Source of the DNA: Waddliaceae bacterium
Lineage (GTDB): Bacteria > Chlamydiota > Chlamydiia > Chlamydiales > SLOH01
Direction: 5' to 3'
Assembly (NCBI GenBank): GCA_040880105.1
Contig: JBBDJA010000030.1
Coordinates: 1-62,438, forward strand
DNA: 62,438 nucleotides
Part shown: positions 1 to 62,438 of the stretch, in pieces
Layout: every line of letters begins with the position of its first letter
How positions within the stretch are numbered: position 1 is the first letter of the stretch
Translations under genes and position numbers: made by a program
Notes under the pieces: generated by a model
Seen by the model: the letters and a program-made list of their open reading frames with translations, nothing else
Told to the model about the DNA's origin: nothing
The model's database searches: none

Positions 1-300
1 TTTATTACATACTTCACCTAATCAATACAACTCTATTTTGATGCACCCTTTTGTTATCGGGCATGAGCAGGACCGCGCGAATTCAAAGAAGAATGAGCTA
101 GCTAATGGCTAAAAAACACTTGAAAAACATCTGAAAAAGTAGGGTGGTTAAATTTAGAACCTTACTCATTAAATTCGATAAAAACCCCCACCCTTAGATG
201 ATTAGTAGGAAATAGTCATGAATTTTTTTGTTATTTTGTTGAGAATGATTACTGTGAGTGATATAAAAAAATTAATAAACTTTTTATTTAACATCAGAGG

Positions 301-867
301 GTGCTCGTGAACACAAATCATAATCATCAAGTCATCAACGGTATTGATGCAACTGTTTTAAATGAGACCGTTAGTGCTGTTTCTAAAGATCCTGAGCTTG
401 GTAAATGTGTATTTAAGGCGCAAAATAAATGGGTAGATGGTAGCCAGAATTTAAGTGAAATCACAGGTTTTTTTGGAGCTAAGAGTCACATCTCTCATAA
501 GCAAAAATTTAAGATGCTTGCTGATGAACCGGCTCTTTTAGCAGGAAAAGATGAGGGAGCAAATCCTGTCGAATATCTCCTCCATGCGCTAGCGTCTTGC
601 CTGACCACAAGCATGGTCGCTCATGCAGCTGTTAGAGGGATTAAAATCGATGAGCTTGAGTCGGAGGTAGAGGGTGATATCAATCTGAATGGGTTTCTGG
701 GTCTGGATCCGGACGTACCCAAGGGGTTCAGTGAGATTCGAATAAAGTTTACAGTGAAAACAGACGAGAAGAATCTAGGTCGCTTAAGGGAGCTTACCAC
801 ATTTTCACCGGTATATAATACGCTTATCAATGGCGTAAAAGTGGATGTTGAGGTCAATCGTCAATAG
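301..867 (+). CDS. OsmC/Ohr-like family protein
   Basis: 188 aa; ADEP..L.G.D.GANPVEYLL.ALA.CL motif typical of OsmC family. Confidence 0.85.
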   Translation: MLVNTNHNHQVINGIDATVLNETVSAVSKDPELGKCVFKAQNKWVDGSQNLSEITGFFGAKSHISHKQKFKMLADEPALLAGKDEGANPVEYLLHALASCLTTSMVAHAAVRGIKIDELESEVEGDINLNGFLGLDPDVPKGFSEIRIKFTVKTDEKNLGRLRELTTFSPVYNTLINGVKVDVEVNRQ

Positions 868-915
868 AGTAGTTTTAAGAGCGCCTCGTTAATGAAATAG
901 AGAGAGATTAATCTA

Positions 916-2463
916 ATGCCAAAGAAAGAACAGTCACCTGAATTGGTTATACGTAATGCCACAGTCGATGACATTCCGGAAATTCAGGCGCTTTCCAGAG
1001 AAATTTATCCTAAAAAGGATGCCTATACAAAAGCTGAGCTGCGTGGGCAGATTCGGTATTTTCCGGAAGGGCAGTTTGTTGCTGTCTACCGCGATCAGGT
1101 TGTTGGATATTGCGCTTCATTGATCACGACAGAAGAAAAGGCCATGTCGCTACATTCTTGGCGGGAGATCACGGGAAATGGATACTGCTCGACGCACAAT
1201 CGTAAAGGTGACTTTCTATATGGAGTTGAGGTTTTCGTAGATCCAAAACATCGGCGTATGCGCATTGGACAGCGTTTTTATATGGAGCGGATGAACCTCT
1301 GCAAATATTTACGGCTGCGTGGGATCGTATTTGCCGGTCGTATTCCGAACTTACGAAAAAAATATCGACAAGTCGGGTCGGCAGAGGGGTACCTCGAGGC
1401 TGTCTTAAATAAAAAGATCCGCGATCCTGTGATCAATTTTCAGATGCGACAAGGGTTTGAAATTATTGGTTTGATCAGTGAATATGATTCAAGCGATCAA
1501 GAGTCGATGGGCTATGCTGTACATATGGTTTGGTATAACCCCGAAGTCGAAGCCCAGCGACTGAGGAAAAGTGAAATTGGCATCGGAAGAAGCGGCTCAT
1601 GCCGCGTGGCCTCGGTGCAGTACATGCAAAGGGAGATCGCCTCCTTTGATGAGTTCAAAACGATCATTTCCTACTATATTGATATTGTGCAGGATTATCG
1701 CTGCGATTTTGTGCTGTTTCCTGAATTATTTACTCTGCAGCTACTCTCGATTGAGTCTGAAAAGCTGTCATCTTCTGAATCGATGCTGAAACTCTCCTCC
1801 TATACAGAGAAACTCAAATCCTTCTTTAAGACCTTGGCTGTCGAAAATAACGTCAATATTATCGCAGGCTCACATCCGGTTAAGGTGGGGGACCAGATCC
1901 AAAATATCTCTTTTGTTTTCTTGCGAGACGGCTCCATTCATGAGCAGCCAAAACTGCACCCGACACCGGATGAGAAGTACTGGTGGAACATGACAGGCGG
2001 GGATAAGTTGGAGCCGATCGATACAGACTGCGGAACAATTGGGGTTTTGATCTGCTACGACTCCGAGTTTCCGGAGCTCGCGCGACACTTGGTTGACCAA
2101 GGGGCAAACTTGCTCTTCGTTCCCTTCTTTACAGATCAAAGGCAAGGCTATCTTCGCGTGCGGTACTGCTCGCAGGCAAGAGCTGTGGAAAATCAATGCT
2201 TTGTGGTGATGTCCGGGAACGTGGGTAACCTTCCCAAAGTTCAGAACATGGACATTAATTACGCGCAAAGCTGTATCTTGACCCCATGTGACTTCATGTT
2301 TTCTCGCGACGGGATTGCAGCAGAGTGTGAGCCCAATGTGGAAACGGTCATTTTTGCCGATCTCCATCTAGAGGATTTATACGAAACGCGTAGCTCCGGC
2401 AGCGTCATTAACCTAAACGACCGCCGGCATGACCTTTTTAGTGTCGTGTGGCATAAGAATTGA
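916..2463 (+). CDS. GNAT acetyltransferase / carbon-nitrogen hydrolase (nitrilase family) fusion
   Basis: N-terminal GNAT (EVFVDPKHRRMRIG); C-terminal FPELF, QPKLH, ICYDSEFPE (E-K-C triad), RAVENQ. Confidence 0.9.
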   Translation: MPKKEQSPELVIRNATVDDIPEIQALSREIYPKKDAYTKAELRGQIRYFPEGQFVAVYRDQVVGYCASLITTEEKAMSLHSWREITGNGYCSTHNRKGDFLYGVEVFVDPKHRRMRIGQRFYMERMNLCKYLRLRGIVFAGRIPNLRKKYRQVGSAEGYLEAVLNKKIRDPVINFQMRQGFEIIGLISEYDSSDQESMGYAVHMVWYNPEVEAQRLRKSEIGIGRSGSCRVASVQYMQREIASFDEFKTIISYYIDIVQDYRCDFVLFPELFTLQLLSIESEKLSSSESMLKLSSYTEKLKSFFKTLAVENNVNIIAGSHPVKVGDQIQNISFVFLRDGSIHEQPKLHPTPDEKYWWNMTGGDKLEPIDTDCGTIGVLICYDSEFPELARHLVDQGANLLFVPFFTDQRQGYLRVRYCSQARAVENQCFVVMSGNVGNLPKVQNMDINYAQSCILTPCDFMFSRDGIAAECEPNVETVIFADLHLEDLYETRSSGSVINLNDRRHDLFSVVWHKN

Positions 2464-2464
2464 T

Positions 2465-3532
2465 ATGAAAATATTTTGGACTCTTTTTCTAGTTCCTTTT
2501 CTCTTATACGCTGAAATTGAGAATCACCCCCCGTATCCAACTAAAGCATCCCCACAGCTTCCGCTGGAAGTCTATTCCGATGCTTTTGCAGAAATCTTGG
2601 GGAAAAGGCCGAAACTTGTCCACCTTGCCAAGGGGTTCGGGTTTACAGAAGGCCCGGCATATGTTCAAATAGGGGATACCCCTGAAGGGTATTTGCTATT
2701 CACAGATCAAATTAACGACAATATCTTAATTCTTAGGTGGCATGGGATTTTGCCCTATAATGCAATCACCCCCCTTTCATGGAGCAAGCCGGAGGTGTTC
2801 AGGCATCCCACAAATATTGCAGATGGGCAGACAGTGGATCTGCAAGGAAGGCTGCTGACAGCGGAGACAACAGGTCGACGAGTCTCTATTACAGAGTTAA
2901 ACGGGGAGGTGAAAACCTTAGTCGGGTCGTACGAAGGAAAGCCGTTAAATTCACCGAATGATCTGGTTGTCAAGTCAGATGGAACCGTTTGGTTTACCGA
3001 TCCGAGCTACGGCTGCTTGCAGTTTCCACAGGAGTGCTACCTTCCCAATCACGTCTATCGATTTGATCCAAAAACAGAAGAGCTGCAGGCAGTTATTACA
3101 GACCTTAAAATGCCAAACGGAATTGCCTTCTCACCGGATGAAAAAATCCTCTACGTTATCGACAGCGGAGCGATCCAAGCGCCTCGTACCTTATACACGC
3201 AGTATCCGCGTGCTATTTATGCCTGGGATGTCTCAGACGATCAAACCCTTTCCAGTAAGCGCCTTTTTGCAGAAGTTTCACCCGGATTTCCCGATGGAAT
3301 GCGCCTAGACAATAAAGGCAATCTCTATGTGGGAGCCCTTGACGGCATCCATGTCTTAAACCCGGAGGGGAAATTAATTGGAAAAATTTTGATGCCAAAG
3401 GAGACAGCCAATTTAACTTTTGGAGGAAAGGAGAACAATATTCTCTTCATCTGTTCATCCGATTCACTCTGGGCCATTAAGTTGAATACAAAAGGGGCAA
3501 CGCCCGTGCGCAGGATAGTTTCGAAAGAGTGA
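2465..3532 (+). CDS. SMP-30/gluconolactonase family protein, secreted
   Basis: FTEGP, NSPNDL, WFTDP, PNGIAFSPD, PDGM motifs; signal peptide from ATG 2465. Confidence 0.9.
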   Translation: MKIFWTLFLVPFLLYAEIENHPPYPTKASPQLPLEVYSDAFAEILGKRPKLVHLAKGFGFTEGPAYVQIGDTPEGYLLFTDQINDNILILRWHGILPYNAITPLSWSKPEVFRHPTNIADGQTVDLQGRLLTAETTGRRVSITELNGEVKTLVGSYEGKPLNSPNDLVVKSDGTVWFTDPSYGCLQFPQECYLPNHVYRFDPKTEELQAVITDLKMPNGIAFSPDEKILYVIDSGAIQAPRTLYTQYPRAIYAWDVSDDQTLSSKRLFAEVSPGFPDGMRLDNKGNLYVGALDGIHVLNPEGKLIGKILMPKETANLTFGGKENNILFICSSDSLWAIKLNTKGATPVRRIVSKE

Positions 3533-4698
3533 AAAAAGAAATGATCGCCACTTACTTAGCAGGGCTCATCCAAGGTGTCGTCCTTGTTGCTTTTCCGGCC
3601 GCAAGCTCACTTTTTACAAGTGAAGAGGTCTTTAATTTCTCATCTACCCAATACGGATCGCTATTTGTCCCGCAGTCCCTGCTATCAATTGTAGCGTCCG
3701 CCTTTAGCTCAAAAATCAGCCAGAAATTCGGATCTAAAGTAACCTTTTCGCTCGGCCTTTTTGCAAATCTTACTTCAATGTCTCTTTTTGCATTTAGCGC
3801 CCTTATCGTTAAAGAGACGATTCTAGTCTATCCCTTGCTGTTGCTTGCGACCTCATTCCTCGGAATTGGATTCGGACTCACCGTCCCAACAATTAATACC
3901 ATTGCAGCTCTACTACGCCCAAAGCAAGTCAATACCGTCATTCTTGTTCTGAATGCTCTTCTTGGTATAGGAACAGTCCTTGCGCCGCTCTTTATCACAA
4001 TTTTTATTGGACTTGGTATTTGGTGGGGTCTTCCGGTTCTACTCGTGATTTCCCTCGCTCTTTTGATTGGGTTTACGCTTCCGCTCAACTTTCCGGAAGA
4101 GAGTTCTTTAGATCAGGTCGCAGGGAAGGCTCTGCCCAAAAAAGCCTTGCTCTTTATGGCGTTTGCTCTATTTTACGGAGCTGTTGAAACGTTAAATGGG
4201 AATTGGTCGGCAATCTATATGCGCGAAATTCAAGGTGCAGATATTCATATACAGTCCATGGCACTGACTATATTTTGGGCAATGGTGACAATAGGACGAG
4301 TCTTTTTTGCATCGATGCAACGGTATTTACAAAGCTCTACAGTGTATCAAGTATTGCCAATGGGCTTGATATTTGCTTTTCTTATCTTAGGGCTGCTTCC
4401 TCCTAAAAATCCCTACAGCAGTCTTTTCTTGATCGGAGTGATCGGTCTTTGCTGCTCTGCCCTTTTGCCTCTAACAATTAGTTTCGGAAGTGTGCAATTA
4501 CCTTCGATTGCAAGGTCGATTGCGGGAATTGTGATCGCCTTTTACTTATTAGGGTATGGAATTGGCGCATTTGGGCCCGGAGTCGCCGTGGATTTCACCT
4601 ATACACTAAGTAGTGTCTATGTGTTTAGCAGTTTGGCAGCACTTGTTTTGGCTATTTTGGCTTTTTTTATTAATCAAAAGAGCGGCAAGTCAGGGTAA
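3529..4698 (+). CDS. MFS transporter (FucP/TsgA-like)
   Basis: 389 aa, about 12 hydrophobic segments; last gene of a 4-gene operon. Confidence 0.8.
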   Translation: MKKEMIATYLAGLIQGVVLVAFPAASSLFTSEEVFNFSSTQYGSLFVPQSLLSIVASAFSSKISQKFGSKVTFSLGLFANLTSMSLFAFSALIVKETILVYPLLLLATSFLGIGFGLTVPTINTIAALLRPKQVNTVILVLNALLGIGTVLAPLFITIFIGLGIWWGLPVLLVISLALLIGFTLPLNFPEESSLDQVAGKALPKKALLFMAFALFYGAVETLNGNWSAIYMREIQGADIHIQSMALTIFWAMVTIGRVFFASMQRYLQSSTVYQVLPMGLIFAFLILGLLPPKNPYSSLFLIGVIGLCCSALLPLTISFGSVQLPSIARSIAGIVIAFYLLGYGIGAFGPGVAVDFTYTLSSVYVFSSLAALVLAILAFFINQKSGKSG

Positions 4699-4858
4699 GG
4701 CTACGCAAGGATTTCTGTTCAGAGGATCCATCATATCGAAAGTAGTCAGAGTGTAGTGATCCCGCCAAATGTCTCTTTTCTGTTTTCAATAGGTTCTTCT
4801 GGAGGGTTCTAGGTATTACATCTCAGTTTACTAGTAATCTCCTAGCTGAAGCTATCAA

Positions 4859-6409
4859 TTAACTCTTGTTTAACTCTACCACAACAGCTGAATGGTCTGA
4901 GAGGTAGCCGCTTGGACCTAAATACGACTTGATAGAGTGGTTATAATCAACGGCTGATAGATAAGGGCGCTCGCTTTCAGATACAAAAATATGGTCTAGT
5001 GTATTTGCGTTTTTCGGAGTATTTTTTAGCGCTTCATCAATCGCATCTTTAATATGACTGCTTTCAACTTCGTGCCCACTTAAAGCTCTTTTGACTTCAG
5101 CAATTACCTGCGCGTATGTTCCGGTGGCCCCTTTAGATATTGCATTCCATGCGATGTCTTTGATGACAAAGTTGAAGTTTAGGGCATCAGGATCAAAATA
5201 TGTACCTGAAATTTCCCCGCTTTCATTCCAACTTGGATCAAAGCGTTGATCGATTGGTTGAAACTCATCGTTTATCAAAAGAGGAGGCTGATCTTTATTA
5301 TTCGTTAGCTCCCTGAAAACAATCGAGTTTGTACCTACTTCTTCAGAAAGCTGCGTAATTGCATCTATTTCACAACTAGGATAAGCAGAATCAAAGTTTG
5401 ATTCCAATCGACCGACATTTAGATCCCCTAAAAAGATGATCTGATCTCCACCGTTCGTATGGTAGTACTCTTCAATAAATGCACGCGCCTCGTTCATATG
5501 TTCCATTCGCTTCTTTCTTTTTTCAGATGGATTTCCCGTAAATTCAGCATTTAGGTGGGTATTTGCAATGACAATATTTTTACCATTTATATTTACCATA
5601 CCAATTAATACGCCTTTGTTTGCATGCAGATCAGCACCCTCTAGTTTCTCAAGAGGTTTAAAATTAATATTTTCAATGGGGTATTTACTGGCAATTAAAA
5701 GGCCGCTATTTAAGCCGTGTAAAAATTTAGGTCTCGCCGCATAGGCGGTGTAGTAGCCTTCATGAGAAAGAGGGGAGATGATTTTATTCTTCACAATATG
5801 AGTTGCAAACGCTTCCTGTAGACCTATAAAAGTTGCACTTTCATTAATAATTTTTCTAGCTTGGAACGGTGCGCGATGAGTAGAGGTTTTTAAACCATTA
5901 ATTTGATTCATGAGTTCAGCTTCTGAAAGACCTATATTCCAAGTCATAACTCTCACTTTTTCGGTATCTTGATATCTTGGGTTGCTTGGTTCGATGTAGG
6001 TGATTTTTGCTTTATAGTTTTGAAGAGTGCCGCGCAAAATAGCTGCAGGAATTACAGATAAAATGAGTAGAGCCGTTAGTGAGACTGTTGCCAAAATTGC
6101 TGGGATGAATGCGATGATTTTTTTGGTAGTTTTGGCATGCGAAGGCTGTAGTGTTTGTTTGAGTCGCTCTTTACTTCCCTTTTCAAAATTGCGATCAATA
6201 GCTACTTCATATATCGGTAGATTAACATCTGTGCTCTCTAATTTCTCCATGCGTCTATGTGCCGCTTTTTCTGTTGTTGAAAGCTCCCATTTCCAGATTT
6301 CCACAATATGTTTTAAGCAATTTTGAGCGAAAGTTGTTATGGGCTGTTCAATATATCTCCCGATCGACTCTGCTTTAGAATTTAAATATAAATTGTTTGA
6401 AACTTTCAT
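4859..6409 (-). CDS. Endonuclease/exonuclease/phosphatase family, neutral sphingomyelinase-like, with N-terminal membrane segment
   Basis: TWNI, GLQE, NSGL.IASKYP, ANKG, NTHL, GDLN, LDHI, SDH motifs. Confidence 0.75.
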   Translation of the reverse strand: MKVSNNLYLNSKAESIGRYIEQPITTFAQNCLKHIVEIWKWELSTTEKAAHRRMEKLESTDVNLPIYEVAIDRNFEKGSKERLKQTLQPSHAKTTKKIIAFIPAILATVSLTALLILSVIPAAILRGTLQNYKAKITYIEPSNPRYQDTEKVRVMTWNIGLSEAELMNQINGLKTSTHRAPFQARKIINESATFIGLQEAFATHIVKNKIISPLSHEGYYTAYAARPKFLHGLNSGLLIASKYPIENINFKPLEKLEGADLHANKGVLIGMVNINGKNIVIANTHLNAEFTGNPSEKRKKRMEHMNEARAFIEEYYHTNGGDQIIFLGDLNVGRLESNFDSAYPSCEIDAITQLSEEVGTNSIVFRELTNNKDQPPLLINDEFQPIDQRFDPSWNESGEISGTYFDPDALNFNFVIKDIAWNAISKGATGTYAQVIAEVKRALSGHEVESSHIKDAIDEALKNTPKNANTLDHIFVSESERPYLSAVDYNHSIKSYLGPSGYLSDHSAVVVELNKS

Positions 6410-6627
6410 TATTACCTTTTGTGATTAACTTATAATAATTATTTTAATTAATAATTGTTATTATTATGTAAAGAAGGGTGAAAAAGGCGCTTAATTTAAT
6501 AAATTTACGTTTTTCAGTAGATTCCGTTGAAATTTCAGCAAAAAGATCGGGAAAATTGAAGATTTAAGGGAGATCGTCATCTGAACTCCGTTATACTTGG
6601 ATCATCATTTTGAAGGGGATCAATGAT

Positions 6628-6665
6628 TATGTCCTCATTTTCGAGGCTTTGTAACGATTTTGAGG
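6628..6665 (+). repeat. Dispersed intergenic repeat, copy A
   Basis: 34/38 identical to 20347-20384. Confidence 0.7.
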
Positions 6666-6790
6666 ATTAATCTCGTCAATTATATCTGTTGAGGTTAAGG
6701 GAATTATTTTTGAGGTGGTTGAATGATTATTTATAAACCATCTTGAATAAAAGTATCTTTGGGAGAGTCTGATTAACTCAGATTGTTAAA

Positions 6791-7543
6791 TTAAACGCCC
6801 CTTTCCCATTGAGACCGAAAGTAGTAAGAATGTAATGATCCAGCTAGTGATGTCTTTTCTGTTTTTGACATGTTTTTTAGGTTTTTCACAGTTCCTTGAT
6901 AGCAAGAGGGTGCTTGTCCTGTTATGTCCTGATACTCCTTGGCAATTAATATAGAATGTCCGACGAGCTGCTGAATTTTGTAGTGAGTTGCAAAATCATA
7001 AATGAATGACCATCTAGCACTTGATGGGAATACACCGGCAGTAATTCCCTTTTCTATGATATTTGCTGTCTGTATCATATTGTTGTGCTCGATTCTCTCT
7101 ATTATCTCTACGTAGGAGTCACAGTCGATGCGACCTTGCTCGGCCATTTGATACAACTCTTTATACTTTGGCTCCGAGACAGCATTCATCATCTCGAATA
7201 AAATGTGGCACAAAATCCTTCCTTCCGTATTGTTTGAGTTTCCATCAATGGAAATCTTTCTTAATTCACCCTCCCACATTGCCTCAAATGGCATTCCTTT
7301 ATACGCAATATCAACAGTGATTGAACCTTGTTGAAGAGCGTTTTCAATGATGCGGTTTGAGTCTGGGAATTCTCTTAACTTAGCAACTAACCCTTTCAGT
7401 GAGGGGTGTATAGTACGAAGTGAGCTTTCAAATTGGTGATGATGACAAGGCGGTGTTGCCTGTAAAGGGTTTAAGTCAAATATAATTGGTGTAAATAATG
7501 TGTTTATGTAAATAAATAGATTTAACTTATTCATTAATCTCAC
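6791..7543 (-). CDS. Hypothetical protein, possible signal peptide
   Basis: 250-aa ORF, no recognisable family. Confidence 0.6.
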   Translation of the reverse strand: MRLMNKLNLFIYINTLFTPIIFDLNPLQATPPCHHHQFESSLRTIHPSLKGLVAKLREFPDSNRIIENALQQGSITVDIAYKGMPFEAMWEGELRKISIDGNSNNTEGRILCHILFEMMNAVSEPKYKELYQMAEQGRIDCDSYVEIIERIEHNNMIQTANIIEKGITAGVFPSSARWSFIYDFATHYKIQQLVGHSILIAKEYQDITGQAPSCYQGTVKNLKNMSKTEKTSLAGSLHSYYFRSQWERGV

Positions 7544-7715
7544 TTTTTTTATTTTTTGAAAACAATATTAACAAAATGTGTTCATTTTATAAATAGTAAA
7601 GTTGGGTAGTAGTTAGCGATGAGGGTATTGACTTTGACTATAAAAGTGGTTTGCTTCAAATACAGGAGATGGAGTTAAGTGTGATAGGAAAACAAGTCAT
7701 AGGAGATTGTAGTTC

Positions 7716-8774
7716 ATGAAATCAAAAGACGTGATTGCTTACGGCAAAGAAAACTTGGAAAAGCCATTGCAGCCAATGCATATCAAAAGAAGAGAGTTGC
7801 TGCCTCGGGATGTAGAAATAGAAATTCTTTACTGTGGGATTTGTCACTCTGATTTACATGCAATTGAAGATGAGTGGGGACGCACCCATTATCCCATTGT
7901 TCCCGGGCATGAGATTGTGGGAAGAGTGACCAAGGTTGGCGATGAGGCAACGAAATTTAATGTCGGTGATCATGTGGCAGTTGGATGTATCGTGGATTCG
8001 TGTAGAAAGTGTCACTATTGCAAAGAAAGCGATGAACAATTCTGCGAAAAGGGGTGGACGCTTGTCTTTAATGCGCCGGACAAACACTTGGGCGGCCATA
8101 CTTACGGTGGATTTTCACAAAATATCATCGTAGATGAAAATTATGTTTTAAGGATTCCAGAAACACTCGATCTTGCCTCGGCAGCTCCTATACTATGCGC
8201 TGGTATTACCGTTTATTCCCCACTGAAGAAGTGGGAAGTGGGTCCAGGTAAAAGGGTTGGAATTATCGGTATTGGCGGTTTAGGTCATATGGCGATAAAA
8301 ATTGCAAAAGCAATGGGGGCTCATGTTGTTGCCTTTACAACTTCCAAATCTAAAGCGGATGATGCCATGCGGTTAGGGGCAGATGAGGTCGTTATTTCAA
8401 CCGATGCTGAGCAAATGCAAAAGCAGTCCAAGTTCGATATGATCCTTGATACAGTCTCGGCAAATCACGATGTGAATGCTTATCTCAACTTGCTAAAAGT
8501 TGACGGGTCACTTGTGCTGGTCGGACTACCTGCCGAGCCTCTGAAAGTGAATGGGTTTAGCCTTGTGAGCGGACGGAAGCACTTTTCCGGCTCGAATATT
8601 GGGGGAATTGCCGAGACCCAAGAGGTTTTAAATTTCTGTGCCGAAAAGAATATCACAGCCGATATTGAGTTAATCAACATTCAACAGGTGAATGAAGCGT
8701 TTAAAAGATTGGAAAAGGGAGACGTGAAGTATCGTTTTGTTGTGGATATGAAATCTTTAGCGAATGCCGGGTAG
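7716..8774 (+). CDS. Zn-dependent NAD(P)-dependent alcohol dehydrogenase (CAD/YahK-like)
   Basis: GICHSD, GHE, CxxCxxC, GIGGLG, YRFVVD. Confidence 0.93.
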   Translation: MKSKDVIAYGKENLEKPLQPMHIKRRELLPRDVEIEILYCGICHSDLHAIEDEWGRTHYPIVPGHEIVGRVTKVGDEATKFNVGDHVAVGCIVDSCRKCHYCKESDEQFCEKGWTLVFNAPDKHLGGHTYGGFSQNIIVDENYVLRIPETLDLASAAPILCAGITVYSPLKKWEVGPGKRVGIIGIGGLGHMAIKIAKAMGAHVVAFTTSKSKADDAMRLGADEVVISTDAEQMQKQSKFDMILDTVSANHDVNAYLNLLKVDGSLVLVGLPAEPLKVNGFSLVSGRKHFSGSNIGGIAETQEVLNFCAEKNITADIELINIQQVNEAFKRLEKGDVKYRFVVDMKSLANAG

Positions 8775-8780
8775 GGGTTC

Positions 8781-9860
8781 CTACATCTTTCCTTCATCAA
8801 ATGGATGTTGGTTATAGTGAATTTTGGCGATTTCTATACACTTGTCTAGGTCAGTTCTTGGAATATAAATTTTCTTTAACTCGTCTAGTTTTTGAAGAAA
8901 GTACCAGGGACATCCTTTGGCAGCTATTTTAGCGTATTGACTTAAGTCGCTAATTGGAAGCTCAAGACATTCGATTGTGGTTATGTGGTAAAGAAATGAG
9001 AAGGGATCGTTTTCAGCGACAATTTTTATGCACTCACTTAAATCTTGAGTTGAGAGCCCTATTCCTAGCAAGACGTGTATTTTATCAAGAAAATATCTGG
9101 GTAGGGCCTTAGCTGCTATCTTTGCATATGCACCTATTGTCTCTATAGGGACTCCCATCTGTTTAAGTATGGTGACTTTTTCAAAAAAAGAAATTGGGTA
9201 GTTTCTTGTCGCTATTTGTATGTACGCATCTAAATTTATCAAAGGAAGTTTTAGTCGTATAATGGTCTCTAAATAGCAAAAAAATGAAGGAGCATCCTTT
9301 TCTGCCGCTATTTTTGTATACTCCATTAAATCTTCCAGCGGAATTCCAATTTTTTTAAGTGCATACGCGTGCATAAGAAATATAGCGGGATGGTGTGTTG
9401 CTGCAAACTTCGTACATTGCCGCAAATCGATAATTGAAAGACCAATTTTTGCAATCGAATGGATTTGCTTGAGAAAATAAGTCGGGTAATTATTTGTGGC
9501 TATTTTGATGTATTGGCCAAGATTTTCAACTGAGACACCTTGGTCTTTAAATTTTTCGACTCTTTTTAAAAATTTGAGGGGAAAGTGCTCAGCTGTCAGT
9601 TTTGTATAGGCATTTAAATTTTGACTTGAGATCTTTATCTGTTCAGGTTGGTCTAGAACCCTTAAAAACGTGACTAGTTTTCTCTTTAGTAATAATTGAT
9701 CAGATAGTTGCTGTGATGGCGTGAGGGCAATATGGCTTCTGGCGATCTTTAGAACTCCACTGCCTTGGGCAGAGGGAGCATCTCTCACCTCACTATCGTA
9801 AACACTGCTATTAGATTGATGCTCATTTTTGTAAGGGCTGATACTCATAGGACTCTTCAT
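8781..9860 (-). CDS. Tandem 32-aa helical repeat protein, effector-like
   Basis: 8 full plus 1 partial LxxYxKIAAxxxPxxFLxx...G repeats; Ser-rich N-terminus. Confidence 0.7.
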   Translation of the reverse strand: MKSPMSISPYKNEHQSNSSVYDSEVRDAPSAQGSGVLKIARSHIALTPSQQLSDQLLLKRKLVTFLRVLDQPEQIKISSQNLNAYTKLTAEHFPLKFLKRVEKFKDQGVSVENLGQYIKIATNNYPTYFLKQIHSIAKIGLSIIDLRQCTKFAATHHPAIFLMHAYALKKIGIPLEDLMEYTKIAAEKDAPSFFCYLETIIRLKLPLINLDAYIQIATRNYPISFFEKVTILKQMGVPIETIGAYAKIAAKALPRYFLDKIHVLLGIGLSTQDLSECIKIVAENDPFSFLYHITTIECLELPISDLSQYAKIAAKGCPWYFLQKLDELKKIYIPRTDLDKCIEIAKIHYNQHPFDEGKM

Positions 9861-9976
9861 TTTAGCTAAAATTGAAGGTATAACAACAAATATTTATTAC
9901 AAACCTCCAAAATTTTGAGAAGGGTTGTTGTTATATTTTTTTTAATTTTAGGTTTGCCTTAAGAGGGGAGGTTAGA

Positions 9977-10954
9977 GTGTGTACACGTGTGCTTTGGAAC
10001 ACAAATCAGGTTGCAGTGGTTGTTGGGCGCTCAATGGACTGGCCCGAGTCAACAGAGCCAAAAATTGTCGTATTTCCAAATGGAATAGATCGGGATGGAG
10101 GAAAGGTTGATCAGGTTGTAGTGGTAAAAGAAAATCCTTTGATATGGAAATCAAAGTACGGAAGTGTCGTAGTTACTGCATATGGTGTTGGAACAGTCGA
10201 TGGGATAAATGAAAAGGGGTTAGGGGTGAACCTGCTGTATTTGACAAGTGCCGACTACGGCAAACGAGATGCAAGCAAAGGCGGCGTTCAATCGACACTT
10301 TGGGGTCAGTATTTCCTAGATAACGCCGCGACAGTTGAAGAGGCTTTAGAGTTAATGGATGGTATTCAGCCTGTCATGGCTGAGTATGCAGGTCATCGCT
10401 CTTCTGTGCACTTGTCTTTGGAGGACGCGTCGGGAGATTCTGCTATCATCGAGTATGTGGGAGGTGAGCTTAGGATTTATCATGGGAAACAGTACATGGT
10501 AATGACAAATGATCCGACGTATGATCTGCAGTTAGAAAATATGAATCAATTTGATTTTAGTCAGGCTACGCGAGATACCCCCTTGCCCGGAAATGTCGAT
10601 CCAGTGTCGCGATTTGTAAGATCGAGCTACTTTTTGCAAGCGCTTAGAGAACCAAAGAGTCTAAGAGAAGCAATAGCGGGGGTACTATCTATTGCACGTA
10701 ATGCATCTGTCCCGCTAAATGCTCCTTATAAAACAGCGGGAACGATATATGATACCGAATATCGCACTGTTTTGGATTTAACAAATCGCAGGTACTTTTT
10801 TGAGTTAACAACGAGTCCTAACGTTATTTGGCTGGAACTCGATACATTTAATTTGTCTGAAGGCGCTCCTGTTTTATCTATTGATCCTGATAATATGGAT
10901 CTGTCAGGTGATATCTCTTCTCAATTTGTGAGAGAGAAAAGTTTAAAATTTTGA
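9977..10954 (+). CDS. Linear amide C-N hydrolase (choloylglycine hydrolase/penicillin V acylase family), cytoplasmic
   Basis: N-terminal nucleophile Cys (MCT), GRSMDW, DGINEKGL, MTNDP, LPG...SRFVR. Confidence 0.9.
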   Translation: MCTRVLWNTNQVAVVVGRSMDWPESTEPKIVVFPNGIDRDGGKVDQVVVVKENPLIWKSKYGSVVVTAYGVGTVDGINEKGLGVNLLYLTSADYGKRDASKGGVQSTLWGQYFLDNAATVEEALELMDGIQPVMAEYAGHRSSVHLSLEDASGDSAIIEYVGGELRIYHGKQYMVMTNDPTYDLQLENMNQFDFSQATRDTPLPGNVDPVSRFVRSSYFLQALREPKSLREAIAGVLSIARNASVPLNAPYKTAGTIYDTEYRTVLDLTNRRYFFELTTSPNVIWLELDTFNLSEGAPVLSIDPDNMDLSGDISSQFVREKSLKF

Positions 10955-11103
10955 ATATTCCTAACTACTTTCCGTTACTGTCTTGCGTAATGTTTGCGGC
11001 TTATCGGCTGATCCTTTGAGGACTCTTTGTCTTCATCTGCCTTTTTAGAGGTTGCCAAACTCTTTAGTAAGAGCGGCTTTCACAGTCTTTTAATTTGATG
11101 TTG

Positions 11104-11130
11104 CATATATATGTATATGCGTATATATTG
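11104..11130. promoter_or_regulatory. Candidate ArsR operator/promoter
   Basis: AT-rich imperfect palindrome catatatatgtatatgcgtatatattg just upstream of the ars operon. Confidence 0.4.
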
Positions 11131-11166
11131 TGTATGAAGAGAATGACTAATTAAGAGGGGTTATCT

Positions 11167-12027
11167 ATGGATCATTATCAACCACCGGCAACTGAATACG
11201 TTCAGTATGTTGCTATCAATTCCGCTAAAAACACTGAAGAATTTAAAAGAGAGGTGCGGTCGGCTTATGGAGGGGTTGCAGAAGCTGATACCCAAAACCA
11301 AAGCTGCGGCAACTCAAGAAGCTGCTGTGGTGTGTCGCCAAAGCCTGATCTTCAGTATTCGCAAGAACTTGGATATTCAGAAGAAAATCTAAAAAGCGTT
11401 CCCGAGGGTTCTAATATGGGTCTTGGATGTGGGAATCCTCAGGCGATAGCCTCACTTAAACAAGGAGAAGTTGTTCTTGATTTGGGGTCTGGTGGCGGAT
11501 TTGACGCATTTTTAGCTGCACAACAAGTAGGTCCAAAAGGGAAAGTGTTTGGAGTAGACATGACTCCGGAAATGCTAAGTAAAGCACGGGAAAATGCATC
11601 TAAACATGGTTATAAAAATGTTAAGTTCCTGCTTGGTGAAATTGAGCATATACCTCTTCCAGATAGTACAGTGAATGTCATTATCTCAAATTGCGTGATT
11701 AATCTATCAACAGATAAGGAAAGCGTTTTTAAAGAGTCTTTTCGGGTCTTAAAAGATGGTGGCAGGATAGCTATTTCTGATATGGTTGCCAACAAGCCGC
11801 TGCCGCCGGAAATGGTGAATAATCAAGAGCTCTATTGTAACTGTATCTCCGGTGCCATAACAATTGATGAAATTAAAAATATTTTGGTAAAAGCTGGATT
11901 TACAAATATTGTGATTGAACCTCAAGAAAATAGCCGCATGTTTGTAAAGGATTGGGTTCCTGGGTCTGATGCAGAAAATTATGTTGTTTCAGCAAAAATT
12001 ATGGCTGTTAAGCCAAAGGTAAAGTAA
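11167..12027 (+). CDS. arsM: Arsenite S-adenosylmethyltransferase
   Basis: SCCG, GLGCGNP, DLGSGGGFD, ISNCVINL, CISGA. Confidence 0.92.
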   Translation: MDHYQPPATEYVQYVAINSAKNTEEFKREVRSAYGGVAEADTQNQSCGNSRSCCGVSPKPDLQYSQELGYSEENLKSVPEGSNMGLGCGNPQAIASLKQGEVVLDLGSGGGFDAFLAAQQVGPKGKVFGVDMTPEMLSKARENASKHGYKNVKFLLGEIEHIPLPDSTVNVIISNCVINLSTDKESVFKESFRVLKDGGRIAISDMVANKPLPPEMVNNQELYCNCISGAITIDEIKNILVKAGFTNIVIEPQENSRMFVKDWVPGSDAENYVVSAKIMAVKPKVK

Positions 12028-12371
12028 TGAAAACACCTAGTGAGCTATTTTCGCTGTTATCTGACGAGACACGGTTGCGTTGTTTGGTTCTTCTTCAAAA
12101 AGAAGAAGAACTTTGCGTTTGCGAAATTTGTGAGATAATAGAAAGTATACAGCCAAAAATTTCTCGCCACCTTGCTTTAATGCGTAGCTCGGGTCTTGTT
12201 CAAAATGAACGTAGAGGGCAGTGGGTCTATTATAGCCTAAATCCTTCACTTCCGGATTGGGTTAAGGAGATCGTTGTATCTACAACAAGTAGTCTTACAA
12301 AAGAGGAGCCTTTTTGCTCTGATCTAAAGAAGATACGTTCATTGACAAAGGAAAAGATGTGTCAATCATAA
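12027..12371 (+). CDS. arsR: ArsR family As(III)-responsive repressor
   Basis: ELCVCEI metal box, QPKISRHL, RRGQWVYY. Confidence 0.92.
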   Translation: MKTPSELFSLLSDETRLRCLVLLQKEEELCVCEICEIIESIQPKISRHLALMRSSGLVQNERRGQWVYYSLNPSLPDWVKEIVVSTTSSLTKEEPFCSDLKKIRSLTKEKMCQS

Positions 12372-12510
12372 GATGTTGAGGAACCTCTGAAAAAATTCAT
12401 GCAAAATTTAATGTGAGAGGTTCCTAAACATTTCTGCTAAATGCTTATATTTAGGATTGGAGCAGATAAATCTTGTTAATATTTTCTCATTAGCAGTAGA
12501 GATATAGATA

Positions 12511-12930
12511 ATGAAAAAGCCTTTAAAGAAAATTCTTTTTATATGTACAGGCAACTCATGTCGTAGTCAAATGGCAGAAGGTTGGGTAAGAGAACTTAAG
12601 GGCGATATTCTAGAACCCCATTCAGCAGGGATAGAAAAGCACGGTGTAGATCCTAGAGCTGTAAAAGTTATGTCTGAAGTGGGCATAGATATTTCAAGGG
12701 GATATTCTAAGCTCATAAGTGAGCTGAAAGAGAAAGATTTTGACTATGTAGTTACAATTTGCAATAACGCCAATAAAAAATGTCCTCTGTTTTCAGGTCA
12801 TGCTAAGCGTTTGCATCATGGCTTTGATGATCCCGCGATTTTATCTCTTGGAGTGGAATCTGAAGAAGAAATCTTAGATATTTATCGCCTTGTGCGTGAT
12901 GAAATTAAAGATTTTGTTGTGTCATTTTAA
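12511..12930 (+). CDS. arsC: Thioredoxin-type arsenate reductase (LMW-PTP fold)
   Basis: CTGNSCRSQMAEG, C....CP, FDDP. Confidence 0.88.
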   Translation: MKKPLKKILFICTGNSCRSQMAEGWVRELKGDILEPHSAGIEKHGVDPRAVKVMSEVGIDISRGYSKLISELKEKDFDYVVTICNNANKKCPLFSGHAKRLHHGFDDPAILSLGVESEEEILDIYRLVRDEIKDFVVSF

Positions 12931-13007
12931 ACAAGCTGATGATTTGACGTTCTTCTGATACAGGGTGAAACGATTTTCAAAAGCTTGCTTTTTTCTGACA
13001 TGTGTAG

Positions 13008-14090
13008 CTAGGGTTTCAAAGAGTCTGAAACATTAAAGGTCGTATTCACCCCTTTTGTTGGCGCACTTATGATGGCGGAGGCGTTAAGGTTGAAGTCTTT
13101 CAGAGCGATCCACTTGATTGTTTGATCGTCATAGGATTTGAAATAGTAGCGAAGCCGATTGGGATCTTTAACTGAAGTGAGTAGGGTAGAGTCTGTCTCC
13201 GTTTTGCCGTTTTGAATTTGTTTCACTACTCCCACTGGAATATCGAACTGGTTGAGTATGTGAAAAGTCTGTCCGACTAGATCTTCACCGGTTTTTGCCG
13301 GAATTGCAGTTGAGGAGAAAATTGCTGCGCGTACAAATCTAGAGGGAGGCGTAAAATCTCCCGGAAGACCAACCATCCCCGATCCTTGTCCAAAGGGAGC
13401 GAGGCTAACATCTCTTAAGGTGATCGGTTTTGTGTTGAAAGGGGTAAGGTTAATGAAATTGCGTAAGTTTTCAAGGTGCCAGTCAAAAGTGGGTGAGTTG
13501 GTAAAAGCGCCAATTTTGTTCTCATATGTAACAAGTTTCCCGTCAATAGGTTCTATCACAAGCGCGTTTCCTTGTTTGTCATATACGATATAATGAAAGG
13601 GAGCGGCAACAGGACCCCATCCTTTAAGAACTGTCGGGGCAATGACAATTGACTTAAGTGCCTCTTTAACTTCTTCAAGAGAAGCAAATTGCGTTAAGAC
13701 CCAGTTGGGAAACTCAACTGGGGATATGGCTTTTGACTGATTGGTTTTGTCGATCGTTGCGTATCTTGCATAATCCGGAAAGTAAAAGGCGCCGCAGGCA
13801 AGACCCTTTTCGTTGACCCCGTCCATCACCACTTGGTCTTTAAAGCAATAGACGCCGGCTACTGCATATTTCGAAGTGTACTTAAGACCAGCACCTGAGG
13901 GAGTCTGTCCGGTAAATGTAAAGTTTCTCGGAATTATGCAGGTATGCATTTCAATATTAGTACCAAACTCAACAGTTCTTCCGTTAACAGAGGTTCCATC
14001 TTGCGCCGTCATTCGAATCCCTGTACAGGCTTCAAGTATGCAGGTAGTAAAAATGAAAGATGCGATAGAAATTTGAAAAAAAATATGCAT
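13008..14090 (-). CDS. Choloylglycine hydrolase/penicillin V acylase family, secreted
   Basis: Signal peptide then CTG; GRTVEF, DGVNEKGL, TNSP, LPGDFTPPSRFVR. Confidence 0.9.
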   Translation of the reverse strand: MHIFFQISIASFIFTTCILEACTGIRMTAQDGTSVNGRTVEFGTNIEMHTCIIPRNFTFTGQTPSGAGLKYTSKYAVAGVYCFKDQVVMDGVNEKGLACGAFYFPDYARYATIDKTNQSKAISPVEFPNWVLTQFASLEEVKEALKSIVIAPTVLKGWGPVAAPFHYIVYDKQGNALVIEPIDGKLVTYENKIGAFTNSPTFDWHLENLRNFINLTPFNTKPITLRDVSLAPFGQGSGMVGLPGDFTPPSRFVRAAIFSSTAIPAKTGEDLVGQTFHILNQFDIPVGVVKQIQNGKTETDSTLLTSVKDPNRLRYYFKSYDDQTIKWIALKDFNLNASAIISAPTKGVNTTFNVSDSLKP

Positions 14091-14177
14091 CGATGGGTCC
14101 TCGTATTTAGACCCTCTTATAGGAATTGTTTGATCTTAAATCAACGGGTTTTTTTCTTTTGAATGTGAATGAAGTTT

Positions 14178-14669
14178 TTAAAGATTCGCAACTAGTATAA
14201 TTGTTACAAAAAATATTAAAAAAAATATTAAAACCGGATTTGTTGATCGATTACTAAACCTTTCTTTTCTTCCAAATTTATCGTGGAACTTATAATGACA
14301 ATCCCTACAAAGGACAGTTAAATCATGTATATTGGCATGTTCAGAACCGTGGATACTGTAGCTTCGGTGATGTGTATCCAGGTCGTTTTTGCTGTTACAT
14401 ATTTGACATTTATACCTAGCTTTATACTTGGCGTGGGAGGAAATTGCTTTCCAGTAGGGTGTTTGTAAAAAAGACTGATAATTCATACTGTTAATATATT
14501 CTGATATAACATCCCAGTCTACATTCACATGTTTAATCTTATGCATACGCTCTTTTAGAGGTGTTTCTGTATCCCAATCAATTTCGGGGTCTAAATATTT
14601 TTCAATATAATAGAGCGTGTTTTTAATAAATATATTATGTGGTGGAGGTTTTGTCGATGGGTGATTCAT
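14178..14669 (-). CDS. HNH endonuclease-like protein with C-terminal membrane anchor
   Basis: CQIC...HHRSY...LCRDCH; hydrophobic C-terminus. Confidence 0.75.
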   Translation of the reverse strand: MNHPSTKPPPHNIFIKNTLYYIEKYLDPEIDWDTETPLKERMHKIKHVNVDWDVISEYINSMNYQSFLQTPYWKAISSHAKYKARYKCQICNSKNDLDTHHRSYSIHGSEHANIHDLTVLCRDCHYKFHDKFGRKERFSNRSTNPVLIFFLIFFVTIILVANL

Positions 14670-14890
14670 TTTATATGATTTTTTTGGGTTTATATTTTAT
14701 TTGTTTTGTTTTTTAAATGGAATATTAATTTTTGTTTTGATAGAGACTTTTGAATAAACCCATTTATTAAATTGTGAGTGGATATTTTTTAAGTTTAAAG
14801 CAGGCGCAGATCTTTTATATGTATTGCAACAAAATCTGTTTTTAGTGATAAGAAGATTTTGAATGCGCAAACCAAGGGAGCGTGATAGAT

Positions 14891-15094
14891 ATGGGAAAAG
14901 TTTTAGCATGGGTATTAATTGCTGTAGGTTTAGTCTGTTTGGGTTTTGGTATTAACTCGACCGTTAGTCTTAGTGATGAAGTGACAGAGGCAGTCACAGG
15001 TCGTTACACTGAAAATACAATGTTATATATCATTGGAGGCATCGCAATGATTGTTGGCGGAGCTGGCTTGCTGATCAAGTTTCGAAAGGGCTAA
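14891..15094 (+). CDS. Small membrane protein (DUF3185-like)
   Basis: Two TM helices flanking S..V.EA.TG.YT..T. Confidence 0.7.
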   Translation: MGKVLAWVLIAVGLVCLGFGINSTVSLSDEVTEAVTGRYTENTMLYIIGGIAMIVGGAGLLIKFRKG

Positions 15095-15180
15095 CTAAGT
15101 AAAACGTGCCGTGACTGCATTAGACTGGTTATCATGGTCTGTTCGGTGTGCGGCACCTTTCATACAGGTTCATAAAGTGT

Positions 15181-17805
15181 CTAAATATCCACTTCAAAGT
15201 AGAATGACGCCCCTTTTTCGGGTAGATTGCTGAATCCGAGGCTCCCATTATAGGCGTTAATTATTTGTCGACATATAGTCAGGCCGATGCCGTGTGTTTC
15301 AAGGCCTGTCGATTGAGAGAGTTTTTTGGGGTGTTGATTGAATACAGATTCTTTGTCTGTTTCGGGTATTCCAGGGCCTTGATCGCGAACCTCGAACCGG
15401 AGCTTTTCAGAGGTTGTTTCACATAAAACCTTGATAACAGAATTTTGCGGTGAAAATTTGATCGCATTACTTAAGAGATTGTCCATGACCTGTTTGATCT
15501 TGATTCGGTCTATGCGACAAGTGGGACGCTTGAGTTTCTCTTCAAGCTCAATCTCGATATTTTTCTTTGAGGCTAGAAGTTTGTGAAAATCGCAAACTTC
15601 CTGAGCTAAATTTTGTATGTCGACCTCCTCTTTATTGATTTGAAATTGTCCTGATTGAATAAGGTTATCGTTGAGAATATCGTTGAGCAAGTCAAGCATG
15701 CTTTTTGCTTGTCTGGAAATTATATCGATCATTTTATGGAAGCGCTGTTTGTCATCTTTTTTTTGGGTATACTCTAGAACAGATCCTGCCATTAAAATTG
15801 ATGAAATGGGGTTGCGCAGGTCATGGGCGGCCATTCGGATAAACTTATCCTTGACTTTGATCAATTCGTTCAATTGCTGGTTGACCGCATACAGTTCATC
15901 TACCTTTTCAGCCAGTAGTCTCTGTGTGTTCTTAATTTCGGTAATGTCGGTTGCAATTCCGAAGAGTTTGATGTTTTTTTCTCCGAGGAGGCTGAAAGGG
16001 CTGAGCATAAAGAGTATCGTTTTATCTCCCAGGACAATCTCTGAGGAAACGCTTTTTTTTGACGCGACGGCATTTTTTATAGGTTCAATATTTGACTTGG
16101 TGTACGACCTCAGAAGGGAGCTAAAGGACGTTTGAACATCTTGAAGATCGCTCATTCCAAGAAGCTTAATCAACCCCTTGTTCATCCACTCAACCACTCC
16201 TGCCTCATCGAGAATAAAGATCCCTTCAGATGCATAATCGGCTGCCATTTGCATCTTGAAAAGTTTGGATTCAGCAACCATTTTCTTAGTGTAGTAGATA
16301 GATGAAAATGATAAGTTCATCTCCTTATTGAGTCGATTGATCGCCTCTAATTCATGTGGCAGCCATTTTTTTGAGTGACCTTTAATCTCCTCGCTCCACA
16401 CTTCAAAAGACTTTCGGGGCTTAAAGTTGTTTGCATTTTCTGTGGAGACACTAAATTTTTGAGGGTCACCTCCCCAGTTGATTGTATGTGGGTATTCCGG
16501 TCGGAACCAAAAACTATAATTGGACGTACCGCTACCCATTGAAGCTGAGATCATACCGCTGGTAATTTTTTTATAGCTAGCAGCTTCCGGAATGAGTTCG
16601 GAAAGGGATTCTGTATGGAATATGCGACCTTTTTGAGTCCTGTCGATCCAATGAACTAAACGCTCGATTTCCTTATTTGGCGGGGTTTTTCCTTTCTTTG
16701 TAATCTTTCCTTCAAAATACATCGCGACCCCTTCAGCATCGGCAATAGAGAGTACAGTGTCAGCATGTTTCAGAAAATTTTCATGGATGTCAGTATTCAC
16801 GTGTATCATAGATTCAATAGCTTCAGATAGCGCATCATAATGCTTTTTGACTATAGTGAATCCTTGAAATTCATGTAACGAGCATTCATTGCTCATCAAG
16901 CTTCCGAAGTGGGCAAGGGCGAGGAGGTTGTATCGAGAGAGTAATTTCGGATCCCTGTGATGGCATGAGATTAAACCCCACAATTTGCCTCGGAACTTTA
17001 TCGCATACGAGATGGACGTTCTGATATTCATATTTTTGACATAGTCGCGATGAACGGGAACGACCCCTTTGAGAATGGAAAATGACAAATCGAGCGGCTC
17101 ATTTGTTATTGGATTGATGCTCGGGACAATAGGGGCAGGGTCTTGTTGGCTGTCATAGATATAGCGCAGTGGGTTTTTCAGATAGAGCTCTTTAACAGGG
17201 GTCGGAATATCGGATTTGGGAAAATGAAAATTCATATAATTTTCCATTCCCTCTTCTCTCGCCTCGGCAACGACTTCTCCGCTACCATCATCCAGGAATT
17301 GATAAATCAATACTTTGTCAAATCCAAGTGCCTTTTTAATTTTCTTAGCAAATAATTGGCAAATTTGAGGAAATGTCAGCAAATGATCCGATCGATTTGT
17401 TAAGGATAAAATTTGATTCGACAGCTCTTGGAAATTGATCGGCTCGATATCTTGCGGAAGGGGTATATATTCAAGAATCAGAAATTTCCCCCTGTCTTGA
17501 ATATGTAGGTCATAATGTTCGTCTTGGTTTGTGTATGAGTGAGTCGAATCTTCAAGAGGATTTTCTTCTGTGAGATATTTTTTTACATCGGCAGCGATGT
17601 GGCTTTCAGGAATTTCATCCAGCTTTTTATTGATCATTTGCTCTGCATTGATACCGATCCATTCAACGACATTTTCACTGGCCTGGAGGATTTTCAGATC
17701 TCTGTCAATGACGAGGAGGTACCCAAACGGCTGGATGTAGTCCAAGCATCGCACCTCCACTTGGTCGCATATCCTATCTCTTTCTTCAGCGGATAATTTA
17801 TCCAT
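15181..17805 (-). CDS. bphP: Bacteriophytochrome histidine kinase (PAS-GAF-PHY-PAS-HisKA-HATPase)
   Basis: N-terminal Cys (ICD...IQPFG), SDIP, VH..Y..NM, LWGLISCHH, PRKSF, AHDLRNP, NLLSNAIKF, DQGPGI; start set to ATG 17805. Confidence 0.9.
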   Translation of the reverse strand: MDKLSAEERDRICDQVEVRCLDYIQPFGYLLVIDRDLKILQASENVVEWIGINAEQMINKKLDEIPESHIAADVKKYLTEENPLEDSTHSYTNQDEHYDLHIQDRGKFLILEYIPLPQDIEPINFQELSNQILSLTNRSDHLLTFPQICQLFAKKIKKALGFDKVLIYQFLDDGSGEVVAEAREEGMENYMNFHFPKSDIPTPVKELYLKNPLRYIYDSQQDPAPIVPSINPITNEPLDLSFSILKGVVPVHRDYVKNMNIRTSISYAIKFRGKLWGLISCHHRDPKLLSRYNLLALAHFGSLMSNECSLHEFQGFTIVKKHYDALSEAIESMIHVNTDIHENFLKHADTVLSIADAEGVAMYFEGKITKKGKTPPNKEIERLVHWIDRTQKGRIFHTESLSELIPEAASYKKITSGMISASMGSGTSNYSFWFRPEYPHTINWGGDPQKFSVSTENANNFKPRKSFEVWSEEIKGHSKKWLPHELEAINRLNKEMNLSFSSIYYTKKMVAESKLFKMQMAADYASEGIFILDEAGVVEWMNKGLIKLLGMSDLQDVQTSFSSLLRSYTKSNIEPIKNAVASKKSVSSEIVLGDKTILFMLSPFSLLGEKNIKLFGIATDITEIKNTQRLLAEKVDELYAVNQQLNELIKVKDKFIRMAAHDLRNPISSILMAGSVLEYTQKKDDKQRFHKMIDIISRQAKSMLDLLNDILNDNLIQSGQFQINKEEVDIQNLAQEVCDFHKLLASKKNIEIELEEKLKRPTCRIDRIKIKQVMDNLLSNAIKFSPQNSVIKVLCETTSEKLRFEVRDQGPGIPETDKESVFNQHPKKLSQSTGLETHGIGLTICRQIINAYNGSLGFSNLPEKGASFYFEVDI

Positions 17806-18373
17806 TTTTAAATAGCTCGTGGATGTTTTCAAAGGTTTGAATCGCAGCGTTTGTGCACTCTTTTATTTCGGAGTCTGTTTTGACTTCTGATTTGAGGAAT
17901 TGGCGAAAATTTGTCCAGTTTACCGTGATTTTATCACCGTAGTCGTAAAAGAAAGCGCCCCCTGCATTTTTATTGAGGTCAAATTTTGCAGATAGTTTCG
18001 GGTAGAGCATTTTTCTGCCGAGACATGACCCCTCTAAAACATAAAAGCACCCCATTAAGGCGGGGAAGGAAAACGAGCGGGCATATGGGGGAAATTTTGG
18101 AATTTTGTTCAGTAGAACGCCGAAGTGGGTTAAGTCCTTTTCTAGCAGGGGAGTCCGACGCTTCTCTTGTGTTATTGCTCCATCTGATAAGCGGCCCAGC
18201 TCTTTCCAATCCACATGAGATTCAAATGAAGAGTAGAAGGCGTAAAACTTTTCTAATATCCGGATATATTCCTCTAGAGATAAATCCTCTGACAACCTTT
18301 TCAATAATGAATTATGTTCTATCTCTTGGTGTTGAGCGGCTGTTTCCTTTCTTAATTCCTGTATGATATCCAC
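17798..18373 (-). CDS. bphO: Biliverdin-producing heme oxygenase
   Basis: LRKETAAQHQEIE proximal His, GCFYVLEGSCLG; overlaps the phytochrome start. Confidence 0.88.
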   Translation of the reverse strand: MDIIQELRKETAAQHQEIEHNSLLKRLSEDLSLEEYIRILEKFYAFYSSFESHVDWKELGRLSDGAITQEKRRTPLLEKDLTHFGVLLNKIPKFPPYARSFSFPALMGCFYVLEGSCLGRKMLYPKLSAKFDLNKNAGGAFFYDYGDKITVNWTNFRQFLKSEVKTDSEIKECTNAAIQTFENIHELFKNG

Positions 18374-18941
18374 GAAAGTGAGCTCTCCTAAATGAGTTGT
18401 CTTTCTTTATAGAACGCTAACTTTATATACATTATTTGTCAGTAGAAAATAAAGTAATATGAATGTTGAGTAGAGGGCATTTTTAGGTGAATAAGGAAGA
18501 GTATCGGGTGTCTTTAGGTCAAAAGAGAAATAAGAAATGGTTTAGAATTTTAGAGTAGGGGGAGTTCTCGCTGACCTTCAAGTTTAGGTTCTTCTCTTTT
18601 ATTTAAGCTGTTCTCTGCTCAGTCGCAATAGCTATAAGGTCTAAGAGGTAGACGATGGGGCCTAAATACGATGTTGTTATGGATACTTTACCTTGTAGAT
18701 TCACTAATAAAATTATCTTTCTGCGTTTTTGTGAAAAAAAGTTTCAATATTCGTAATTCTTAATTGTTCTATATATTGAGTTATATCAACGATTGGGGTC
18801 TTTTGCCACTTTGATATATCGAAATTACTCTCGAAATTAAAATTAAGTGAATAAAAAATACAAACACGGCATAGGTTGGGGTAGAAATAAGGAGATTATA
18901 ATCCAAAGTTTTAGCTTTGGGTATTTTAGTTTGATTGGAGA

Positions 18942-20288
18942 ATGCAGATAATGGCTTCCATTATTAAAAAGCAGTATTATTGGGGTTATCTTGTTATTTT
19001 GCTTAGCCTGCTTGCAACCATGGGAATTTACTTCGGGTCGATGTGGTACTACGATGGTTGGTACGACTATAAGTTGAAGTATTTGGCCAAGATCGGAAGT
19101 ATGTCCTCCACGATGCTTATGTGCTGGGCCTTTTTGCTTGCTACGAGGTTTCGTGTTATTGAGAAGTTGTTTGGTGGTCTGGACAAGGCTTATAAAGCGC
19201 ATCGGTGGGTCGGTGAATCTGCCTTTTTTCTTATCTTTCTCCATCCGATCTTTTTAGGGCTGAATCCCAAGCACGATTTTTTCAGCTTCTTTTGGGTAGA
19301 CTATCTGCCGGGTGAAGAGCTGCATCATTACATCGCTCGAATGAGCGGAATTGCAGCGCTTTTTATTTTTATATTATTGGTGGCCTTTTCTCTCTGGATC
19401 CCGATGCGCTATCACAGATGGAAACAGACGCATAATTTTTTCGGACTATTGCTGATATTGGTAGTTATTCACGGGGTTGTAGCGAGGGGTGAGATCATGT
19501 CTTATCCTTTTCTCTTTGCTTGGTTTGGGCTGTGGGTGAGTATGGGACTTCTTGGTTTTTTATATATTCGCCTGTTGTATCGCTGGTTTGGACCGCTTCA
19601 TGACTATACTCTCCACCATGTTGAGCAGCTAGGGGATATTACAGAGATTTATTTGCAGCCTCATCGCCCCTATCGCAAGTTACTTCATCGTCCGGGACAG
19701 TTTGTTTATATCTATTTTGAGTCACCTGAATTAAGTGCAGAGCCTCACCCTTTTAGTATCTCTTCAGAGCCTCAATCAGATTACTTAAGGATATCAATCA
19801 AGGAGTTGGGAGATTGGACAAAAAAGATACATCAGCTCGAAAAGGGAGACCATGCATATGTTTGGGGGCCGTACGGAAAATTTAGCGATCATTATTTTGA
19901 ACATGCTGACAAGCAAGCGGTCTTAATTGGAGGGGGGATTGGGATTACCCCGTTTTTAAGCATCGTAAGAGATGCAACTTTCCGGTCAGGAGACAGAAAT
20001 GAGGTTTATCTTTTTTACAGCTATGACAAAGAAGGTGAAGATTATTATCGGGATGAAGTTGAACAACTTGATGCCGATATCGACCATTTTCACACTATTC
20101 TTCATTGTGCAGAAAAGAAGGATTATCTCTCCGTTGATATTATTAAGGAAAAGGTGGGAGGAGATCTTTCTAATAAAATTTTTTTAATTTGCGGACCTAA
20201 GCCGATGATGGATTCGCTGCAAGAGCAGCTCCTAGATGAAGGCGTATCCTTTGAGTATATTTTTAAAGAAGATTTCAGCGTGATTTAA
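18942..20288 (+). CDS. Ferric reductase-like membrane oxidoreductase (heme TM + FAD + NAD domains)
   Basis: TM His residues, PGQF, HPFSIS, GPYG, GGIGITPF, CGPKPMM. Confidence 0.88.
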   Translation: MQIMASIIKKQYYWGYLVILLSLLATMGIYFGSMWYYDGWYDYKLKYLAKIGSMSSTMLMCWAFLLATRFRVIEKLFGGLDKAYKAHRWVGESAFFLIFLHPIFLGLNPKHDFFSFFWVDYLPGEELHHYIARMSGIAALFIFILLVAFSLWIPMRYHRWKQTHNFFGLLLILVVIHGVVARGEIMSYPFLFAWFGLWVSMGLLGFLYIRLLYRWFGPLHDYTLHHVEQLGDITEIYLQPHRPYRKLLHRPGQFVYIYFESPELSAEPHPFSISSEPQSDYLRISIKELGDWTKKIHQLEKGDHAYVWGPYGKFSDHYFEHADKQAVLIGGGIGITPFLSIVRDATFRSGDRNEVYLFYSYDKEGEDYYRDEVEQLDADIDHFHTILHCAEKKDYLSVDIIKEKVGGDLSNKIFLICGPKPMMDSLQEQLLDEGVSFEYIFKEDFSVI

Positions 20289-20316
20289 AACCGAGAAGTG
20301 CCCGGAATTGGAAAAA

Positions 20317-20384
20317 TTTGTAACGATTTTGAGGGGAAATACTCTATATGTCATCATTTTCAGGGATTTGTAACGATTTTGAGG
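20317..20384 (+). repeat. Dispersed intergenic repeat, copies B/C (tttgtaacgattttgagg x2)
   Basis: 18-mer at 20317-20334 and 20367-20384; extended match to 6628-6665. Confidence 0.7.
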
Positions 20385-20759
20385 GCTTTTCAGGCATTCT
20401 ATTGTGTGTTGTGGTTAGGAGAATTGTTTTGAGGTTGTGGATATGCCCGATAGAAGAGTTGATCTATGTATTAAGTGCGTGCGTCAAAACAATGGCAGCC
20501 TTTCAACTAGAAAGCGCAACTCCCTGTATAAGATGCTCACGGATAACGAGGTTAATCAGATGGAGAGCATAATCAAAAAAAATACTCGTTAGCGATACGT
20601 AGTTTAATCTTCACCCCTGTTAGGTAAAATTAAAGGAACCTGGATATCTCTGTTTAATTAAATTTAACACCTTTTCTAGCAATTCGACAGAGACGCACAC
20701 AGTTAACTAATAAATAGTGAAGACCGATTGGCTGCGCTCAGATAAATGATGTAAAAACT

Positions 20760-21233
20760 ATGTACAATATATTTTCTGAGCTATGCTACTCGACTATGAC
20801 ATCAGTTATGAATATTTTCAGAGCACTAGAAGGGAAGTGGAATTTTCATAGGACTATTTCAAACTATGGAATTATTAGAGGAGTCGCAACTTTTAAGAAG
20901 TCTGCAATCGAATCCCATCTCCTCCATTACAGAGAAGAGGGGGTGCTTAAAAGAGAAAATGGAGAGCATTTTCAAGTCTACCGTGACTATTTATATCGGT
21001 ATAAAAATAATCGGATTTCAGTCTTCTTTCCGGAAAAAACTGAACGCTTATTACACGTTTTAGAATTTCTGGATGCCACTACTGCGGTCGCTAGGCATGT
21101 ATGTTCATGCGATGTTTATGACGCCACCTATAATTTCAGCTTGGAGGATGAATTCGAGTTATCTTACCTTGTTAACGGCCCTAGTAAAGGTTATTTAATA
21201 ACAACATTTTTCACGCGGCAACTTAAGGGGTAA
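20760..21233 (+). CDS. DUF6314-like beta-barrel protein
   Basis: GKW.F.R, YREEG, R.Y.Y, H.C..D.Y, V.GP.K.Y pattern. Confidence 0.7.
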   Translation: MYNIFSELCYSTMTSVMNIFRALEGKWNFHRTISNYGIIRGVATFKKSAIESHLLHYREEGVLKRENGEHFQVYRDYLYRYKNNRISVFFPEKTERLLHVLEFLDATTAVARHVCSCDVYDATYNFSLEDEFELSYLVNGPSKGYLITTFFTRQLKG

Positions 21234-21234
21234 T

Positions 21235-21324
21235 ATGAGTAATGTAGGTGTCATTGGAGCCGGCCCATCAGGATTCCGTGATTGCTTTGGATACTCTGTT
21301 TGCAAAGGCAATCATTTCTTTTAG
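21235..21324 (+). pseudogene. 5' stub of a flavin-dependent oxidoreductase
   Basis: MSNVGVIGAGPSG Rossmann motif, then premature stop. Confidence 0.55.
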
Positions 21325-21501
21325 TGATTTTGGGGACAACCCGAATATGCCAAAGCCTACAGCGGTCAGGATATTTAAAGTTCCTCAAGATCAAAAAGTG
21401 CTTGAGGTTATACGTCTAGAAAGAGGAAAAACTCCGGGGATTGTCGTCTATTCTAAATTGCTTGAAATTGTTGAAGTTTAGGAAGGTAGTTATCTGTTAA
21501 T

Positions 21502-21560
21502 AAAAAAACAGAACCTTACGGTTCTGTTTTTTAATTTCAATGGGAAGTGGAGAAGCGGAT
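21502..21560 (+). repeat. tmRNA-end junction repeat J1 (degenerate)
   Basis: aaaaaacagaacc-ttac-ggttctgtttttt hairpin then tgggaagtggagaag. Confidence 0.5.
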
Positions 21561-22280
21561 TTATTGGTGCATTGAGATTCCAATGCCAGAACGTTTACAC
21601 TCCTGTTTAAACCATTTATCCAGCGATAATTTAAATTCCCATTTTTTTTCTACATAATTAACCCACTCTTTATAAGTGCCTTCTGTATTTTCTGACTGAA
21701 ATTCTTCTATATGAGGACTATAGAATGAAAAATCACATTTTAAGGGATTGTCTTTTACATAGTTATAGGCTTCATATAGAGAGGCATTTGGATGAAAAGT
21801 TTGATAAACTTTTAACAGCTGATTTCGTTCTTTCATTGCCTTACTACCGGGTACTAGTATTTTGTATAACCCTGTTATAGGATTGAACATTAGATCGGGT
21901 TTTATAACGCACAAAGGAGTAAGTAGAATATCTATAATACCAGAGTTCCGTTCAGCTTTGCTTAGCGCAGCAGCATCTTCCTTGATTTGTTTTAAGGTTA
22001 ATTCATCTCTAATTTCTCTATTTTCATCTAGAAGGCGTTTAATTTCTCTTTTGCTCATATCAATCTGTTCTTTTAGAGCGTCCTGATCATTGCAATTCAT
22101 AATCTGAAAAGCAATTTGAATAGCTCTATACTCAACGGAATTAGCTTCGTGTGTCCAAAGAACTCTCAGCGCCTCCTCTCGATTGTTAATTGTAATTTGC
22201 CCTTCTTGATCAATAGATATCAGATCATTCAGAGTTTGATTGTTTTCGACGGCATTTATGGGAATCAAAGCTGCAGCCAT
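21561..22280 (-). CDS. Hypothetical coiled-coil protein, paralog 1
   Basis: N-terminal ~60 aa nearly identical to 22872-23606. Confidence 0.75.
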   Translation of the reverse strand: MAAALIPINAVENNQTLNDLISIDQEGQITINNREEALRVLWTHEANSVEYRAIQIAFQIMNCNDQDALKEQIDMSKREIKRLLDENREIRDELTLKQIKEDAAALSKAERNSGIIDILLTPLCVIKPDLMFNPITGLYKILVPGSKAMKERNQLLKVYQTFHPNASLYEAYNYVKDNPLKCDFSFYSPHIEEFQSENTEGTYKEWVNYVEKKWEFKLSLDKWFKQECKRSGIGISMHQ

Positions 22281-22871
22281 AGTAAGCTCCTTTTTTGTAA
22301 AAACTAAATATTTATGCTATTGTGACGTTTCTCTGAGAAAATTTCTATAAAAGAAAGTGATCTTTAATGCTTTTTTCAATAAAACCCTCTTTTTTCGAAG
22401 AAGAGCTGTACTGTTTGCTCCAAATTCATATCAATACATCGACAAAATTTCATTTTTTTTTATTCGACTGCGGACGCGCGAGTCGGTAGTTTAGCAGAAA
22501 GAGTAACTTAATAGCTGGTCCAGTTTTGGGGTCCACTGTAGAGAAGGCAATTGTGGACTATTTTAGGTTACACATAAAGGTGTGCTCAAGAGTCGGGTAA
22601 GGGACTTTCATGATGAATGGTTATTACTGTGATGGGGAATGTCTTAGGTAAGCTTTCGATATGCCCTGGTTAACCAGGGCAAAGATATGTGTTTTTCTTC
22701 TGATAATATTCTTTTATATCACATTCTAAGTAGCTTACCGTAATCTCTATTGTGAAGCTTTAGAAAATTGAAACCAGACATCTACGATTGGGTGCTAGTC
22801 TTTAATTATGCTTCCTCCCTTTTATTGGGAGGAATGACACAGTATTTTAGATTTTGGCACAGTTGCCGGAA

Positions 22872-23606
22872 TTACTCACGCTCTCTCACTATTTGAAAAC
22901 CAGTAGGACCATGATCTGTAAATCTTACTTTCCATCTACATTGAACTGGTAGTCTTTTTGTTCCTAGGTAATTAACAAATTCTTTGTAATCTCCTTCTGG
23001 ATGATTTTCCTGAAATTCTTCTATAAGAGAAGTGTAATCTTGAATATCATATTTTAAGGGGTTGTTTTTGACGTAGTTATAGGCATCAGTTAGAGAACTG
23101 TCTTTATGAAGAGTTTGATAAGCCGTTAACTGCGCTTTTCTGTAACGCATCGCTTCACTTCCAGGTATTAGTATTTTGCATAACCCCATTATAGGCTTAA
23201 CAACTAGCATAGGGGGGGCTACAATATGCAGGGGGGTGACTAGAATATCTAAAATACCATCGTTCCTTTCAGCAGCGCTCAGCGCAGCAGCATCTTCTTT
23301 CATTTGTTTTAAGGTATATTGATCCAGTTGATCTATAATTTTTGCCTTTTCTTCTTGAAGAGATTTGATTTCTCTTTCGCCCATTTCAACTTTTTCTTTT
23401 AAAGCATTTTGTTCATTGCTATTCATAATCTGAAAAGCAATTTGAACAGCTCTATATTCAATGGAATTAGTATCACATGTCCAAAGAACTCTCAGCGCCT
23501 CCTCTCGATTGTTAATTGTAATTTGCCCTTCTTGATCAATAGATATCAGATCATTCAGAGTTTGATTGTTTTCGATGGCATTTATGGGAATCAATGCTGC
23601 AGCCAT
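22872..23606 (-). CDS. Hypothetical coiled-coil protein, paralog 2
   Basis: Tandem paralog with shared upstream region. Confidence 0.75.
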   Translation of the reverse strand: MAAALIPINAIENNQTLNDLISIDQEGQITINNREEALRVLWTCDTNSIEYRAVQIAFQIMNSNEQNALKEKVEMGEREIKSLQEEKAKIIDQLDQYTLKQMKEDAAALSAAERNDGILDILVTPLHIVAPPMLVVKPIMGLCKILIPGSEAMRYRKAQLTAYQTLHKDSSLTDAYNYVKNNPLKYDIQDYTSLIEEFQENHPEGDYKEFVNYLGTKRLPVQCRWKVRFTDHGPTGFQIVRERE

Positions 23607-24122
23607 AGTGCGCTCCTTTTTGTAAAAAATAAATATTTATGCTATTGTGACGTTTCTTTGAGAAAATTTCTATAAAAGAAAGTGATTTTATCACTTCTGC
23701 CAATACAACCCCTTTTTTTTATGTAAGAGGAGTTTTAGTGTAGGCGCCGATCTTATATCAAGAGTATTGATTAAATTTCAATCTTTTTATTCGACTGTGG
23801 AGGCAACTTAGTAGTGTCAGCTTTCAGGGTTATGAATTTTGACTTCAAAGAAGGGAGCATCAATAGAAATCATAAAAATGAGCAGAAAAAACTATTTAAA
23901 GGAGAGTTTATTTCTAGTCTTACATAAAGAAATCACTCATCAAACTGTATTTCGTCATGGAGTGCATGCTGTTGCAGAAAATACAATGGAGTTGAGGGTT
24001 GGATTGAAGGTTACTCTTCAGTAACAAATTGGAAAATCAGAGTTTTGGACCCTGATTTCCAATAGTTATGGAGGATGAATTCGAGTTAAAGAAACTTTCG
24101 AAAAATTCATACTCTCATAATG

Positions 24123-24186
24123 AAGCAGAACCTATTGAATCTTTTTTTATGTATACGTGGAGAGGCAGGTTCAGACGTTTTAATCG
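24123..24186 (+). repeat. tmRNA-end junction repeat J2 (degenerate)
   Basis: Eroded aagcagaacc hairpin then gtggagaggcaggttcagacgtttt. Confidence 0.6.
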
Positions 24187-24237
24187 AATAAGAATTTAAA
24201 TTATTTGAGCGATTACTTTTCTTGGTCTTACATGGTC

Positions 24238-24492
24238 TTAGTGTTTGAAGTGGACAAAAATGCGGCCAAAATTTTTATTATCTTTCTCAATGCGGTGATA
24301 GAGTTTTTTTATATGTTTCTGATCTAAAAATCGGAGTACTTTCTTTTTGAGTTGACCACTGCCTTTTCCCGGAATGATCTCTACAAGGGAAATTTTTTTA
24401 CTGATAGCCTCTTCAATGACGCGGTTGAGCTCTTCATCAATGACACTTCCTTTGTTGTAGATGTCATGCAAGTCAAGTTTAATTTTTGCCAT
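24238..24492 (-). CDS. Stand-alone Smr/MutS2 domain protein
   Basis: KLDLH, EIIPGKGSGQLK, NFG. Confidence 0.85.
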   Translation of the reverse strand: MAKIKLDLHDIYNKGSVIDEELNRVIEEAISKKISLVEIIPGKGSGQLKKKVLRFLDQKHIKKLYHRIEKDNKNFGRIFVHFKH

Positions 24493-24856
24493 AACAAGCA
24501 GTATCCTATTGGTATCAGATTTTAGCCTATACAAAAATATGAATGAATTCCAGGTGAGAATGTGTACATCAAGTCACATCTAACAGTTAAGAATTTTTCG
24601 ACTCATTCCTTCAAGCTTTCCATCGAATTAACACATTAGAGGGGGCATATCTCTCAAATCCTTGTTTGTGACCCATAAATCCAAAAAAAATCCTCTGAAA
24701 ATCAATCATTTATAAATTCATGCTGCGTTTTTTTGAAAAATTAAGAATCAAAATCTAAGAGTAATTCAAGTATTCTAGGTTATGAAAAAAGTCAAAAAAA
24801 GTTTACATGTTTTGCTGTGATTGGTAAACATAGCACAGATAACCTAGGAGGGTACC

Positions 24857-25048
24857 ATGTCTAAGTATAGTTGTGATAAGTGTGGAATGCAGGTTGAGCC
24901 TTTGAAGTGTGGCAAGTGTGGTGTCGCATTAGAAAATCGAAAGATTGAAACCCAAGGCAATGAGGTACAGGTAGCTGAGTGTCCAAAAGGATGCGGAAAA
25001 GTGAAGTCACCTCAATGCTGTGGACATGATATGGATTTCAAAAAATAG
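24857..25048 (+). CDS. Small Cys-rich putative zinc-binding protein
   Basis: CDKC, CGKC, CPKGC, CCG; aggagg RBS. Confidence 0.75.
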   Translation: MSKYSCDKCGMQVEPLKCGKCGVALENRKIETQGNEVQVAECPKGCGKVKSPQCCGHDMDFKK

Positions 25049-25419
25049 TGATTTTGCCACATCATTTTCAAAAATAAAAAATCGTTTACTGTTAATGCGG
25101 TTTGGGACTGGTTTAAAAACACAATTGGCTCTACAGTACCTGATTGTGTCAAGGTTGTAGCGACATTTGGCAGGATTGATCCTGAGTTTTCTAATTATCC
25201 ATTACCATAGGAAACCTTTCGGGCCCACTTGAAAAATCTTTGTAAATTTGGAATCCTGGAATTTTCTGGAAATGATTTGGGGACCCCAGGTAGTTGTCAG
25301 TTTAAAGTTGTAAGCAAAAATTCACATTAGCAGATTAGTGACCCACCATGCTGGGTGATAAAGTGGAGATGAAGAAATATTTGCGCGTTACAATTTAGAT
25401 TGCATAGGAAAGAGTAGGC

Positions 25420-25499
25420 AAAAAAAAGCAGAACCATTTTGATTCTGCTTTTTTTCTTATAATTGGAAGTTGAGAGACAGTTTCAGAACTTTTTATTGG
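25420..25499 (+). repeat. tmRNA-end junction repeat J3
   Basis: aaaaaaagcagaacc/gattctgcttttttt hairpin; tggaagttgagagacagtttcagaactttttattgg. Confidence 0.75.
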
Positions 25500-25505
25500 T
25501 CAGAC

Positions 25506-26888
25506 CTATATCGCCAATTGGTTTTCTATGCTCTCAATCAGTCGATGCAGCTGTCCCAATAGATAGAATGGCAAAGAGAGCAGAGTATATTCTACAGGGG
25601 AGCTGTCGGAAGTCTTCACCTGAATTGGAGTAATTGAGGGATAATCGGAATTTATCCTAACAGCTAGGCTCCTTCCTTTAAGATGCATGAATTGGTGAAG
25701 AGACTTGAGTGCCCCTGTACTACCAGCCTTCACTTCTATTGGAACAACTATATTCCCATGCTGAACAATATAGTCAATCTCAGCGTTTGCTCCTGAATCA
25801 GTGCGTTGCCAGTAGTTGAGCGAAGGGGAAGCATAGGGTGGAAACAAGGTTCTCAACTGCTGCCCAACAAGCTGTTCTGCAATGCCACCGCTGTTAACTA
25901 GGCTTAGTTCTGATACCGATCTCAGCTGGTGTAGAGAGAGTCCAAGTTCAGCGCTAGCTAGACCACAATCCAGTAGGATAACCTTGAAGAACTTGTTTTT
26001 GATCTCGGCATTTAGAGGTAAGCCATTTGCCGAGGTTGCAAATACGCGGTGACACACACGGGCTTTATCTAGCAAGTCGAGAGCTTGTTTTAGCGGCGGA
26101 GTATTAACCTCTGAATTGGCGTGTGTGTAGATGAATTTTTTCCCAAGCTGGCGTGGCACTGAAGCTAAAAGTTCTTCTAGGCGTGCAGTTGATAGGCGGC
26201 CTCGATATTTAGCGAAGTCCTCACGGTAAGTAGTCAGTAGATCAAAGTGAACTTGACTGAGTGCGTCGAGGTTTTCCTGGGAACTCCAGCATGAAATGGC
26301 GGCAGGCATGCCACCAACGACTAAGTACTCCTTTACAGCTGAGAAAAGCTGCGTATGAATGGCAGCAGGAATGGTTTTACCTAGCTGATATGCTTGCAGA
26401 AACTTCCGAAGTTCATGGTTGCCAATTGCCTCCAAGAATTCTTCGAATGATAGTGGTTCAAGATACATATAACCGATTCGCCCCACCGGCATGCTAAATT
26501 CATGCTCGGCCAAAGCAAAGTCTAATAGAGAGCCAGCAGCTACGACTGGGAGTTCCGGCATATCTTCAGCAAACCAACGCAGTTTAGCGAGCAGGTGAGG
26601 TGCAGCTTGTATTTCATCCAGGAACAATATGGTGTTAGAAGGTTCGATAACTTTACCAAGAGATGCTGCGATATTGGCAACGGTCTCTTTTGGTTCATTT
26701 GAGTCAAACAAGGATTCAAGATCTGGTCGCTTCTCAAAATTCAACTCAATTAGCCGTCTATCGGTCGACGCAGCCAAATCCCGAATTAGCCAAGTCTTAC
26801 CCGTTTGCCTTGCCCCTCGAATAACTAAGGGCTTTCGTGTCTTTGTATTTAGCCAGTCAATTAAGAAAGAGGTGCGGTCGCGCTTCAT
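25506..26888 (-). CDS. AAA_14 ATPase with DUF4143 (PD-(D/E)xK-like) C-terminus
   Basis: GARQTGKT, LFLDEIQ, GGMP, AEIDY...PIEVK. Confidence 0.9.
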   Translation of the reverse strand: MKRDRTSFLIDWLNTKTRKPLVIRGARQTGKTWLIRDLAASTDRRLIELNFEKRPDLESLFDSNEPKETVANIAASLGKVIEPSNTILFLDEIQAAPHLLAKLRWFAEDMPELPVVAAGSLLDFALAEHEFSMPVGRIGYMYLEPLSFEEFLEAIGNHELRKFLQAYQLGKTIPAAIHTQLFSAVKEYLVVGGMPAAISCWSSQENLDALSQVHFDLLTTYREDFAKYRGRLSTARLEELLASVPRQLGKKFIYTHANSEVNTPPLKQALDLLDKARVCHRVFATSANGLPLNAEIKNKFFKVILLDCGLASAELGLSLHQLRSVSELSLVNSGGIAEQLVGQQLRTLFPPYASPSLNYWQRTDSGANAEIDYIVQHGNIVVPIEVKAGSTGALKSLHQFMHLKGRSLAVRINSDYPSITPIQVKTSDSSPVEYTLLSLPFYLLGQLHRLIESIENQLAI

Positions 26889-27077
26889 ATTATAGACTCC
26901 TTTTTCTTGATTCTATCCTAACCCTCCGTTTAAGTCTAGAAAACAAAGGGTTGTTTTTGTGTGTAAGCCTAGAAAACAAAGGGGTGTTTTGAAGGTTATC
27001 GTTAGAAAGGTTTGAGTTTTGTAGCTGTTTTATCGGCTAAAGTAACTGGGGATCAAATAGCCTTTGATGTAATGCAG
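26807..27077. repeat. Duplicated ATPase 5' end plus promoter, copy 1
   Basis: Near-identical to 37083-37318; carries an extra internal ~31-bp tandem unit. Confidence 0.85.
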
Positions 27078-27390
27078 TATGCGATTGTGCATCCAGCATT
27101 AATTCACAAGCTGATTTTATTGAATACAATGTCTCCCTCATCCGAAGAATTTTCTCTATTTGTGCAAGAATGGATGAAGCGAATGGCCCCATATCAAGAT
27201 GAACTCAAGGCAATTAAAAACAATCCAGAATTTACTAAAGGAAGTCTATCGCTTATTGAGAAATATATCGAATGATCTTCGGAAGATATTTTTATAATCC
27301 TGAGAAAGCAGATCTTCTCAATTTATATATGAGTCCAAAAGCGTCCATTGATGGAGCATAAGTTTATAAGATATTTACAAAGTCATTATT
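27063..27390 (+). pseudogene. Alpha/beta hydrolase fragment
   Basis: MQYAI.HP..I.KLILLN pattern following the nucleophile region; truncated with stops. Confidence 0.5.
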
Positions 27391-27786
27391 TTTTGAAAAA
27401 TGTTTTTGGGTTGGGGCTTTCAAACGAATAGATAAAGAAGGCTATGCAGTAGCGCGGCATATCTTCGGTGGCGAGCCTTCTGATCCTGAGATTTACAACT
27501 TTGTTCAGAATAATTACCAAGAGCTAGGACTTTGGAGAAGTTAGAAATATCGATGTACAAATCCAGAGAAAAAACCCAAAAAGAGTCCAGCGGGAAGTTC
27601 GCCGTGAAATGGAAAAAATAAAAGAAACCACTCGGTCTTCAACTTTAGCACAAGATTATATGAGGGAAGAACTTGAAAAAAAGAAAAAGGAAAGAAGAAA
27701 AGTCTCCAGCGCCCAGAAACAAGCTCGCATAGATGAGTAGTTTTCTATTAGGTAACAAAAAAAGCTGAAAAAAAGTGGTAGGTGAA
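27390..27786 (+). pseudogene. YjdF/DUF2992 family pseudogene
   Basis: FWVG, VARHIFGGEPSDPEIY, KNPKRVQR; frameshift and stops. Confidence 0.65.
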
Positions 27787-28235
27787 AGATTTTGGAAACT
27801 CTTCAAGAGTTTTGAAGGCATTTTTAGACGGCTACAAAGTCTGTAGGCATGTCGAATTCTAAGGGTTCTATCGATTGAGATTATTCGGTTATGTTTATAA
27901 TTTTAAAAGTTCTTCAAAAATCGTCATTTTTGGATAGCAATTGGTCAAGAAGCTAAAGTCTCAAATCCCTGTGTGTTGTTAGATTCATCTTGGAGCCTTT
28001 GTTTTCCGTTTTTTCCCATTTCACAACAGCAGGGTGGGTCACTCCAAAAAGTTTACCTTTGCTTAGAAAGGTTGCGTTAGCATTCCTTCACAAAAGATGA
28101 GTCTTTAAAATGTGGGCTGCTGCATCTTTTAAATACTGCGAACAGTTAATAAAAAATTTATTATTATTATTAATCATCTAATAAAAATACTTATATACTT
28201 GAAAAAAATGTTGTATTTCTTTAAACTAATTCATT

Positions 28236-29654
28236 ATGTTTAATACTGTCGGCGTTTATAGAGGGTCCTTTGATCCTCCTACTTTTGGTCACCTAGAAAC
28301 AGCTACCTGCTCTCTTAAGTATGGCGTTGATAAAGTCGTCATCGTTTTTACTGATAGTAATCCTTGTAAGCCTAACCGCAGCAGCGATGAAGTTCGTTTT
28401 GAACAGTTAAAAATATTATTTTATAGATGTCCATGGGCTTCAATAAGCAAAAAAAGCTTTAAGGCTACATTGCAAGGCCTTTTCGATGATCCCACAGTGA
28501 AAAGGGTTCGGTTAATTGTTGGCTTTGATCTCTTGTCAGTTAAATTCAGACCTGTAGCAAAGCCTAAAATTGTAGATTGTCTGGCTGTACCGAGAAACGA
28601 TTTTGATTTAGAATCCTTACCTAAAAGCTGGAACGGGCTACCTTTAGAAATCATCGATACTGAAGGGCTTTTGTATCGTCATACGAGTTCGTCACAGTTA
28701 CGTCTGGATCTGTCGGAGAATCGTCTTTGTGAAGCGTTACGCTTAGTGCCTCCAAATCTTTTTGAAAAGATTCTTGATAAGGGGCTTTATTCAATACCTT
28801 TGGTGCTAGTCGCTAATCGACTGCTAGCTAATTGCTCATTTGAATTGTGCGAACGCGGGTTCTCTGATGATGTTGTCATTTATATAAAGGACGAGTGTGG
28901 TAAACGTCAGCTTGTCGCAAAAATCTTTTCAAATCGTACTCGATTTAAAGCCGAATTTTCCGGCTATAGGAAGTTGCGCAAGCTGAATCTCAAGAGAATT
29001 AATATTCCGACAATTCATGTGGCAGAAGCTAATATGATCATCATGGACTATGTCAAAGGGAGCACTCTTGCAGAGATGATGGGCAGCAATTTGGAAGCAG
29101 TTCGTCTCTGTGCGAAAGCTAACCTTGAGCTTCACCAAGTGACGGCACGCGAATTAAAAAGCTATCCGAATGACTTGGAAGTTGTTGCCGGCAGAGTAGC
29201 GGCTTTATCTCAACGATATGCTGATGCTCTACAGGCCAGGTGTCAATCTTTAGTCCAGGATTTTTTAAAAGATCCGGGAATGCAAAGCGCTGTTCATGGG
29301 GATCCAAACCATTTTAATTGGATCGTAGACCTTGACGCGCGTACTGTTTTCTATATTGATTTTTCGAACTTCGATGAGCGTGGACACGCTATGAAAGAGC
29401 TGTATGAAGCTGATTTGTGTTTTTGGACAGCGGCGAAGCGAGTGGGGGGAATTGATAAGGAAGCTATTAAGTCGATACGAAACGAGTATATAAATGCATA
29501 CCTGAAAGAAGCGCCCTCATCAATGGCTACAGTAGCAGCACAAGCATATTTTAAGAGTTACTGGCAATTGCGTATTATCGAACATTTGCTTTTAGCACAG
29601 AAGCCGTGTGAGACGGAGCTTGTTGAATTTTTAGGTATTTATCAGGAGTGTTAA
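28236..29654 (+). CDS. Cytidylyltransferase-like (NadD/CoaD-type) nucleotidyltransferase fused to APH/choline-kinase-like phosphotransferase
   Basis: GSFDPPTFGH and SSS.LR; C-terminal VAK, HGDPNHFN, YIDF. Confidence 0.75.
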   Translation: MFNTVGVYRGSFDPPTFGHLETATCSLKYGVDKVVIVFTDSNPCKPNRSSDEVRFEQLKILFYRCPWASISKKSFKATLQGLFDDPTVKRVRLIVGFDLLSVKFRPVAKPKIVDCLAVPRNDFDLESLPKSWNGLPLEIIDTEGLLYRHTSSSQLRLDLSENRLCEALRLVPPNLFEKILDKGLYSIPLVLVANRLLANCSFELCERGFSDDVVIYIKDECGKRQLVAKIFSNRTRFKAEFSGYRKLRKLNLKRINIPTIHVAEANMIIMDYVKGSTLAEMMGSNLEAVRLCAKANLELHQVTARELKSYPNDLEVVAGRVAALSQRYADALQARCQSLVQDFLKDPGMQSAVHGDPNHFNWIVDLDARTVFYIDFSNFDERGHAMKELYEADLCFWTAAKRVGGIDKEAIKSIRNEYINAYLKEAPSSMATVAAQAYFKSYWQLRIIEHLLLAQKPCETELVEFLGIYQEC

Positions 29655-30586
29655 TGTTTAAAAAACTTTTAGTTTTGATTTTAGCTGTGAATGCTTTGTC
29701 AGCAGAGATTCCTTATTCTCTTGAGAATTTGTTAAACTATAATCAGCAATCTCATGGATTTCACGTTAATGATTTCGAAAAAGCGATGTGCTTTGGCAGA
29801 GAAGGTACTGATGAAGTTTTCTTTTCAGATAAGCATGTTATTGTTGTGAAAGATAATTTCAAACGATTCTGTGACGGTCTTGGAAAAGGTTCGAAAGAGC
29901 ATTCTATTCCACATATTATTCATTTAATTTGGCTTGGCTCCAACCCTTCGGAAACAGTATCTGCATGCTTTGATTCATGGAAAAAACATCATCCCGACTG
30001 GGTGGTGAAAATTTGGACCGACAAGGATATTCCCGGATTCAGTTGGAGCTGTGATCACTCAAGGATCAGCTATGAGCTAGCGGACACTTGGGCGGAAAAA
30101 GCAGATATTTTGCGTCTGGAGATTCTTTATAAATTCGGAGGTATTTACAGCGACGCTGATGTCGTTTGCTTAAACTCATTTGACGAGTTGACGGAACAGG
30201 ATATTGGTTTTTTTAGTGCATTTGAGCTTAACTACGTAGGAAAGCATTATGGCGAGCCCTTTTTTGTAGGCTCTGCGATCATGGGGGCAAAAAAGGGAAG
30301 CGAAGTAATGAAATTCTGCCTTAATAACCTCAAGTCTAAACAAGATGCTCCTGAAGAGGGAATTATTAAAAGAACAGGGCCGGGTCTCATAAGCCGCGCT
30401 TGTCAGTCTGTTTTGGATAGCAAAAGCGAGACTGTTTTAGTTCTTCCGTGCAGCTATTTATATCCGCTCCCCTGGAAAAAGCGTGATACAACTGCCGTTG
30501 ACGTGCTCGATTATGTTAGTACGGATTCTTTAGCAATCCACTTGTGGGATGGCTCTTGGTGCACACATAAAAAGAAGAATAAATAA
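29654..30586 (+). CDS. DXD glycosyltransferase (GT32/OCH1-like)
   Basis: IPHIIHLIWLG, KADILRLEILYKFGGIYSDAD, TGPG, HLW.GSW. Confidence 0.88.
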   Translation: MFKKLLVLILAVNALSAEIPYSLENLLNYNQQSHGFHVNDFEKAMCFGREGTDEVFFSDKHVIVVKDNFKRFCDGLGKGSKEHSIPHIIHLIWLGSNPSETVSACFDSWKKHHPDWVVKIWTDKDIPGFSWSCDHSRISYELADTWAEKADILRLEILYKFGGIYSDADVVCLNSFDELTEQDIGFFSAFELNYVGKHYGEPFFVGSAIMGAKKGSEVMKFCLNNLKSKQDAPEEGIIKRTGPGLISRACQSVLDSKSETVLVLPCSYLYPLPWKKRDTTAVDVLDYVSTDSLAIHLWDGSWCTHKKKNK

Positions 30587-30592
30587 CCGCAT

Positions 30593-31453
30593 ATGGTCTT
30601 AGATCCAATAGGTCAAATTTTGTTTCAGGCTTCGTCTATGTCTTGTCGTATTTCTCCTGAAGAGGAGGATGCTGCCATTCAGTACGTGGCTAAAGGCACT
30701 CTTGAAAAATTGCCTAAATCTCCTTGGGGGCAAACGAATGTTTACCTTCCTCCTGACTTATTGTTGGTAATTAAAGAATTAGGCCAGGACAGGGCTGTTC
30801 GTCGTGGGTGCGCAAATCTTAAAGCGACTGCACTTTGTCAAGAATTAGGGCTAAGGCATCTTATTGTTCCAAGGTTTGGTCTTTCGGGAGATTACACTTT
30901 TGAACAGCGTTTACCTGTAGCAGATGTAAATCTAAGGTCGCAAACTTCTCTATATGCTTCCCATCGCGACTGTTTTTCTCAAGCCGCAAAAGAGTTTTCG
31001 GCATTTTTGATTAAGTCCCATTTTCCTGATATTCTTACTTGGAGCCATCCATATCAGACTGAGGACAAAATACCTCTTGGAAGGTTCGATAATCTTCCTT
31101 TCTTTCTAAATAATGGCCAGGGGTGTGTGGGCCTTGTGGATTTAGGAGGATATAAAGTTAGACAGCAAAAACCTTCTGAACTAGAGATTGAAGAGTGCGT
31201 CAAAACTGCAATCGCTATCTTTCCGTATCACTTAGAAGAGGTTTGTGAAGCAGCTGGTGTGCCTTCCAAAAGATTTGAAGCTCTTACTAAAAAGACTCAG
31301 AATATCTTCGAAAAAATTCTTATTGGAAGTAAAGTCTTTTGTCGTTCTGTTTTCTGTAGAAAAACAGAAGAGGCAGACCTTGAGAAAAGCGCTCTCTATT
31401 ACAACTTTTATTTCAATAGAGGGGGTCAGCTGAGGGTAGTATATCACCAATGA
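30593..31453 (+). CDS. Hypothetical protein, possible atypical kinase fold
   Basis: LVIK, RFDNLP, GLVDL resemble kinase motifs; weak. Confidence 0.5.
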   Translation: MVLDPIGQILFQASSMSCRISPEEEDAAIQYVAKGTLEKLPKSPWGQTNVYLPPDLLLVIKELGQDRAVRRGCANLKATALCQELGLRHLIVPRFGLSGDYTFEQRLPVADVNLRSQTSLYASHRDCFSQAAKEFSAFLIKSHFPDILTWSHPYQTEDKIPLGRFDNLPFFLNNGQGCVGLVDLGGYKVRQQKPSELEIEECVKTAIAIFPYHLEEVCEAAGVPSKRFEALTKKTQNIFEKILIGSKVFCRSVFCRKTEEADLEKSALYYNFYFNRGGQLRVVYHQ

Positions 31454-33129
31454 GAGAGCTGTTATACTTTATTTTCTTTCTAGCAAGCCTTGCCTCTTCT
31501 TGCATAGCGTATGAATCCGCCCTTGAGCTTAAGTCATTTTATAAAATTGATGGTAAGAAGTTAATTGCAGGTAATCATAAACATTACGACCGCTTTCCCT
31601 ATGAAAGTAAACTGCATTTTGACTTGTGCTATAAGTTGAAGGATCTACCCTTAGCAGGGCAAATTCATAATGCCTACAAAGATCACCTACTCCCACTTAT
31701 CGTTCAAATTGTGGAAGAAGATGATCAGCAAAAGATCTATACGGCAATTTCGAAAGGGCTTATTGGGGTGTGCCATTACTTTGGTAGTCCTGACTATTCT
31801 CCGCTAGAACCCTTTAAAAAAGGTTTGAGGCTGCATGGGGCCGGCAATTGGTTAGAAGACAATAGTCAGGCAATCACAGCTTTCGTGAAGGAAGCAAGTG
31901 TATGTCAACATGTCGTTAGGTCAAGGTCTGCAGAAAATCCTTTTACTGTAGTGATTATTACTTCAACTTGCAGTGGGGGAAATCATACTGCAGCACTGTC
32001 TATCGCAAGTGAATTAGAGAGATATCCAAATACTCGTATTGTTTTAATTGACTTTGAAGAGATGGCCAACGAATTCGATCCAATTATGACCGCTACTGGA
32101 GTTTACTCTTATGACATGATTTACTCTAAGATCCTTCAGAAGACAAGCAACTTAGATGTGAACCGCGAGCGTAAACTTCTAAGTCGTGAAATACAAGGCT
32201 ATATTCCCAATAATATACTATATGAGCTCAAGGTGAAGGTCGCAGCTTTAGATCCGGATCTTATCATTTCGACGCGGTCCTACACCTGTGACGATATATC
32301 ATTATCGACTTTAGGGGTTCCATTTAGGCTATTCTTTCCCGATTACGAACTCAACCGCTCCCTTTGCTACTACTTTCGTTGTATTCCTCATGACTCCATC
32401 CGCTTTTGGGTTCCTACCTTTCAAGCAAGAATGTTTAAACCGTTGTTCGAAGAGTTGGGTTCCGATGAAAAATTAGACTCAATAGTTGAATCGGAAGAAT
32501 TGGTTAAAAAGATTAGCGTCGCTTTGGAGTTAAGTCTCGAACGTGCTGAGAAATGCTTTACGAATATTGGATATCCGTGTGAAAAATTTTACCCAATTGC
32601 TGATAAAAAGGCGTTGGAAAGAAAATGGGGAGTCGCTGAGGATGAGATCCCTGTGTTTGTCATGATGGGTAAAAATGGCACCCACACAATGCAGAAAATC
32701 TTTGATGATCTAAATTCCGAAGAGTCGACTCTTAGACTGAAAATATTCTTTCTCTGTGGAAATAATTCAGAGTTAGTTGAGAAGCTGCATAAGAGGGCCG
32801 GGAGGTCTATTGTCGTGTGTGGAATTCTTACTCCCGATGAGGTCAATGAGGTTATGAATATTTGTTCGATTGGGATTTCAAAAGCTGGCGGGGCTACTGT
32901 TTCTGAAGCAATTGCGTCCAAGACTCCACTTCTCCTTATGGATTCGTTTCCTTGGGAAGAAGCGAACGCGCAACATTTAGTCGAGTTAGGATTGGCTGTC
33001 AGGTTTAATCCTAAGCATTCTCTCAGTACACAGATTGTTGATGCGATACAACTTTTGTCCGACAATACAATTCCCATAGAAGATTGGCGTATACGTCTTC
33101 ATGAGCAAGTAAAGCCTTTAATCCAGTAA
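31450..33129 (+). CDS. GT-B glycosyltransferase (MGDG synthase/GT28-like)
   Basis: GGNHTAA, CGNN, ISKAGGATVSEA, E..NA. Confidence 0.8.
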   Translation: MRELLYFIFFLASLASSCIAYESALELKSFYKIDGKKLIAGNHKHYDRFPYESKLHFDLCYKLKDLPLAGQIHNAYKDHLLPLIVQIVEEDDQQKIYTAISKGLIGVCHYFGSPDYSPLEPFKKGLRLHGAGNWLEDNSQAITAFVKEASVCQHVVRSRSAENPFTVVIITSTCSGGNHTAALSIASELERYPNTRIVLIDFEEMANEFDPIMTATGVYSYDMIYSKILQKTSNLDVNRERKLLSREIQGYIPNNILYELKVKVAALDPDLIISTRSYTCDDISLSTLGVPFRLFFPDYELNRSLCYYFRCIPHDSIRFWVPTFQARMFKPLFEELGSDEKLDSIVESEELVKKISVALELSLERAEKCFTNIGYPCEKFYPIADKKALERKWGVAEDEIPVFVMMGKNGTHTMQKIFDDLNSEESTLRLKIFFLCGNNSELVEKLHKRAGRSIVVCGILTPDEVNEVMNICSIGISKAGGATVSEAIASKTPLLLMDSFPWEEANAQHLVELGLAVRFNPKHSLSTQIVDAIQLLSDNTIPIEDWRIRLHEQVKPLIQ

Positions 33130-33922
33130 GCCTTCTCCACTTTGTTTGACGACTCATGCCATCAGCCAAAAAAATAGCTTTAAGGTGGGGGTGTTCTTGG
33201 CGAAAGTGCTTTAAAAATCGTTTGCAAGCATTGCGTTCACAATCATTTTTCTCTAAACCATCTTCTTTAAGAATAGGCTCCGGGCAAAGGGGGATAACAT
33301 TCTTTTGCTTGGGATGTACGAGACAGACTCCAAACATTTGATGGTAGTAGGAGATGCTTCTGTCGCGAGATTTTTTTTGGTAACAGGAGGGACAACTGAT
33401 CTTGTTTGAATGAAACTGTCCTGTTCCATCTCCAGAAAGCAATACATGTCTATCCAAAAAATCATATTTTACGAGGCCTTTTCCCCTTTGAAGAACTGAA
33501 AAAAAAGTTTTTTAAAAGCAGGACGAAGATATTTGGTATCTACGGCGTCAAGACGTTTTCTAAGATAGGTGTCACTGGGAGATTAATTTACATGGTAAAT
33601 ATCTCTTAGATATTTCTCAGTCGCAGTATCTTCTTTTTGCCTTTCAAAGGCAAGTAGAGAAGGACACTTTAGCTCAAAAATAGCAAGTCCTGACATTAAA
33701 TGATCCGTAAGAGAGATAGATGGCTCTCGATTAAAAGTGGCAATATCAGGAATTTTGTCGAATTCTTTGTAGATTGTGCGGATCAGCCCTGGGGCACACT
33801 GAGATGCTTGCGGAAGGACAAAGTCATAGTTAAGGCAACAATTTAAGGGTTCATAATGCCTCACAAGTTTACAAAACCTAATTTTAAATTACCTCCAAAA
33901 AATCATCCATTGGGAATTGCTG
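33127..33922 (-). mobile_element. Degraded IS with frameshifted DDE transposase
   Basis: Fragments LMSGLAIFELKCPSLL, DGTG..HS.KI.C..C, YYHQM, KNDCERNA, LADG; candidate end CAGCAATTCCCA at 33911-33922. Confidence 0.75.
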
Positions 33923-33993
33923 AGCAGTGCGTAACTCAGCTTTAACTAGTAGAAATTTTCGAGTTAAATTACTTGTTCTATCTCATTAAATAA

Positions 33994-34068
33994 GAAAGGC
34001 TTCACTCCTTGGAGTGAAGCCTTTCATTGGGATGGAGATGGAGAGACACGTTCAGAACTTTTGATTGG
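33994..34068 (+). repeat. tmRNA-end junction repeat J4
   Basis: gaaaggcttcactcc-tt-ggagtgaagcctttc hairpin; tggagatggagagacacgttcagaacttttgattgg. Confidence 0.85.
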
Positions 34069-34086
34069 GTTCAAATGGCTGAAAGT

Positions 34087-34230
34087 TGGCCGTATTCCGG
34101 CGGATACAGCCAATTCCTGTCTAATACGGCCAAAAAAACTTGTATATTTGGCCGTATTCTTGTTAAAATGGCCGTATTAGAGAAACAAGGTGGCTGTAAT
34201 GAGTTTGCGCGACAATAAAATGGCTGTATT
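34087..34230. promoter_or_regulatory. Cluster of seven TGGCYGTAWT-like boxes upstream of and at the start of the Fic gene
   Basis: Direct at 34087, 34149, 34169, 34191, 34221; inverted at 34103, 34123. Confidence 0.6.
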
Positions 34231-35545
34231 AAGACAATTAGGACTAGAGTCGGAACCAATTGGCTTGCCCGAGCTTATGCTTCGACTAGGTGAAGGATTT
34301 AAGGAGCGCTCGGTTAGACGATGGCTAAGTCTTTTAGTTGAAGAGGGCTCGGTTAAAAAAATAGGTCAGAAGCGAGGGACCAAATATTTTGCAGCTAGTC
34401 GTTCGGATGAAACAGTCGTTGATGTGAGTAGCTGTTTTAGTTCCGCGAGCTTAAAGGCTATTGAGGGTATAAAGAAGCCATTATTTGAGCGGCAGCCGGT
34501 TGCATACGCAGATGATTGGTTTGATGACTACCAACCCAATTTAACATACTACTTACCAGAAGCATTGCGACAACAACTGTTGGCATCGGGTGGGCGTGCG
34601 AATGAACAGGATCCTGCAGGCACCTATGCTCATCGAATATTCAACAGGCTGATCATTGACCTCTCATACAACTCCTCACGTCTTGAAGGCAACACCTATT
34701 CCCTTCTCGATACAGAGCGTTTACTTCTTCATGGCGATATTGCTGAAGGGAAGCTTGATGAGGAGAAGGCGATGATCCTGAATCATAAAGAGGCTATTCG
34801 CCACCTTGTTGACAATGCATCAAAAATCGAAGTCTCTCGTAATGTTATCTGTACCCTGCATTACCTCTTGTCAGATGGTCTTGTTGAATCTTCAGAGGTC
34901 GGAAAGGTTCGAAAGCATGGCGTGCGTATCGGCGGGTCAACCTACATGCCCTTTGAAGATCCAAGGAGATTAGATCTGCAATTGGAGAAGATCGCCGCAA
35001 AGGCAGCGAAGATCCAGAATCCTTATGAACTGAGTTTTTTCTTATTGGTTCATGTGAGCTACTTGCAGGCCTTTGCTGACGTCAATAAGCGGACCGCTCG
35101 GTTGTGTGCCAATATTAGTTTGATCAAAGGGAACCTCGTTCCGCTTGCGTTCAGCGATGTTCGTGTCGAGGATTACATGTCAGCAATGATAGTTATTTAC
35201 GAATTGCAGAATGTGCAACCATTGATCGACCTCTATGTTTACTCCTATCTGCGGACTTGTGCCGCCTATGACTCCACTGTGAAGGCAATGGGTTTTGACG
35301 AAGTGCGTGTAAGGTATCGACAAGAACGCAGGGCTGTCGTGCGAGAGGTTATTCTAAGGATGTTAAAAGGTCAGTTGATGAAGGAGTTTGTGGATGCAGA
35401 AGCAGCGTCCCGCGTCCTTCCAATAGTTCAAAAAGCTTTCGCCGAAGATGTATTAGAAGATTTAGAACAAATAGATGAAAGCCGTTTGGCTGGACTAGGA
35501 GTGACTTCGGAACAGCTCAACGCATGGAAACGATTAAATCCTTAA
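34190..35545 (+). CDS. Fic family protein with N-terminal wHTH
   Basis: SSRLEGN inhibitory motif; variant Fic motif LQAFADVNKRTAR. Confidence 0.9.
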   Translation: MAVMSLRDNKMAVLRQLGLESEPIGLPELMLRLGEGFKERSVRRWLSLLVEEGSVKKIGQKRGTKYFAASRSDETVVDVSSCFSSASLKAIEGIKKPLFERQPVAYADDWFDDYQPNLTYYLPEALRQQLLASGGRANEQDPAGTYAHRIFNRLIIDLSYNSSRLEGNTYSLLDTERLLLHGDIAEGKLDEEKAMILNHKEAIRHLVDNASKIEVSRNVICTLHYLLSDGLVESSEVGKVRKHGVRIGGSTYMPFEDPRRLDLQLEKIAAKAAKIQNPYELSFFLLVHVSYLQAFADVNKRTARLCANISLIKGNLVPLAFSDVRVEDYMSAMIVIYELQNVQPLIDLYVYSYLRTCAAYDSTVKAMGFDEVRVRYRQERRAVVREVILRMLKGQLMKEFVDAEAASRVLPIVQKAFAEDVLEDLEQIDESRLAGLGVTSEQLNAWKRLNP

Positions 35546-35951
35546 AAAGATGTATCAAAGATGAACAATAACCTTAAAGAACAAGAATGGATTGAGGTGA
35601 TTGGAAAACGCTTTCACTTGATATACTGAGATGTAAAATGCCTCGAGGCCATAGTTGAATCCAGCTTTCTCAATTGGCAAAACATAAATCGTTAAGTAAA
35701 ATCATAGATGTTTGATTGATAAAGGCATGTAAGGGAATGGCTCTACTAGTCGATGTATTAGAGTGAAAGCTCGGGGTTTATACCAGAGTTCGTGCTTGTC
35801 TCAAATCTGCAACGAGTCTTTTTCCTTCGTCTGTTAAAACGTACTCTTCCCAGGTATATAAACTATCATTCCATTATTATTTTCTGATCCGCAGCTTGTT
35901 GTGCCATTCTTTGCAAGTAGATTGCCTTTTAGAAGGTATAGGACCTGGATT

Positions 35952-36251
35952 TCAATAAGACCTGGTAGACAAATTGTGTTTTCTTTTGGATCGTCGCAAA
36001 AAACGTATAAGATTCTTCTTGTAGATTTGAAGGGCATTCTGATCTATTTCATTTGTGCGATGGTGTCGCGCATGGCATTTAGTGCAAAGTGCAATTAAGT
36101 TGTCAAAGGTATGTTTCTTACATTTTTCATAGGGGATATTATGATGTATATCGATAGGATGATCTTTGCACGTGGGTATAGCGCATCGATGACCTGCTTC
36201 TATTTTAATTTGCCTTTTAAGCTTTTCTGGAATAGATGGGCGGCTTGTCAA
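35952..36251 (-). CDS. HNH endonuclease (probably truncated)
   Basis: EAGHRCAIPTC, HH, NLIALCTKCH. Confidence 0.8.
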   Translation of the reverse strand: MTSRPSIPEKLKRQIKIEAGHRCAIPTCKDHPIDIHHNIPYEKCKKHTFDNLIALCTKCHARHHRTNEIDQNALQIYKKNLIRFLRRSKRKHNLSTRSY

Positions 36252-36265
36252 TGTGAGTTCCTTCT

Positions 36266-36348
36266 AAAAAAAAAGCCTATCAAATATTGATAGGCTTTTA
36301 ATATTTGGTAACATTGGAGGTGGAGAGGCAGATTTAGAACTTTTGACT
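36266..36348 (+). repeat. tmRNA-end junction repeat J5
   Basis: aaaagcctatcaa/ttgataggctttt hairpin; tggaggtggagaggcagatttagaacttttga. Confidence 0.9.
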
Positions 36349-36420
36349 CTACCAAATTGCATCTTTTCAAGCCTTGGGAAGATGTGCTATCCTGTAAAGT
36401 TCTCTAATCTTGGATAATTT

Positions 36421-36897
36421 ATGACAATCACTTTGGAAAAAGCCACTTCTGAAGATGCTGAGAAATTGCATGCTATACAAATAAAATCCTTTTTGCCTCT
36501 TTTAGAAAAATATCAGGACCACGAAATTAACCCAGCATGTGAGCCTATAGACAAAACCCTACAAAGAATAAATGATCCTTTGAAAGGCTTCTATAAGATT
36601 TTGAAGGATAATATTTTGGTTGGTGGGATTGCAATAAAGCATATATCCACTGAGATTATATTTTTAGGACCCATTTTTATTGATCCTATTTTTCAAAACC
36701 AAAAGATCGCTCAAACAGTCTTACAACTTATTGAAAATATATTTCCTTCTGTACATTTCTTTGAGCTACGTACTCTAGCTCAAGAAAAAGGCAATATTCA
36801 TCTCTACGAGAAAATGGGGTATGTGATTCAAGGGGAAAGTGAAAAAATAAGTGATTCGGATGAGATTGTGTTTTTTAGAAAAAAAATAACGCACTAA
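36421..36897 (+). CDS. GNAT N-acetyltransferase
   Basis: IFIDPIFQNQKIA, NIHLYEKMGY. Confidence 0.85.
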   Translation: MTITLEKATSEDAEKLHAIQIKSFLPLLEKYQDHEINPACEPIDKTLQRINDPLKGFYKILKDNILVGGIAIKHISTEIIFLGPIFIDPIFQNQKIAQTVLQLIENIFPSVHFFELRTLAQEKGNIHLYEKMGYVIQGESEKISDSDEIVFFRKKITH

Positions 36898-37082
36898 ATA
36901 GCGATAGTTTAACTTTACAAGAGTTAATTTTATTGATTCCTTTAATGCCATATTTGACATAAATGTACTCAGCTAAATCGCGCAATAAATATTGGCCATC
37001 AGCAGGTTTCAAAATGGGATGATAAGGTGACGCTGTAGATAAAACTTGGGCTGTGCCTATACAATCAATTGCCTTTTTAGAA

Positions 37083-37318
37083 GCCTTGCCCCTCGAATAA
37101 CTAAGGGCTTTCGTGTCTTTGTTTTTAGCCAGTCAATTAAGAAAGATGTGCGGTCGCGCTTCATATTATAGACCCCATTTTCTTGATTCTAGCCAAACCC
37201 TCTGTGTAAGCCTAGAAAACAGGGGGATGTTTTGAAGGTTATCCTTAGAAAGCTTTGAGTACTGTAGCCTTATAGCGGCCAAATTATTCGGGATCAAATA
37301 GTCCTAGATGTAATGCAG
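37083..37318 (-). pseudogene. Duplicated 5' stub and promoter of the AAA-DUF4143 ATPase, copy 2
   Basis: Encodes MKRDRTSFLIDWLKTKTRKPLVIRGAR then breaks off; matches 26807-27077. Confidence 0.85.
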
Positions 37319-37358
37319 ATAGCTAAAAATTGGCTTTATTGAATGAAAAGGAATTATG

Positions 37359-37437
37359 AAAAAGCCTATCAAATTGATAGGCTTTTAAATTTTGGTAACG
37401 TTGGAGGTGGAGAGACGCATTCAGAACTTTTGAGTGG
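37359..37437 (+). repeat. tmRNA-end junction repeat J6
   Basis: Same hairpin as J5/J8; tggaggtggagagacgcattcagaacttttgagtgg. Confidence 0.92.
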
Positions 37438-37484
37438 GCGATTTCCAGAATTCGACTGTTGGCTCTGCCTGTTGTTTCAACTAT

Positions 37485-38010
37485 TCAAGATCCAAGCAGA
37501 ATGTTTCTTTGATGAAATTCGGCTTGGCCAAGGTAGAAGCAAAGTAGACATGCTGGGATCCTCAGGAGAGCCTTCTCTCCCTGATCATCTACTTTTACAC
37601 GACCGAGATCGTTCGGTGATTTGGTGGCTATGAATCCTTGGGTGATCTGCTCTTTTTTCTTGATCAAATCAATGAGGCCTGGAACATCTCTAGCCTCCAC
37701 GCCTTGCGCCTGATATTTGATCTCAAATGGGAATATGGCGCCATCTAACTCTACAATTAGATCCACCTCCTTTTCCTCTTTTGTGCTACGCCAGTAACTA
37801 AAGCGTGCTTGATTTGTACGGCAATGTGACCATAGATGTCCAATCACCGCCGTTTCTACGCATTGACTCAGTGCTAATGGGGTCTCAAGGATTGTCTTAC
37901 CTTTGATTAATACAGCTGGTGCTATTGCAGGATCACTCAGATAGATTTTATTTTTCCCGCGTAGAACTTGCTTGCCGTAGCCATACGGAAGGAGTTTATA
38001 AATAAGGTGT
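37485..38010 (-). pseudogene. 3' fragment of an ATPase-DUF4143 gene
   Basis: KIYLSDPAI, AVETAV, YWR...EVDLIV...PFEIKY; 5' part missing at J7. Confidence 0.75.
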
Positions 38011-38078
38011 CAGAACCCAGAGATTCTGCTTTCTAGTCTAGATGGAGGTGGAGAGACAAGTTTAGAACTTTTGAATGG
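38011..38078 (+). repeat. tmRNA-end junction repeat J7
   Basis: cagaacc..gattctgctt hairpin remnant; tggaggtggagagacaagtttagaacttttgaatgg. Confidence 0.88.
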
Positions 38079-38261
38079 AATCTGTGGAGCCAAAAATGGC
38101 CGTATTTTTGAGAATGCGGTCAAAATTCTTCAAAATTGGTCCCATCTATGTAGTTAACTTGCCTAATTGTGGTATTTTATGAGGTTTTATACTGACTTAT
38201 ACCTATTTATATCTGCTTTCAGGTATAAATGGATATAGATACATATAGATAGAGGTACCAC

Positions 38262-39458
38262 ATGGATCCAATCAAAAATCCCTATTCGCCAGGAGCAGGC
38301 ACTCCACCGCCGGAGCTTGTGGGTCGCGACCCCATTCTCAAGCAAGCCGATATTCTATTGGGGCGCATTCAGGCTGGCCGTCCAGAAAAGAGCATGCTGC
38401 TTACTGGTCTCCGAGGTGTTGGAAAAACGGTGTTACTAAATGAAATGCAGCGGCGGGCAGAAGCAATGGGTTATAAGACTATTTTTGTTGAGGCGCATGA
38501 AGATAAACCACTGGGGCTGTTGCTTGCACCACACTTACGCCAATTACTTTATTCGTTGGATCGAATGGCTAACGTTGAGAGCAAAGTGAAGCGTGCTCTT
38601 GCTGTTTTTCGAAGTTTTTTGGGACGGTTAAAGGTAACCTATAACGATGTTTCAATTGGTTTGGATATAGAGCCTGAGATTGGGACGGCTGATAGTGGCG
38701 ATCTTGAAATTGATCTTCCAGAGCTGATGGCTGTGATTGGTGAGGCTGCACAGGATCGTGAGTGTTCAGTAGCAGTCTTTATTGATGAAGTCCAGTATTT
38801 AAGCCCCAAAGAATTGGGGGCTCTTATCATGGCCTTGCATAAGCTACAACAACGACAACTACCTGTGTTGTTATTGGGTGCCGGCCTTCCTGTTTTACCA
38901 GGGCTTGCCGGGCAGTCCAAATCTTATGCCGAGCGCTTGTTCAGTTTTCCCGACGTAGGTGCTTTATCAAGATCTGACGCAGACAAAGCACTTCAAGATC
39001 CAGCGAATAAGCAGGGAGTGAGCTTTGAAGAGCCCGCACTCGATCGAGTATATGAACTAACCCTTGGGTATCCCTATTTTCTTCAAGAGTGGGGGTATTC
39101 AGCTTGGAATCAAGCAGAGACATCACCTATTACGAGCACAGTAGTAAATGATGTCTCTCCAATTGTGATTCACAAACTAGACGAGAATTTCTTTAGGGTG
39201 CGGTTTGATAGGCTTGTTCCGAGTGAAAAGCAGTTCCTCCGTGCAGTGGCAGAGCTGGGATCTGCTCCCCAACGAATTGGTGACGTGGCCGAGATGATGG
39301 GAGTCGAGACCGGAAGCTTGAGCCCTCGTCGAGCAAAGTTAATTAGGAAGGGAATGATTTACAGTCCCTCACATGGTACCATAGCTTTTACAGTCCCCTT
39401 ATTCGATCAGTTTATGGTTCGAGCTATGCCAGAGTTCTCAAATAAGCTTAGAAAGTAA
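38262..39458 (+). CDS. AAA ATPase (AAA_16-like) with C-terminal wHTH
   Basis: NPYSPGAG, GLRGVGKT, FIDEVQ, GYPYFLQ. Confidence 0.88.
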   Translation: MDPIKNPYSPGAGTPPPELVGRDPILKQADILLGRIQAGRPEKSMLLTGLRGVGKTVLLNEMQRRAEAMGYKTIFVEAHEDKPLGLLLAPHLRQLLYSLDRMANVESKVKRALAVFRSFLGRLKVTYNDVSIGLDIEPEIGTADSGDLEIDLPELMAVIGEAAQDRECSVAVFIDEVQYLSPKELGALIMALHKLQQRQLPVLLLGAGLPVLPGLAGQSKSYAERLFSFPDVGALSRSDADKALQDPANKQGVSFEEPALDRVYELTLGYPYFLQEWGYSAWNQAETSPITSTVVNDVSPIVIHKLDENFFRVRFDRLVPSEKQFLRAVAELGSAPQRIGDVAEMMGVETGSLSPRRAKLIRKGMIYSPSHGTIAFTVPLFDQFMVRAMPEFSNKLRK

Positions 39459-39537
39459 AAAGCCTATCAAAATTTGATAGGCTTTTAAATTTTGGTAATG
39501 TTGGAGGTGGAGAGACGAATTCAGAACTTTTGACTGG
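39457..39537 (+). repeat. tmRNA-end junction repeat J8
   Basis: aaaagcctatcaaa/tttgataggctttt hairpin; tggaggtggagagacgaattcagaacttttgactgg. Confidence 0.92.
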
Positions 39538-39868
39538 AGTAGAATAAAGATCTCAAGTGTATTCAATTCTTCTAATTCCACCCAGGCAGCAATGGGAGTC
39601 CCAGGTGATGGAACGAGCACCTTGGAAAAACGACGGGGTATGCTCCTTAAATAGAAGCGGTACCTATCCATATTAATGAAAATCGTCCTAAAGAGAGCCC
39701 TAGATAGTTTGAGGCTTACTGCAGCTTTAATAATTAAGCAACTGATTGAAAATAAGTCACTTAAACACTATTTTTCGGCAACTTGCTCAAAAAAACATCT
39801 TTTTTTTCTTACACTTTATTATCGATATTCGATAATATTTGATCGTTATTCAATAAATACGGGGTTAT

Positions 39869-40444
39869 ATGAAAACAAAAAGAAAAATAAATATTTTGAG
39901 CCGAGTTTTCCGAGTTATAGCTATACTGCAAGCAATCGAAACGGCATGGGGTGGAATTAGTCGTTGGATGGCAGCTCCCTTCTCAGAGCCTGCTCTTCCT
40001 CAAATTAGCATGATATTTGTTAATTCTTCTTTAAGAACCCAGATTTCTTCATTAAGTGAAATGGCTGTCTCGTTAAAAGTTATTGGGGTGTTGGACTATT
40101 TTACACCAATTATTGCAAAAGTTTTTATATATGTATTTTTAGCTCTATTATTCACAGAGTATAAAAAGGGAAATATTTTTTCTGAAAAAGCTCTTAAATT
40201 GATCCGAAATGTGGGTTGTGTGGTGCTTGCTGGAACATTATTATCCTTAATTTATTCGTTTGTAACATACAATCTTCTTCCCGACCAGTTTCCAATTATA
40301 CACAGGAAGCTGCAAGGCATAATGATCTATGGTCCGATTGGCTATAGTTTGAGATTTATTACAGGGGGTCTTTTCATCATATTTATTAGTTGGATAATGA
40401 ATATGGGGAAAAAGCTTGAGGATGAACAGAAGTATACGGTGTGA
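39869..40444 (+). CDS. DUF2975 family membrane protein
   Basis: Four TMs, G.IFS, G..L.DEQ..TV C-terminus, HTH gene follows. Confidence 0.8.
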   Translation: MKTKRKINILSRVFRVIAILQAIETAWGGISRWMAAPFSEPALPQISMIFVNSSLRTQISSLSEMAVSLKVIGVLDYFTPIIAKVFIYVFLALLFTEYKKGNIFSEKALKLIRNVGCVVLAGTLLSLIYSFVTYNLLPDQFPIIHRKLQGIMIYGPIGYSLRFITGGLFIIFISWIMNMGKKLEDEQKYTV

Positions 40445-40445
40445 T

Positions 40446-40652
40446 ATGCCAATATTAATTAATCTTGATGTTGTTTTATCAAAAAAGAAAATCCGTTTAA
40501 AAGAGCTTGCTGCTGCAGTTGACATTACGGAGCAAAATCTGTCTATCTTAAAAACAGGTAAAGCGAAAGCAATCCGCTTTAGTACTCTTGAAGAAATATG
40601 CAGAGTGCTTGACTGTCAACCAGGCGACATTCTTGAATACAAAAAGGATTAG
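40446..40652 (+). CDS. Cro/CI-type HTH regulator (YozG-like)
   Basis: NLSILKTGKAKAIRFSTL..IC..L.CQPGDIL. Confidence 0.92.
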   Translation: MPILINLDVVLSKKKIRLKELAAAVDITEQNLSILKTGKAKAIRFSTLEEICRVLDCQPGDILEYKKD

Positions 40653-40999
40653 TATATAAAGGGGTAAGTGAACTTCTAACTAAGCGTCTAAAAAAGTTAG
40701 AAGGTCCCAAAAAACGTCAGATCGAGATTGCTGAGGAGATGAAAAACCATGAGAAGGCTGATCAAAACTATTATGTCACAGCGAATATGGTCCTGAATTT
40801 AGCGGCTCGTGCGAGAGAAATCTTCGAAAGTTCTGAAGTGGATGAAAAACGGGAATTGCTGAATTTGGTGTTTCAGAACTTAAAATTAGAGGGTAAAAAA
40901 ATGCTCACGGAAGACCGTGAGCCATTTTCTACTATGATTGGATATAAGGATCATCCAACCAATTGGAGGTGGAGAGAATCGAACTCTCGTCCTTGGTAA
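40653..40999 (+). pseudogene. C-terminal remnant of a large serine recombinase reading into the antisense of the tmRNA 3' end
   Basis: LA.RA.EIFESSEVDEKRELLNLVFQNL.L.G; ends WRWRESNSRPW across ssrA; no catalytic domain present. Confidence 0.7.
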
Positions 41000-41358
41000 A
41001 CTCCATACTAACCTCTACATGCTTAGCACCCTGTAAATATTCCGACCCCCTGCAGAATGCGCCGGTTGAGGCCGAAACGCTTCATTTAATCTTGACTAAG
41101 GCTCCCTAGAAGCTACGGAAACCAGAGTCATACCAAGTGTATAACAACAGACCCCAAAACCCTTGGTGAAATTTCAGGCTGTCGTGCGATTGTTGCGGTT
41201 AAGCAGCCATCGCAAGTGCAGGCTCTTCTGAAACAGAAAAGTCTACAGCAAAGATTTTATCTTCTGCATTTGTGTTTTTTCCGGTGTTCTTAAAGAGGTT
41301 ACCGAAATCCCCTGCATGCAATCAATACTTTGTTTCCTAGTCGAAACCAGTCACCCCC
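40964..41358 (-). ncRNA. ssrA: tmRNA
   Basis: 5' GGGGGTGACTGGTTTCGAC; 3' GAGAGTTCGATTCTCTCCACCTCCA; tag ORF 41199-41267 AEDKIFAVDFSVSEEPALAMAA*. Confidence 0.95.
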
Positions 41359-41456
41359 AAAAATGATTAAGGATAGTTGATCACACTTGTATTATACCAT
41401 TGTATGGACTTTTTGTATGGGATTTTGTAAAATTTTAGAAAAATTCCTGGGAAATC

Positions 41457-44400
41457 ATGTTTAAGAAAGTGACAAAAGAAAGTTTTGGTGAACGAGAGCG
41501 GAGAATTCTTGCCTTTTGGGAAGAAAATACGATCTTTGAGCGCTCTGTAAATGAGCGTGAAGGGAGACCTGAGTTTGCTACATATGACGGACCTCCGTTT
41601 GCAACAGGCCTTCCGCACTATGGTCACTTTCTTGCAGGAACGATTAAGGATGTCGTTTTAAGATTCAAGACAATGGAAGGATTCCATGTGCCGAGGCGCA
41701 ATGGATGGGATTGCCATGGACTTCCGGTGGAATACGAGGTGGAAAAGGCGCTCGGTCTTTCAGGCGCGCACTCAATTGAGGAGTTTGGCGTTGGCAAGTT
41801 CAATGAAGAGTGCCGAAGCATCGTCTTAAGATTCGCAAGCGAGTGGGTCAACCATATGTCGCGTATGGGAAGATGGGTAGACTTCTCAGACACCTATCAC
41901 ACAATGGATCCAACGTTCATGGAGTCAATCTGGTGGGTATTTAAAGAGCTTTGGGATAAAGGACTTGTCTATAAGGGTTACAAGGTGATGCCGTTTTCAG
42001 CAAAGCTTGGAACACCACTTTCAAACTTTGAGGCAGGTGAAAACTATAAGGAAGTCGATGATCCCTCTTTGACAGTTGCCTTTGAAGCAGGGGAGAATAC
42101 CTACTTACTTGCTTGGACGACGACTCCTTGGACATTGATATCAAACCTTGCCTTGATGGTCGGACCTGAGATTGAATATGTCAAAGTGCATGATAAGAAA
42201 AGCGGTAAACTCTACATCTTAGCTGCCTCTCGACTCTCTGAATATTATAAGAGCCAAGACGAATATGATGTTGTGGAAAAGCTGTCCGGAAACGACCTTA
42301 TAGGAATGCGCTACAAACCTCTTTTTGACTATTTTAGTGATCGAGAGGCGTTTCGCGTGATTGCGGACAACGGCGTTGGTTTGGATGAAGGAACGGGAAT
42401 TGTGCATTGCGCTCCGGCGTTTGGTGAGGTTGACTTTGAGGCGTGCAAACGTGAGGGCATTGAGCTTGTCTGCCCGGTGGATCAAAATGGCGCCTTCACT
42501 AAAGAAGTTCCCGAATATAAAGGGTTATTTGTTAAGGATGCGGATAAAGCGATCATCAAGCGTTTAAAAGAGCAGGGGAGCGTTGTTCATCACGGGACTT
42601 GTCATCACCGCTATCCCTTCTGCTGGCGTTCAGATACCCCGCTAATCTACAAGGCAGTTAGCACCTGGTTTGTCGCTGTTGAAAAGATTAAGGGTCGGTT
42701 GGTTGAGCTAAATGATCAAATCCACTGGATGCCCGAGCACCTGAAGCATGGGCGATTTGGAAAGTGGTTAGAAGGGGCTAGAGACTGGGCGATTAGTCGT
42801 AACCGGTATTGGGGAACGCCGATCCCACTTTGGATATCTGAAGAGGGTGACCTCTACCCGATCGGCAGTATTCAAGAGCTCGAGGAGTTGACAGGGGAGA
42901 CCATTACAGATCTTCACCGCCACTTTATCGATGACCTGACGTTTGAGAAAGACGGAAAAGTGTATCACCGCATCCCCGAAGTTTTTGACTGCTGGTTTGA
43001 GTCGGGGTCGATGCCGTATGCGCAGAACCACTATCCGTTTGAAAACGAGATGCTGTTTGAGAAAATCTTCCCGGCCGATTTTATTGCAGAAGGTCTTGAT
43101 CAAACTAGGGGCTGGTTTTATACCTTAACAGTCTTAGCAGGCGCGCTTTTTGATAAACCTGCGTTTAAAAATGTGATTGTCAATGGGATCGTCCTTGCCT
43201 CCGATGGCGCCAAGATGTCAAAGCGGCTAAAAAATTACCCGGATCCGATGGAGGTTGTGGAGAAGTATGGCGCGGATGCGATTAGACTCTACATGCTGCA
43301 TAGCCCGGCGGTTCGCGGTGATGACCTTCGCTTCAATGAACAGGGAGTTGAACTTGTGGTTCGGCAGATCCTGTTACCACTCTGGAATGCTCATACGTTC
43401 TTTATTACCTATGCAAATATCTACAATTGGAAACCCTCAGAAAACCCAAGCCATCCTCAGGCTGAAATTGATGGCTGGATTTTATCCAGACTTCAAAAGC
43501 TTGTTCACGATGTCCAGCAAGGCATGGACAACTACGACCTAAGCCGAGCGGTAGAGCCATTTGTGCAGTTTATCGATCAATTGACAAACTGGTACATCAG
43601 ACGCTCAAGACGCCGCTTTTGGGCTGAAGAGGAGAGCCAAGATAGAAACGAGGCGTTTGAGACATTATACCAAGTGATCTTAACTGTAACTAAGGTGACA
43701 GCGCCATTTATTCCGTTTATTTCCGAGGCGATCTACAAAAATATAAGAGCTGAAAATATGCCGGATTCTGTTCACCTTTGCGATTACCCGCTCTATCAAG
43801 AGTCTTTTAGAGACCACTGCTTAGAAGAGGCAATGGAATCTGTTCAGATTGCAGTGACACAAGGCCACGCGCTTCGCAAAGAGCATAAAATTAAAGTCCG
43901 ACAGCCGCTTGCAAAAGCCTATGTAGCGTGTAGCAATACGTCAATCGGTGAGTATGTGGGAAGTCATCAACAGCTCATTCTCGATGAGCTAAATGTTCAC
44001 CTAGTTGAGTTTGTCGAAGATGAAACGCAATTTGTTCGGTATGTGGCAAAACCAAACTTTAGACTGCTCGGCAAACGTGCCGGGAAGCAGATGAATATCT
44101 TAAAATCTGCGATTGAGAGCCTAGAGCGCTCAGAGCTTGAGTTGTTAATGCAAGGAAAGACCATATCCATTGATTTAGAAGGTAGTCCATTCCCTCTTGC
44201 TCCTGAAGAAGTAGTTGTCGATCGCGAAGTGCGAGAAGGTCTAGTAGCCTCAAGCGTTCATGGGATTACAATTGCACTTGATACGACATTGAATGAAACA
44301 CTCATCCTAGAAGGACTTGCGCGCGAAATTGTCAATAAGATCAACACAATGCGCCGCGATGCAGACTTGGATGTTTCTGATCGGATTGAAGTAAAGATGG

Positions 44401-44564
44401 AGACAACAAACCTTGTGAAGCAAGCCTTTGATGCTCATAAGGACTATATTACGCATGAAATACTAGCGGTTCGCTTTGACTTTTGCTCAAACGATGGAGT
44501 GGAGTGGAATTTGAATGGAGAGGTTGGAACAATTGCAATTGAACGTGCCGAAAGAAACTCTTAA
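41457..44564 (+). CDS. ileS: Isoleucyl-tRNA synthetase (type 2)
   Basis: DGPPFATGLPHYGH, GWDCHGLP, WTTTPWT, KMSKR. Confidence 0.98.
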   Translation: MFKKVTKESFGERERRILAFWEENTIFERSVNEREGRPEFATYDGPPFATGLPHYGHFLAGTIKDVVLRFKTMEGFHVPRRNGWDCHGLPVEYEVEKALGLSGAHSIEEFGVGKFNEECRSIVLRFASEWVNHMSRMGRWVDFSDTYHTMDPTFMESIWWVFKELWDKGLVYKGYKVMPFSAKLGTPLSNFEAGENYKEVDDPSLTVAFEAGENTYLLAWTTTPWTLISNLALMVGPEIEYVKVHDKKSGKLYILAASRLSEYYKSQDEYDVVEKLSGNDLIGMRYKPLFDYFSDREAFRVIADNGVGLDEGTGIVHCAPAFGEVDFEACKREGIELVCPVDQNGAFTKEVPEYKGLFVKDADKAIIKRLKEQGSVVHHGTCHHRYPFCWRSDTPLIYKAVSTWFVAVEKIKGRLVELNDQIHWMPEHLKHGRFGKWLEGARDWAISRNRYWGTPIPLWISEEGDLYPIGSIQELEELTGETITDLHRHFIDDLTFEKDGKVYHRIPEVFDCWFESGSMPYAQNHYPFENEMLFEKIFPADFIAEGLDQTRGWFYTLTVLAGALFDKPAFKNVIVNGIVLASDGAKMSKRLKNYPDPMEVVEKYGADAIRLYMLHSPAVRGDDLRFNEQGVELVVRQILLPLWNAHTFFITYANIYNWKPSENPSHPQAEIDGWILSRLQKLVHDVQQGMDNYDLSRAVEPFVQFIDQLTNWYIRRSRRRFWAEEESQDRNEAFETLYQVILTVTKVTAPFIPFISEAIYKNIRAENMPDSVHLCDYPLYQESFRDHCLEEAMESVQIAVTQGHALRKEHKIKVRQPLAKAYVACSNTSIGEYVGSHQQLILDELNVHLVEFVEDETQFVRYVAKPNFRLLGKRAGKQMNILKSAIESLERSELELLMQGKTISIDLEGSPFPLAPEEVVVDREVREGLVASSVHGITIALDTTLNETLILEGLAREIVNKINTMRRDADLDVSDRIEVKMETTNLVKQAFDAHKDYITHEILAVRFDFCSNDGVEWNLNGEVGTIAIERAERNS

Positions 44565-45262
44565 TTTTCCATACTAGTAGTTATTACGCTTAAAAAGAGT
44601 AAATAAAGAGTGAGAATGACTGTTTGATAGGCAATTTGTTTTACTCTACATGTGTTATGTTTTTTGACTAGTAATCTTTCTATCTTTTTTTCTTGCATTC
44701 TTTTGAATGGGAGATTGTGTCTGATCTCTAAAATTGAGCAGCCATGCATAGGCAATATAAAATGGTCATCAATATCTCCAGTATCGTGAACGTGCGTTGA
44801 GCGGTAAATAATACGTTCCTTTGGCTGAAATTCTCCTAATGACTTCGTGAAAATATATTTCTTTTCTTCAATATCTTCGCAATTAATAATGTAACCATAG
44901 TCGATATGCATGTAGCAGTGGCTTTTGAATGGGTAAACAACGGTTAATCTCTTTCTTTTTTTCTCGTAGACTGAAATTCCCTTTAGGAACGATTGCACAG
45001 TCGCTTGTAACTTCTTCTCAGACGTTATTGCATTATTCATTAAATACTGCTTAATGTTCTCAGGTCGTAGAGACAAGCCCACATTTCCTAAATTTAGATT
45101 TTTCCAAGCAGTTGGGTGTTTGCAAAATATCGACCAGTTTTTGTTGACGCGCTCGCATGTTGCAAGGTCTTGGACGTCAAAATAGGAAAAAATATTAAAG
45201 TTAAGCTCTAAGGGAAGCTCTTCAAAAGCAAGTTGAGTGGGCTGCGTCATATGAATGGACAT
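44561..45262 (-). CDS. F-box protein with C-terminal TM, paralog 1
   Basis: LPLEL..NIFSY.D..DL..C.RVNK.W. Confidence 0.82.
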   Translation of the reverse strand: MSIHMTQPTQLAFEELPLELNFNIFSYFDVQDLATCERVNKNWSIFCKHPTAWKNLNLGNVGLSLRPENIKQYLMNNAITSEKKLQATVQSFLKGISVYEKKRKRLTVVYPFKSHCYMHIDYGYIINCEDIEEKKYIFTKSLGEFQPKERIIYRSTHVHDTGDIDDHFILPMHGCSILEIRHNLPFKRMQEKKIERLLVKKHNTCRVKQIAYQTVILTLYLLFLSVITTSMEN

Positions 45263-45386
45263 TTGTCTCTGAACCGTATCTATTCCAATACAGGTGTATA
45301 TCTGTATGACTTTTTTGTCTCTATCTTTTTTGAAAGCGAGGCTCGAATTTAGACTGAGCGGCTAAATAGACTGAAAAATTTTTAAT

Positions 45387-46085
45387 TTATAAATGTGTTG
45401 CATGAGAAGCAAAAAAGCAAGTGTAGGAGAGTAGAAAAAGAGTGAAAATGAGCGTCTCAAAAGCGACTCGTTTCATTCTATCTACATGGCGCTTATGTAA
45501 AAGCAGCTTCTCTATCTTTCTTTCTAGAAATCTTTTGATAGGGAGAGTGTGTTTGATCTCTAAAATCGAGCAGCTGTTTTGTATCGGAGGAGCAAAAATA
45601 TCAAAATCGATTTCTTGATTCTCATGATCGTGAGAGGAAAGATAAATTGTACGCACTTTCCGCTGAAAATCTCCGAGCGATCTTGTGAAAATATATGTTT
45701 TTTTAACAATCTCTTCACAGTTGACAATATCACCATAGTCAATATGCATATAACAGCGGTTTTTAAAAGGGTAAATGATTCTCAATCTTTGGATATGAGG
45801 ATTGTTTACTGGAATTTTCTTCAGAAACGATTGGATAGTCTCGAGTAATTTTTTCTCCGAGGTAATGGCATGAATCTTTAAAAACTCCTTGAAGTTTACA
45901 GTTTGTAAAACATGGTTGAAATTCCCCAAGTTGAGATTTTTCCAAACAAGCCTGTGTTTGCAAAATATAGACCAGTTTTTATTCACCCGCTCGCTTGTTG
46001 CAAGGTCTTGTACATCCAAATAGGAAAAAATATTAAAGTTGAGTTCTAAGGGTAGTTGTTCAAACGCAAGTCTGTCCGGTTGCAT
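45387..46085 (-). CDS. F-box protein with C-terminal TM, paralog 2
   Basis: Same F-box motif; clear paralog of 44561-45262. Confidence 0.82.
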   Translation of the reverse strand: MQPDRLAFEQLPLELNFNIFSYLDVQDLATSERVNKNWSIFCKHRLVWKNLNLGNFNHVLQTVNFKEFLKIHAITSEKKLLETIQSFLKKIPVNNPHIQRLRIIYPFKNRCYMHIDYGDIVNCEEIVKKTYIFTRSLGDFQRKVRTIYLSSHDHENQEIDFDIFAPPIQNSCSILEIKHTLPIKRFLERKIEKLLLHKRHVDRMKRVAFETLIFTLFLLSYTCFFASHATHL

Positions 46086-46112
46086 ATGGTAGACCCCCTA
46101 GTGAGTCATTAT

Positions 46113-47837
46113 TTATTTTCTGTCTCTATCCTTTTTGAATATAGGATATTGAAGACTTCTTCTTTGGTAAAGAAAATAGAGTATAAATAGTAAGCCGGCA
46201 ATTGTCCAAACAATAAGACGCGGAGTTGTGAAAACCTTTGATTGGGGGTGATTCACAGGACCCCACCTTGGACTCGGGGGCCAAATTAAAAGTGAGGGAG
46301 TACCGCGCAGATTGCCCTCTGGGACAAATCCAAAGGAGCGCGAGTCTAGGCTCATCGCGTGGTTATCGCCTAAAACTAAATAGTGGCTTTCCGGCACTTT
46401 CACGCCCCATTTTGCTATCTGTTCAGCTGAGGGCGGGCCTTGATCGATGAAGGGCGCCGACTTTTCCTTTTCTTTCTCAATAAATTCTTGTAGAGCCGGA
46501 TCGTCTTTTGTTAAAATGGGACTTCCCATCAGGTATAAATCACCTTGTCGGAAGTAGCTGAATCGCGTTGGCATATTCTGCTCACTGACTTGAGATGACT
46601 CTTGTACGCGAGGATGAAAATCGATACCATCATTATATAGACGCATGACATTTTCAGGAGTCTGTGCATAGAGAGGATGCTCCTTGGGTAGCTCTTCTTT
46701 CCAGCCTTTTATACCGATCTTATACGCCGTTCCATTGTAAAATTCATAGACTCCGTTGGGGATGTCGGAAAAATCGCTTCCGCTAGAGTACATAGAAGAG
46801 CCATACCGCATCGCCTTTCCATCTTTCACTTCAAAGCGCGCGGTGTAAAGCGTTTGCATGAGACGCTCAAGATGCTCTTTGGTTAATGGAATCGTAGATT
46901 TTTGGAAGTTTTGCTCAGCAGTCGGGTGGTGAAAGATTTCAAGCGCAAGTGTATCGTTATTTTTCACCAAGCGGGCTTTTGCGAAATTGTTGATCCCGTA
47001 CCAATCGCCATAGGTGGGGCTTTTAGGAAATTCATCCTTCACCCATTTTTCATTCTCCCAAACCTCAATTAACGGTCTACCCCACAATGAAGGGGTACTT
47101 TTACCCACTCTTTGGTTGAAGTGGTAAAAAATATAGCTTTGATTCGCTTGTTTAATATTGTCTTGGAAGAAGGTGTACGGAATATGTTCAAGCGGCTGCA
47201 TCGCTTCAGACTCTAAGAGTTCATTTAAGGGGCGTCCTTCCTTGTCCAGTCCATAGATCTTACCGCCATAGAAATAGAGCGTGTCTCCCGGCTTTCCGAT
47301 CAATCGCTTAATGTAGCGTTTTTTATATGGAAAGAGTCCAAAAAATGTACTGTCGCTATCTCTTAACTGGGGAAGATTATCGCCGGACCAGATAATTGCC
47401 GATGCGCGCTCAATTAGATCGGGGTCAAAATAGAAGTGGCCGGGCAAGAGTGGATAGTTAATGCCGTAAGAGGCTTTTGTTACAGTCAAATGGTCGTTCT
47501 CTTGATATGTGGGGCGCATGGAGCCTGTCGGGATGACCATGAGTTCAAACCACATCTGCCGAATCGCAATAGCTACAATTAGAGCAATCAAAAGCGCAAA
47601 CGCAAGTTCAAAAATCCAGAGAATAAACCCTGTTTTTTTATGCTCATTTAAGAACGCCTTAAGCTTGGGGGTCAAACTCTTTACTTCGGCTTTGTCTTTA
47701 TTGTGAATCGCCTCGTCAAGCGACTCCATTAAATGTTCGAGGGTAGACTTGTTTCTTTCGGAAAGGGTCTCTCCCTTTTTGTGATACCAGGAGGCTGCGC
47801 CTCTTAGAAGTAGCTTGGCCTTTTTAAATGTCATCAT
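46113..47837 (-). CDS. lepB: Signal peptidase I (long chlamydial type)
   Basis: IPTGSMRPT, YIKRLIG, LGDN..S.DSR. Confidence 0.93.
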   Translation of the reverse strand: MMTFKKAKLLLRGAASWYHKKGETLSERNKSTLEHLMESLDEAIHNKDKAEVKSLTPKLKAFLNEHKKTGFILWIFELAFALLIALIVAIAIRQMWFELMVIPTGSMRPTYQENDHLTVTKASYGINYPLLPGHFYFDPDLIERASAIIWSGDNLPQLRDSDSTFFGLFPYKKRYIKRLIGKPGDTLYFYGGKIYGLDKEGRPLNELLESEAMQPLEHIPYTFFQDNIKQANQSYIFYHFNQRVGKSTPSLWGRPLIEVWENEKWVKDEFPKSPTYGDWYGINNFAKARLVKNNDTLALEIFHHPTAEQNFQKSTIPLTKEHLERLMQTLYTARFEVKDGKAMRYGSSMYSSGSDFSDIPNGVYEFYNGTAYKIGIKGWKEELPKEHPLYAQTPENVMRLYNDGIDFHPRVQESSQVSEQNMPTRFSYFRQGDLYLMGSPILTKDDPALQEFIEKEKEKSAPFIDQGPPSAEQIAKWGVKVPESHYLVLGDNHAMSLDSRSFGFVPEGNLRGTPSLLIWPPSPRWGPVNHPQSKVFTTPRLIVWTIAGLLFILYFLYQRRSLQYPIFKKDRDRK

Positions 47838-48541
47838 AAGGCAAACGGGTTTTGCATGGGAGATTCTAAGTCTTTCCCTGAGTCAACCACGCGGACAGTC
47901 GCGCGATTGAGTTTCCCTTTAATTTGGATCCAGTAAGGGAAATAGGTCGGATAGGGCCCGGCTGTTACGGGAAGGTAGATGAGTACCTCTTGGTTTGCCA
48001 GTTGAGAGCCATCACTTGGCCATCTGGTGGTCCATGCAGAGAAAACTGCATTTTTAACAACGTTCCCTTCATAAACAAGCGGTGGGGACCATGTGCTGCC
48101 GGAAGACCCTCGCTTTTTGCGGCTGGCATCGGGGATTTTATTAAGTTGAATATTGAGTAAGGTCGATAAAATCTGCTGTTGAACTTCTGGCCGAATCCAG
48201 CTGCGAGCAGTGTGCGAGTAGACATGAGTTAAGCGCCCTTGTTGGACGTCAACTTTATAAGTAACCCAGCAAGTGTGACCGGGTGCATGCTGCTCAATCC
48301 AACCTTTCCATCCTTTCCAGTTTGTCTTTACAATTTTGCCGGAAGGAGCTGTCACTTCGTCAAAAATTAGGCCGTCTTGAACTTTCTCTCGAAGGAAAAG
48401 AACAGTAAAGCACTTATTTTGAGCCGTGACAAGGTAGTCGCCGACATTTGCCTTTTGTAGATTGTCGATTAGAGAGAGTTTCTCATTGGCATAAGAGGAG
48501 AATGAGATAAGGATTAAAAATGTTGTTAGAAGGATTCTCAT
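47834..48541 (-). CDS. Conserved chlamydial exported protein (CT021-like)
   Basis: Signal peptide; position upstream of lepB; WP.DG, FPYW. Confidence 0.6.
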   Translation of the reverse strand: MRILLTTFLILISFSSYANEKLSLIDNLQKANVGDYLVTAQNKCFTVLFLREKVQDGLIFDEVTAPSGKIVKTNWKGWKGWIEQHAPGHTCWVTYKVDVQQGRLTHVYSHTARSWIRPEVQQQILSTLLNIQLNKIPDASRKKRGSSGSTWSPPLVYEGNVVKNAVFSAWTTRWPSDGSQLANQEVLIYLPVTAGPYPTYFPYWIQIKGKLNRATVRVVDSGKDLESPMQNPFAL

Positions 48542-48607
48542 GGTAAATTTTTCATTGTATTTTTTTCGTTTAATCCAGATGATACCACGCAAATAGGTTT
48601 CTGAGCT

Positions 48608-49132
48608 ATGGAAAAACGTATTGTATTAAAGCAAGGCGATATCACTAAAGAAGAGGTCGCTGTGATCGTTAACGCTGCCAATTCCGGACTACAAGTCGGT
48701 GGGGGCGTTTGCGGCGCTATACACAGCGCAGGCGGCCCTGCAATTCTTGATGAGTGCGAAAAGATATTTGATGATCAGGGCAGCTGTCAAACAGGTGAGG
48801 CTGTGATCACAACGGCCGGAAATTTAAAGGCTAAATATGTGATTCATACCGTCGGCCCCGTTTGGCAGGGCGGAGATGAAAACGAAGCAGCTCTTTTGCA
48901 CCGAGCATATGTAAACAGCCTCACACTGGCAGAAAAGAATAATGCGCTAACCGTTGCGTTTCCCTCGATAAGCACAGGAAGTTTCGGGTATCCGATTAAA
49001 GAGGCTGCCATGATCGCTCTCTCAACCATTGATAACTATCTCTCAGAGAGCAAAATTCAACAAGTGCGGATGATCCTCTTTTCAGAAGAAGACTTTCAAA
49101 TTTATAAGAAAATTTACGATGATATTAGCTAA
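48608..49132 (+). CDS. Macrodomain O-acetyl-ADP-ribose deacetylase (YmdB-like)
   Basis: GDIT, IVNAAN, GGGV.GAIH, HTVGP, FPSISTG. Confidence 0.92.
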   Translation: MEKRIVLKQGDITKEEVAVIVNAANSGLQVGGGVCGAIHSAGGPAILDECEKIFDDQGSCQTGEAVITTAGNLKAKYVIHTVGPVWQGGDENEAALLHRAYVNSLTLAEKNNALTVAFPSISTGSFGYPIKEAAMIALSTIDNYLSESKIQQVRMILFSEEDFQIYKKIYDDIS

Positions 49133-50612
49133 TTCAAACTCCCTAAATTTACTGACAGATCTCTATCAACTTACAATGGCCTACGGTTACTGGAAGACAG
49201 GGCGCAGCGAGATGGAGTCGGTTTTTCACCTCTTTTTTCGTCGACAGCCCTATAAAGGCGGGTTTTCCATTGCGTCGGGCCTTGAGGCTGTTATTGAGTT
49301 CTTAAACGGCTTTAAGTATACAGAAACAGATATCGAGTACCTGGCAAGTTTAAAAGGAGCCGACGGTGAGATTCTTTTTGATCCTGAGTTTTTTGATTAC
49401 CTTCGCGATCTTACCTTCACATGCGACATTTCAGCAGTCCCCGAAGGCACCGCGGTATTTCCCTTTGAACCCCTGATAACTGTTAAAGGACCTCTTCTCC
49501 AATGCCAACTGCTTGAAACACCACTGCTGAACTTAATTAACTTTCCTACCTTGATCGCGACAAAAGCCGCTCGCCTGCGTCTCTCCGCTCAAGACGATGA
49601 AGTTATTGAGTTCGGGCTAAGAAGAGCGCAAGGAATGGATGGGGGGGTGACCGCCTCCCGCGCCTCATATGTCGGTGGCTGCGATTCGACATCCAATGTG
49701 CTTGCCGGCAAACTTTACGGGATTCCTATTCGAGGGACGCACTCCCACAGTTGGATTATGTCTTTTGAGAAGGAAATCGACTCTTTTTATGCATTTGCCA
49801 AAGCACTTCCCTCCAGCTGTATCTTTCTTGTCGACACATATGACTCGATCCAAGGGGTAAAAAATGCAATTGAGGTCGGGAAGTATTTGCGAGAGAATGG
49901 AAAAGAAATGCTTGGAATTCGACTCGATTCAGGCGATATTACTTACCTAAGTCAAGCATGCCGGCGCCTGCTCGATGAAGCCGGATTTCAAGACGCGAAG
50001 ATCGTGGCGAGCAATGAGCTCGATGAGTATCTTGTTGCAGAGATGAAACGCCAAGGCTCTAAAGTCGATGTCTGGGGCGTTGGGACAAACCTAGTCACAG
50101 CAAAAGATCAGTCAGCCCTCGACGGCGTCTACAAACTCTCTGCAATCCGTGAAGATTCCAGTCAGCCTTGGCAGTATCGCTTAAAATTATCCGAACAAAT
50201 TTCTAAGATTACAAATCCCGGGATCCTGCAGGTTCGTCGTTTTTTTGAAGAGGGGAAATGCGTTGCCGATGTGATCTATGATGTGGATGATGATATTTCA
50301 AATGGCTGTACCCTCGTCGATCCCATCGACGCCACAAGACAGCGGTACATAGCACCGAGTGTTTTAGGGGAAGATCTTCTTGTGCCTATCTTTAAAAAGG
50401 GAAAATGTGTATACAAGAGCCCTCCTCTTCCCGATATACGCAAGCGGACTCTTCATCAGCTCTCACTTTTTCACAGTGGAGTGAAGCGATTTGTGAATCC
50501 GCATCAATATGTAGTGGGAATGGAAAGCTCTCTTTTTGAGCTGAAAATGAAACTCATTCGCCAAGCAAGAAAAAAGGTAAATCCACATTATGAAGGCCCT
50601 GCTACTCGTTGA
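49119..50612 (+). CDS. pncB: Nicotinate phosphoribosyltransferase
   Basis: LTDLYQLTM, EFGLRRAQG, GTHSHS, LVDTYD, IRLDSGD. Confidence 0.95.
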   Translation: MILANSNSLNLLTDLYQLTMAYGYWKTGRSEMESVFHLFFRRQPYKGGFSIASGLEAVIEFLNGFKYTETDIEYLASLKGADGEILFDPEFFDYLRDLTFTCDISAVPEGTAVFPFEPLITVKGPLLQCQLLETPLLNLINFPTLIATKAARLRLSAQDDEVIEFGLRRAQGMDGGVTASRASYVGGCDSTSNVLAGKLYGIPIRGTHSHSWIMSFEKEIDSFYAFAKALPSSCIFLVDTYDSIQGVKNAIEVGKYLRENGKEMLGIRLDSGDITYLSQACRRLLDEAGFQDAKIVASNELDEYLVAEMKRQGSKVDVWGVGTNLVTAKDQSALDGVYKLSAIREDSSQPWQYRLKLSEQISKITNPGILQVRRFFEEGKCVADVIYDVDDDISNGCTLVDPIDATRQRYIAPSVLGEDLLVPIFKKGKCVYKSPPLPDIRKRTLHQLSLFHSGVKRFVNPHQYVVGMESSLFELKMKLIRQARKKVNPHYEGPATR

Positions 50613-51165
50613 TATTCAAAATGACTTCCTACCGGGCGGCGCCTTAGCTGTTAAGGAAGGAGATCTTGTGATTCCTATCGCAAATCAGCTCATGGAGAAG
50701 TTTGGGCACGTGATTGCAACCCAGGATTGGCATCCGAAAGGTCATAGCAGCTTTAAAGAGATATGGCCCGTGCACTGCGTTCAGGGAAGCCATGGCGCTG
50801 AATTTCCCGAAGCACTCCATACAGATCGAATCCATAAAGTGATAAGAAAAGGCGAAGACGCCGAGATAGATAGCTATAGCGCCTTTTTTGACAATGATCA
50901 AAAAACTGAAACCGGCCTTTTAGATTATCTGCGCGAGCAAAATATCGATGTGCTTTTTATCATGGGGCTTGCCACTGATTACTGCGTGAAATATACCGTC
51001 CTAGACGCCCTTGCTCAGGGAATTAAAGTCTATGTCATCGAAGATGGCTGCCGGGCAGTCAATCAAAATCGTGGCGATGGAGAAAAAGCGCTTAAAAAAA
51101 TGCGTCAAAAGGGCGCAAAATTAGTCCAAAGCTCAGAAAGGCGTTTTTCTCGTCCGCTATTATAA
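50590..51165 (+). CDS. pncA: Nicotinamidase/pyrazinamidase
   Basis: VDIQNDF, QDWHP, WPVHC, GLATDYCV. Confidence 0.95.
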   Translation: MKALLLVDIQNDFLPGGALAVKEGDLVIPIANQLMEKFGHVIATQDWHPKGHSSFKEIWPVHCVQGSHGAEFPEALHTDRIHKVIRKGEDAEIDSYSAFFDNDQKTETGLLDYLREQNIDVLFIMGLATDYCVKYTVLDALAQGIKVYVIEDGCRAVNQNRGDGEKALKKMRQKGAKLVQSSERRFSRPLL

Positions 51166-51656
51166 CTATAAGACTCATACCGCATCGGGCTTTTCTCATG
51201 GAAACGTTGGTGATAGCTTTCCGCAGGGTAAAATTTCATTGCAGGTAATATTTGAACTAAGACATGATCGAACTTGTTTGAGTCGATGAGGATTTGTTTA
51301 TACCGCATTGCCAACTCCTGTTGCTGATCATTATGGTAGAAAATAATCGGGCGATACTGCTTCCCAATATCGCAAAACTGCCCATCATCACGCGTCGGGT
51401 CGATTCTATAGAAATACTCTTTCAGTAGCTCTTCATAGGTTACGACCTTAGGATCAAATGAGATTTCTACCGCCTCCACATGGTTTGTTCTACCGGAGCA
51501 TACATCTTCATAAGACGGATCGATTTCATCTCCCCCCGTATAGCCGGAAGTGGTACTGACCACCCCTTTGATCCGGTCGAATGCATGTTCTACACACCAA
51601 AAGCAGCCGCCGGCAAAAGTTGCAACCCCATGCTGTATTTCTTTATTGTGATTCAT
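51105..51656 (-). CDS. msrA: Peptide methionine sulfoxide reductase A
   Basis: GGCFWC, GYTGG, AESYHQ. Confidence 0.95.
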   Translation of the reverse strand: MNHNKEIQHGVATFAGGCFWCVEHAFDRIKGVVSTTSGYTGGDEIDPSYEDVCSGRTNHVEAVEISFDPKVVTYEELLKEYFYRIDPTRDDGQFCDIGKQYRPIIFYHNDQQQELAMRYKQILIDSNKFDHVLVQILPAMKFYPAESYHQRFHEKSPMRYESYSYNSGREKRLSELWTNFAPF

Positions 51657-51771
51657 CTTGCTGCCCCCAAGGTTTTTCTTGTCTTTTTTCTGTTGAGAAG
51701 AGAGGATTCAGATGACTGTTGCATATACCAAATAGAGCTATTTGTCAAAGTTAGAAACAAAGGATCGAAAG

Positions 51772-52104
51772 ATGCAATCACAAGACGTGAGTCGAAAGGA
51801 ATCGAGAAGTTTTGCTATATCATGGACAATCATTTATCTAGCACTCAGCCTACTTGCCATTTGGACTTATATTTTTCCCTTTGCGACCACAAGGACAAAC
51901 GGCGCGCCGTACTCAACGTTTTGGCCCCATACAATACTGATCTTGATTGTTGTATTCTCTCTATTTATTTCGATAATTGAGATGTGGAGACGGTATTTCA
52001 CCCGTCAATATAGAGCGGTAAGAAACGCTCGAAATCTAGCGTTTTATGTTATTCTTTTTATCTACCCCATTGGGATCCTCTTGAATCTTATGTTCGCAAC
52101 GTAA
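51772..52104 (+). CDS. Hypothetical 3-TM membrane protein
   Basis: Three hydrophobic segments. Confidence 0.6.
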   Translation: MQSQDVSRKESRSFAISWTIIYLALSLLAIWTYIFPFATTRTNGAPYSTFWPHTILILIVVFSLFISIIEMWRRYFTRQYRAVRNARNLAFYVILFIYPIGILLNLMFAT

Positions 52105-52423
52105 GGGACCCCGAAATTCGCGATTCTGCTCTTTAATCCTTCTCGTATCAAAATTTACCCCATAATCCGAAGTCTTTACTTTTTCTTTATTTTTACACAT
52201 GAACATGCAGATTTTATGCCATATAGCTCGAAAATAAATAAAATAAGCACACTCTAGGTATATTATCAGACGTTTAATAATTAATGTATTTTTATTTAAA
52301 AAAAGTACTATAATGAAACTAGAAGGTTTAAGTATATCAATATTTATTCTAATTTATATCTAATATACATATTTAGTGAATTCGATGTGCTTGAATTGTT
52401 ATCCATAAATAAATGGAGGTTTT

Positions 52424-53032
52424 ATGTTTAAAAATAAAATAATAATATTATTTTCTTTCTTTGTATTAACTGTTTTTGCAACGGGTACTGTTTTTGCAGG
52501 CCCATTTTTTAACTCAAATCTTGCTCAGACTAACCAAGTCGAACATAAAGACGATTGGCATTTGGAAGATTGGGATATGGATGATCGACATGAAGAGGAT
52601 AAGGGCGATCATGACATGATCAAAGATGATGATAAAGACGTTAAAACCGGTACTGTGATGGCAGTAGGTGAAGAGAGCGAATCTTTTCCGGTTCGAGTCG
52701 ATGTTAAACCAGGTGATGAGTTTAACGAGATCAATCTCGCACATGATAAAACAATACAAGTGATTGTGTTTGGATCAAGCGATCTAGATGCAAGCAATGT
52801 AGATCATGACTCAATAACCTTAAATGGCGTCAAGCATGATGGAGATGTAGAAGTTGCAGATCATAACAATGATGGAATTGCAGATCTAGTGCTCACATTT
52901 TCCACCGAAGGTTTGGACCTAAATGAGGGAATCAATGGTATGACAGTGACAGGAGAAACTAAAGACGGCAAGACTTTTGAAGGTAGCGATCGGGTAATGG
53001 TCGGTACTGATAATGAGATGCTCTTTGGATAA
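52424..53032 (+). CDS. Secreted acidic protein with DxNxDG Ca-binding-like motif
   Basis: Signal peptide; Asp/His-rich; DVKPG..IN, DHNNDGIADL, FEGSD. Confidence 0.7.
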   Translation: MFKNKIIILFSFFVLTVFATGTVFAGPFFNSNLAQTNQVEHKDDWHLEDWDMDDRHEEDKGDHDMIKDDDKDVKTGTVMAVGEESESFPVRVDVKPGDEFNEINLAHDKTIQVIVFGSSDLDASNVDHDSITLNGVKHDGDVEVADHNNDGIADLVLTFSTEGLDLNEGINGMTVTGETKDGKTFEGSDRVMVGTDNEMLFG

Positions 53033-53053
53033 ACTAAAAACTCTCCTGAAAAA

Positions 53054-53076
53054 ATCCCGGGCAATCTGCCCGGGAT
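53054..53076. terminator. Intrinsic terminator between convergent genes
   Basis: atcccgggca-atc-tgcccgggat. Confidence 0.7.
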
Positions 53077-53091
53077 ACTATTTACAAACAG

Positions 53092-53709
53092 TTAGTAGTT
53101 TGCATTCGAACGTTGCTGACGTGATCCACGGTTTGATTGAGATTGTTGGTTAACATTGATTTCGTTGTGTACATTTTTAACACCCGAAATTTCTTTTACT
53201 TTCTCTTCAATTTGATTTTTGTCTTCTTGTGATTGAACAGTTCCGGAGAGTGTGACTGTACCGTTGAAGATTTTGATTTGAACATTTTGGTATCTATTGT
53301 CTTCAGCCCAGCCGCCTTTCACTTGATCTGTCACTTTTTGACCTAATGCAACATCATCTTGCTCTTCGCCGTTTTGATCTCCGTTGCCGTTTTGATCAAA
53401 CCATCCGTTGTTGTTTCCATTTTGATCCCACTGACCGTTGCCATTTTGATCCCACTGACCATTTCCGTTTTGCTGCCACTGACCATTTCGTTCCGCGCGG
53501 TTCATTTGTCTCATTGAGCGTCTATCGCTACGTCTTGCACGTCGACTATCTTGACGGTAAGATCTTTGATTATCATTTTGATAATATTCACCTTGAACGC
53601 TTTGATCTTGGTATCTCATATTTGCACCGCAGCTACCGCTTGGGCAATACGCACTTAAAGAAGCAGTTGCAACAGTTAGTACACATACTGTAAGTAGTTT
53701 GAATTTCAT
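53092..53709 (-). CDS. BON domain protein with Q/N/G repeats
   Basis: Signal peptide, QNGNGQWD repeats, GTVTLSGTV...GVKNVHNEI. Confidence 0.85.
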   Translation of the reverse strand: MKFKLLTVCVLTVATASLSAYCPSGSCGANMRYQDQSVQGEYYQNDNQRSYRQDSRRARRSDRRSMRQMNRAERNGQWQQNGNGQWDQNGNGQWDQNGNNNGWFDQNGNGDQNGEEQDDVALGQKVTDQVKGGWAEDNRYQNVQIKIFNGTVTLSGTVQSQEDKNQIEEKVKEISGVKNVHNEINVNQQSQSNRGSRQQRSNANY

Positions 53710-53758
53710 GTTTATTCCTCAATTTTTGGGGTTTTTAAAATTTTTTGATTACATTTTC

Positions 53759-53786
53759 ATAGTAACAATTTGGAACTACAATGCAA
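53759..53786 (-). promoter_or_regulatory. Sigma70-like promoter of BON gene 1
   Basis: TTGCAT-N16-TACTAT. Confidence 0.5.
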
Positions 53787-53828
53787 TCCTTTTTTTTGAA
53801 ATTATGAATACAGTTGAGAGGGAAAAAA

Positions 53829-53855
53829 AAGGGTGCGAGTAAGACCCGCACCCTT
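53829..53855 (-). terminator. Intrinsic terminator of BON gene 2
   Basis: aagggtgcg/cgcaccctt stem with minus-strand U tract. Confidence 0.75.
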
Positions 53856-53862
53856 AGTCGTT

Positions 53863-54789
53863 TTAGTAGTTAGAGCGCATTTGATTTTGTGAACGGCTGT
53901 CATGTTGACGCATGCCGTCATTTCGCTGTTGTGAATGATCAGCGCGATCAGAGTGAGCTGCATCTCTCACTTCAACGTTAATTCTTACGTTACGAACGCC
54001 TGAGATTTTTTTCACTTTCTTTTCTAAGTCTTTGCTGTCGCTTTTTGAATCAACAGTTCCGCTTAGCACTACTGCGCCATTTGACACTTCTACATGGACG
54101 TCTTGGTATTTATTTGAAAACCAGCCGCCTGAAAGTTCATCTCTTACTCTCTTCTCGATTTCACTATCGCTAAGTTGACGCCCATCATGAGCCTTAGCAT
54201 CTTTTTGACTTCTTACGTCTCTTCTTTCTGATCGATCATAACGATGGTCACGTCTGTCGCTTCCATTTCGATCATACCAGCTATTTCCATTTGCTTTGCT
54301 GTCGTCTCCGTTACCATTCCACCAGCTATTGCTATCTCGGTTACGTTGGCTTGTTTCATCGTTATTTCCATTTATCAAGCCATTTCCGTTCCCGTTTCCA
54401 TTAACGTCATCTCCATTGATCAATCCATTTCCGTTCCCGTTTCCGTTAACGTCATCTCCGTTCATCCAGCCATTACCATTTCCGTTAACGTCATCTCCGT
54501 TCATCCAGCCATTATCTTGGCTTCTAGCACGTCTGTCATCTCTTAGACCACGTCTATCATTTCTATAATCCCGACGATTATATTCATCATTGTACGATTG
54601 GCCACGGACTGCTGGTTGCTGGTAGTACCGAGCTTCTGGTTGCTGGTAGTACCGAGCTTCTGGTTGCTGGTAGTAACGACCTTGTTGTCTGACATTGTAC
54701 TGTTTGCCACTTACGCAAGTTGGGCAATAAGCGCTTAAAGATGCAGTAGCTAATGTGATCACACATGCTGATAGTAGTTTGATTTTCAT
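53863..54789 (-). CDS. BON domain protein with low-complexity repeats
   Basis: RYYQQP x3, NGDDVNGNG repeats, GAVVLSGTV...GVRNV. Confidence 0.85.
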   Translation of the reverse strand: MKIKLLSACVITLATASLSAYCPTCVSGKQYNVRQQGRYYQQPEARYYQQPEARYYQQPAVRGQSYNDEYNRRDYRNDRRGLRDDRRARSQDNGWMNGDDVNGNGNGWMNGDDVNGNGNGNGLINGDDVNGNGNGNGLINGNNDETSQRNRDSNSWWNGNGDDSKANGNSWYDRNGSDRRDHRYDRSERRDVRSQKDAKAHDGRQLSDSEIEKRVRDELSGGWFSNKYQDVHVEVSNGAVVLSGTVDSKSDSKDLEKKVKKISGVRNVRINVEVRDAAHSDRADHSQQRNDGMRQHDSRSQNQMRSNY

Positions 54790-54856
54790 AAGTTCCTCCT
54801 CAAGAGTTGAAAAATGTTAGAACCTGATGCATTTTCAGGTTCATCTTGTAAACATC

Positions 54857-54884
54857 ATCTTATCTATTCCGACCTTGTATGCAA
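54857..54884 (-). promoter_or_regulatory. Sigma70-like promoter of BON gene 2
   Basis: TTGCAT-N16-TAAGAT. Confidence 0.5.
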
Positions 54885-55025
54885 TTATTTTTTTAATTAT
54901 TTTTATCTAATTGACATTCATAGGTTTAGGGAGAGGGTTTTCTGTTTTGATCTTAAGTGCCTTAAGCCCAATTCATCGCGCGCAGCTCTCTTAGGGTGTT
55001 AGTATGAATTTTAGTTGTTGTTAAT

Positions 55026-55208
55026 TTATTTTTGCTGAAATAAGAAAGCAGAAAGGGTTCCTGTAATTAAAAAAACAATTAAACTAATCCAAATAGGCAC
55101 CTCGAACCCCTCAATACTAAACTGAATTGGGAAGAACAGTCGTAGGAGATGGAAAAGGGCGATCGTTAGTAAAATAATCCCTGCAAAAAAATTGACCGTG
55201 TAGCGCAT
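55026..55208 (-). CDS. Small 2-TM membrane protein
   Basis: ggagg RBS; HLLRL...I.G..VP.W.S. Confidence 0.6.
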   Translation of the reverse strand: MRYTVNFFAGIILLTIALFHLLRLFFPIQFSIEGFEVPIWISLIVFLITGTLSAFLFQQK

Positions 55209-55249
55209 AATATCCTCCAAATTCAAGACTATAGCAAGTGACGAAATAA

Positions 55250-56023
55250 ATGTGGACAAAGAGAGATAATGACGTGGTTCTGTGGGTAAAAGTGATCCCT
55301 AATGCCAAGAGTAGTCAGTTTATGGGTTATGAAGCTGGCAAGCTTAAAATTCGCCTTAATGCCAATCCGGAGAAAGGGGAGGCAAATGCAGAATTGATCC
55401 ATTTTCTTTCCAAAGCCCTCGGCTGTACAAAGGTTCAAGTTGAGATTCTCTCCGGTCAAACCAGTCGCCATAAGAAGCTCTTAATACGTGATTATCAGAC
55501 TAGTCAACTGGAGGCTATTTTTGGGACCCCGCCTCTCTTAGAAACGAGTCGTTTGATAATAAGGCGTTATGTCACGAGTGATATTGATCATCTCCATCGA
55601 ATTTTTTCAGACCCTATAGCGATGCGGTACTATCCGAAGCCATTCACCCTTGAAGAGTCGCGTAATTGGCTTACTCGCTTTATCTCAGATTTTGACCTAT
55701 ATGGCATGGCGCATTGCTGCTGTTTCCTGAAGACAGGGGAGTTTGTCGGCACTTGCGGACTCATCTATCGCCCGAACTTTGAGGGTCAAGACGAGGTTGA
55801 GATTGGTTATCTTTTTCTTCCAGCCTACTGGGGCAAAGGGCTTGCAACAGAGGCCGCAATGGCTTTTCGGGACTATGCGCTTGGGTCCCTTGCAAAAAAG
55901 CGAGTGATCTCTTTGATTCGCCCGGAGAACATCCCCTCGATAAAAGTTGCCGAAAGGTTAGGATTTCGTCCTGAAAAGCAGATAATGTATAAAGGAATCA
56001 CACATATCGTTTACACATCTTGA
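55250..56023 (+). CDS. DUF167 (YggU) - RimJ/RimL GNAT fusion
   Basis: V.V.PNAK, P.KG.AN..L, GQTSRHK; then LETSRL, EIGY, YWGKGLATEAA, N..S..VAERLGF. Confidence 0.85.
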   Translation: MWTKRDNDVVLWVKVIPNAKSSQFMGYEAGKLKIRLNANPEKGEANAELIHFLSKALGCTKVQVEILSGQTSRHKKLLIRDYQTSQLEAIFGTPPLLETSRLIIRRYVTSDIDHLHRIFSDPIAMRYYPKPFTLEESRNWLTRFISDFDLYGMAHCCCFLKTGEFVGTCGLIYRPNFEGQDEVEIGYLFLPAYWGKGLATEAAMAFRDYALGSLAKKRVISLIRPENIPSIKVAERLGFRPEKQIMYKGITHIVYTS

Positions 56024-56057
56024 CTAACGAGCGATTTTTTTGTATTCTATACACCTA

Positions 56058-56130
56058 GGGGCAATAGCTCAGTGGTTAGAGCAACGGACTCATAACCCGT
56101 CGGTCCCCGGTTCAAGTCCGGGTTGCCCCA
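56058..56130 (+). tRNA. tRNA with CAT anticodon (probably Ile2; elongator Met not excluded)
   Basis: GGGGCAA/TTGCCCC acceptor stem, TAGCTCAGTGGTTAGAGC, CTCATAA loop, GGTTCAAGTCC. Confidence 0.93.
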
Positions 56131-56289
56131 TTCTTTCATATTAGACCTCATGATCATGATTTAACTTGATTCGGCATCACCCATTAGGTTGTAATCTTCC
56201 CTCGCGGAGCAATGGCGGTGCAACGAAGAAAAGCCTTACCAGCACCAGCTAGCCGCTTAAACCAAAAATCCTAAACAAAGAGGTTTAAG

Positions 56290-56560
56290 ATGGCATCTAT
56301 TCAACAAAGAATTAATAAGAATGGTACCAAAGTTTGGCGTGCTATTTTAGGGATCAAGGGTTATCCTACGGTTTGTGATCATTTTGATCACAAGCAAGGG
56401 GGTTAGGATTGGTCAAGCGGATACTGAACGGCAAATCAAGCTTGGTAAGTACAATTTGGCTAAGAATTCGCATAAGAATACTATCTGTTGACCTGATCGA
56501 TCGCTATATCAGCGATGGGGCCGCTCGAGCACCATAAAGCTGCCAAAGACATGAGGTGGC
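56290..56560 (+). pseudogene. Tyrosine integrase N-terminal remnant
   Basis: MASIQQRINKNGTKVWRAILGIKGYPT...; frameshifts and stops. Confidence 0.65.
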
Positions 56561-56706
56561 ATTTAGAATATGTGTTTCATCAGACCGGTTTATATGATTT
56601 TTTCGTTTGCGCAATAACTGGCAGTCCTCTCTTGAACTAAATGTAAACAAAAGTGAAAATAGCACTTTGCTAAAATCTTCCCGAACTTTGAACGGAAACG
56701 CATTCA

Positions 56707-58179
56707 ATGACTTCAACTAACATAGAAAACCTGATACAGACGCTATGTAAACAGCCTAGAGAAAGCGAATGGTTCGAGTTTAAAAGTAATCGGTTAGAAC
56801 CCGAAGAAATTGGAGAATACATTTCAGCTCTGTCAAATTCTGCAACTCTTAATGGCAAACCCACAGCATACATGATTTGGGGAATCGAAGATCAATCCCA
56901 CAACGTTCTTGGCACTACCTTTAGCCCAAAGACAATGAAGGCTGGAAATAAACAAAAAAACAGTAACCAAGAACTAGAGAGCTGGCTACTTCTTCAAATG
57001 AACCCTCAACTCGAATTTCAATTTATAGAAGGGGATGTCAAAGGAAAACGAGTTGTGGTACTCGAAATTCAGCCTGCTCGTACTTACCCAGTGCGTTTCA
57101 AAAACACAGCTTTTATACGAGTTGGTTCATACAAAAAGAAGCTTCACGATTTTCCCGAAAAAGAGCGTCGTCTTTGGGATCTACTGGGTGTCAATACGTT
57201 TGAGAAAGCCTTCTGCAAGCAGCAGTTGTCTGCGGAGCAACTGCTTGCTATAATTAACTACGGTTCGTATTTTAAGCTTCTAGGAGAACCGGTACCCACC
57301 AGCCAAGCTACAATCCTACAAAAGTTGTGTTCCGATCAGCTTACCATTCAGAATGAATCTGGTGATTACTCAATCACTAATCTTGGTGGTGTGCTATTTG
57401 CAAATGACTTGGTGTTGATACCTGGCCTGAAACGGAAAGCATTACGAGTGATCAAATACAAGGGAACAAATCGAGTCGAAACGGTAAAAGAGCACTGCTT
57501 TTCGAAGGGCTATGGCGTGATCTTTGAAGATGCAATTGAATATATCAACGCCTGGTTACCTAGCAATGAAGAAATTCAGACAGCTCTGAGAAGGGACGTA
57601 AGAGTTTATCCGGAAATTGCTGTTCGTGAATTGGTAGCCAATGCACTAATCCACCAAGACTTCGGTATTTCAGGCGCTGGGCCAATGGTAGAAATTTTTG
57701 AAAATCGTCTAGAAATCACTAACCCTGGCCGTCCACTAGTTAATACCTTGCGGTTTATAGACGAGCCTCCTGTCTCCCGTAATGAGGACATGGCTGCGTT
57801 AATGCGAAGAATGCACATTTGCGAGGAAAGGGGAAGCGGTATCGATAAAGTTATTTTTCAAATAGAGTTATTTCAGTTGCCACCACCAGACTTTCGGTCA
57901 ACGGAGTCGAGCACGATAGCTGTCTTGTTTAGCCCCATGAGGATAAATGAACTTGGAAAAGAAGAGAAGATCCGGGCCTGCTATCAACACGCTTGTTTAC
58001 AATGGGTGTCTGGCACGCAAGTGTCCAATGCAAGTCTCCGCAAGAGACTGGGAATTAAGGATAAAAATTACCCCTTAGCATCAAGAATTATTAAAGATTC
58101 CATAGAAGCACAGCTAATTAAACCTTATGGTGATGCCACTGCAAAAAAGACTGCCAGATATGTTCCGTTCTGGGCCTAA
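56707..58179 (+). CDS. AlbA_2/Schlafen domain + HATPase_c_4 (RecG C-terminal-like) protein
   Basis: ESEWFEFK, ISALSN, WGIED, RELVANALIHQD, NPG, EERGSGI. Confidence 0.88.
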   Translation: MTSTNIENLIQTLCKQPRESEWFEFKSNRLEPEEIGEYISALSNSATLNGKPTAYMIWGIEDQSHNVLGTTFSPKTMKAGNKQKNSNQELESWLLLQMNPQLEFQFIEGDVKGKRVVVLEIQPARTYPVRFKNTAFIRVGSYKKKLHDFPEKERRLWDLLGVNTFEKAFCKQQLSAEQLLAIINYGSYFKLLGEPVPTSQATILQKLCSDQLTIQNESGDYSITNLGGVLFANDLVLIPGLKRKALRVIKYKGTNRVETVKEHCFSKGYGVIFEDAIEYINAWLPSNEEIQTALRRDVRVYPEIAVRELVANALIHQDFGISGAGPMVEIFENRLEITNPGRPLVNTLRFIDEPPVSRNEDMAALMRRMHICEERGSGIDKVIFQIELFQLPPPDFRSTESSTIAVLFSPMRINELGKEEKIRACYQHACLQWVSGTQVSNASLRKRLGIKDKNYPLASRIIKDSIEAQLIKPYGDATAKKTARYVPFWA

Positions 58180-58725
58180 TTTATGTAACACGATGTAATC
58201 CATAGCCTTCATAACTTCAATTTTGCCGCTTTTAAGGCTGAAATTGACCATTTGGAGCTGGTTTTTATGTAACAGTAATAAGATTTTTCCTTTTCTTCGT
58301 AGCAGAACACACGGTGCACTGGCGGTGCAACGGTGCAACAATTCTGCCATAATCAACCCGCAAAAACCAATAGCAATCAATCTTTAACTCTTTTATATTC
58401 ATAGCGGTTGGGTCGATACCAATAGGTATTTATTTGATGTGGTCTAGGTGTTTTCAAGGAAAATACCAAAATAACAATTTTGTCCGCGGAATACCTTTTC
58501 TTACATTTGTCATCGTGTTTTTTTCGTTGCTTGTTTGTCTAGAATTGGGGTTTGAATCCTTCCTGTGGTTTGTCCTTAAGTGAATCAGCAAGAGCATCTC
58601 TTTGCTGTGTTCAAAAAGAAGCGCAAATTTTAAGGTTTTTAGACTCTACATATCGAGAAGTCATTGTATGAGATAATTTTCACGAAAAAGGGTTTATCAT
58701 CAAAAGTTAGTTGAAAGGCTTTCTA

Positions 58726-58893
58726 GGCACAGAAACACCAAAAGGAGAAATAGGTTCTGTCTATCAGAAGATTGTAGATTTTCATCGACCTTTGGAGGAA
58801 TAAGGTGGAGTCACTTCCCATAACGAAAGGAACAATTCACTATTCTAAAGGCTCATATTGTCACAAGAGAGTCCCAATGCTAAAATATGGTAA
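58726..58893 (+). pseudogene. Polymorphic toxin C-terminal remnant (Ntox50-like)
   Basis: KIVDF ... TKGTIHYSKG / AHIV across frameshifts. Confidence 0.5.
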
Positions 58894-58896
58894 TAT

Positions 58897-59238
58897 ATGA
58901 ATACTGCACCTAATTTAAACGATATTTCAGATCTTGTTTTTTACACAAATCGCGCTCTTCAATGTGAAGTTAGACCTAATATGAGAAAGGTTTCTGTTGA
59001 ATATATTGAGAATGAAAAGAGATGTATTCTCTATTTATATTATGACAAACCTTTGACAGAGGATGAACTGGACTATGATGTGGCAGGGACGATTATAGCA
59101 GAGATAAGCAGTAATTTCCCGAATTCCATAGATATAAAATGGGAAGATAAGATTGTTGTACTTCCATATCCCAATCAACTCCCTAATGAAGGTGTTTGTA
59201 TATACCGTCGGTATGAGCCATCTTCGGGTTTTGAATAG
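58897..59238 (+). CDS. Putative immunity protein
   Basis: Small acidic protein directly after the toxin remnant. Confidence 0.55.
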   Translation: MNTAPNLNDISDLVFYTNRALQCEVRPNMRKVSVEYIENEKRCILYLYYDKPLTEDELDYDVAGTIIAEISSNFPNSIDIKWEDKIVVLPYPNQLPNEGVCIYRRYEPSSGFE

Positions 59239-59343
59239 ATTCAGGTGCACTATCGGCTGTAATTCCTGAAATGTTGATGGAATGGGCTAAAGAGGTGGGT
59301 ATGAATTGACCTATTGATCTTCATATTTGTAGTGGGCAACTTA

Positions 59344-59982
59344 TCAAGATTCGCAGTCGATATCTAAGAGAGATTTGATTAGTGCCTCTGTCAGCCATTT
59401 TTCATACTCATCTGATGACCATCCTCTTTCCATTACTAGCATTCGGTATGTATCACGACCTGTTAGTGTCCATAGGATATCGCGCGCTTTTGTGAGGGTT
59501 AGTTTTTTAGCTAGAAATTTTGCCCCCATCATTTGTTTAACATATTCACCCTGTCTGTCATATCGCCGAGTTTCTCTTTCCTGTTCGAGCTCCCTAAACT
59601 CTGGCGCTACTACAGAGGCACTTCGCAAAATGTCCATCAATTCTTTTTCAGCATCGTAGATTTGGCGAGCCATCTTTGCCGTTATATTTAGGCGTTTCTT
59701 CGCAGACTTTTCTTTCATAGAGTGTTCCGCAAGTGCTGCAAATTGTTCTGGTGGCAGGGCATCATCAATCAAGGATTGTAACACTCCTCGCTTAGACTTA
59801 AAAATGGCATAAATCGTTGGCATAGAAACTTTAGCCACTTTTGCTAACCTGTTTATTGTAACGCGGTCGAACCCTTCAGTTTGAAAGAGTTCCTTTGCCG
59901 CCTCAAGAATACGGGATCTGGTCTGAGTTGCCTGTGTGTCCCTAGTATCAGAAAAGTAGGTTCTTTTTTTCTCTCGATTCAT
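59344..59982 (-). CDS. TetR family regulator
   Basis: ILEAAKELF..GF...T...A..A.VS..TIY..F.SK. Confidence 0.92.
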   Translation of the reverse strand: MNREKKRTYFSDTRDTQATQTRSRILEAAKELFQTEGFDRVTINRLAKVAKVSMPTIYAIFKSKRGVLQSLIDDALPPEQFAALAEHSMKEKSAKKRLNITAKMARQIYDAEKELMDILRSASVVAPEFRELEQERETRRYDRQGEYVKQMMGAKFLAKKLTLTKARDILWTLTGRDTYRMLVMERGWSSDEYEKWLTEALIKSLLDIDCES

Positions 59983-60004
59983 ATTAGGTATACCTTGCTG
60001 TAAT

Positions 60005-60036
60005 CAATATAGTATACTATAGTGTATTCTGTATTG
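60005..60036. promoter_or_regulatory. Candidate TetR operator
   Basis: Perfect palindrome tatagtatactata (60008-60021) between divergent genes. Confidence 0.6.
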
Positions 60037-60090
60037 GATATATCATGCTATATTTAATTTTAAATGTCAAAAATAAACAAGGAGATTATC

Positions 60091-60459
60091 ATGGAAACAA
60101 AAAACGTAGGATTGGCCGAAGAGTATTACAAGCTCGTTGGAGAAAAGAATGCAGAAGAAGTCAAAAAATTTCTCCACCCTAGTGTGGAATTCTTTGGCCC
60201 TTTGGCAAAATTAAAGGGAAGAGAAGCAGTCCTTGAAGCTACCTGTAACTTTATGAACATGTTTAAGTCGCTTAAAATACGCGCCAAGTTTGGAGCAGGA
60301 GAGCAGGCGATGATTGTTTATGATGTAGATATTCCTGGAATAATGGAAGCCTTCCCAGGCGCATCATTGCTTACTTTTCGAGATGGACAGGTTGTCAGAA
60401 TTGAGTTGTTTTATGATGGGAGTCGTTTCGTAGAGAAAAAAGAGGAAATTTTCTCATAG
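60091..60459 (+). CDS. SnoaL/NTF2-like protein
   Basis: LHP.V.F.GP, GREAV, DGQVVRI; aggag RBS. Confidence 0.8.
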   Translation: METKNVGLAEEYYKLVGEKNAEEVKKFLHPSVEFFGPLAKLKGREAVLEATCNFMNMFKSLKIRAKFGAGEQAMIVYDVDIPGIMEAFPGASLLTFRDGQVVRIELFYDGSRFVEKKEEIFS

Positions 60460-60567
60460 AGTCATAGAATATAATGTAATACAGGTACCCACTTGTGTTA
60501 ACTGGGTATCTGTGTAACATTTAGGGTATGAGAAAATCGAATATTTTGCCAAAAAACCAGTTTTTAC

Positions 60568-61821
60568 TTAATTGAAGCTCTGCTTTGGACTGAAAACCTT
60601 GAGAAGAGTTTCTGCTCTTTCTTCAGTAATGTTTCCGTAATCTTCTCCTCCAAAAGAGAGTCCTGATTCATACGTCTTGTTTTGCCAAGATTCAGGCAAG
60701 ATGATGTAGCCATGAGCATCATTTGTCAGTCCAAAAATGGATACATGGGAAAAGCCTAATCTATTACCTATATCTTTCAGACGCTGATCATAGAGGCAAC
60801 TTAGCTCGCCTGGTACCGTAATGAAGGCATGAGTTTGATTGAAGACAATCACATTCATTTCACTTTTATAAATATCTACAGGTAGAGCAAGTCCAAATGG
60901 TGTCGCTTGAGGTTTAAAAGCATATGAGTCTTTTTGAGTATTAATTTGTAGAGAGTCATTCGTAGGCGTTTCATCCCAGATTTTTTTCACTGTTTCTGCT
61001 AATGATCTTCCCAAAGTGTTACATGCATCAAACCCGTTCTCATTGAAAGCAACAGGGATAATGTCTCCTTGGGCTCCGTTAAAATAGACTGAGCATACAT
61101 CCGACCCAAGAGAAGAGAGAAGATGGTTTCTTGCATAACCAACAAAATCAGCTGAAAAAAGGCGGTTTTGAGTTTTTAATACAGTAGGGTGCACAGGATA
61201 ATTGAATAGAACAGCAAGAGGAGTATCGTCCAAATGAGTCACTTTTATGACGGTCACGTCATTAAGCGGGACTACATTCTTTGGCCAAAGGCCTCGATAC
61301 TGACTCAAGTCTTTTGCCTTTCCATAACCAATTCCGAGCTTAGCAGGAACTTGGTGATGGTATGCTTGAAAAATAGCTTCTACTGTTTGGTCAATATAAA
61401 ATTGAGTGGTTTTTTTGCTATAGGTTCCGGCTAAACTTGCTCCCAAAACTGGAATATTCAGATGAGCACCCCCTCCAGAATGGGTATGAGAAGAAGCAAT
61501 GAAAATTTCACATTCTTTAGGTTCTGAATGCGCATGAACTTTTTGAGTGATTTCTTGTACCATTTCATAGGTAAATCCTAAGTGGTCCACACTGCAAAGA
61601 GCGATCTGCTTTTCCCCATTATCGATAAAAAGAGCGATAGCAAGTAGAGGGTCATGGATTCCCTCCATTCCCTCTCCATTTCTATCTGTATAACCTGCAG
61701 AAGGGGTACCAATAGGTGGTGTTATATTGGTTTTTCCAATTCCAACATTTATGGTTGCATTGCCAAGAATCGGAAGAGTGATAGTAAGAAGTAATAATAG
61801 ATAGCGAGCAATGATGTTCAT
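60568..61821 (-). CDS. Neutral/alkaline ceramidase-like hydrolase, secreted
   Basis: DPL.A.AL, SHTHSG, NYPVHPT, SADF.G, GAQGD, PGE. Confidence 0.8.
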   Translation of the reverse strand: MNIIARYLLLLLTITLPILGNATINVGIGKTNITPPIGTPSAGYTDRNGEGMEGIHDPLLAIALFIDNGEKQIALCSVDHLGFTYEMVQEITQKVHAHSEPKECEIFIASSHTHSGGGAHLNIPVLGASLAGTYSKKTTQFYIDQTVEAIFQAYHHQVPAKLGIGYGKAKDLSQYRGLWPKNVVPLNDVTVIKVTHLDDTPLAVLFNYPVHPTVLKTQNRLFSADFVGYARNHLLSSLGSDVCSVYFNGAQGDIIPVAFNENGFDACNTLGRSLAETVKKIWDETPTNDSLQINTQKDSYAFKPQATPFGLALPVDIYKSEMNVIVFNQTHAFITVPGELSCLYDQRLKDIGNRLGFSHVSIFGLTNDAHGYIILPESWQNKTYESGLSFGGEDYGNITEERAETLLKVFSPKQSFN

Positions 61822-62049
61822 AATCTCTCTCTTAATGATGCAAACTGCAATGGTTATAAGATAAAATCTATGGTGTGCAATGACTTGCATATTTTAACAT
61901 TAAAACCCAATAAATCCCAGTAGCATTTTAGCTATAAACGCCTTGTCATCTAGCTCATAGTGGTTGGATGGTATTAGGTGATATGAAGGCGACCGGTTTT
62001 ATAACACAAAGGATTTAAGGTTCAAATCCGGGGTGCTCCACTCTTTCTC

Positions 62050-62081
62050 AACCCTTTTGGTTAGCAAATCTAAAAAGGGTT
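62050..62081 (+). terminator. Hairpin after the degenerate attR
   Basis: aaccctttt/aaaagggtt stem. Confidence 0.5.
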
Positions 62082-62438
62082 TGTCTTCAGTAGTTAGTTT
62101 ATAGATTCTCTGATCAAATTGATGGTTAATTTTTTATGTTTGTTTGTTAAATGTATATCAATATTAATGTAAGAATTAATTTTATTTTGAAGTTAAAGTG
62201 TGTTATTTTTTTCTTGAAATAATTAGTAACCGTCGTTTTTGTTATGGTCCAAAAATCTGCTGAAAACGTAGCTATAGCTTTATATATCTTACGTGATTCA
62301 TTTATCTAGTTGTTAATAAAAAATTCTAATTATTTTTGATTTCGTTTGTTTAAGTCATACAATCTTATATATTTACACTTGATTTTATTGCAGGTGCTAT
62401 AGCATAATGATTTTTGGGTTTTTAATTTGGAAAAGGAT

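Follow-up and report, generated by a model that had tools for sequence, protein, structure and literature searches.

An array of integrase-tail junctions behind the tmRNA gene of a Waddliaceae bacterium, probably the trimmed remains of stacked islands

The tmRNA gene (ssrA) of a Waddliaceae bacterium is followed by an array of units of foreign genes. The array is real and represents a widespread mode of gene collection; its units are most plausibly trimmed remnants of stacked islands rather than parts of an integron. In the account that we favor, and consider reasonably probable, the junctions of the array are attR scars piled up by satellite-like elements of Chlamydiota that encode a large serine recombinase (LSR). 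That islands stack at ssrA and leave integrase-free remnants there is already known; sequence comparison shows here the identity of the recombinase stub and of the tail repeated at the junctions, intact parents, two integrase families at the site and mosaic units. The window is the whole stretch analyzed, 62,438 nucleotides, in which the tmRNA is the sole match in an Rfam search. Behind ssrA, eight junctions in one orientation, six strong and two eroded, delimit tandem units that have repeats of the ssrA 3' end as borders and measure, from the tmRNA outward, 1462, 1459, 641, 1087, 2282, 8569, 1312 and 2611 bp. In the same order, the features are:

40964-41358, minus strand: tmRNA gene ssrA, with the single target site, the putative attL of the newest element, at its 3' end
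40682-40999, plus: LSR C-terminal stub; frame open from 40637, 5' part deleted
40903-40922, minus: terminator-like hairpin with U-tract within the LSR coding sequence, facing the tmRNA; similar sequence is present in the intact elements L103 and L104
39869-40652, plus: unit 1 cargo, DUF2975 membrane protein and Cro/C1 HTH
39457-39537, plus: junction (putative attR scar); family-A hairpin 39458-39486, 14-mer 39502-39515, integrase tail to 39537; the arm extends about 180 nt, a module common to 16 other arms
38262-39458, plus: unit 2 cargo, AAA ATPase (PF13191); a 69% homolog lies directly past a junction in G336
38011-38078, plus: junction; family-B hairpin with the U-tract lost, 14-mer 38043-38056, tail
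37485-38009, minus: unit 3 cargo, DUF4143 gene fragment, the open frame of which starts exactly at the 38011 hairpin, a predicted deletion end point
37359-37437, plus: junction; family-A hairpin, 14-mer 37402-37415, tail
36421-37318, plus: unit 4 cargo, GNAT acetyltransferase 36421-36897 and relic 37083-37318, a 79% copy of 26807-27077
36270-36350, plus: junction; family-A hairpin, 14-mer 36315-36328, tail
34190-36251: unit 5 cargo, Fic protein 34190-35545 (plus), with 79-82% homologs past a junction in G195 and G141, and HNH 35952-36251 (minus)
33881-34068, plus: junction; family-C arm with terminator 33994-34025 and box region to 33881, 14-mer 34033-34046, tail
25506-33888: unit 6 cargo (8.6 kb), AAA+DUF4143 gene (90% to G388), DUF2992 relic, four-gene cluster with nucleotidyltransferase/kinase and glycosyltransferase (28236-33129), broken ORFs (33023-33888)
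25416-25499, plus: junction; family-B hairpin, 14-mer 25464-25477, tail
24238-25048: unit 7 cargo, Smr-domain gene (minus) and small Cys-rich ORF (plus)
24119-24187, plus: eroded junction; family-B arm, 14-mer and tail degenerate
21561-23606, minus: unit 8 cargo, a tandem pair of paralogs (78% DNA identity) outside the known families
21499-21576, plus: most eroded junction; family-B hairpin, partial 14-mer, tail lost

Scanning all 1.67 Mb of the genome with a junction profile trained on other genomes only (171 junctions) gave six strong sites (36-64 bits), all within the array and on one strand, with 14-mers at 37402, 39502, 34033, 38043, 36315 and 25464; a further site, at 24152, has 3.5 bits, and the remainder of the genome stays below 2 bits. 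A second profile, of hairpin plus core and likewise built from other genomes, picks up 21499-21557 (E 1.6e-6) and 24119-24185 (E 2e-4), with the top match on other contigs at only E 1e-3. At 21541, the tail motif is gone (-34 bits), and the junction is supported by the hairpin arm and the partial 14-mer. A weak repeat at 33310 was discarded as a junction (-18 bits in the junction profile). The first-pass annotation, the two motifs of which gave 7 matches against a mean of 0.91 in shuffles and 12 against 4.2, had described about eight junctions of one layout and orientation, most eroded distally; this description stands except for the lost tail at 21541, as do its gene labels for the units. The claimed hairpin is present at every junction, although that at 38011 has no U-tract (-8.2 kcal/mol) and that at 24123 is weak (-6.7 kcal/mol).

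The recombinase stub beside the tmRNA is the C-terminus of an LSR. It matches at 88% the intact 501-aa homolog P0001, which carries PF00239, PF07508 and PF13408, runs into the antisense of the tmRNA end and stops there (...W-R-W-R-E-S-N-S-R-P-W). The junction motif translates as W-R-W-R-D-x-F-R-T-F-D-W, an in-frame continuation found in natural proteins: the junction peptide is the end of 4 of the 66 stub homologs (P0010, P0021, P0023 and P0028), and in five metagenome loci (L334-L336, L338, L339), the LSR sequence passes in frame into the tail. When 17 arms, grouped by DNA similarity, are compared over ten more codons of the tail, codon positions 1, 2 and 3 show 12, 22 and 48 differences, respectively. 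The junction motif is accordingly identified, at the level of sequence, as the severed tail of the LSR gene; hence attP would lie inside the integrase gene, and each junction would be an attR scar. These observations agree with the original proposal of serial insertion at ssrA by a serine recombinase. The motif is present in 153 of the 401 genomes of the phylum, compared to 0 for a reversed-pattern control.

Intact relatives of the stub possess the LSR domains (catalytic, recombinase and zinc-ribbon/coiled-coil) by Pfam and the ARVSS motif with the catalytic serine, and match the TP901-1 and A118 integrases and serine-integrase structures. The integrated LSR keeps about 487 of 500-520 residues, so that the short tail alone is swapped. 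AlphaFold was tried as an arbiter of the role of the tail, and the models do not settle it: the P0021 tail has a pLDDT under 50, and the P0028 tail is a short helix at about 67-73 with no readable contacts. In the genome at hand (90% complete), there is no PF07508 or PF00239 match and a single LSR stub, as previously claimed for the array.

Elements with an LSR and a matching attR (n=14) span 6.6-16.5 kb and bear primase/helicase, DUF927 or terminase genes, with a terminase pair in one of them (L149). The intact parents are satellite-like elements of 7-16 kb and, combining an integrase and cargo with, often, a primase/helicase and sometimes packaging genes, resemble phage satellites and tycheposons. 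Pfam scans revealed neither a relaxase nor a second serine recombinase in the parents, and conserved parent ORFs of 170 and 450 aa received no name from ESM Atlas or PHROGs. Viral contigs contained no junctions and one LSR, at just 36%. No close relative of the locus was detected in JGI metagenomes or in the sole genome of the same genus (57% complete, no tmRNA match).

In paired attL/attR cases, the 14-mer, originally taken to be a replacement tmRNA end, goes with the element and not with the host gene, and encodes integrase tail. Positions 10-14 go with the element in L147, L149, L152, L209, L071, L091 and L099, positions 6-9 in L148 and L151, and position 4 in L099, provided that each element is rightly paired with the nearest scar. 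The 14-mer is mostly element arm, with the crossover probably at the CCA end of the tmRNA and GG corresponding to the CC of CCA; a crossover at positions 8-9 was abandoned after L148, L151 and L099. LSRs that are 95% identical (461/486) terminate in tRNA-Tyr and tRNA-Ile sequence. A GAAC motif is shifted outward by 5 bp in the element arm relative to the tmRNA arm, and LSR ZD motifs show such an offset between arms (PMC3783163).

The terminator arms of the window fall into three families (three A, four B, one C). In G338, the family-C arm, of the type at 34033, is found next to the tmRNA as part of an intact tyrosine-integrase island. This places two integrase families at the same ssrA site and lends no support to the idea that the terminator belongs to the design of an LSR cassette. 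This arm family (23 arms in 17 genomes of 11 families, a spread on which a host terminator was rejected) contains inner boxes that are likely tyrosine-integrase arm sites, an assignment for which oriT and replication origin were dropped. Some observations count against the reading of the units as trimmed islands. The family-A and B arms, seven of the eight in the window, were traced to no parent island or host, with the family-A pattern found in 4 of the 401 genomes and in no parent island. All 17 C-ended units are free of both LSR and tyrosine attR, a cleaner outcome than might be expected of random deletion. Within a single genome, near-identical arms are repeated with differing cargo (three A and four B here; four in G033; 164 nt identical in G042), which calls for repeated arrivals or re-insertion of terminator-ended circles.

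Among 99 units compared across genomes, an LSR piece is present in only 5 and the other 94 contain no LSR sequence, so small integrase-free units are indeed the rule in relatives. Such units lie distal to LSR elements in L139 and L336. Among 15 cross-genome pairs sharing at least 400 nt from the tail end, a single pair is colinear to the terminator end and, judged by eye, 3 share the arm family. The unit in L082 is a chimera, with 2.2 kb at 90.6% to an LSR-tail unit and 1.2 kb at 82-88% to the proximal cargo and arm of the tyrosine-integrase island of G338; half-deleted states were found in L100 and L085. The units are mostly mosaics, apparently trimmed by deletion, although some moved whole between host families. 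Because units are seldom conserved end to end and two genes in the window are cut off at a neighboring feature, trimmed islands fit better than the purpose-built cassettes initially envisaged. Conversely, one unit is common end to end between host families (92.5%, with different neighbors), and no circular form, sought as suggested, was found in 7 attP-like metagenome loci; both count against the favored account.

Variation at the level of units, named beforehand as a test, is present both in this comparison and in run X4, from another strain, where one contig joins 36274 to 40964 and so places the tmRNA directly next to the HNH/Fic unit. X4 at this place has none of the four proximal units, and the ends of the missing block are an attR and the tmRNA. 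The evidence for the joint is a single contig of depth 5.4, the shorter side of which contributes 30 letters, and X4 has coverage, of unknown source, in part of 39343-41343 as well, which counts against our reading; uncovered stretches in runs X2-X4 were not taken as absence.

Under the preferred account of stacked and trimmed islands, attP would lie in the last codons of the LSR gene, and the LSR would recombine it with the ssrA 3' end, leaving the integrase tail at the far end of the element and endowing the integrated LSR with an antisense-tmRNA ending, a swap that might have a regulatory role. Each newcomer would insert beside the tmRNA and displace older units outward; tyrosine-integrase islands, which use the same site, would contribute terminator-bearing arms. 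Deletions between the tail end and the terminator end would strip integrase and replication genes, yielding integrase-free, cis-mobilizable units of 0.6-3 kb that may be carried along whenever excision of a live LSR element joins the tmRNA site with a farther scar. Given that the last LSR here is a stub, the array would be idle unless an intact element arrives.

The leading alternative, a sharpened form of the first-pass view to which we assign a low probability, is integron-like: the terminator-ended units would be mobile themselves, with the LSR acting in trans, the junction resembling attC and the tmRNA end attI, and would leave as small circles to re-enter at the front. The units have the size of cassettes (median 1.7 kb, with 67 of 99 no longer than 2.5 kb) and carry toxin-antitoxin, GNAT, methyltransferase and RhuM genes; a strict terminator faces the tmRNA at 88 of 178 tmRNA-type junctions (1-6 of 268 in controls), with an LSR-derived arm at 6 of the 178; arms repeat within genomes, and the one end-to-end unit fits as well. 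A relaxed terminator test did not differ from its control (21 against 16 of 99), and a count of stop-free frames suffers bias from the motif; neither was used. Moreover, with the crossover at the end of the gene, the host-side arm cannot be conserved, and the enzyme must tolerate variable arms. Against this stand the 14 of 15 pairs that are not colinear to the other end, the commonest terminator arm being part of a tyrosine-integrase island, cargo on both strands (106 and 93 ORFs), genes cut at unit ends, and the fact that serine integrases normally block pairings such as that of a terminator/tail junction with the target (PMC3783163). A true serine-recombinase counterpart of the integron in environmental chlamydiae, with cutting at the CCA end of tmRNA or tRNA genes regardless of the downstream arm, all terminator/tail junctions live, units circularizing and returning to the front through a roaming LSR, and the exchange of the conserved aromatic tail for antisense-tmRNA residues as a built-in integration/excision switch, has a similarly low probability.

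Less probable still, every unit could be a dead fossil, left by an island that entered this lineage and immobile since integrase loss. The lack of an intact LSR in the genome, erosion rising outward and relics and truncations among the genes are compatible with this possibility, which is opposed by integrase-free units 92.5% and 94.5% identical across host families over the whole shorter unit, by the almost unchanged motif at many integrase-free junctions and by the X4 difference, a block with att sites at both bounds. Homologous recombination or DNA uptake via the junction repeats, with no site-specific enzyme after the first insertion, could exploit the junction-plus-arm repeats of the window (up to about 80 bp, 87-94% identity) and is very improbable given the sharing between host families despite unrelated flanks, the strict polarity of the junctions and their concentration at a single gene.

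How environmental chlamydiae, which are intracellular, acquire genes has been little described. A hot spot that is present in 153 of the 401 genomes sampled and is fed by two integrase families would be a concrete route of acquisition, with a stock of defense, toxin-antitoxin and detoxification genes common to several host families. A useful integration tool could also come from an LSR that targets the CCA end of tmRNA or tRNA genes and accepts any downstream arm.

In an integron, the tyrosine recombinase IntI is encoded beside attI, attC sites, folded single-strand hairpins with R/L boxes, lie at cassette ends, and co-oriented cassettes share one promoter. The array is similar in its units of one or two genes, single site, newest-first order and cargo; it differs, contrary to the first-pass annotation, in that no IntI or fixed integrase lies by the site (the adjoining gene is the LSR stub, and the two PF00589 matches in the genome are on other contigs), attC sites are probably absent, the junction repeats being accounted for as terminator plus integrase tail with only tmRNA in Rfam, and cargo lies on both strands with terminators parting the units, which does not fit co-oriented cassettes under one promoter. 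SCC/SCCmec composite islands, with LSR-type Ccr recombinases, also insert at the 3' end of a gene, stack and share DUF927 with some parents; here, the target is an RNA gene, there is a single recombinase, and P0001 scores 94.2 bits, far below the CcrB NCBIfam cut-off of 900. SSV-type suicidal integrases are described as spanning attP and being rewritten on integration (PMC7253208), and phage Mx8 is named as having an integrase that extends across attP (PMC4383910). Like the present LSR, these translate the att site, rewrite the integrase gene and switch among tRNA targets, but they are tyrosine recombinases, whereas here an LSR swaps only a short tail.

Tycheposons and additive islands, as reported, combine integrase, primase/helicase and cargo and are stacked at tRNA and tmRNA genes, with newcomers displacing older material and distant species sharing near-identical cassettes (Hackl et al., bioRxiv 2020.12.28.424599; Lopez-Perez and Rodriguez-Valera 2016, PMC4898812). 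However, 910 of 937 of these elements use tyrosine recombinases, and an attP inside an LSR gene is not among the features described there. CIME accretion, described for conjugative and mobilizable elements, proceeds through integration, integrase-less decay with att sites kept, newcomer insertion and composite excision (Guedon et al. 2017, PMC5704250); the units, which have no integrase or transfer genes, keep att sites and lie in tandem with an integrative element, would follow the same course, but with no relaxase in the parents and two integrase classes sharing the site.

In the account of McMurdie et al. (2011, PMC3146451), the Dehalococcoides ssrA islands are tandem and use the serine integrase DsiB, with a variable C-terminus, a 3' end overlapping attL and a conserved motif adjoining the repeat; the integration module, a set of six genes with DsiA, is missing from 15 of 31 islands, which are proposed to be cis-mobilizable. 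The tandem arrangement behind ssrA, the LSR 3' end overlapping attL, the variable C-terminus, the motif by the repeat and module-less units are thus common to both systems. The one here occurs in another phylum, with much smaller units, a probable crossover at least 5 nt nearer the 3' end than the T-loop in which those authors place it, and parents with primase/helicase and terminase-type genes and, by Pfam scans, no second serine recombinase; DsiA, ParB, Mom and the tRNA-like locus of that module did not turn up in the 110 ORFs of 17 LSR loci, and the word "terminator" is absent from the main text of that report. The same authors raise the possibility that the circle alone carries a complete DsiB, and the tails described here would make testable the 2011 question of whether an integrase gene that spans attP is controlled by its own tail.

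Both motifs on which the first-pass annotation had based its junctions are real, each being commoner than in shuffled sequence, and its gene labels are confirmed. Each junction consists of a hairpin, a 14-mer and an integrase tail, and the units between junctions measure 1462, 1459, 641, 1087, 2282, 8569, 1312 and 2611 bp. The array is anchored on a single RNA gene:

40964-41358, minus strand, tmRNA (ssrA)

A junction profile trained on 171 junctions from other genomes and run over the whole 1.67-Mb genome returned six strong sites (36-64 bits; 37402, 39502, 34033, 38043, 36315 and 25464), all in the array and on a single strand; the seventh-best site, at 24152, scored 3.5 bits, and beyond these seven array sites none in the genome reached 2 bits. 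The distal junctions at 21499-21557 (E 1.6e-6) and 24119-24185 (E 2e-4) were recovered with a hairpin-plus-core profile from other genomes, whose top match on any other contig had E 1e-3; the integrase tail is gone at 21541. Contigs from sequencing runs X1 and X2, which belong to the same study and of which X1 is possibly the source, cover long array stretches, several of them spanning junctions, so an assembly artefact is unlikely.

The array is real and widespread. With up to three mismatches, the junction pattern occurs in 153 of the 401 genomes of the phylum (in one family, 0 of 30) and its reversed control in none, and the scan of all GTDB species yielded at least 134 stretches with the pattern; among the 80 matches listed, 54 titles name chlamydiae, three name Patescibacteria, with other 14-mers, and five bear other labels. 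Matches at E 1e-20 or better to P0001, an intact 501-aa homolog of the large serine recombinase (LSR), were found in 88 of 400 genomes, 33 of the matches listed being near full length. The window and 40 junction regions, chosen with a bias towards multi-copy genomes, gave 99 units from 31 genomes and 18 families, with a median size of 1.7 kb; any LSR sequence was present in only five. Their 199 ORFs are split 106 vs 93 by strand, and the 134 that were scanned include toxin-antitoxin, RhuM, GNAT, methyltransferase, HNH and transporter genes. Homologs of the window's cargo lie directly behind junctions in other families (AAA+DUF4143, 90%; Fic, 79-82%; GNAT, 74%; AAA ATPase, 69%). The four-gene cluster at 28236-33129 (cytidylyltransferase-like plus kinase, DXD glycosyltransferase, unknown ORF, GT28-like) has no homolog among the fetched loci and was found, ~95% alike, in run X4. 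Tandem paralogs occur at 21561-23606 (a pair of proteins outside any known family) and, past ileS, at 44561-46085 (F-box proteins).

The strong junctions encode, on the plus strand and in a single frame, the peptide W-R-W-R-D-x-F-R-T-F-D/E-W or a worn version of it. The recombinase stub beside the tmRNA gene ends in W-R-W-R-E-S-N-S-R-P-W, encoded antisense to the tmRNA end, and shows 88% identity to the C-terminal part of a 501-aa protein that combines a resolvase, a recombinase and a zinc-ribbon domain. The family of this protein matches the TP901-1 and A118 integrases in sequence and serine-integrase complexes in fold; PF07508 and PF00239 have no matches in the window's genome, which is 90% complete. 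Among 66 LSR homologs, the junction peptide forms the C-terminal end in four, and the ends of the remainder are mostly antisense tmRNA, tRNA-Tyr or tRNA-Ile, the tRNA labels being our reading, backed by inspected loci. At five of seven metagenome loci, one of which (L336) comprises two LSR elements in tandem, the LSR sequence continues in frame into the tail, and ten further tail codons, compared among 17 arms grouped by DNA similarity, show 12, 22 and 48 differences at codon positions 1, 2 and 3. The in-frame tail, the LSR ends and the codon-position differences indicate that attP sits within the integrase gene, each junction being an attR that carries an orphaned tail. Three Patescibacteria records (L183, L219 and L229) have the same D-x-F-R-T-F-D-W tail preceded by different 14-mers. 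A 64% LSR homolog lies in L341 (NZ_AP017978.1:135070-136422), a record annotated as Neochlamydia sp. S13 plasmid pS13, where the annotated gene is shorter than the matching stretch.

Intact relatives of the recombinase exist: 14 of the 20 fetched LSR regions bear an upstream scar, and their elements span 6.6-16.5 kb. Immediately ahead of the LSR there is commonly a gene for a primase/helicase (AAA_25 with zinc ribbon or Toprim, DUF927, D5) or a Schlafen/AlbA_2 protein; one element contains small and large terminase genes, and seven have a conserved ORF of 170 aa ahead of the LSR or of the gene next to it. This ORF (L138:6277-6792 and six homologs) belongs to no named family and is a candidate directionality factor or packaging-related protein; as a whole, the parent elements look like phage satellites or tycheposons. 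At L293:2078-10940 (genome G146), an intron-containing tRNA-Ile-type gene serves as target for an LSR element as well as for a tyrosine-integrase island.

The 14-mer had first been taken for a copy of the tmRNA 3' end. A displaced tmRNA end should track the host gene, but the bases of the 14-mer track the element and differ from the adjacent host gene. On the presumption that the nearest scar is the adjacent element's own, positions 10-14 follow the element type at seven loci (L147, L149, L152, L209, L071, L091 and L099), positions 6-9 at two loci whose tRNA-Ile(CAT)-type target differs there (L148 and L151), position 4 at L099 and position 7 at L232; position 1 differs in L152. Judged from these positions, the crossover is firmly placed left of position 10, and its simplest common solution is likely the GG at positions 2-3 (CC of the tmRNA CCA end). 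A GAAC motif is placed 5 bp more distally in the element arm than in the target T-loop, matching the offset that PMC3783163 describes for LSR zinc-ribbon motifs; by itself, this geometry fits positions 2-3 and 8-9 alike. The ends of two LSRs that share 461 of 486 residues consist of tRNA-Tyr sequence in one and tRNA-Ile sequence in the other, and in a tree of 40 proteins the LSRs targeting tmRNA form a single supported branch. At L099 (oriented 9586-12872, genome G018), tmRNA-type tails are stacked behind a tRNA-Tyr gene, and one identical stretch of 45 nt both follows the tRNA and precedes the distal junction.

The hairpin was borne out as a junction component: a strict terminator directed at the RNA gene adjoins 95 of 268 distinct junctions (controls, 1-6; shuffles, 0-2), and nine have an LSR-derived arm; for the 178 tmRNA-type junctions, the counts are 88 and six. 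A terminator-like hairpin directed at the tmRNA also lies within the LSR gene (40903-40922). Terminator arms group into families common to several hosts, the window having three A, four B and one C. For family C, which comprises 23 arms in 17 genomes of 11 host families, an origin in an LSR cassette, as had been proposed, is not supported: its repeated boxes are also present at junctions of a second class, which contain 21-24 nt of the tmRNA, T-loop included, and in genome G338 an island of 12.7 kb, still intact and coding for a tyrosine integrase and a primase/helicase, has a family-C arm beside the tmRNA and carries the boxes at the opposite end, so this terminator, at least, derives from a tyrosine-integrase island. 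An LSR element inserting before such an arm yields exactly the hairpin, 14-mer and tail layout. Genome G206 has a second island of that sort with a different arm; for families A and B, the search of genomes and fetched loci found no parent island. Unit L082 is a composite without either integrase, in which 2.2 kb of an LSR-tail unit (90.6%) adjoin 1.2 kb of the G338 island's proximal cargo and arm (82-88%), and in the half-deleted states L100 and L085 an LSR stub is followed by a tyrosine scar. The window's family-C arm is interrupted by broken ORFs (33023-33888), presumably a transposase relic, for which Pfam gave no match. At L094 (oriented 16230-18661, genome G042), a 164-nt arm behind the tmRNA is found again at the following junction, and a part of ~110 nt recurs inside the unit with a 179-bp period; L006, L010, L022 and L092 have comparable sequence behind the tmRNA.

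We consider it reasonably probable that LSR and tyrosine-integrase islands would accumulate at ssrA, that deletion would turn them into integrase-free units, and that these would travel as passengers of a live LSR element. Only one of 15 cross-genome pairs sharing at least 400 nt from the tail end is colinear to the terminator end; of seven pairs that have the terminator end in common, one also has the tail end in common under this criterion, and in another the match extends over the shorter unit in full. The hairpin at 38011 marks the start of the window's DUF4143 fragment, and the LSR stub starts right after the HTH stop. The non-colinear pairs and cut genes favour trimming by deletion and speak against an integron-like system, in which the terminator-ended units would themselves be recombination substrates. 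That system, which we regard as unlikely, is favoured by a 1.7-kb integrase-free unit with 92.5% identity end to end in two host families with different neighbours; together with the repetition of terminator arms within genomes (25 of 291 pairs, vs 207 of 7022 between families) and the 17 of 17 C-ended units free of both relics, this unit argues against trimming by deletion. Accretion, deletion and passenger movement would also be compatible with the strain variation, which the first-pass annotation had anticipated and which is seen in part: run X4, from another study with pieces ~95% alike, lacks the proximal block of four units on one contig of depth 5.4, which joins 36274 to 40964, its ends being attR and tmRNA, as would be expected of one composite insertion or excision. 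Dead fossils, an improbable reading, and homology-driven exchange, a very improbable one, fit less well.

Left of 21.5 kb, the accessory region probably continues (9977-21481): in genome G037, homologs of a ferric reductase (63%) and of Smr (86%) are found downstream of the tmRNA, and a hydrolase homolog (79%) occurs in the distal part of the G265 array; the junction profile detects no junction in 9977-21481. Just left of the array, 15181-18373 encodes a bacteriophytochrome histidine kinase (PAS/GAF/PHY) and a heme oxygenase, a surprising find in a chlamydia-like organism.

The system is apparently undescribed in print for Chlamydiota, our search of mainly open-access literature having found no published account of it; its components have counterparts elsewhere. 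In print, tRNA and tmRNA genes are described as stacking sites (bioRxiv 2020.12.28.424599, PMC4898812), CIME accretion is reviewed (PMC5704250), and integrases spanning attP are reported (PMC7253208, PMC4383910), the latter (2014) stating that tRNA genes were not known as serine-integrase targets. The study of McMurdie et al. 2011 (PMC3146451) describes tandem ssrA islands in which the LSR overlaps attL and has a variable C-terminus, along with 15 islands without an integration module.

Follow-up and report, generated by a model that had tools for sequence, protein, structure and literature searches.

Serine integrases are major tools of genome engineering; as a rule, a separate factor determines the direction in which they act. 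A layout in which an integrase gene runs across the attachment site of its own element is already in print for DsiB of the Dehalococcoides ssrA islands, the Roseburia prophage Shimadzu, the streptococcal rumA ICEs and the Myxococcus phage Mx8. According to the accessible sections of the DsiB description, the Dehalococcoides islands enter ssrA in the middle of its T-loop (333/334), their repeat is 20 bp long and their motif reads TTCAGRSMGMRKCCA, and the enzyme possibly attains full function only in the circular state or where an adjacent island supplies its 3' fragment (PMC3146451). For Mx8, the available part of the source reports from experiment that the integrated form is less active (PMC4701971). 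Among openly accessible full texts, we found nothing on the Chlamydiota recombinase family described here and no test of a serine-integrase tail swap; the accessible portions of PMC12884075, PMC10083194 and PMC548262 hold nothing relevant.

The window analysed here is a stretch of 62,438 nucleotides from a Waddliaceae bacterium, part of a 1.67-Mb assembly of 32 contigs (genome 90 per cent complete). It carries tandem islands at ssrA that are bounded by repeats of the 3' end of that gene. The integration target is the tmRNA gene (minus strand, 40961/40964–41358; ARAGORN; Rfam RF00023, 143.2 bits, 40961–41358), and the plus-strand attL core TGGAGGTGGAGAGA (40964..40977) is the reverse complement of the last 14 encoded bases of the tmRNA. 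Copies of this core with 0–2 mismatches in the first 13 bases recur at 39502, 38043, 37402, 36315, 34033 and 25464. On the plus strand, the frame at 40964 reads WRWRESNSRPW and a stop, and each of the six copies opens an orphan tail. The closest attR-type junction is 39502 (WRWRDEFRTFDW), with a tail of 50 codons (WRWRDEFRTFDWSRIKISSV..., 39502..39654). It is followed by the tails WRWRDKFRTFEW... (38043..38111, 22 codons), WRWRDAFRTFEW... (37402..37512, 36 codons), WRWRGRFRTFDS... (36315..36407, 30 codons), WRWRDTFRTFDW... (34033..34218, 61 codons; tail and downstream gene are the same as in locus L090) and, at the farthest junction found, WKLRDSFRTFYW... (25464..25562, 32 codons). All seven junction translations listed in the original prediction are present, and the six att copies translate as W..RD.FRT..W. 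In a search of the whole assembly, the combination of core and tail motif was confined to one stretch of 15.5 kb. Contigs of two sequencing runs (a possible source of the DNA) span every junction without differences, and misassembly is therefore unlikely; no joint at an att core is listed among these contigs, which cannot show absence.

Next to the tmRNA, a large serine recombinase gene survives as a 3' remnant (40708..40999, plus strand), corresponding to approximately residues 402–489 of a 501-aa enzyme. The remnant consists of the last ~85 codons, has an in-frame ATG at 40739, and continues, as had been predicted, into the tmRNA antisense as ESNSRPW and a stop. Its descent from a recombinase is borne out by 88–90 per cent identity to 501-aa proteins (P0002–P0004) that carry PF00239, PF07508 and PF13408, and 132 longer homologs were found for the stub protein (P0001). 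The stub by itself matches no Pfam family; its full-length homologs (P0002 and P0024) have the Resolvase, Recombinase and zinc-ribbon domains in one chain. Because DNA homology begins at about 40708 (blastn from 40707/8; tblastn 40688–41002), ~400 codons have been deleted, and the loss is recent judging from the remnant's 93 per cent nucleotide identity to locus L004 and a pN/pS of 0.04. PF07508 has no match across the 90-per-cent-complete genome and tblastn returns the stub alone, so that no intact recombinase was found; the local copy is dead, and the system persists here only as a fossil. Such stubs are ordinary in the family: counting the window, 63 sites with an arm had sufficient flank, and they comprise 18 full-length genes, 20 stubs with scattered breakpoints and 25 sites without a detectable gene.

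Judging from record titles, most members of the family come from Chlamydiota, and more distant ones from candidate phyla; the only other genome of the same genus (57 per cent complete) gave no match. Intact relatives are elements of 6.6–10.8 kb (both ends seen in 11 of 32 loci), and the genes that recur near the recombinases include primase-helicase types, a SpoVG-like gene and MerR/HTH_17. The Neochlamydia sp. S13 plasmid (NZ_AP017978.1; L249:15001–16344) encodes a 63-per-cent-identical recombinase, annotated as a shorter CDS, and provides a cultured host for the family. Three metagenome bins titled 'Chlamydia trachomatis' (L019, L029, L033) also carry the recombinase; they are probably environmental bins with loose labels.

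Do recombinases of this family exist in two C-terminal forms, as predicted? Among 121 proteins (the stub and 120 homologs among the matches listed), 95 end in tRNA or tmRNA antisense, 7 in W...D.FRT and 19 in something else, which places attP within the recombinase gene. Adjoining RNA genes confirm tmRNA, tRNA-Tyr, tRNA-CAT and tRNA-Leu as targets, and distant family members target tRNA-Asn and others. Intact homologs run through the att core, the reading frame crosses it so that the C-termini differ between the two states, and genes ending in ...PTNWRWRDAFRTFDWSRIKIPSV occur naturally; the stub is of recombinase origin and its homologs do not stop short of the core; the opposite outcome on either point would have counted against the original prediction. 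Short tails of the tmRNA type mostly terminate at ...SRP or a few residues beyond it, some distant homologs end shortly after RT (L064, P0218), and many full-length chromosomal genes with antisense tails of 10–15 residues look intact. Counted from the Trp, the median length is 28 codons for long tails versus 13.5 for antisense tails.

To avoid selecting on the tail, we gathered sites by the core alone. Of 201 genomes of the phylum searched with the core pattern, 189 gave a match, and the set also drew on stretches from multi-match genomes among the matches listed and on 69 metagenome loci (left arm plus core). The 254 distinct sites include 60 tmRNA-type junctions with a recombinase end on the left; the tmRNA comes next in 51 of them and a tail arm in 9. 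The tail at 39502 is of the WSRIKIPSV type (61 per cent nucleotide identity to the L143 tail over nt 37–120). In L143 and L161, tails of this type form in-frame fusions with recombinases, and from this likeness the 39502 tail is likely the native tail of the stub. In several other loci and proteins (L006:11459, L058, L065; P0010, P0017, P0023), the recombinase end is followed by a tmRNA fragment up to the T-loop and then by foreign DNA (ESNTVEW, ESNSMSF), which suggests another type of element that inserts upstream, in the T-loop.

The two ends also bear on where strands are exchanged. Both ends are available for 12 loci; the attR sequence deviates from that of the host RNA at core positions 6–13 in seven of them, at position 1 in one, at positions 2–5 in none and at position 0 in five. 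In L026, L027, L029 and L054, attR has Leu as its fourth codon, and attL follows the host T-stem. If paired ends derive from one element, and with drift allowed for, these differences place the crossover within core positions 1–5, where strand exchange is likely to occur, with the GG at 40965–40966 as the best guess. The symmetry scan of attP weakly favours the GG at positions 2–3: its best inner score belongs to the axis that separates core positions 2 and 3, a score not clear of those of other axes. Identity of the core ends after 14 bp, short of the T-loop. The swap would then begin near the first Trp; WRWR(D/E) would be kept because both recombination partners share it.

Past the conserved DNA, the displaced tails have retained an open frame. 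Within codons 13–17, the tail frame of 74 independent arms contains a single stop, versus 27 and 26 in the other two frames (shuffle mean 25.4, minimum 14). A second set of 87 orphan arms, which adds tRNA-Tyr arms, has two stops in the same interval (column-shuffle mean 14.8, minimum 7) and nine in codons 13–22 (mean 33.2, minimum 23); depletion is absent in codons 23–32 of these arms (48 stops versus 45.6). Nucleotide information is only 0.0–0.9 bits in this region, and the depletion extends over ~10 codons in the recombinase frame only. Codon 15 is hydrophobic in 80 per cent of arms, by way of five different residues. Across 13 related pairs of tails, pN/pS in codons 13–22 is 0.68, versus 0.61 and 0.65 in the other frames; with no frame-specific signal, the exact residues are not visibly selected. 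As far as the predicted frame is concerned, the orphan tails at the junctions are indeed kept open to about codon 22, and on this comparative evidence the displaced tail is a protein extension selected for length and hydrophobic pattern rather than for exact residues.

In degron switches of the mycobacteriophage type, one form carries an ssrA-like tag at its end. We reject a degron of this kind on the long tails, of which 2 of 87 end in AA and 7 in A; control of stability, which had been suggested for this locus, finds no support in the form of such a tag.

Closer to the core, the constraint acts on DNA. Ninety-one in-register arms were taken from 117 non-RNA sites, the 26 sites without the motif being set aside; codon 7 is TTC in 85 of them, codon 8 AGA in 84 and codon 9 ACT in 82, and synonymous sites are nearly fixed over about codons 7–10. 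Near-fixed third positions in the FRT codons point to constraint at the DNA level. The variation had been described as codon-like, which holds only in part, given that TTC, AGA and ACT hardly vary synonymously. When the arm is aligned to the tmRNA side, the best match is found at a shift of 5 bp (6.06 of 9 expected matches, versus at most 3.99 elsewhere), and the GAAC motif of the arm lies 5 bp farther out than its tmRNA counterpart. For comparison, attP and attB of the Listeria integrase have a zinc-domain motif offset by 5 bp, according to the accessible text (PMC3783163); with GG as the centre, the motif here is ~1 bp farther out than in that enzyme. The left arm has no mirror of the motif, which was seen in the right arm only; AGAAC is present too in the Saccharibacteria locus L078. 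The near-fixed synonymous sites together with the shifted match indicate that FRT is probably a binding site first, that is, mainly a DNA signal resembling a zinc-domain binding site, with binding itself putative.

We hypothesize, with a rough probability of 60 per cent, that the long tail favours integration or raises activity, with a short form that is weak or excision-biased. The attachment site of the mobile element, here now decayed, lies inside the element's own large serine recombinase gene, and integration at the 3' end of the tmRNA would swap a predicted-helical tail of ~28 residues for a short antisense-encoded one. The crossover would fall in core bases 1–5, at the first Trp codon, where the core is the complement of the acceptor-stem end. 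The element arm would copy the target for binding of the recombinase domain, leaving WRWR(D/E) to survive the swap, and TTCAGAACT ('FRT') would be the zinc-domain binding motif, 5 bp farther out than in the tmRNA, so that the arm may be used twice, as binding site and as codons. The long form, encoded by the circle, would be proficient in integration and the short form, encoded by the chromosome, weak or excision-biased, and a small excisionase-like protein would probably act alongside. An excisionase-like MerR/HTH_17 gene is found near 10 of the 32 intact recombinases, and direction may therefore be set conventionally.

Structural models bear on what the tail could do. The model of a natural long-tailed homolog (P0024) has the serine integrase fold with a coiled coil (Foldseek E 8e-22 to 9dxd; VIA Z 18.0 and rmsd 14.9 over 446 aligned residues against 9dxh). 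With an alignment of 32 tail-bearing rows, AlphaFold gives pLDDT values of 85/84/72 across residues 481–510 and helices at 487–495 and 505–512; with an alignment dominated by antisense tails and containing few long ones, the values are 62/44/33 and the tail is disordered. The rise from 44 to 84 at residues 491–500 compares alignments that differ in depth and diversity and is no clean control. Structures of SPbeta-type, Bxb1 and Listeria integrases align only to residue 471–481, and three PhiC31 chains extend to 488–498, at high rmsd. The long tail is thus predicted to fold as helices, and in the 32 long-tailed sequences a tail Arg, which may be imposed by the DNA motif, is the sole invariant column. 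A doubtful but serious alternative is that such a tail serves only folding, solubility or enzyme amount, in which case the swap would dampen activity and leave direction unchanged. Selection on length and hydrophobic pattern, with exact residues free, fits this alternative, some elements have excisionase-like genes, and a stability idea was put forward for Shimadzu in the accessible part of that preprint (10.1101/575076). The long tails, however, have no ssrA-like ending (AA in 2 of 87), and the invariant Arg and ordered helices in homologs 31–74 per cent identical suggest a defined contact.

It is improbable that both tails are neutral, the overlap being a by-product of compact att placement and the conservation of the arm being all DNA recognition. 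The nearly fixed synonymous sites of codons 7–10, the motif shifted by 5 bp and the flat pN/pS all speak for neutrality, as does the intact appearance of many chromosomal full-length genes with antisense tails; in the accessible text of their paper, McMurdie et al. list such a trivial explanation for DsiB (PMC3146451). Stops are depleted ~10 codons past the conserved DNA, in the recombinase frame only, which disfavours it.

Only at 40964 does a recombinase end lie on the left of a junction in the window; the other six are placed behind hairpins of -8.6 to -25.4 kcal/mol. One terminator-like hairpin of repeat family D5 (39457..39487; fold -15.5 kcal/mol) lies left of the 39502 junction, and related hairpins lie left of 37402 and 36315. 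The cargo between 39502 and the stub includes plus-strand genes for a DUF2975 membrane protein (39869..40444; PF11188, E 5e-9) and a Cro/C1-type HTH protein (40446..40652; PF13443, E 4e-23). Across loci, non-recombinase left arms fold at -15.1 versus -7.0 kcal/mol for shuffles. Two hairpin families are also found directly behind full tmRNAs (20 and 8 of 101), so an element-borne origin of the terminators is not needed; tyrosine integrases were rejected as a source of the terminator-led junctions, since 0 of 48 neighbouring ORFs match a tyrosine integrase family. It is highly improbable that the repeats serve as sites of cassette recombination or as small-RNA elements, independent of the recombinase coding sequence: most tail junctions do follow terminators and border cassette-like cargo, and an intact recombinase end is on the left in just 9 of 100 and a relic arm in 7, but the arm is fused in frame to a recombinase in at least seven proteins and at nine junctions, and an Rfam scan of 24000–42000 found no family besides tmRNA.

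The predictions about excision fared accordingly. That the junctions are native recombinase tails agrees with the recombinase end at 40964 and not with the six that follow terminator hairpins; excision would restore a tail here onto a stub only, no intact enzyme having been found in the genome; and different tails from different junctions are possible in principle, as tandem recombinase-to-tail fusions in L012 illustrate, whereas a circle from this locus would carry the stub alone. The array records, in fossil form, that integration at ssrA took place repeatedly, and six spent tails are left behind. We searched for excised circles: the arm pattern had no match in viral contigs, and only five distant loci came up; no circular Chlamydiota element was found, the two phage records that come closest represent forms integrated at a tRNA, and none of eight contigs checked has terminal repeats.

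Chlamydiota ssrA arrays (window 25464–40963; L007, L107, L108, L120, L125 and others) consist mostly of integrase-free segments of 0.2–9 kb, with a host-type tmRNA terminator at the head and a tail arm at the close. Their cargo is cassette-like (Fic, AAA_14/DUF4143, AbiEii, RhuM, GNAT, HNH, glyoxalase, methyltransferases). A bolder and tentative reading, which we think unlikely to hold as a whole, is that a helical tail of ~20 residues docks on the zinc/coiled-coil domain as a directionality module that drives integration and is clipped at the DNA level upon integration, and that the terminator-led ssrA cassettes retain spare tails in usable condition, because excision at a cassette junction would yield a composite circle that needs that tail to complete its recombinase. 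The locus would then be an integron-like array driven by a serine recombinase, and its cassettes would pay for their transport with a piece of the enzyme.

Several further features of the arrays were observed. The last recombinase codons before the core (40934–40961) form a hairpin just behind the tmRNA, also in L095, L108, L136, L164 and L178; in recombinase-less relics the same hairpin is now a tighter, terminator-like stem, with the loop inverted in L178. A second class of right arm after the core is a GC-rich repeat, WRWREALAAGE..., often multicopy (L115:1364, L117, L142, L170, L098, L103, L176) and possibly a small mobile repeat. Within the window, non-coding stretches at 26807–27077 and 37083–37320 are 82–89 per cent identical, each near an AAA_14/DUF4143 gene or fragment (25506–26888, intact; 37485–37847, a C-terminal piece). 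At 21561–23700, a gene of ~240 aa and its upstream region are tandemly duplicated (72–96 per cent identical) without att cores. Two minus-strand ORFs without a Pfam match at 33023–33864 give the impression of transposase pieces, and one sequencing run has a joint that skips 31013–33865, with only 22 letters on one side. Inside the distal segment, 28236–33129 holds a four-gene cluster of a cytidylyltransferase-like/kinase fusion, a DXD glycosyltransferase, an unknown protein and a GT28-like protein, and a phytochrome-like kinase and a heme-oxygenase-like gene are located at 15181–18373.

If the long tail does favour integration or raise activity, the enzyme's own reaction, by removing that tail, would offer a further means of setting direction or activity. 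This hypothesis is directly testable, given the size of the family and the fact that the DNA itself reveals both forms. An enzyme of this family that is cloned from a chromosome has the antisense tail, and it may prove weak or inactive in assays as long as the tail has not been rebuilt from attP.

Comparison with the known systems, made from the accessible parts of the sources cited, brings out both the shared layout and the differences. With DsiB, the family shares tandem ssrA islands bounded by 3'-end repeats and a gene that spans att (PMC3146451); in this comparison with a published description rather than with sequence, DsiB islands insert mid T-loop with a 20-bp repeat, whereas here the crossover would lie at the acceptor-stem end, with 14 bp of identity. 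The DsiB module has six genes (dsiA, recF-like, parB, mom and a large protein among them), in contrast to the primase-helicase, MerR/HTH_17 and SpoVG-like neighbours seen here, and its families have no match in 16 cluster representatives of recurrent genes upstream of the 32 intact recombinases. In Shimadzu, the site also lies inside the integrase gene and the two forms differ in the last 20–22 residues; it is a tailed phage, described without an evolutionary test of the tail (10.1101/575076). The rumA ICEs share the att-in-integrase layout in conjugative elements with a protein-coding target (PMC4701971). Mx8 IntP likewise has attP in the integrase gene and a shorter-tailed integrated form of altered, lower activity, but it is a tyrosine recombinase that exchanges 112 residues for 13, rather than ~28 for ~13 as here (PMC4701971, PMC6070905). 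The attachment sites of the Listeria (LI/A118) integrase are alike near the centre, with the zinc-domain motif shifted by 5 bp, and differ in that the motif here is in the right arm only (PMC3783163). Whereas the C-termini of DsiB were seen as divergent (McMurdie et al. 2011), the displaced tail is kept open here; the present analysis adds quantitative evidence that this tail is selected and that FRT is probably a DNA site.
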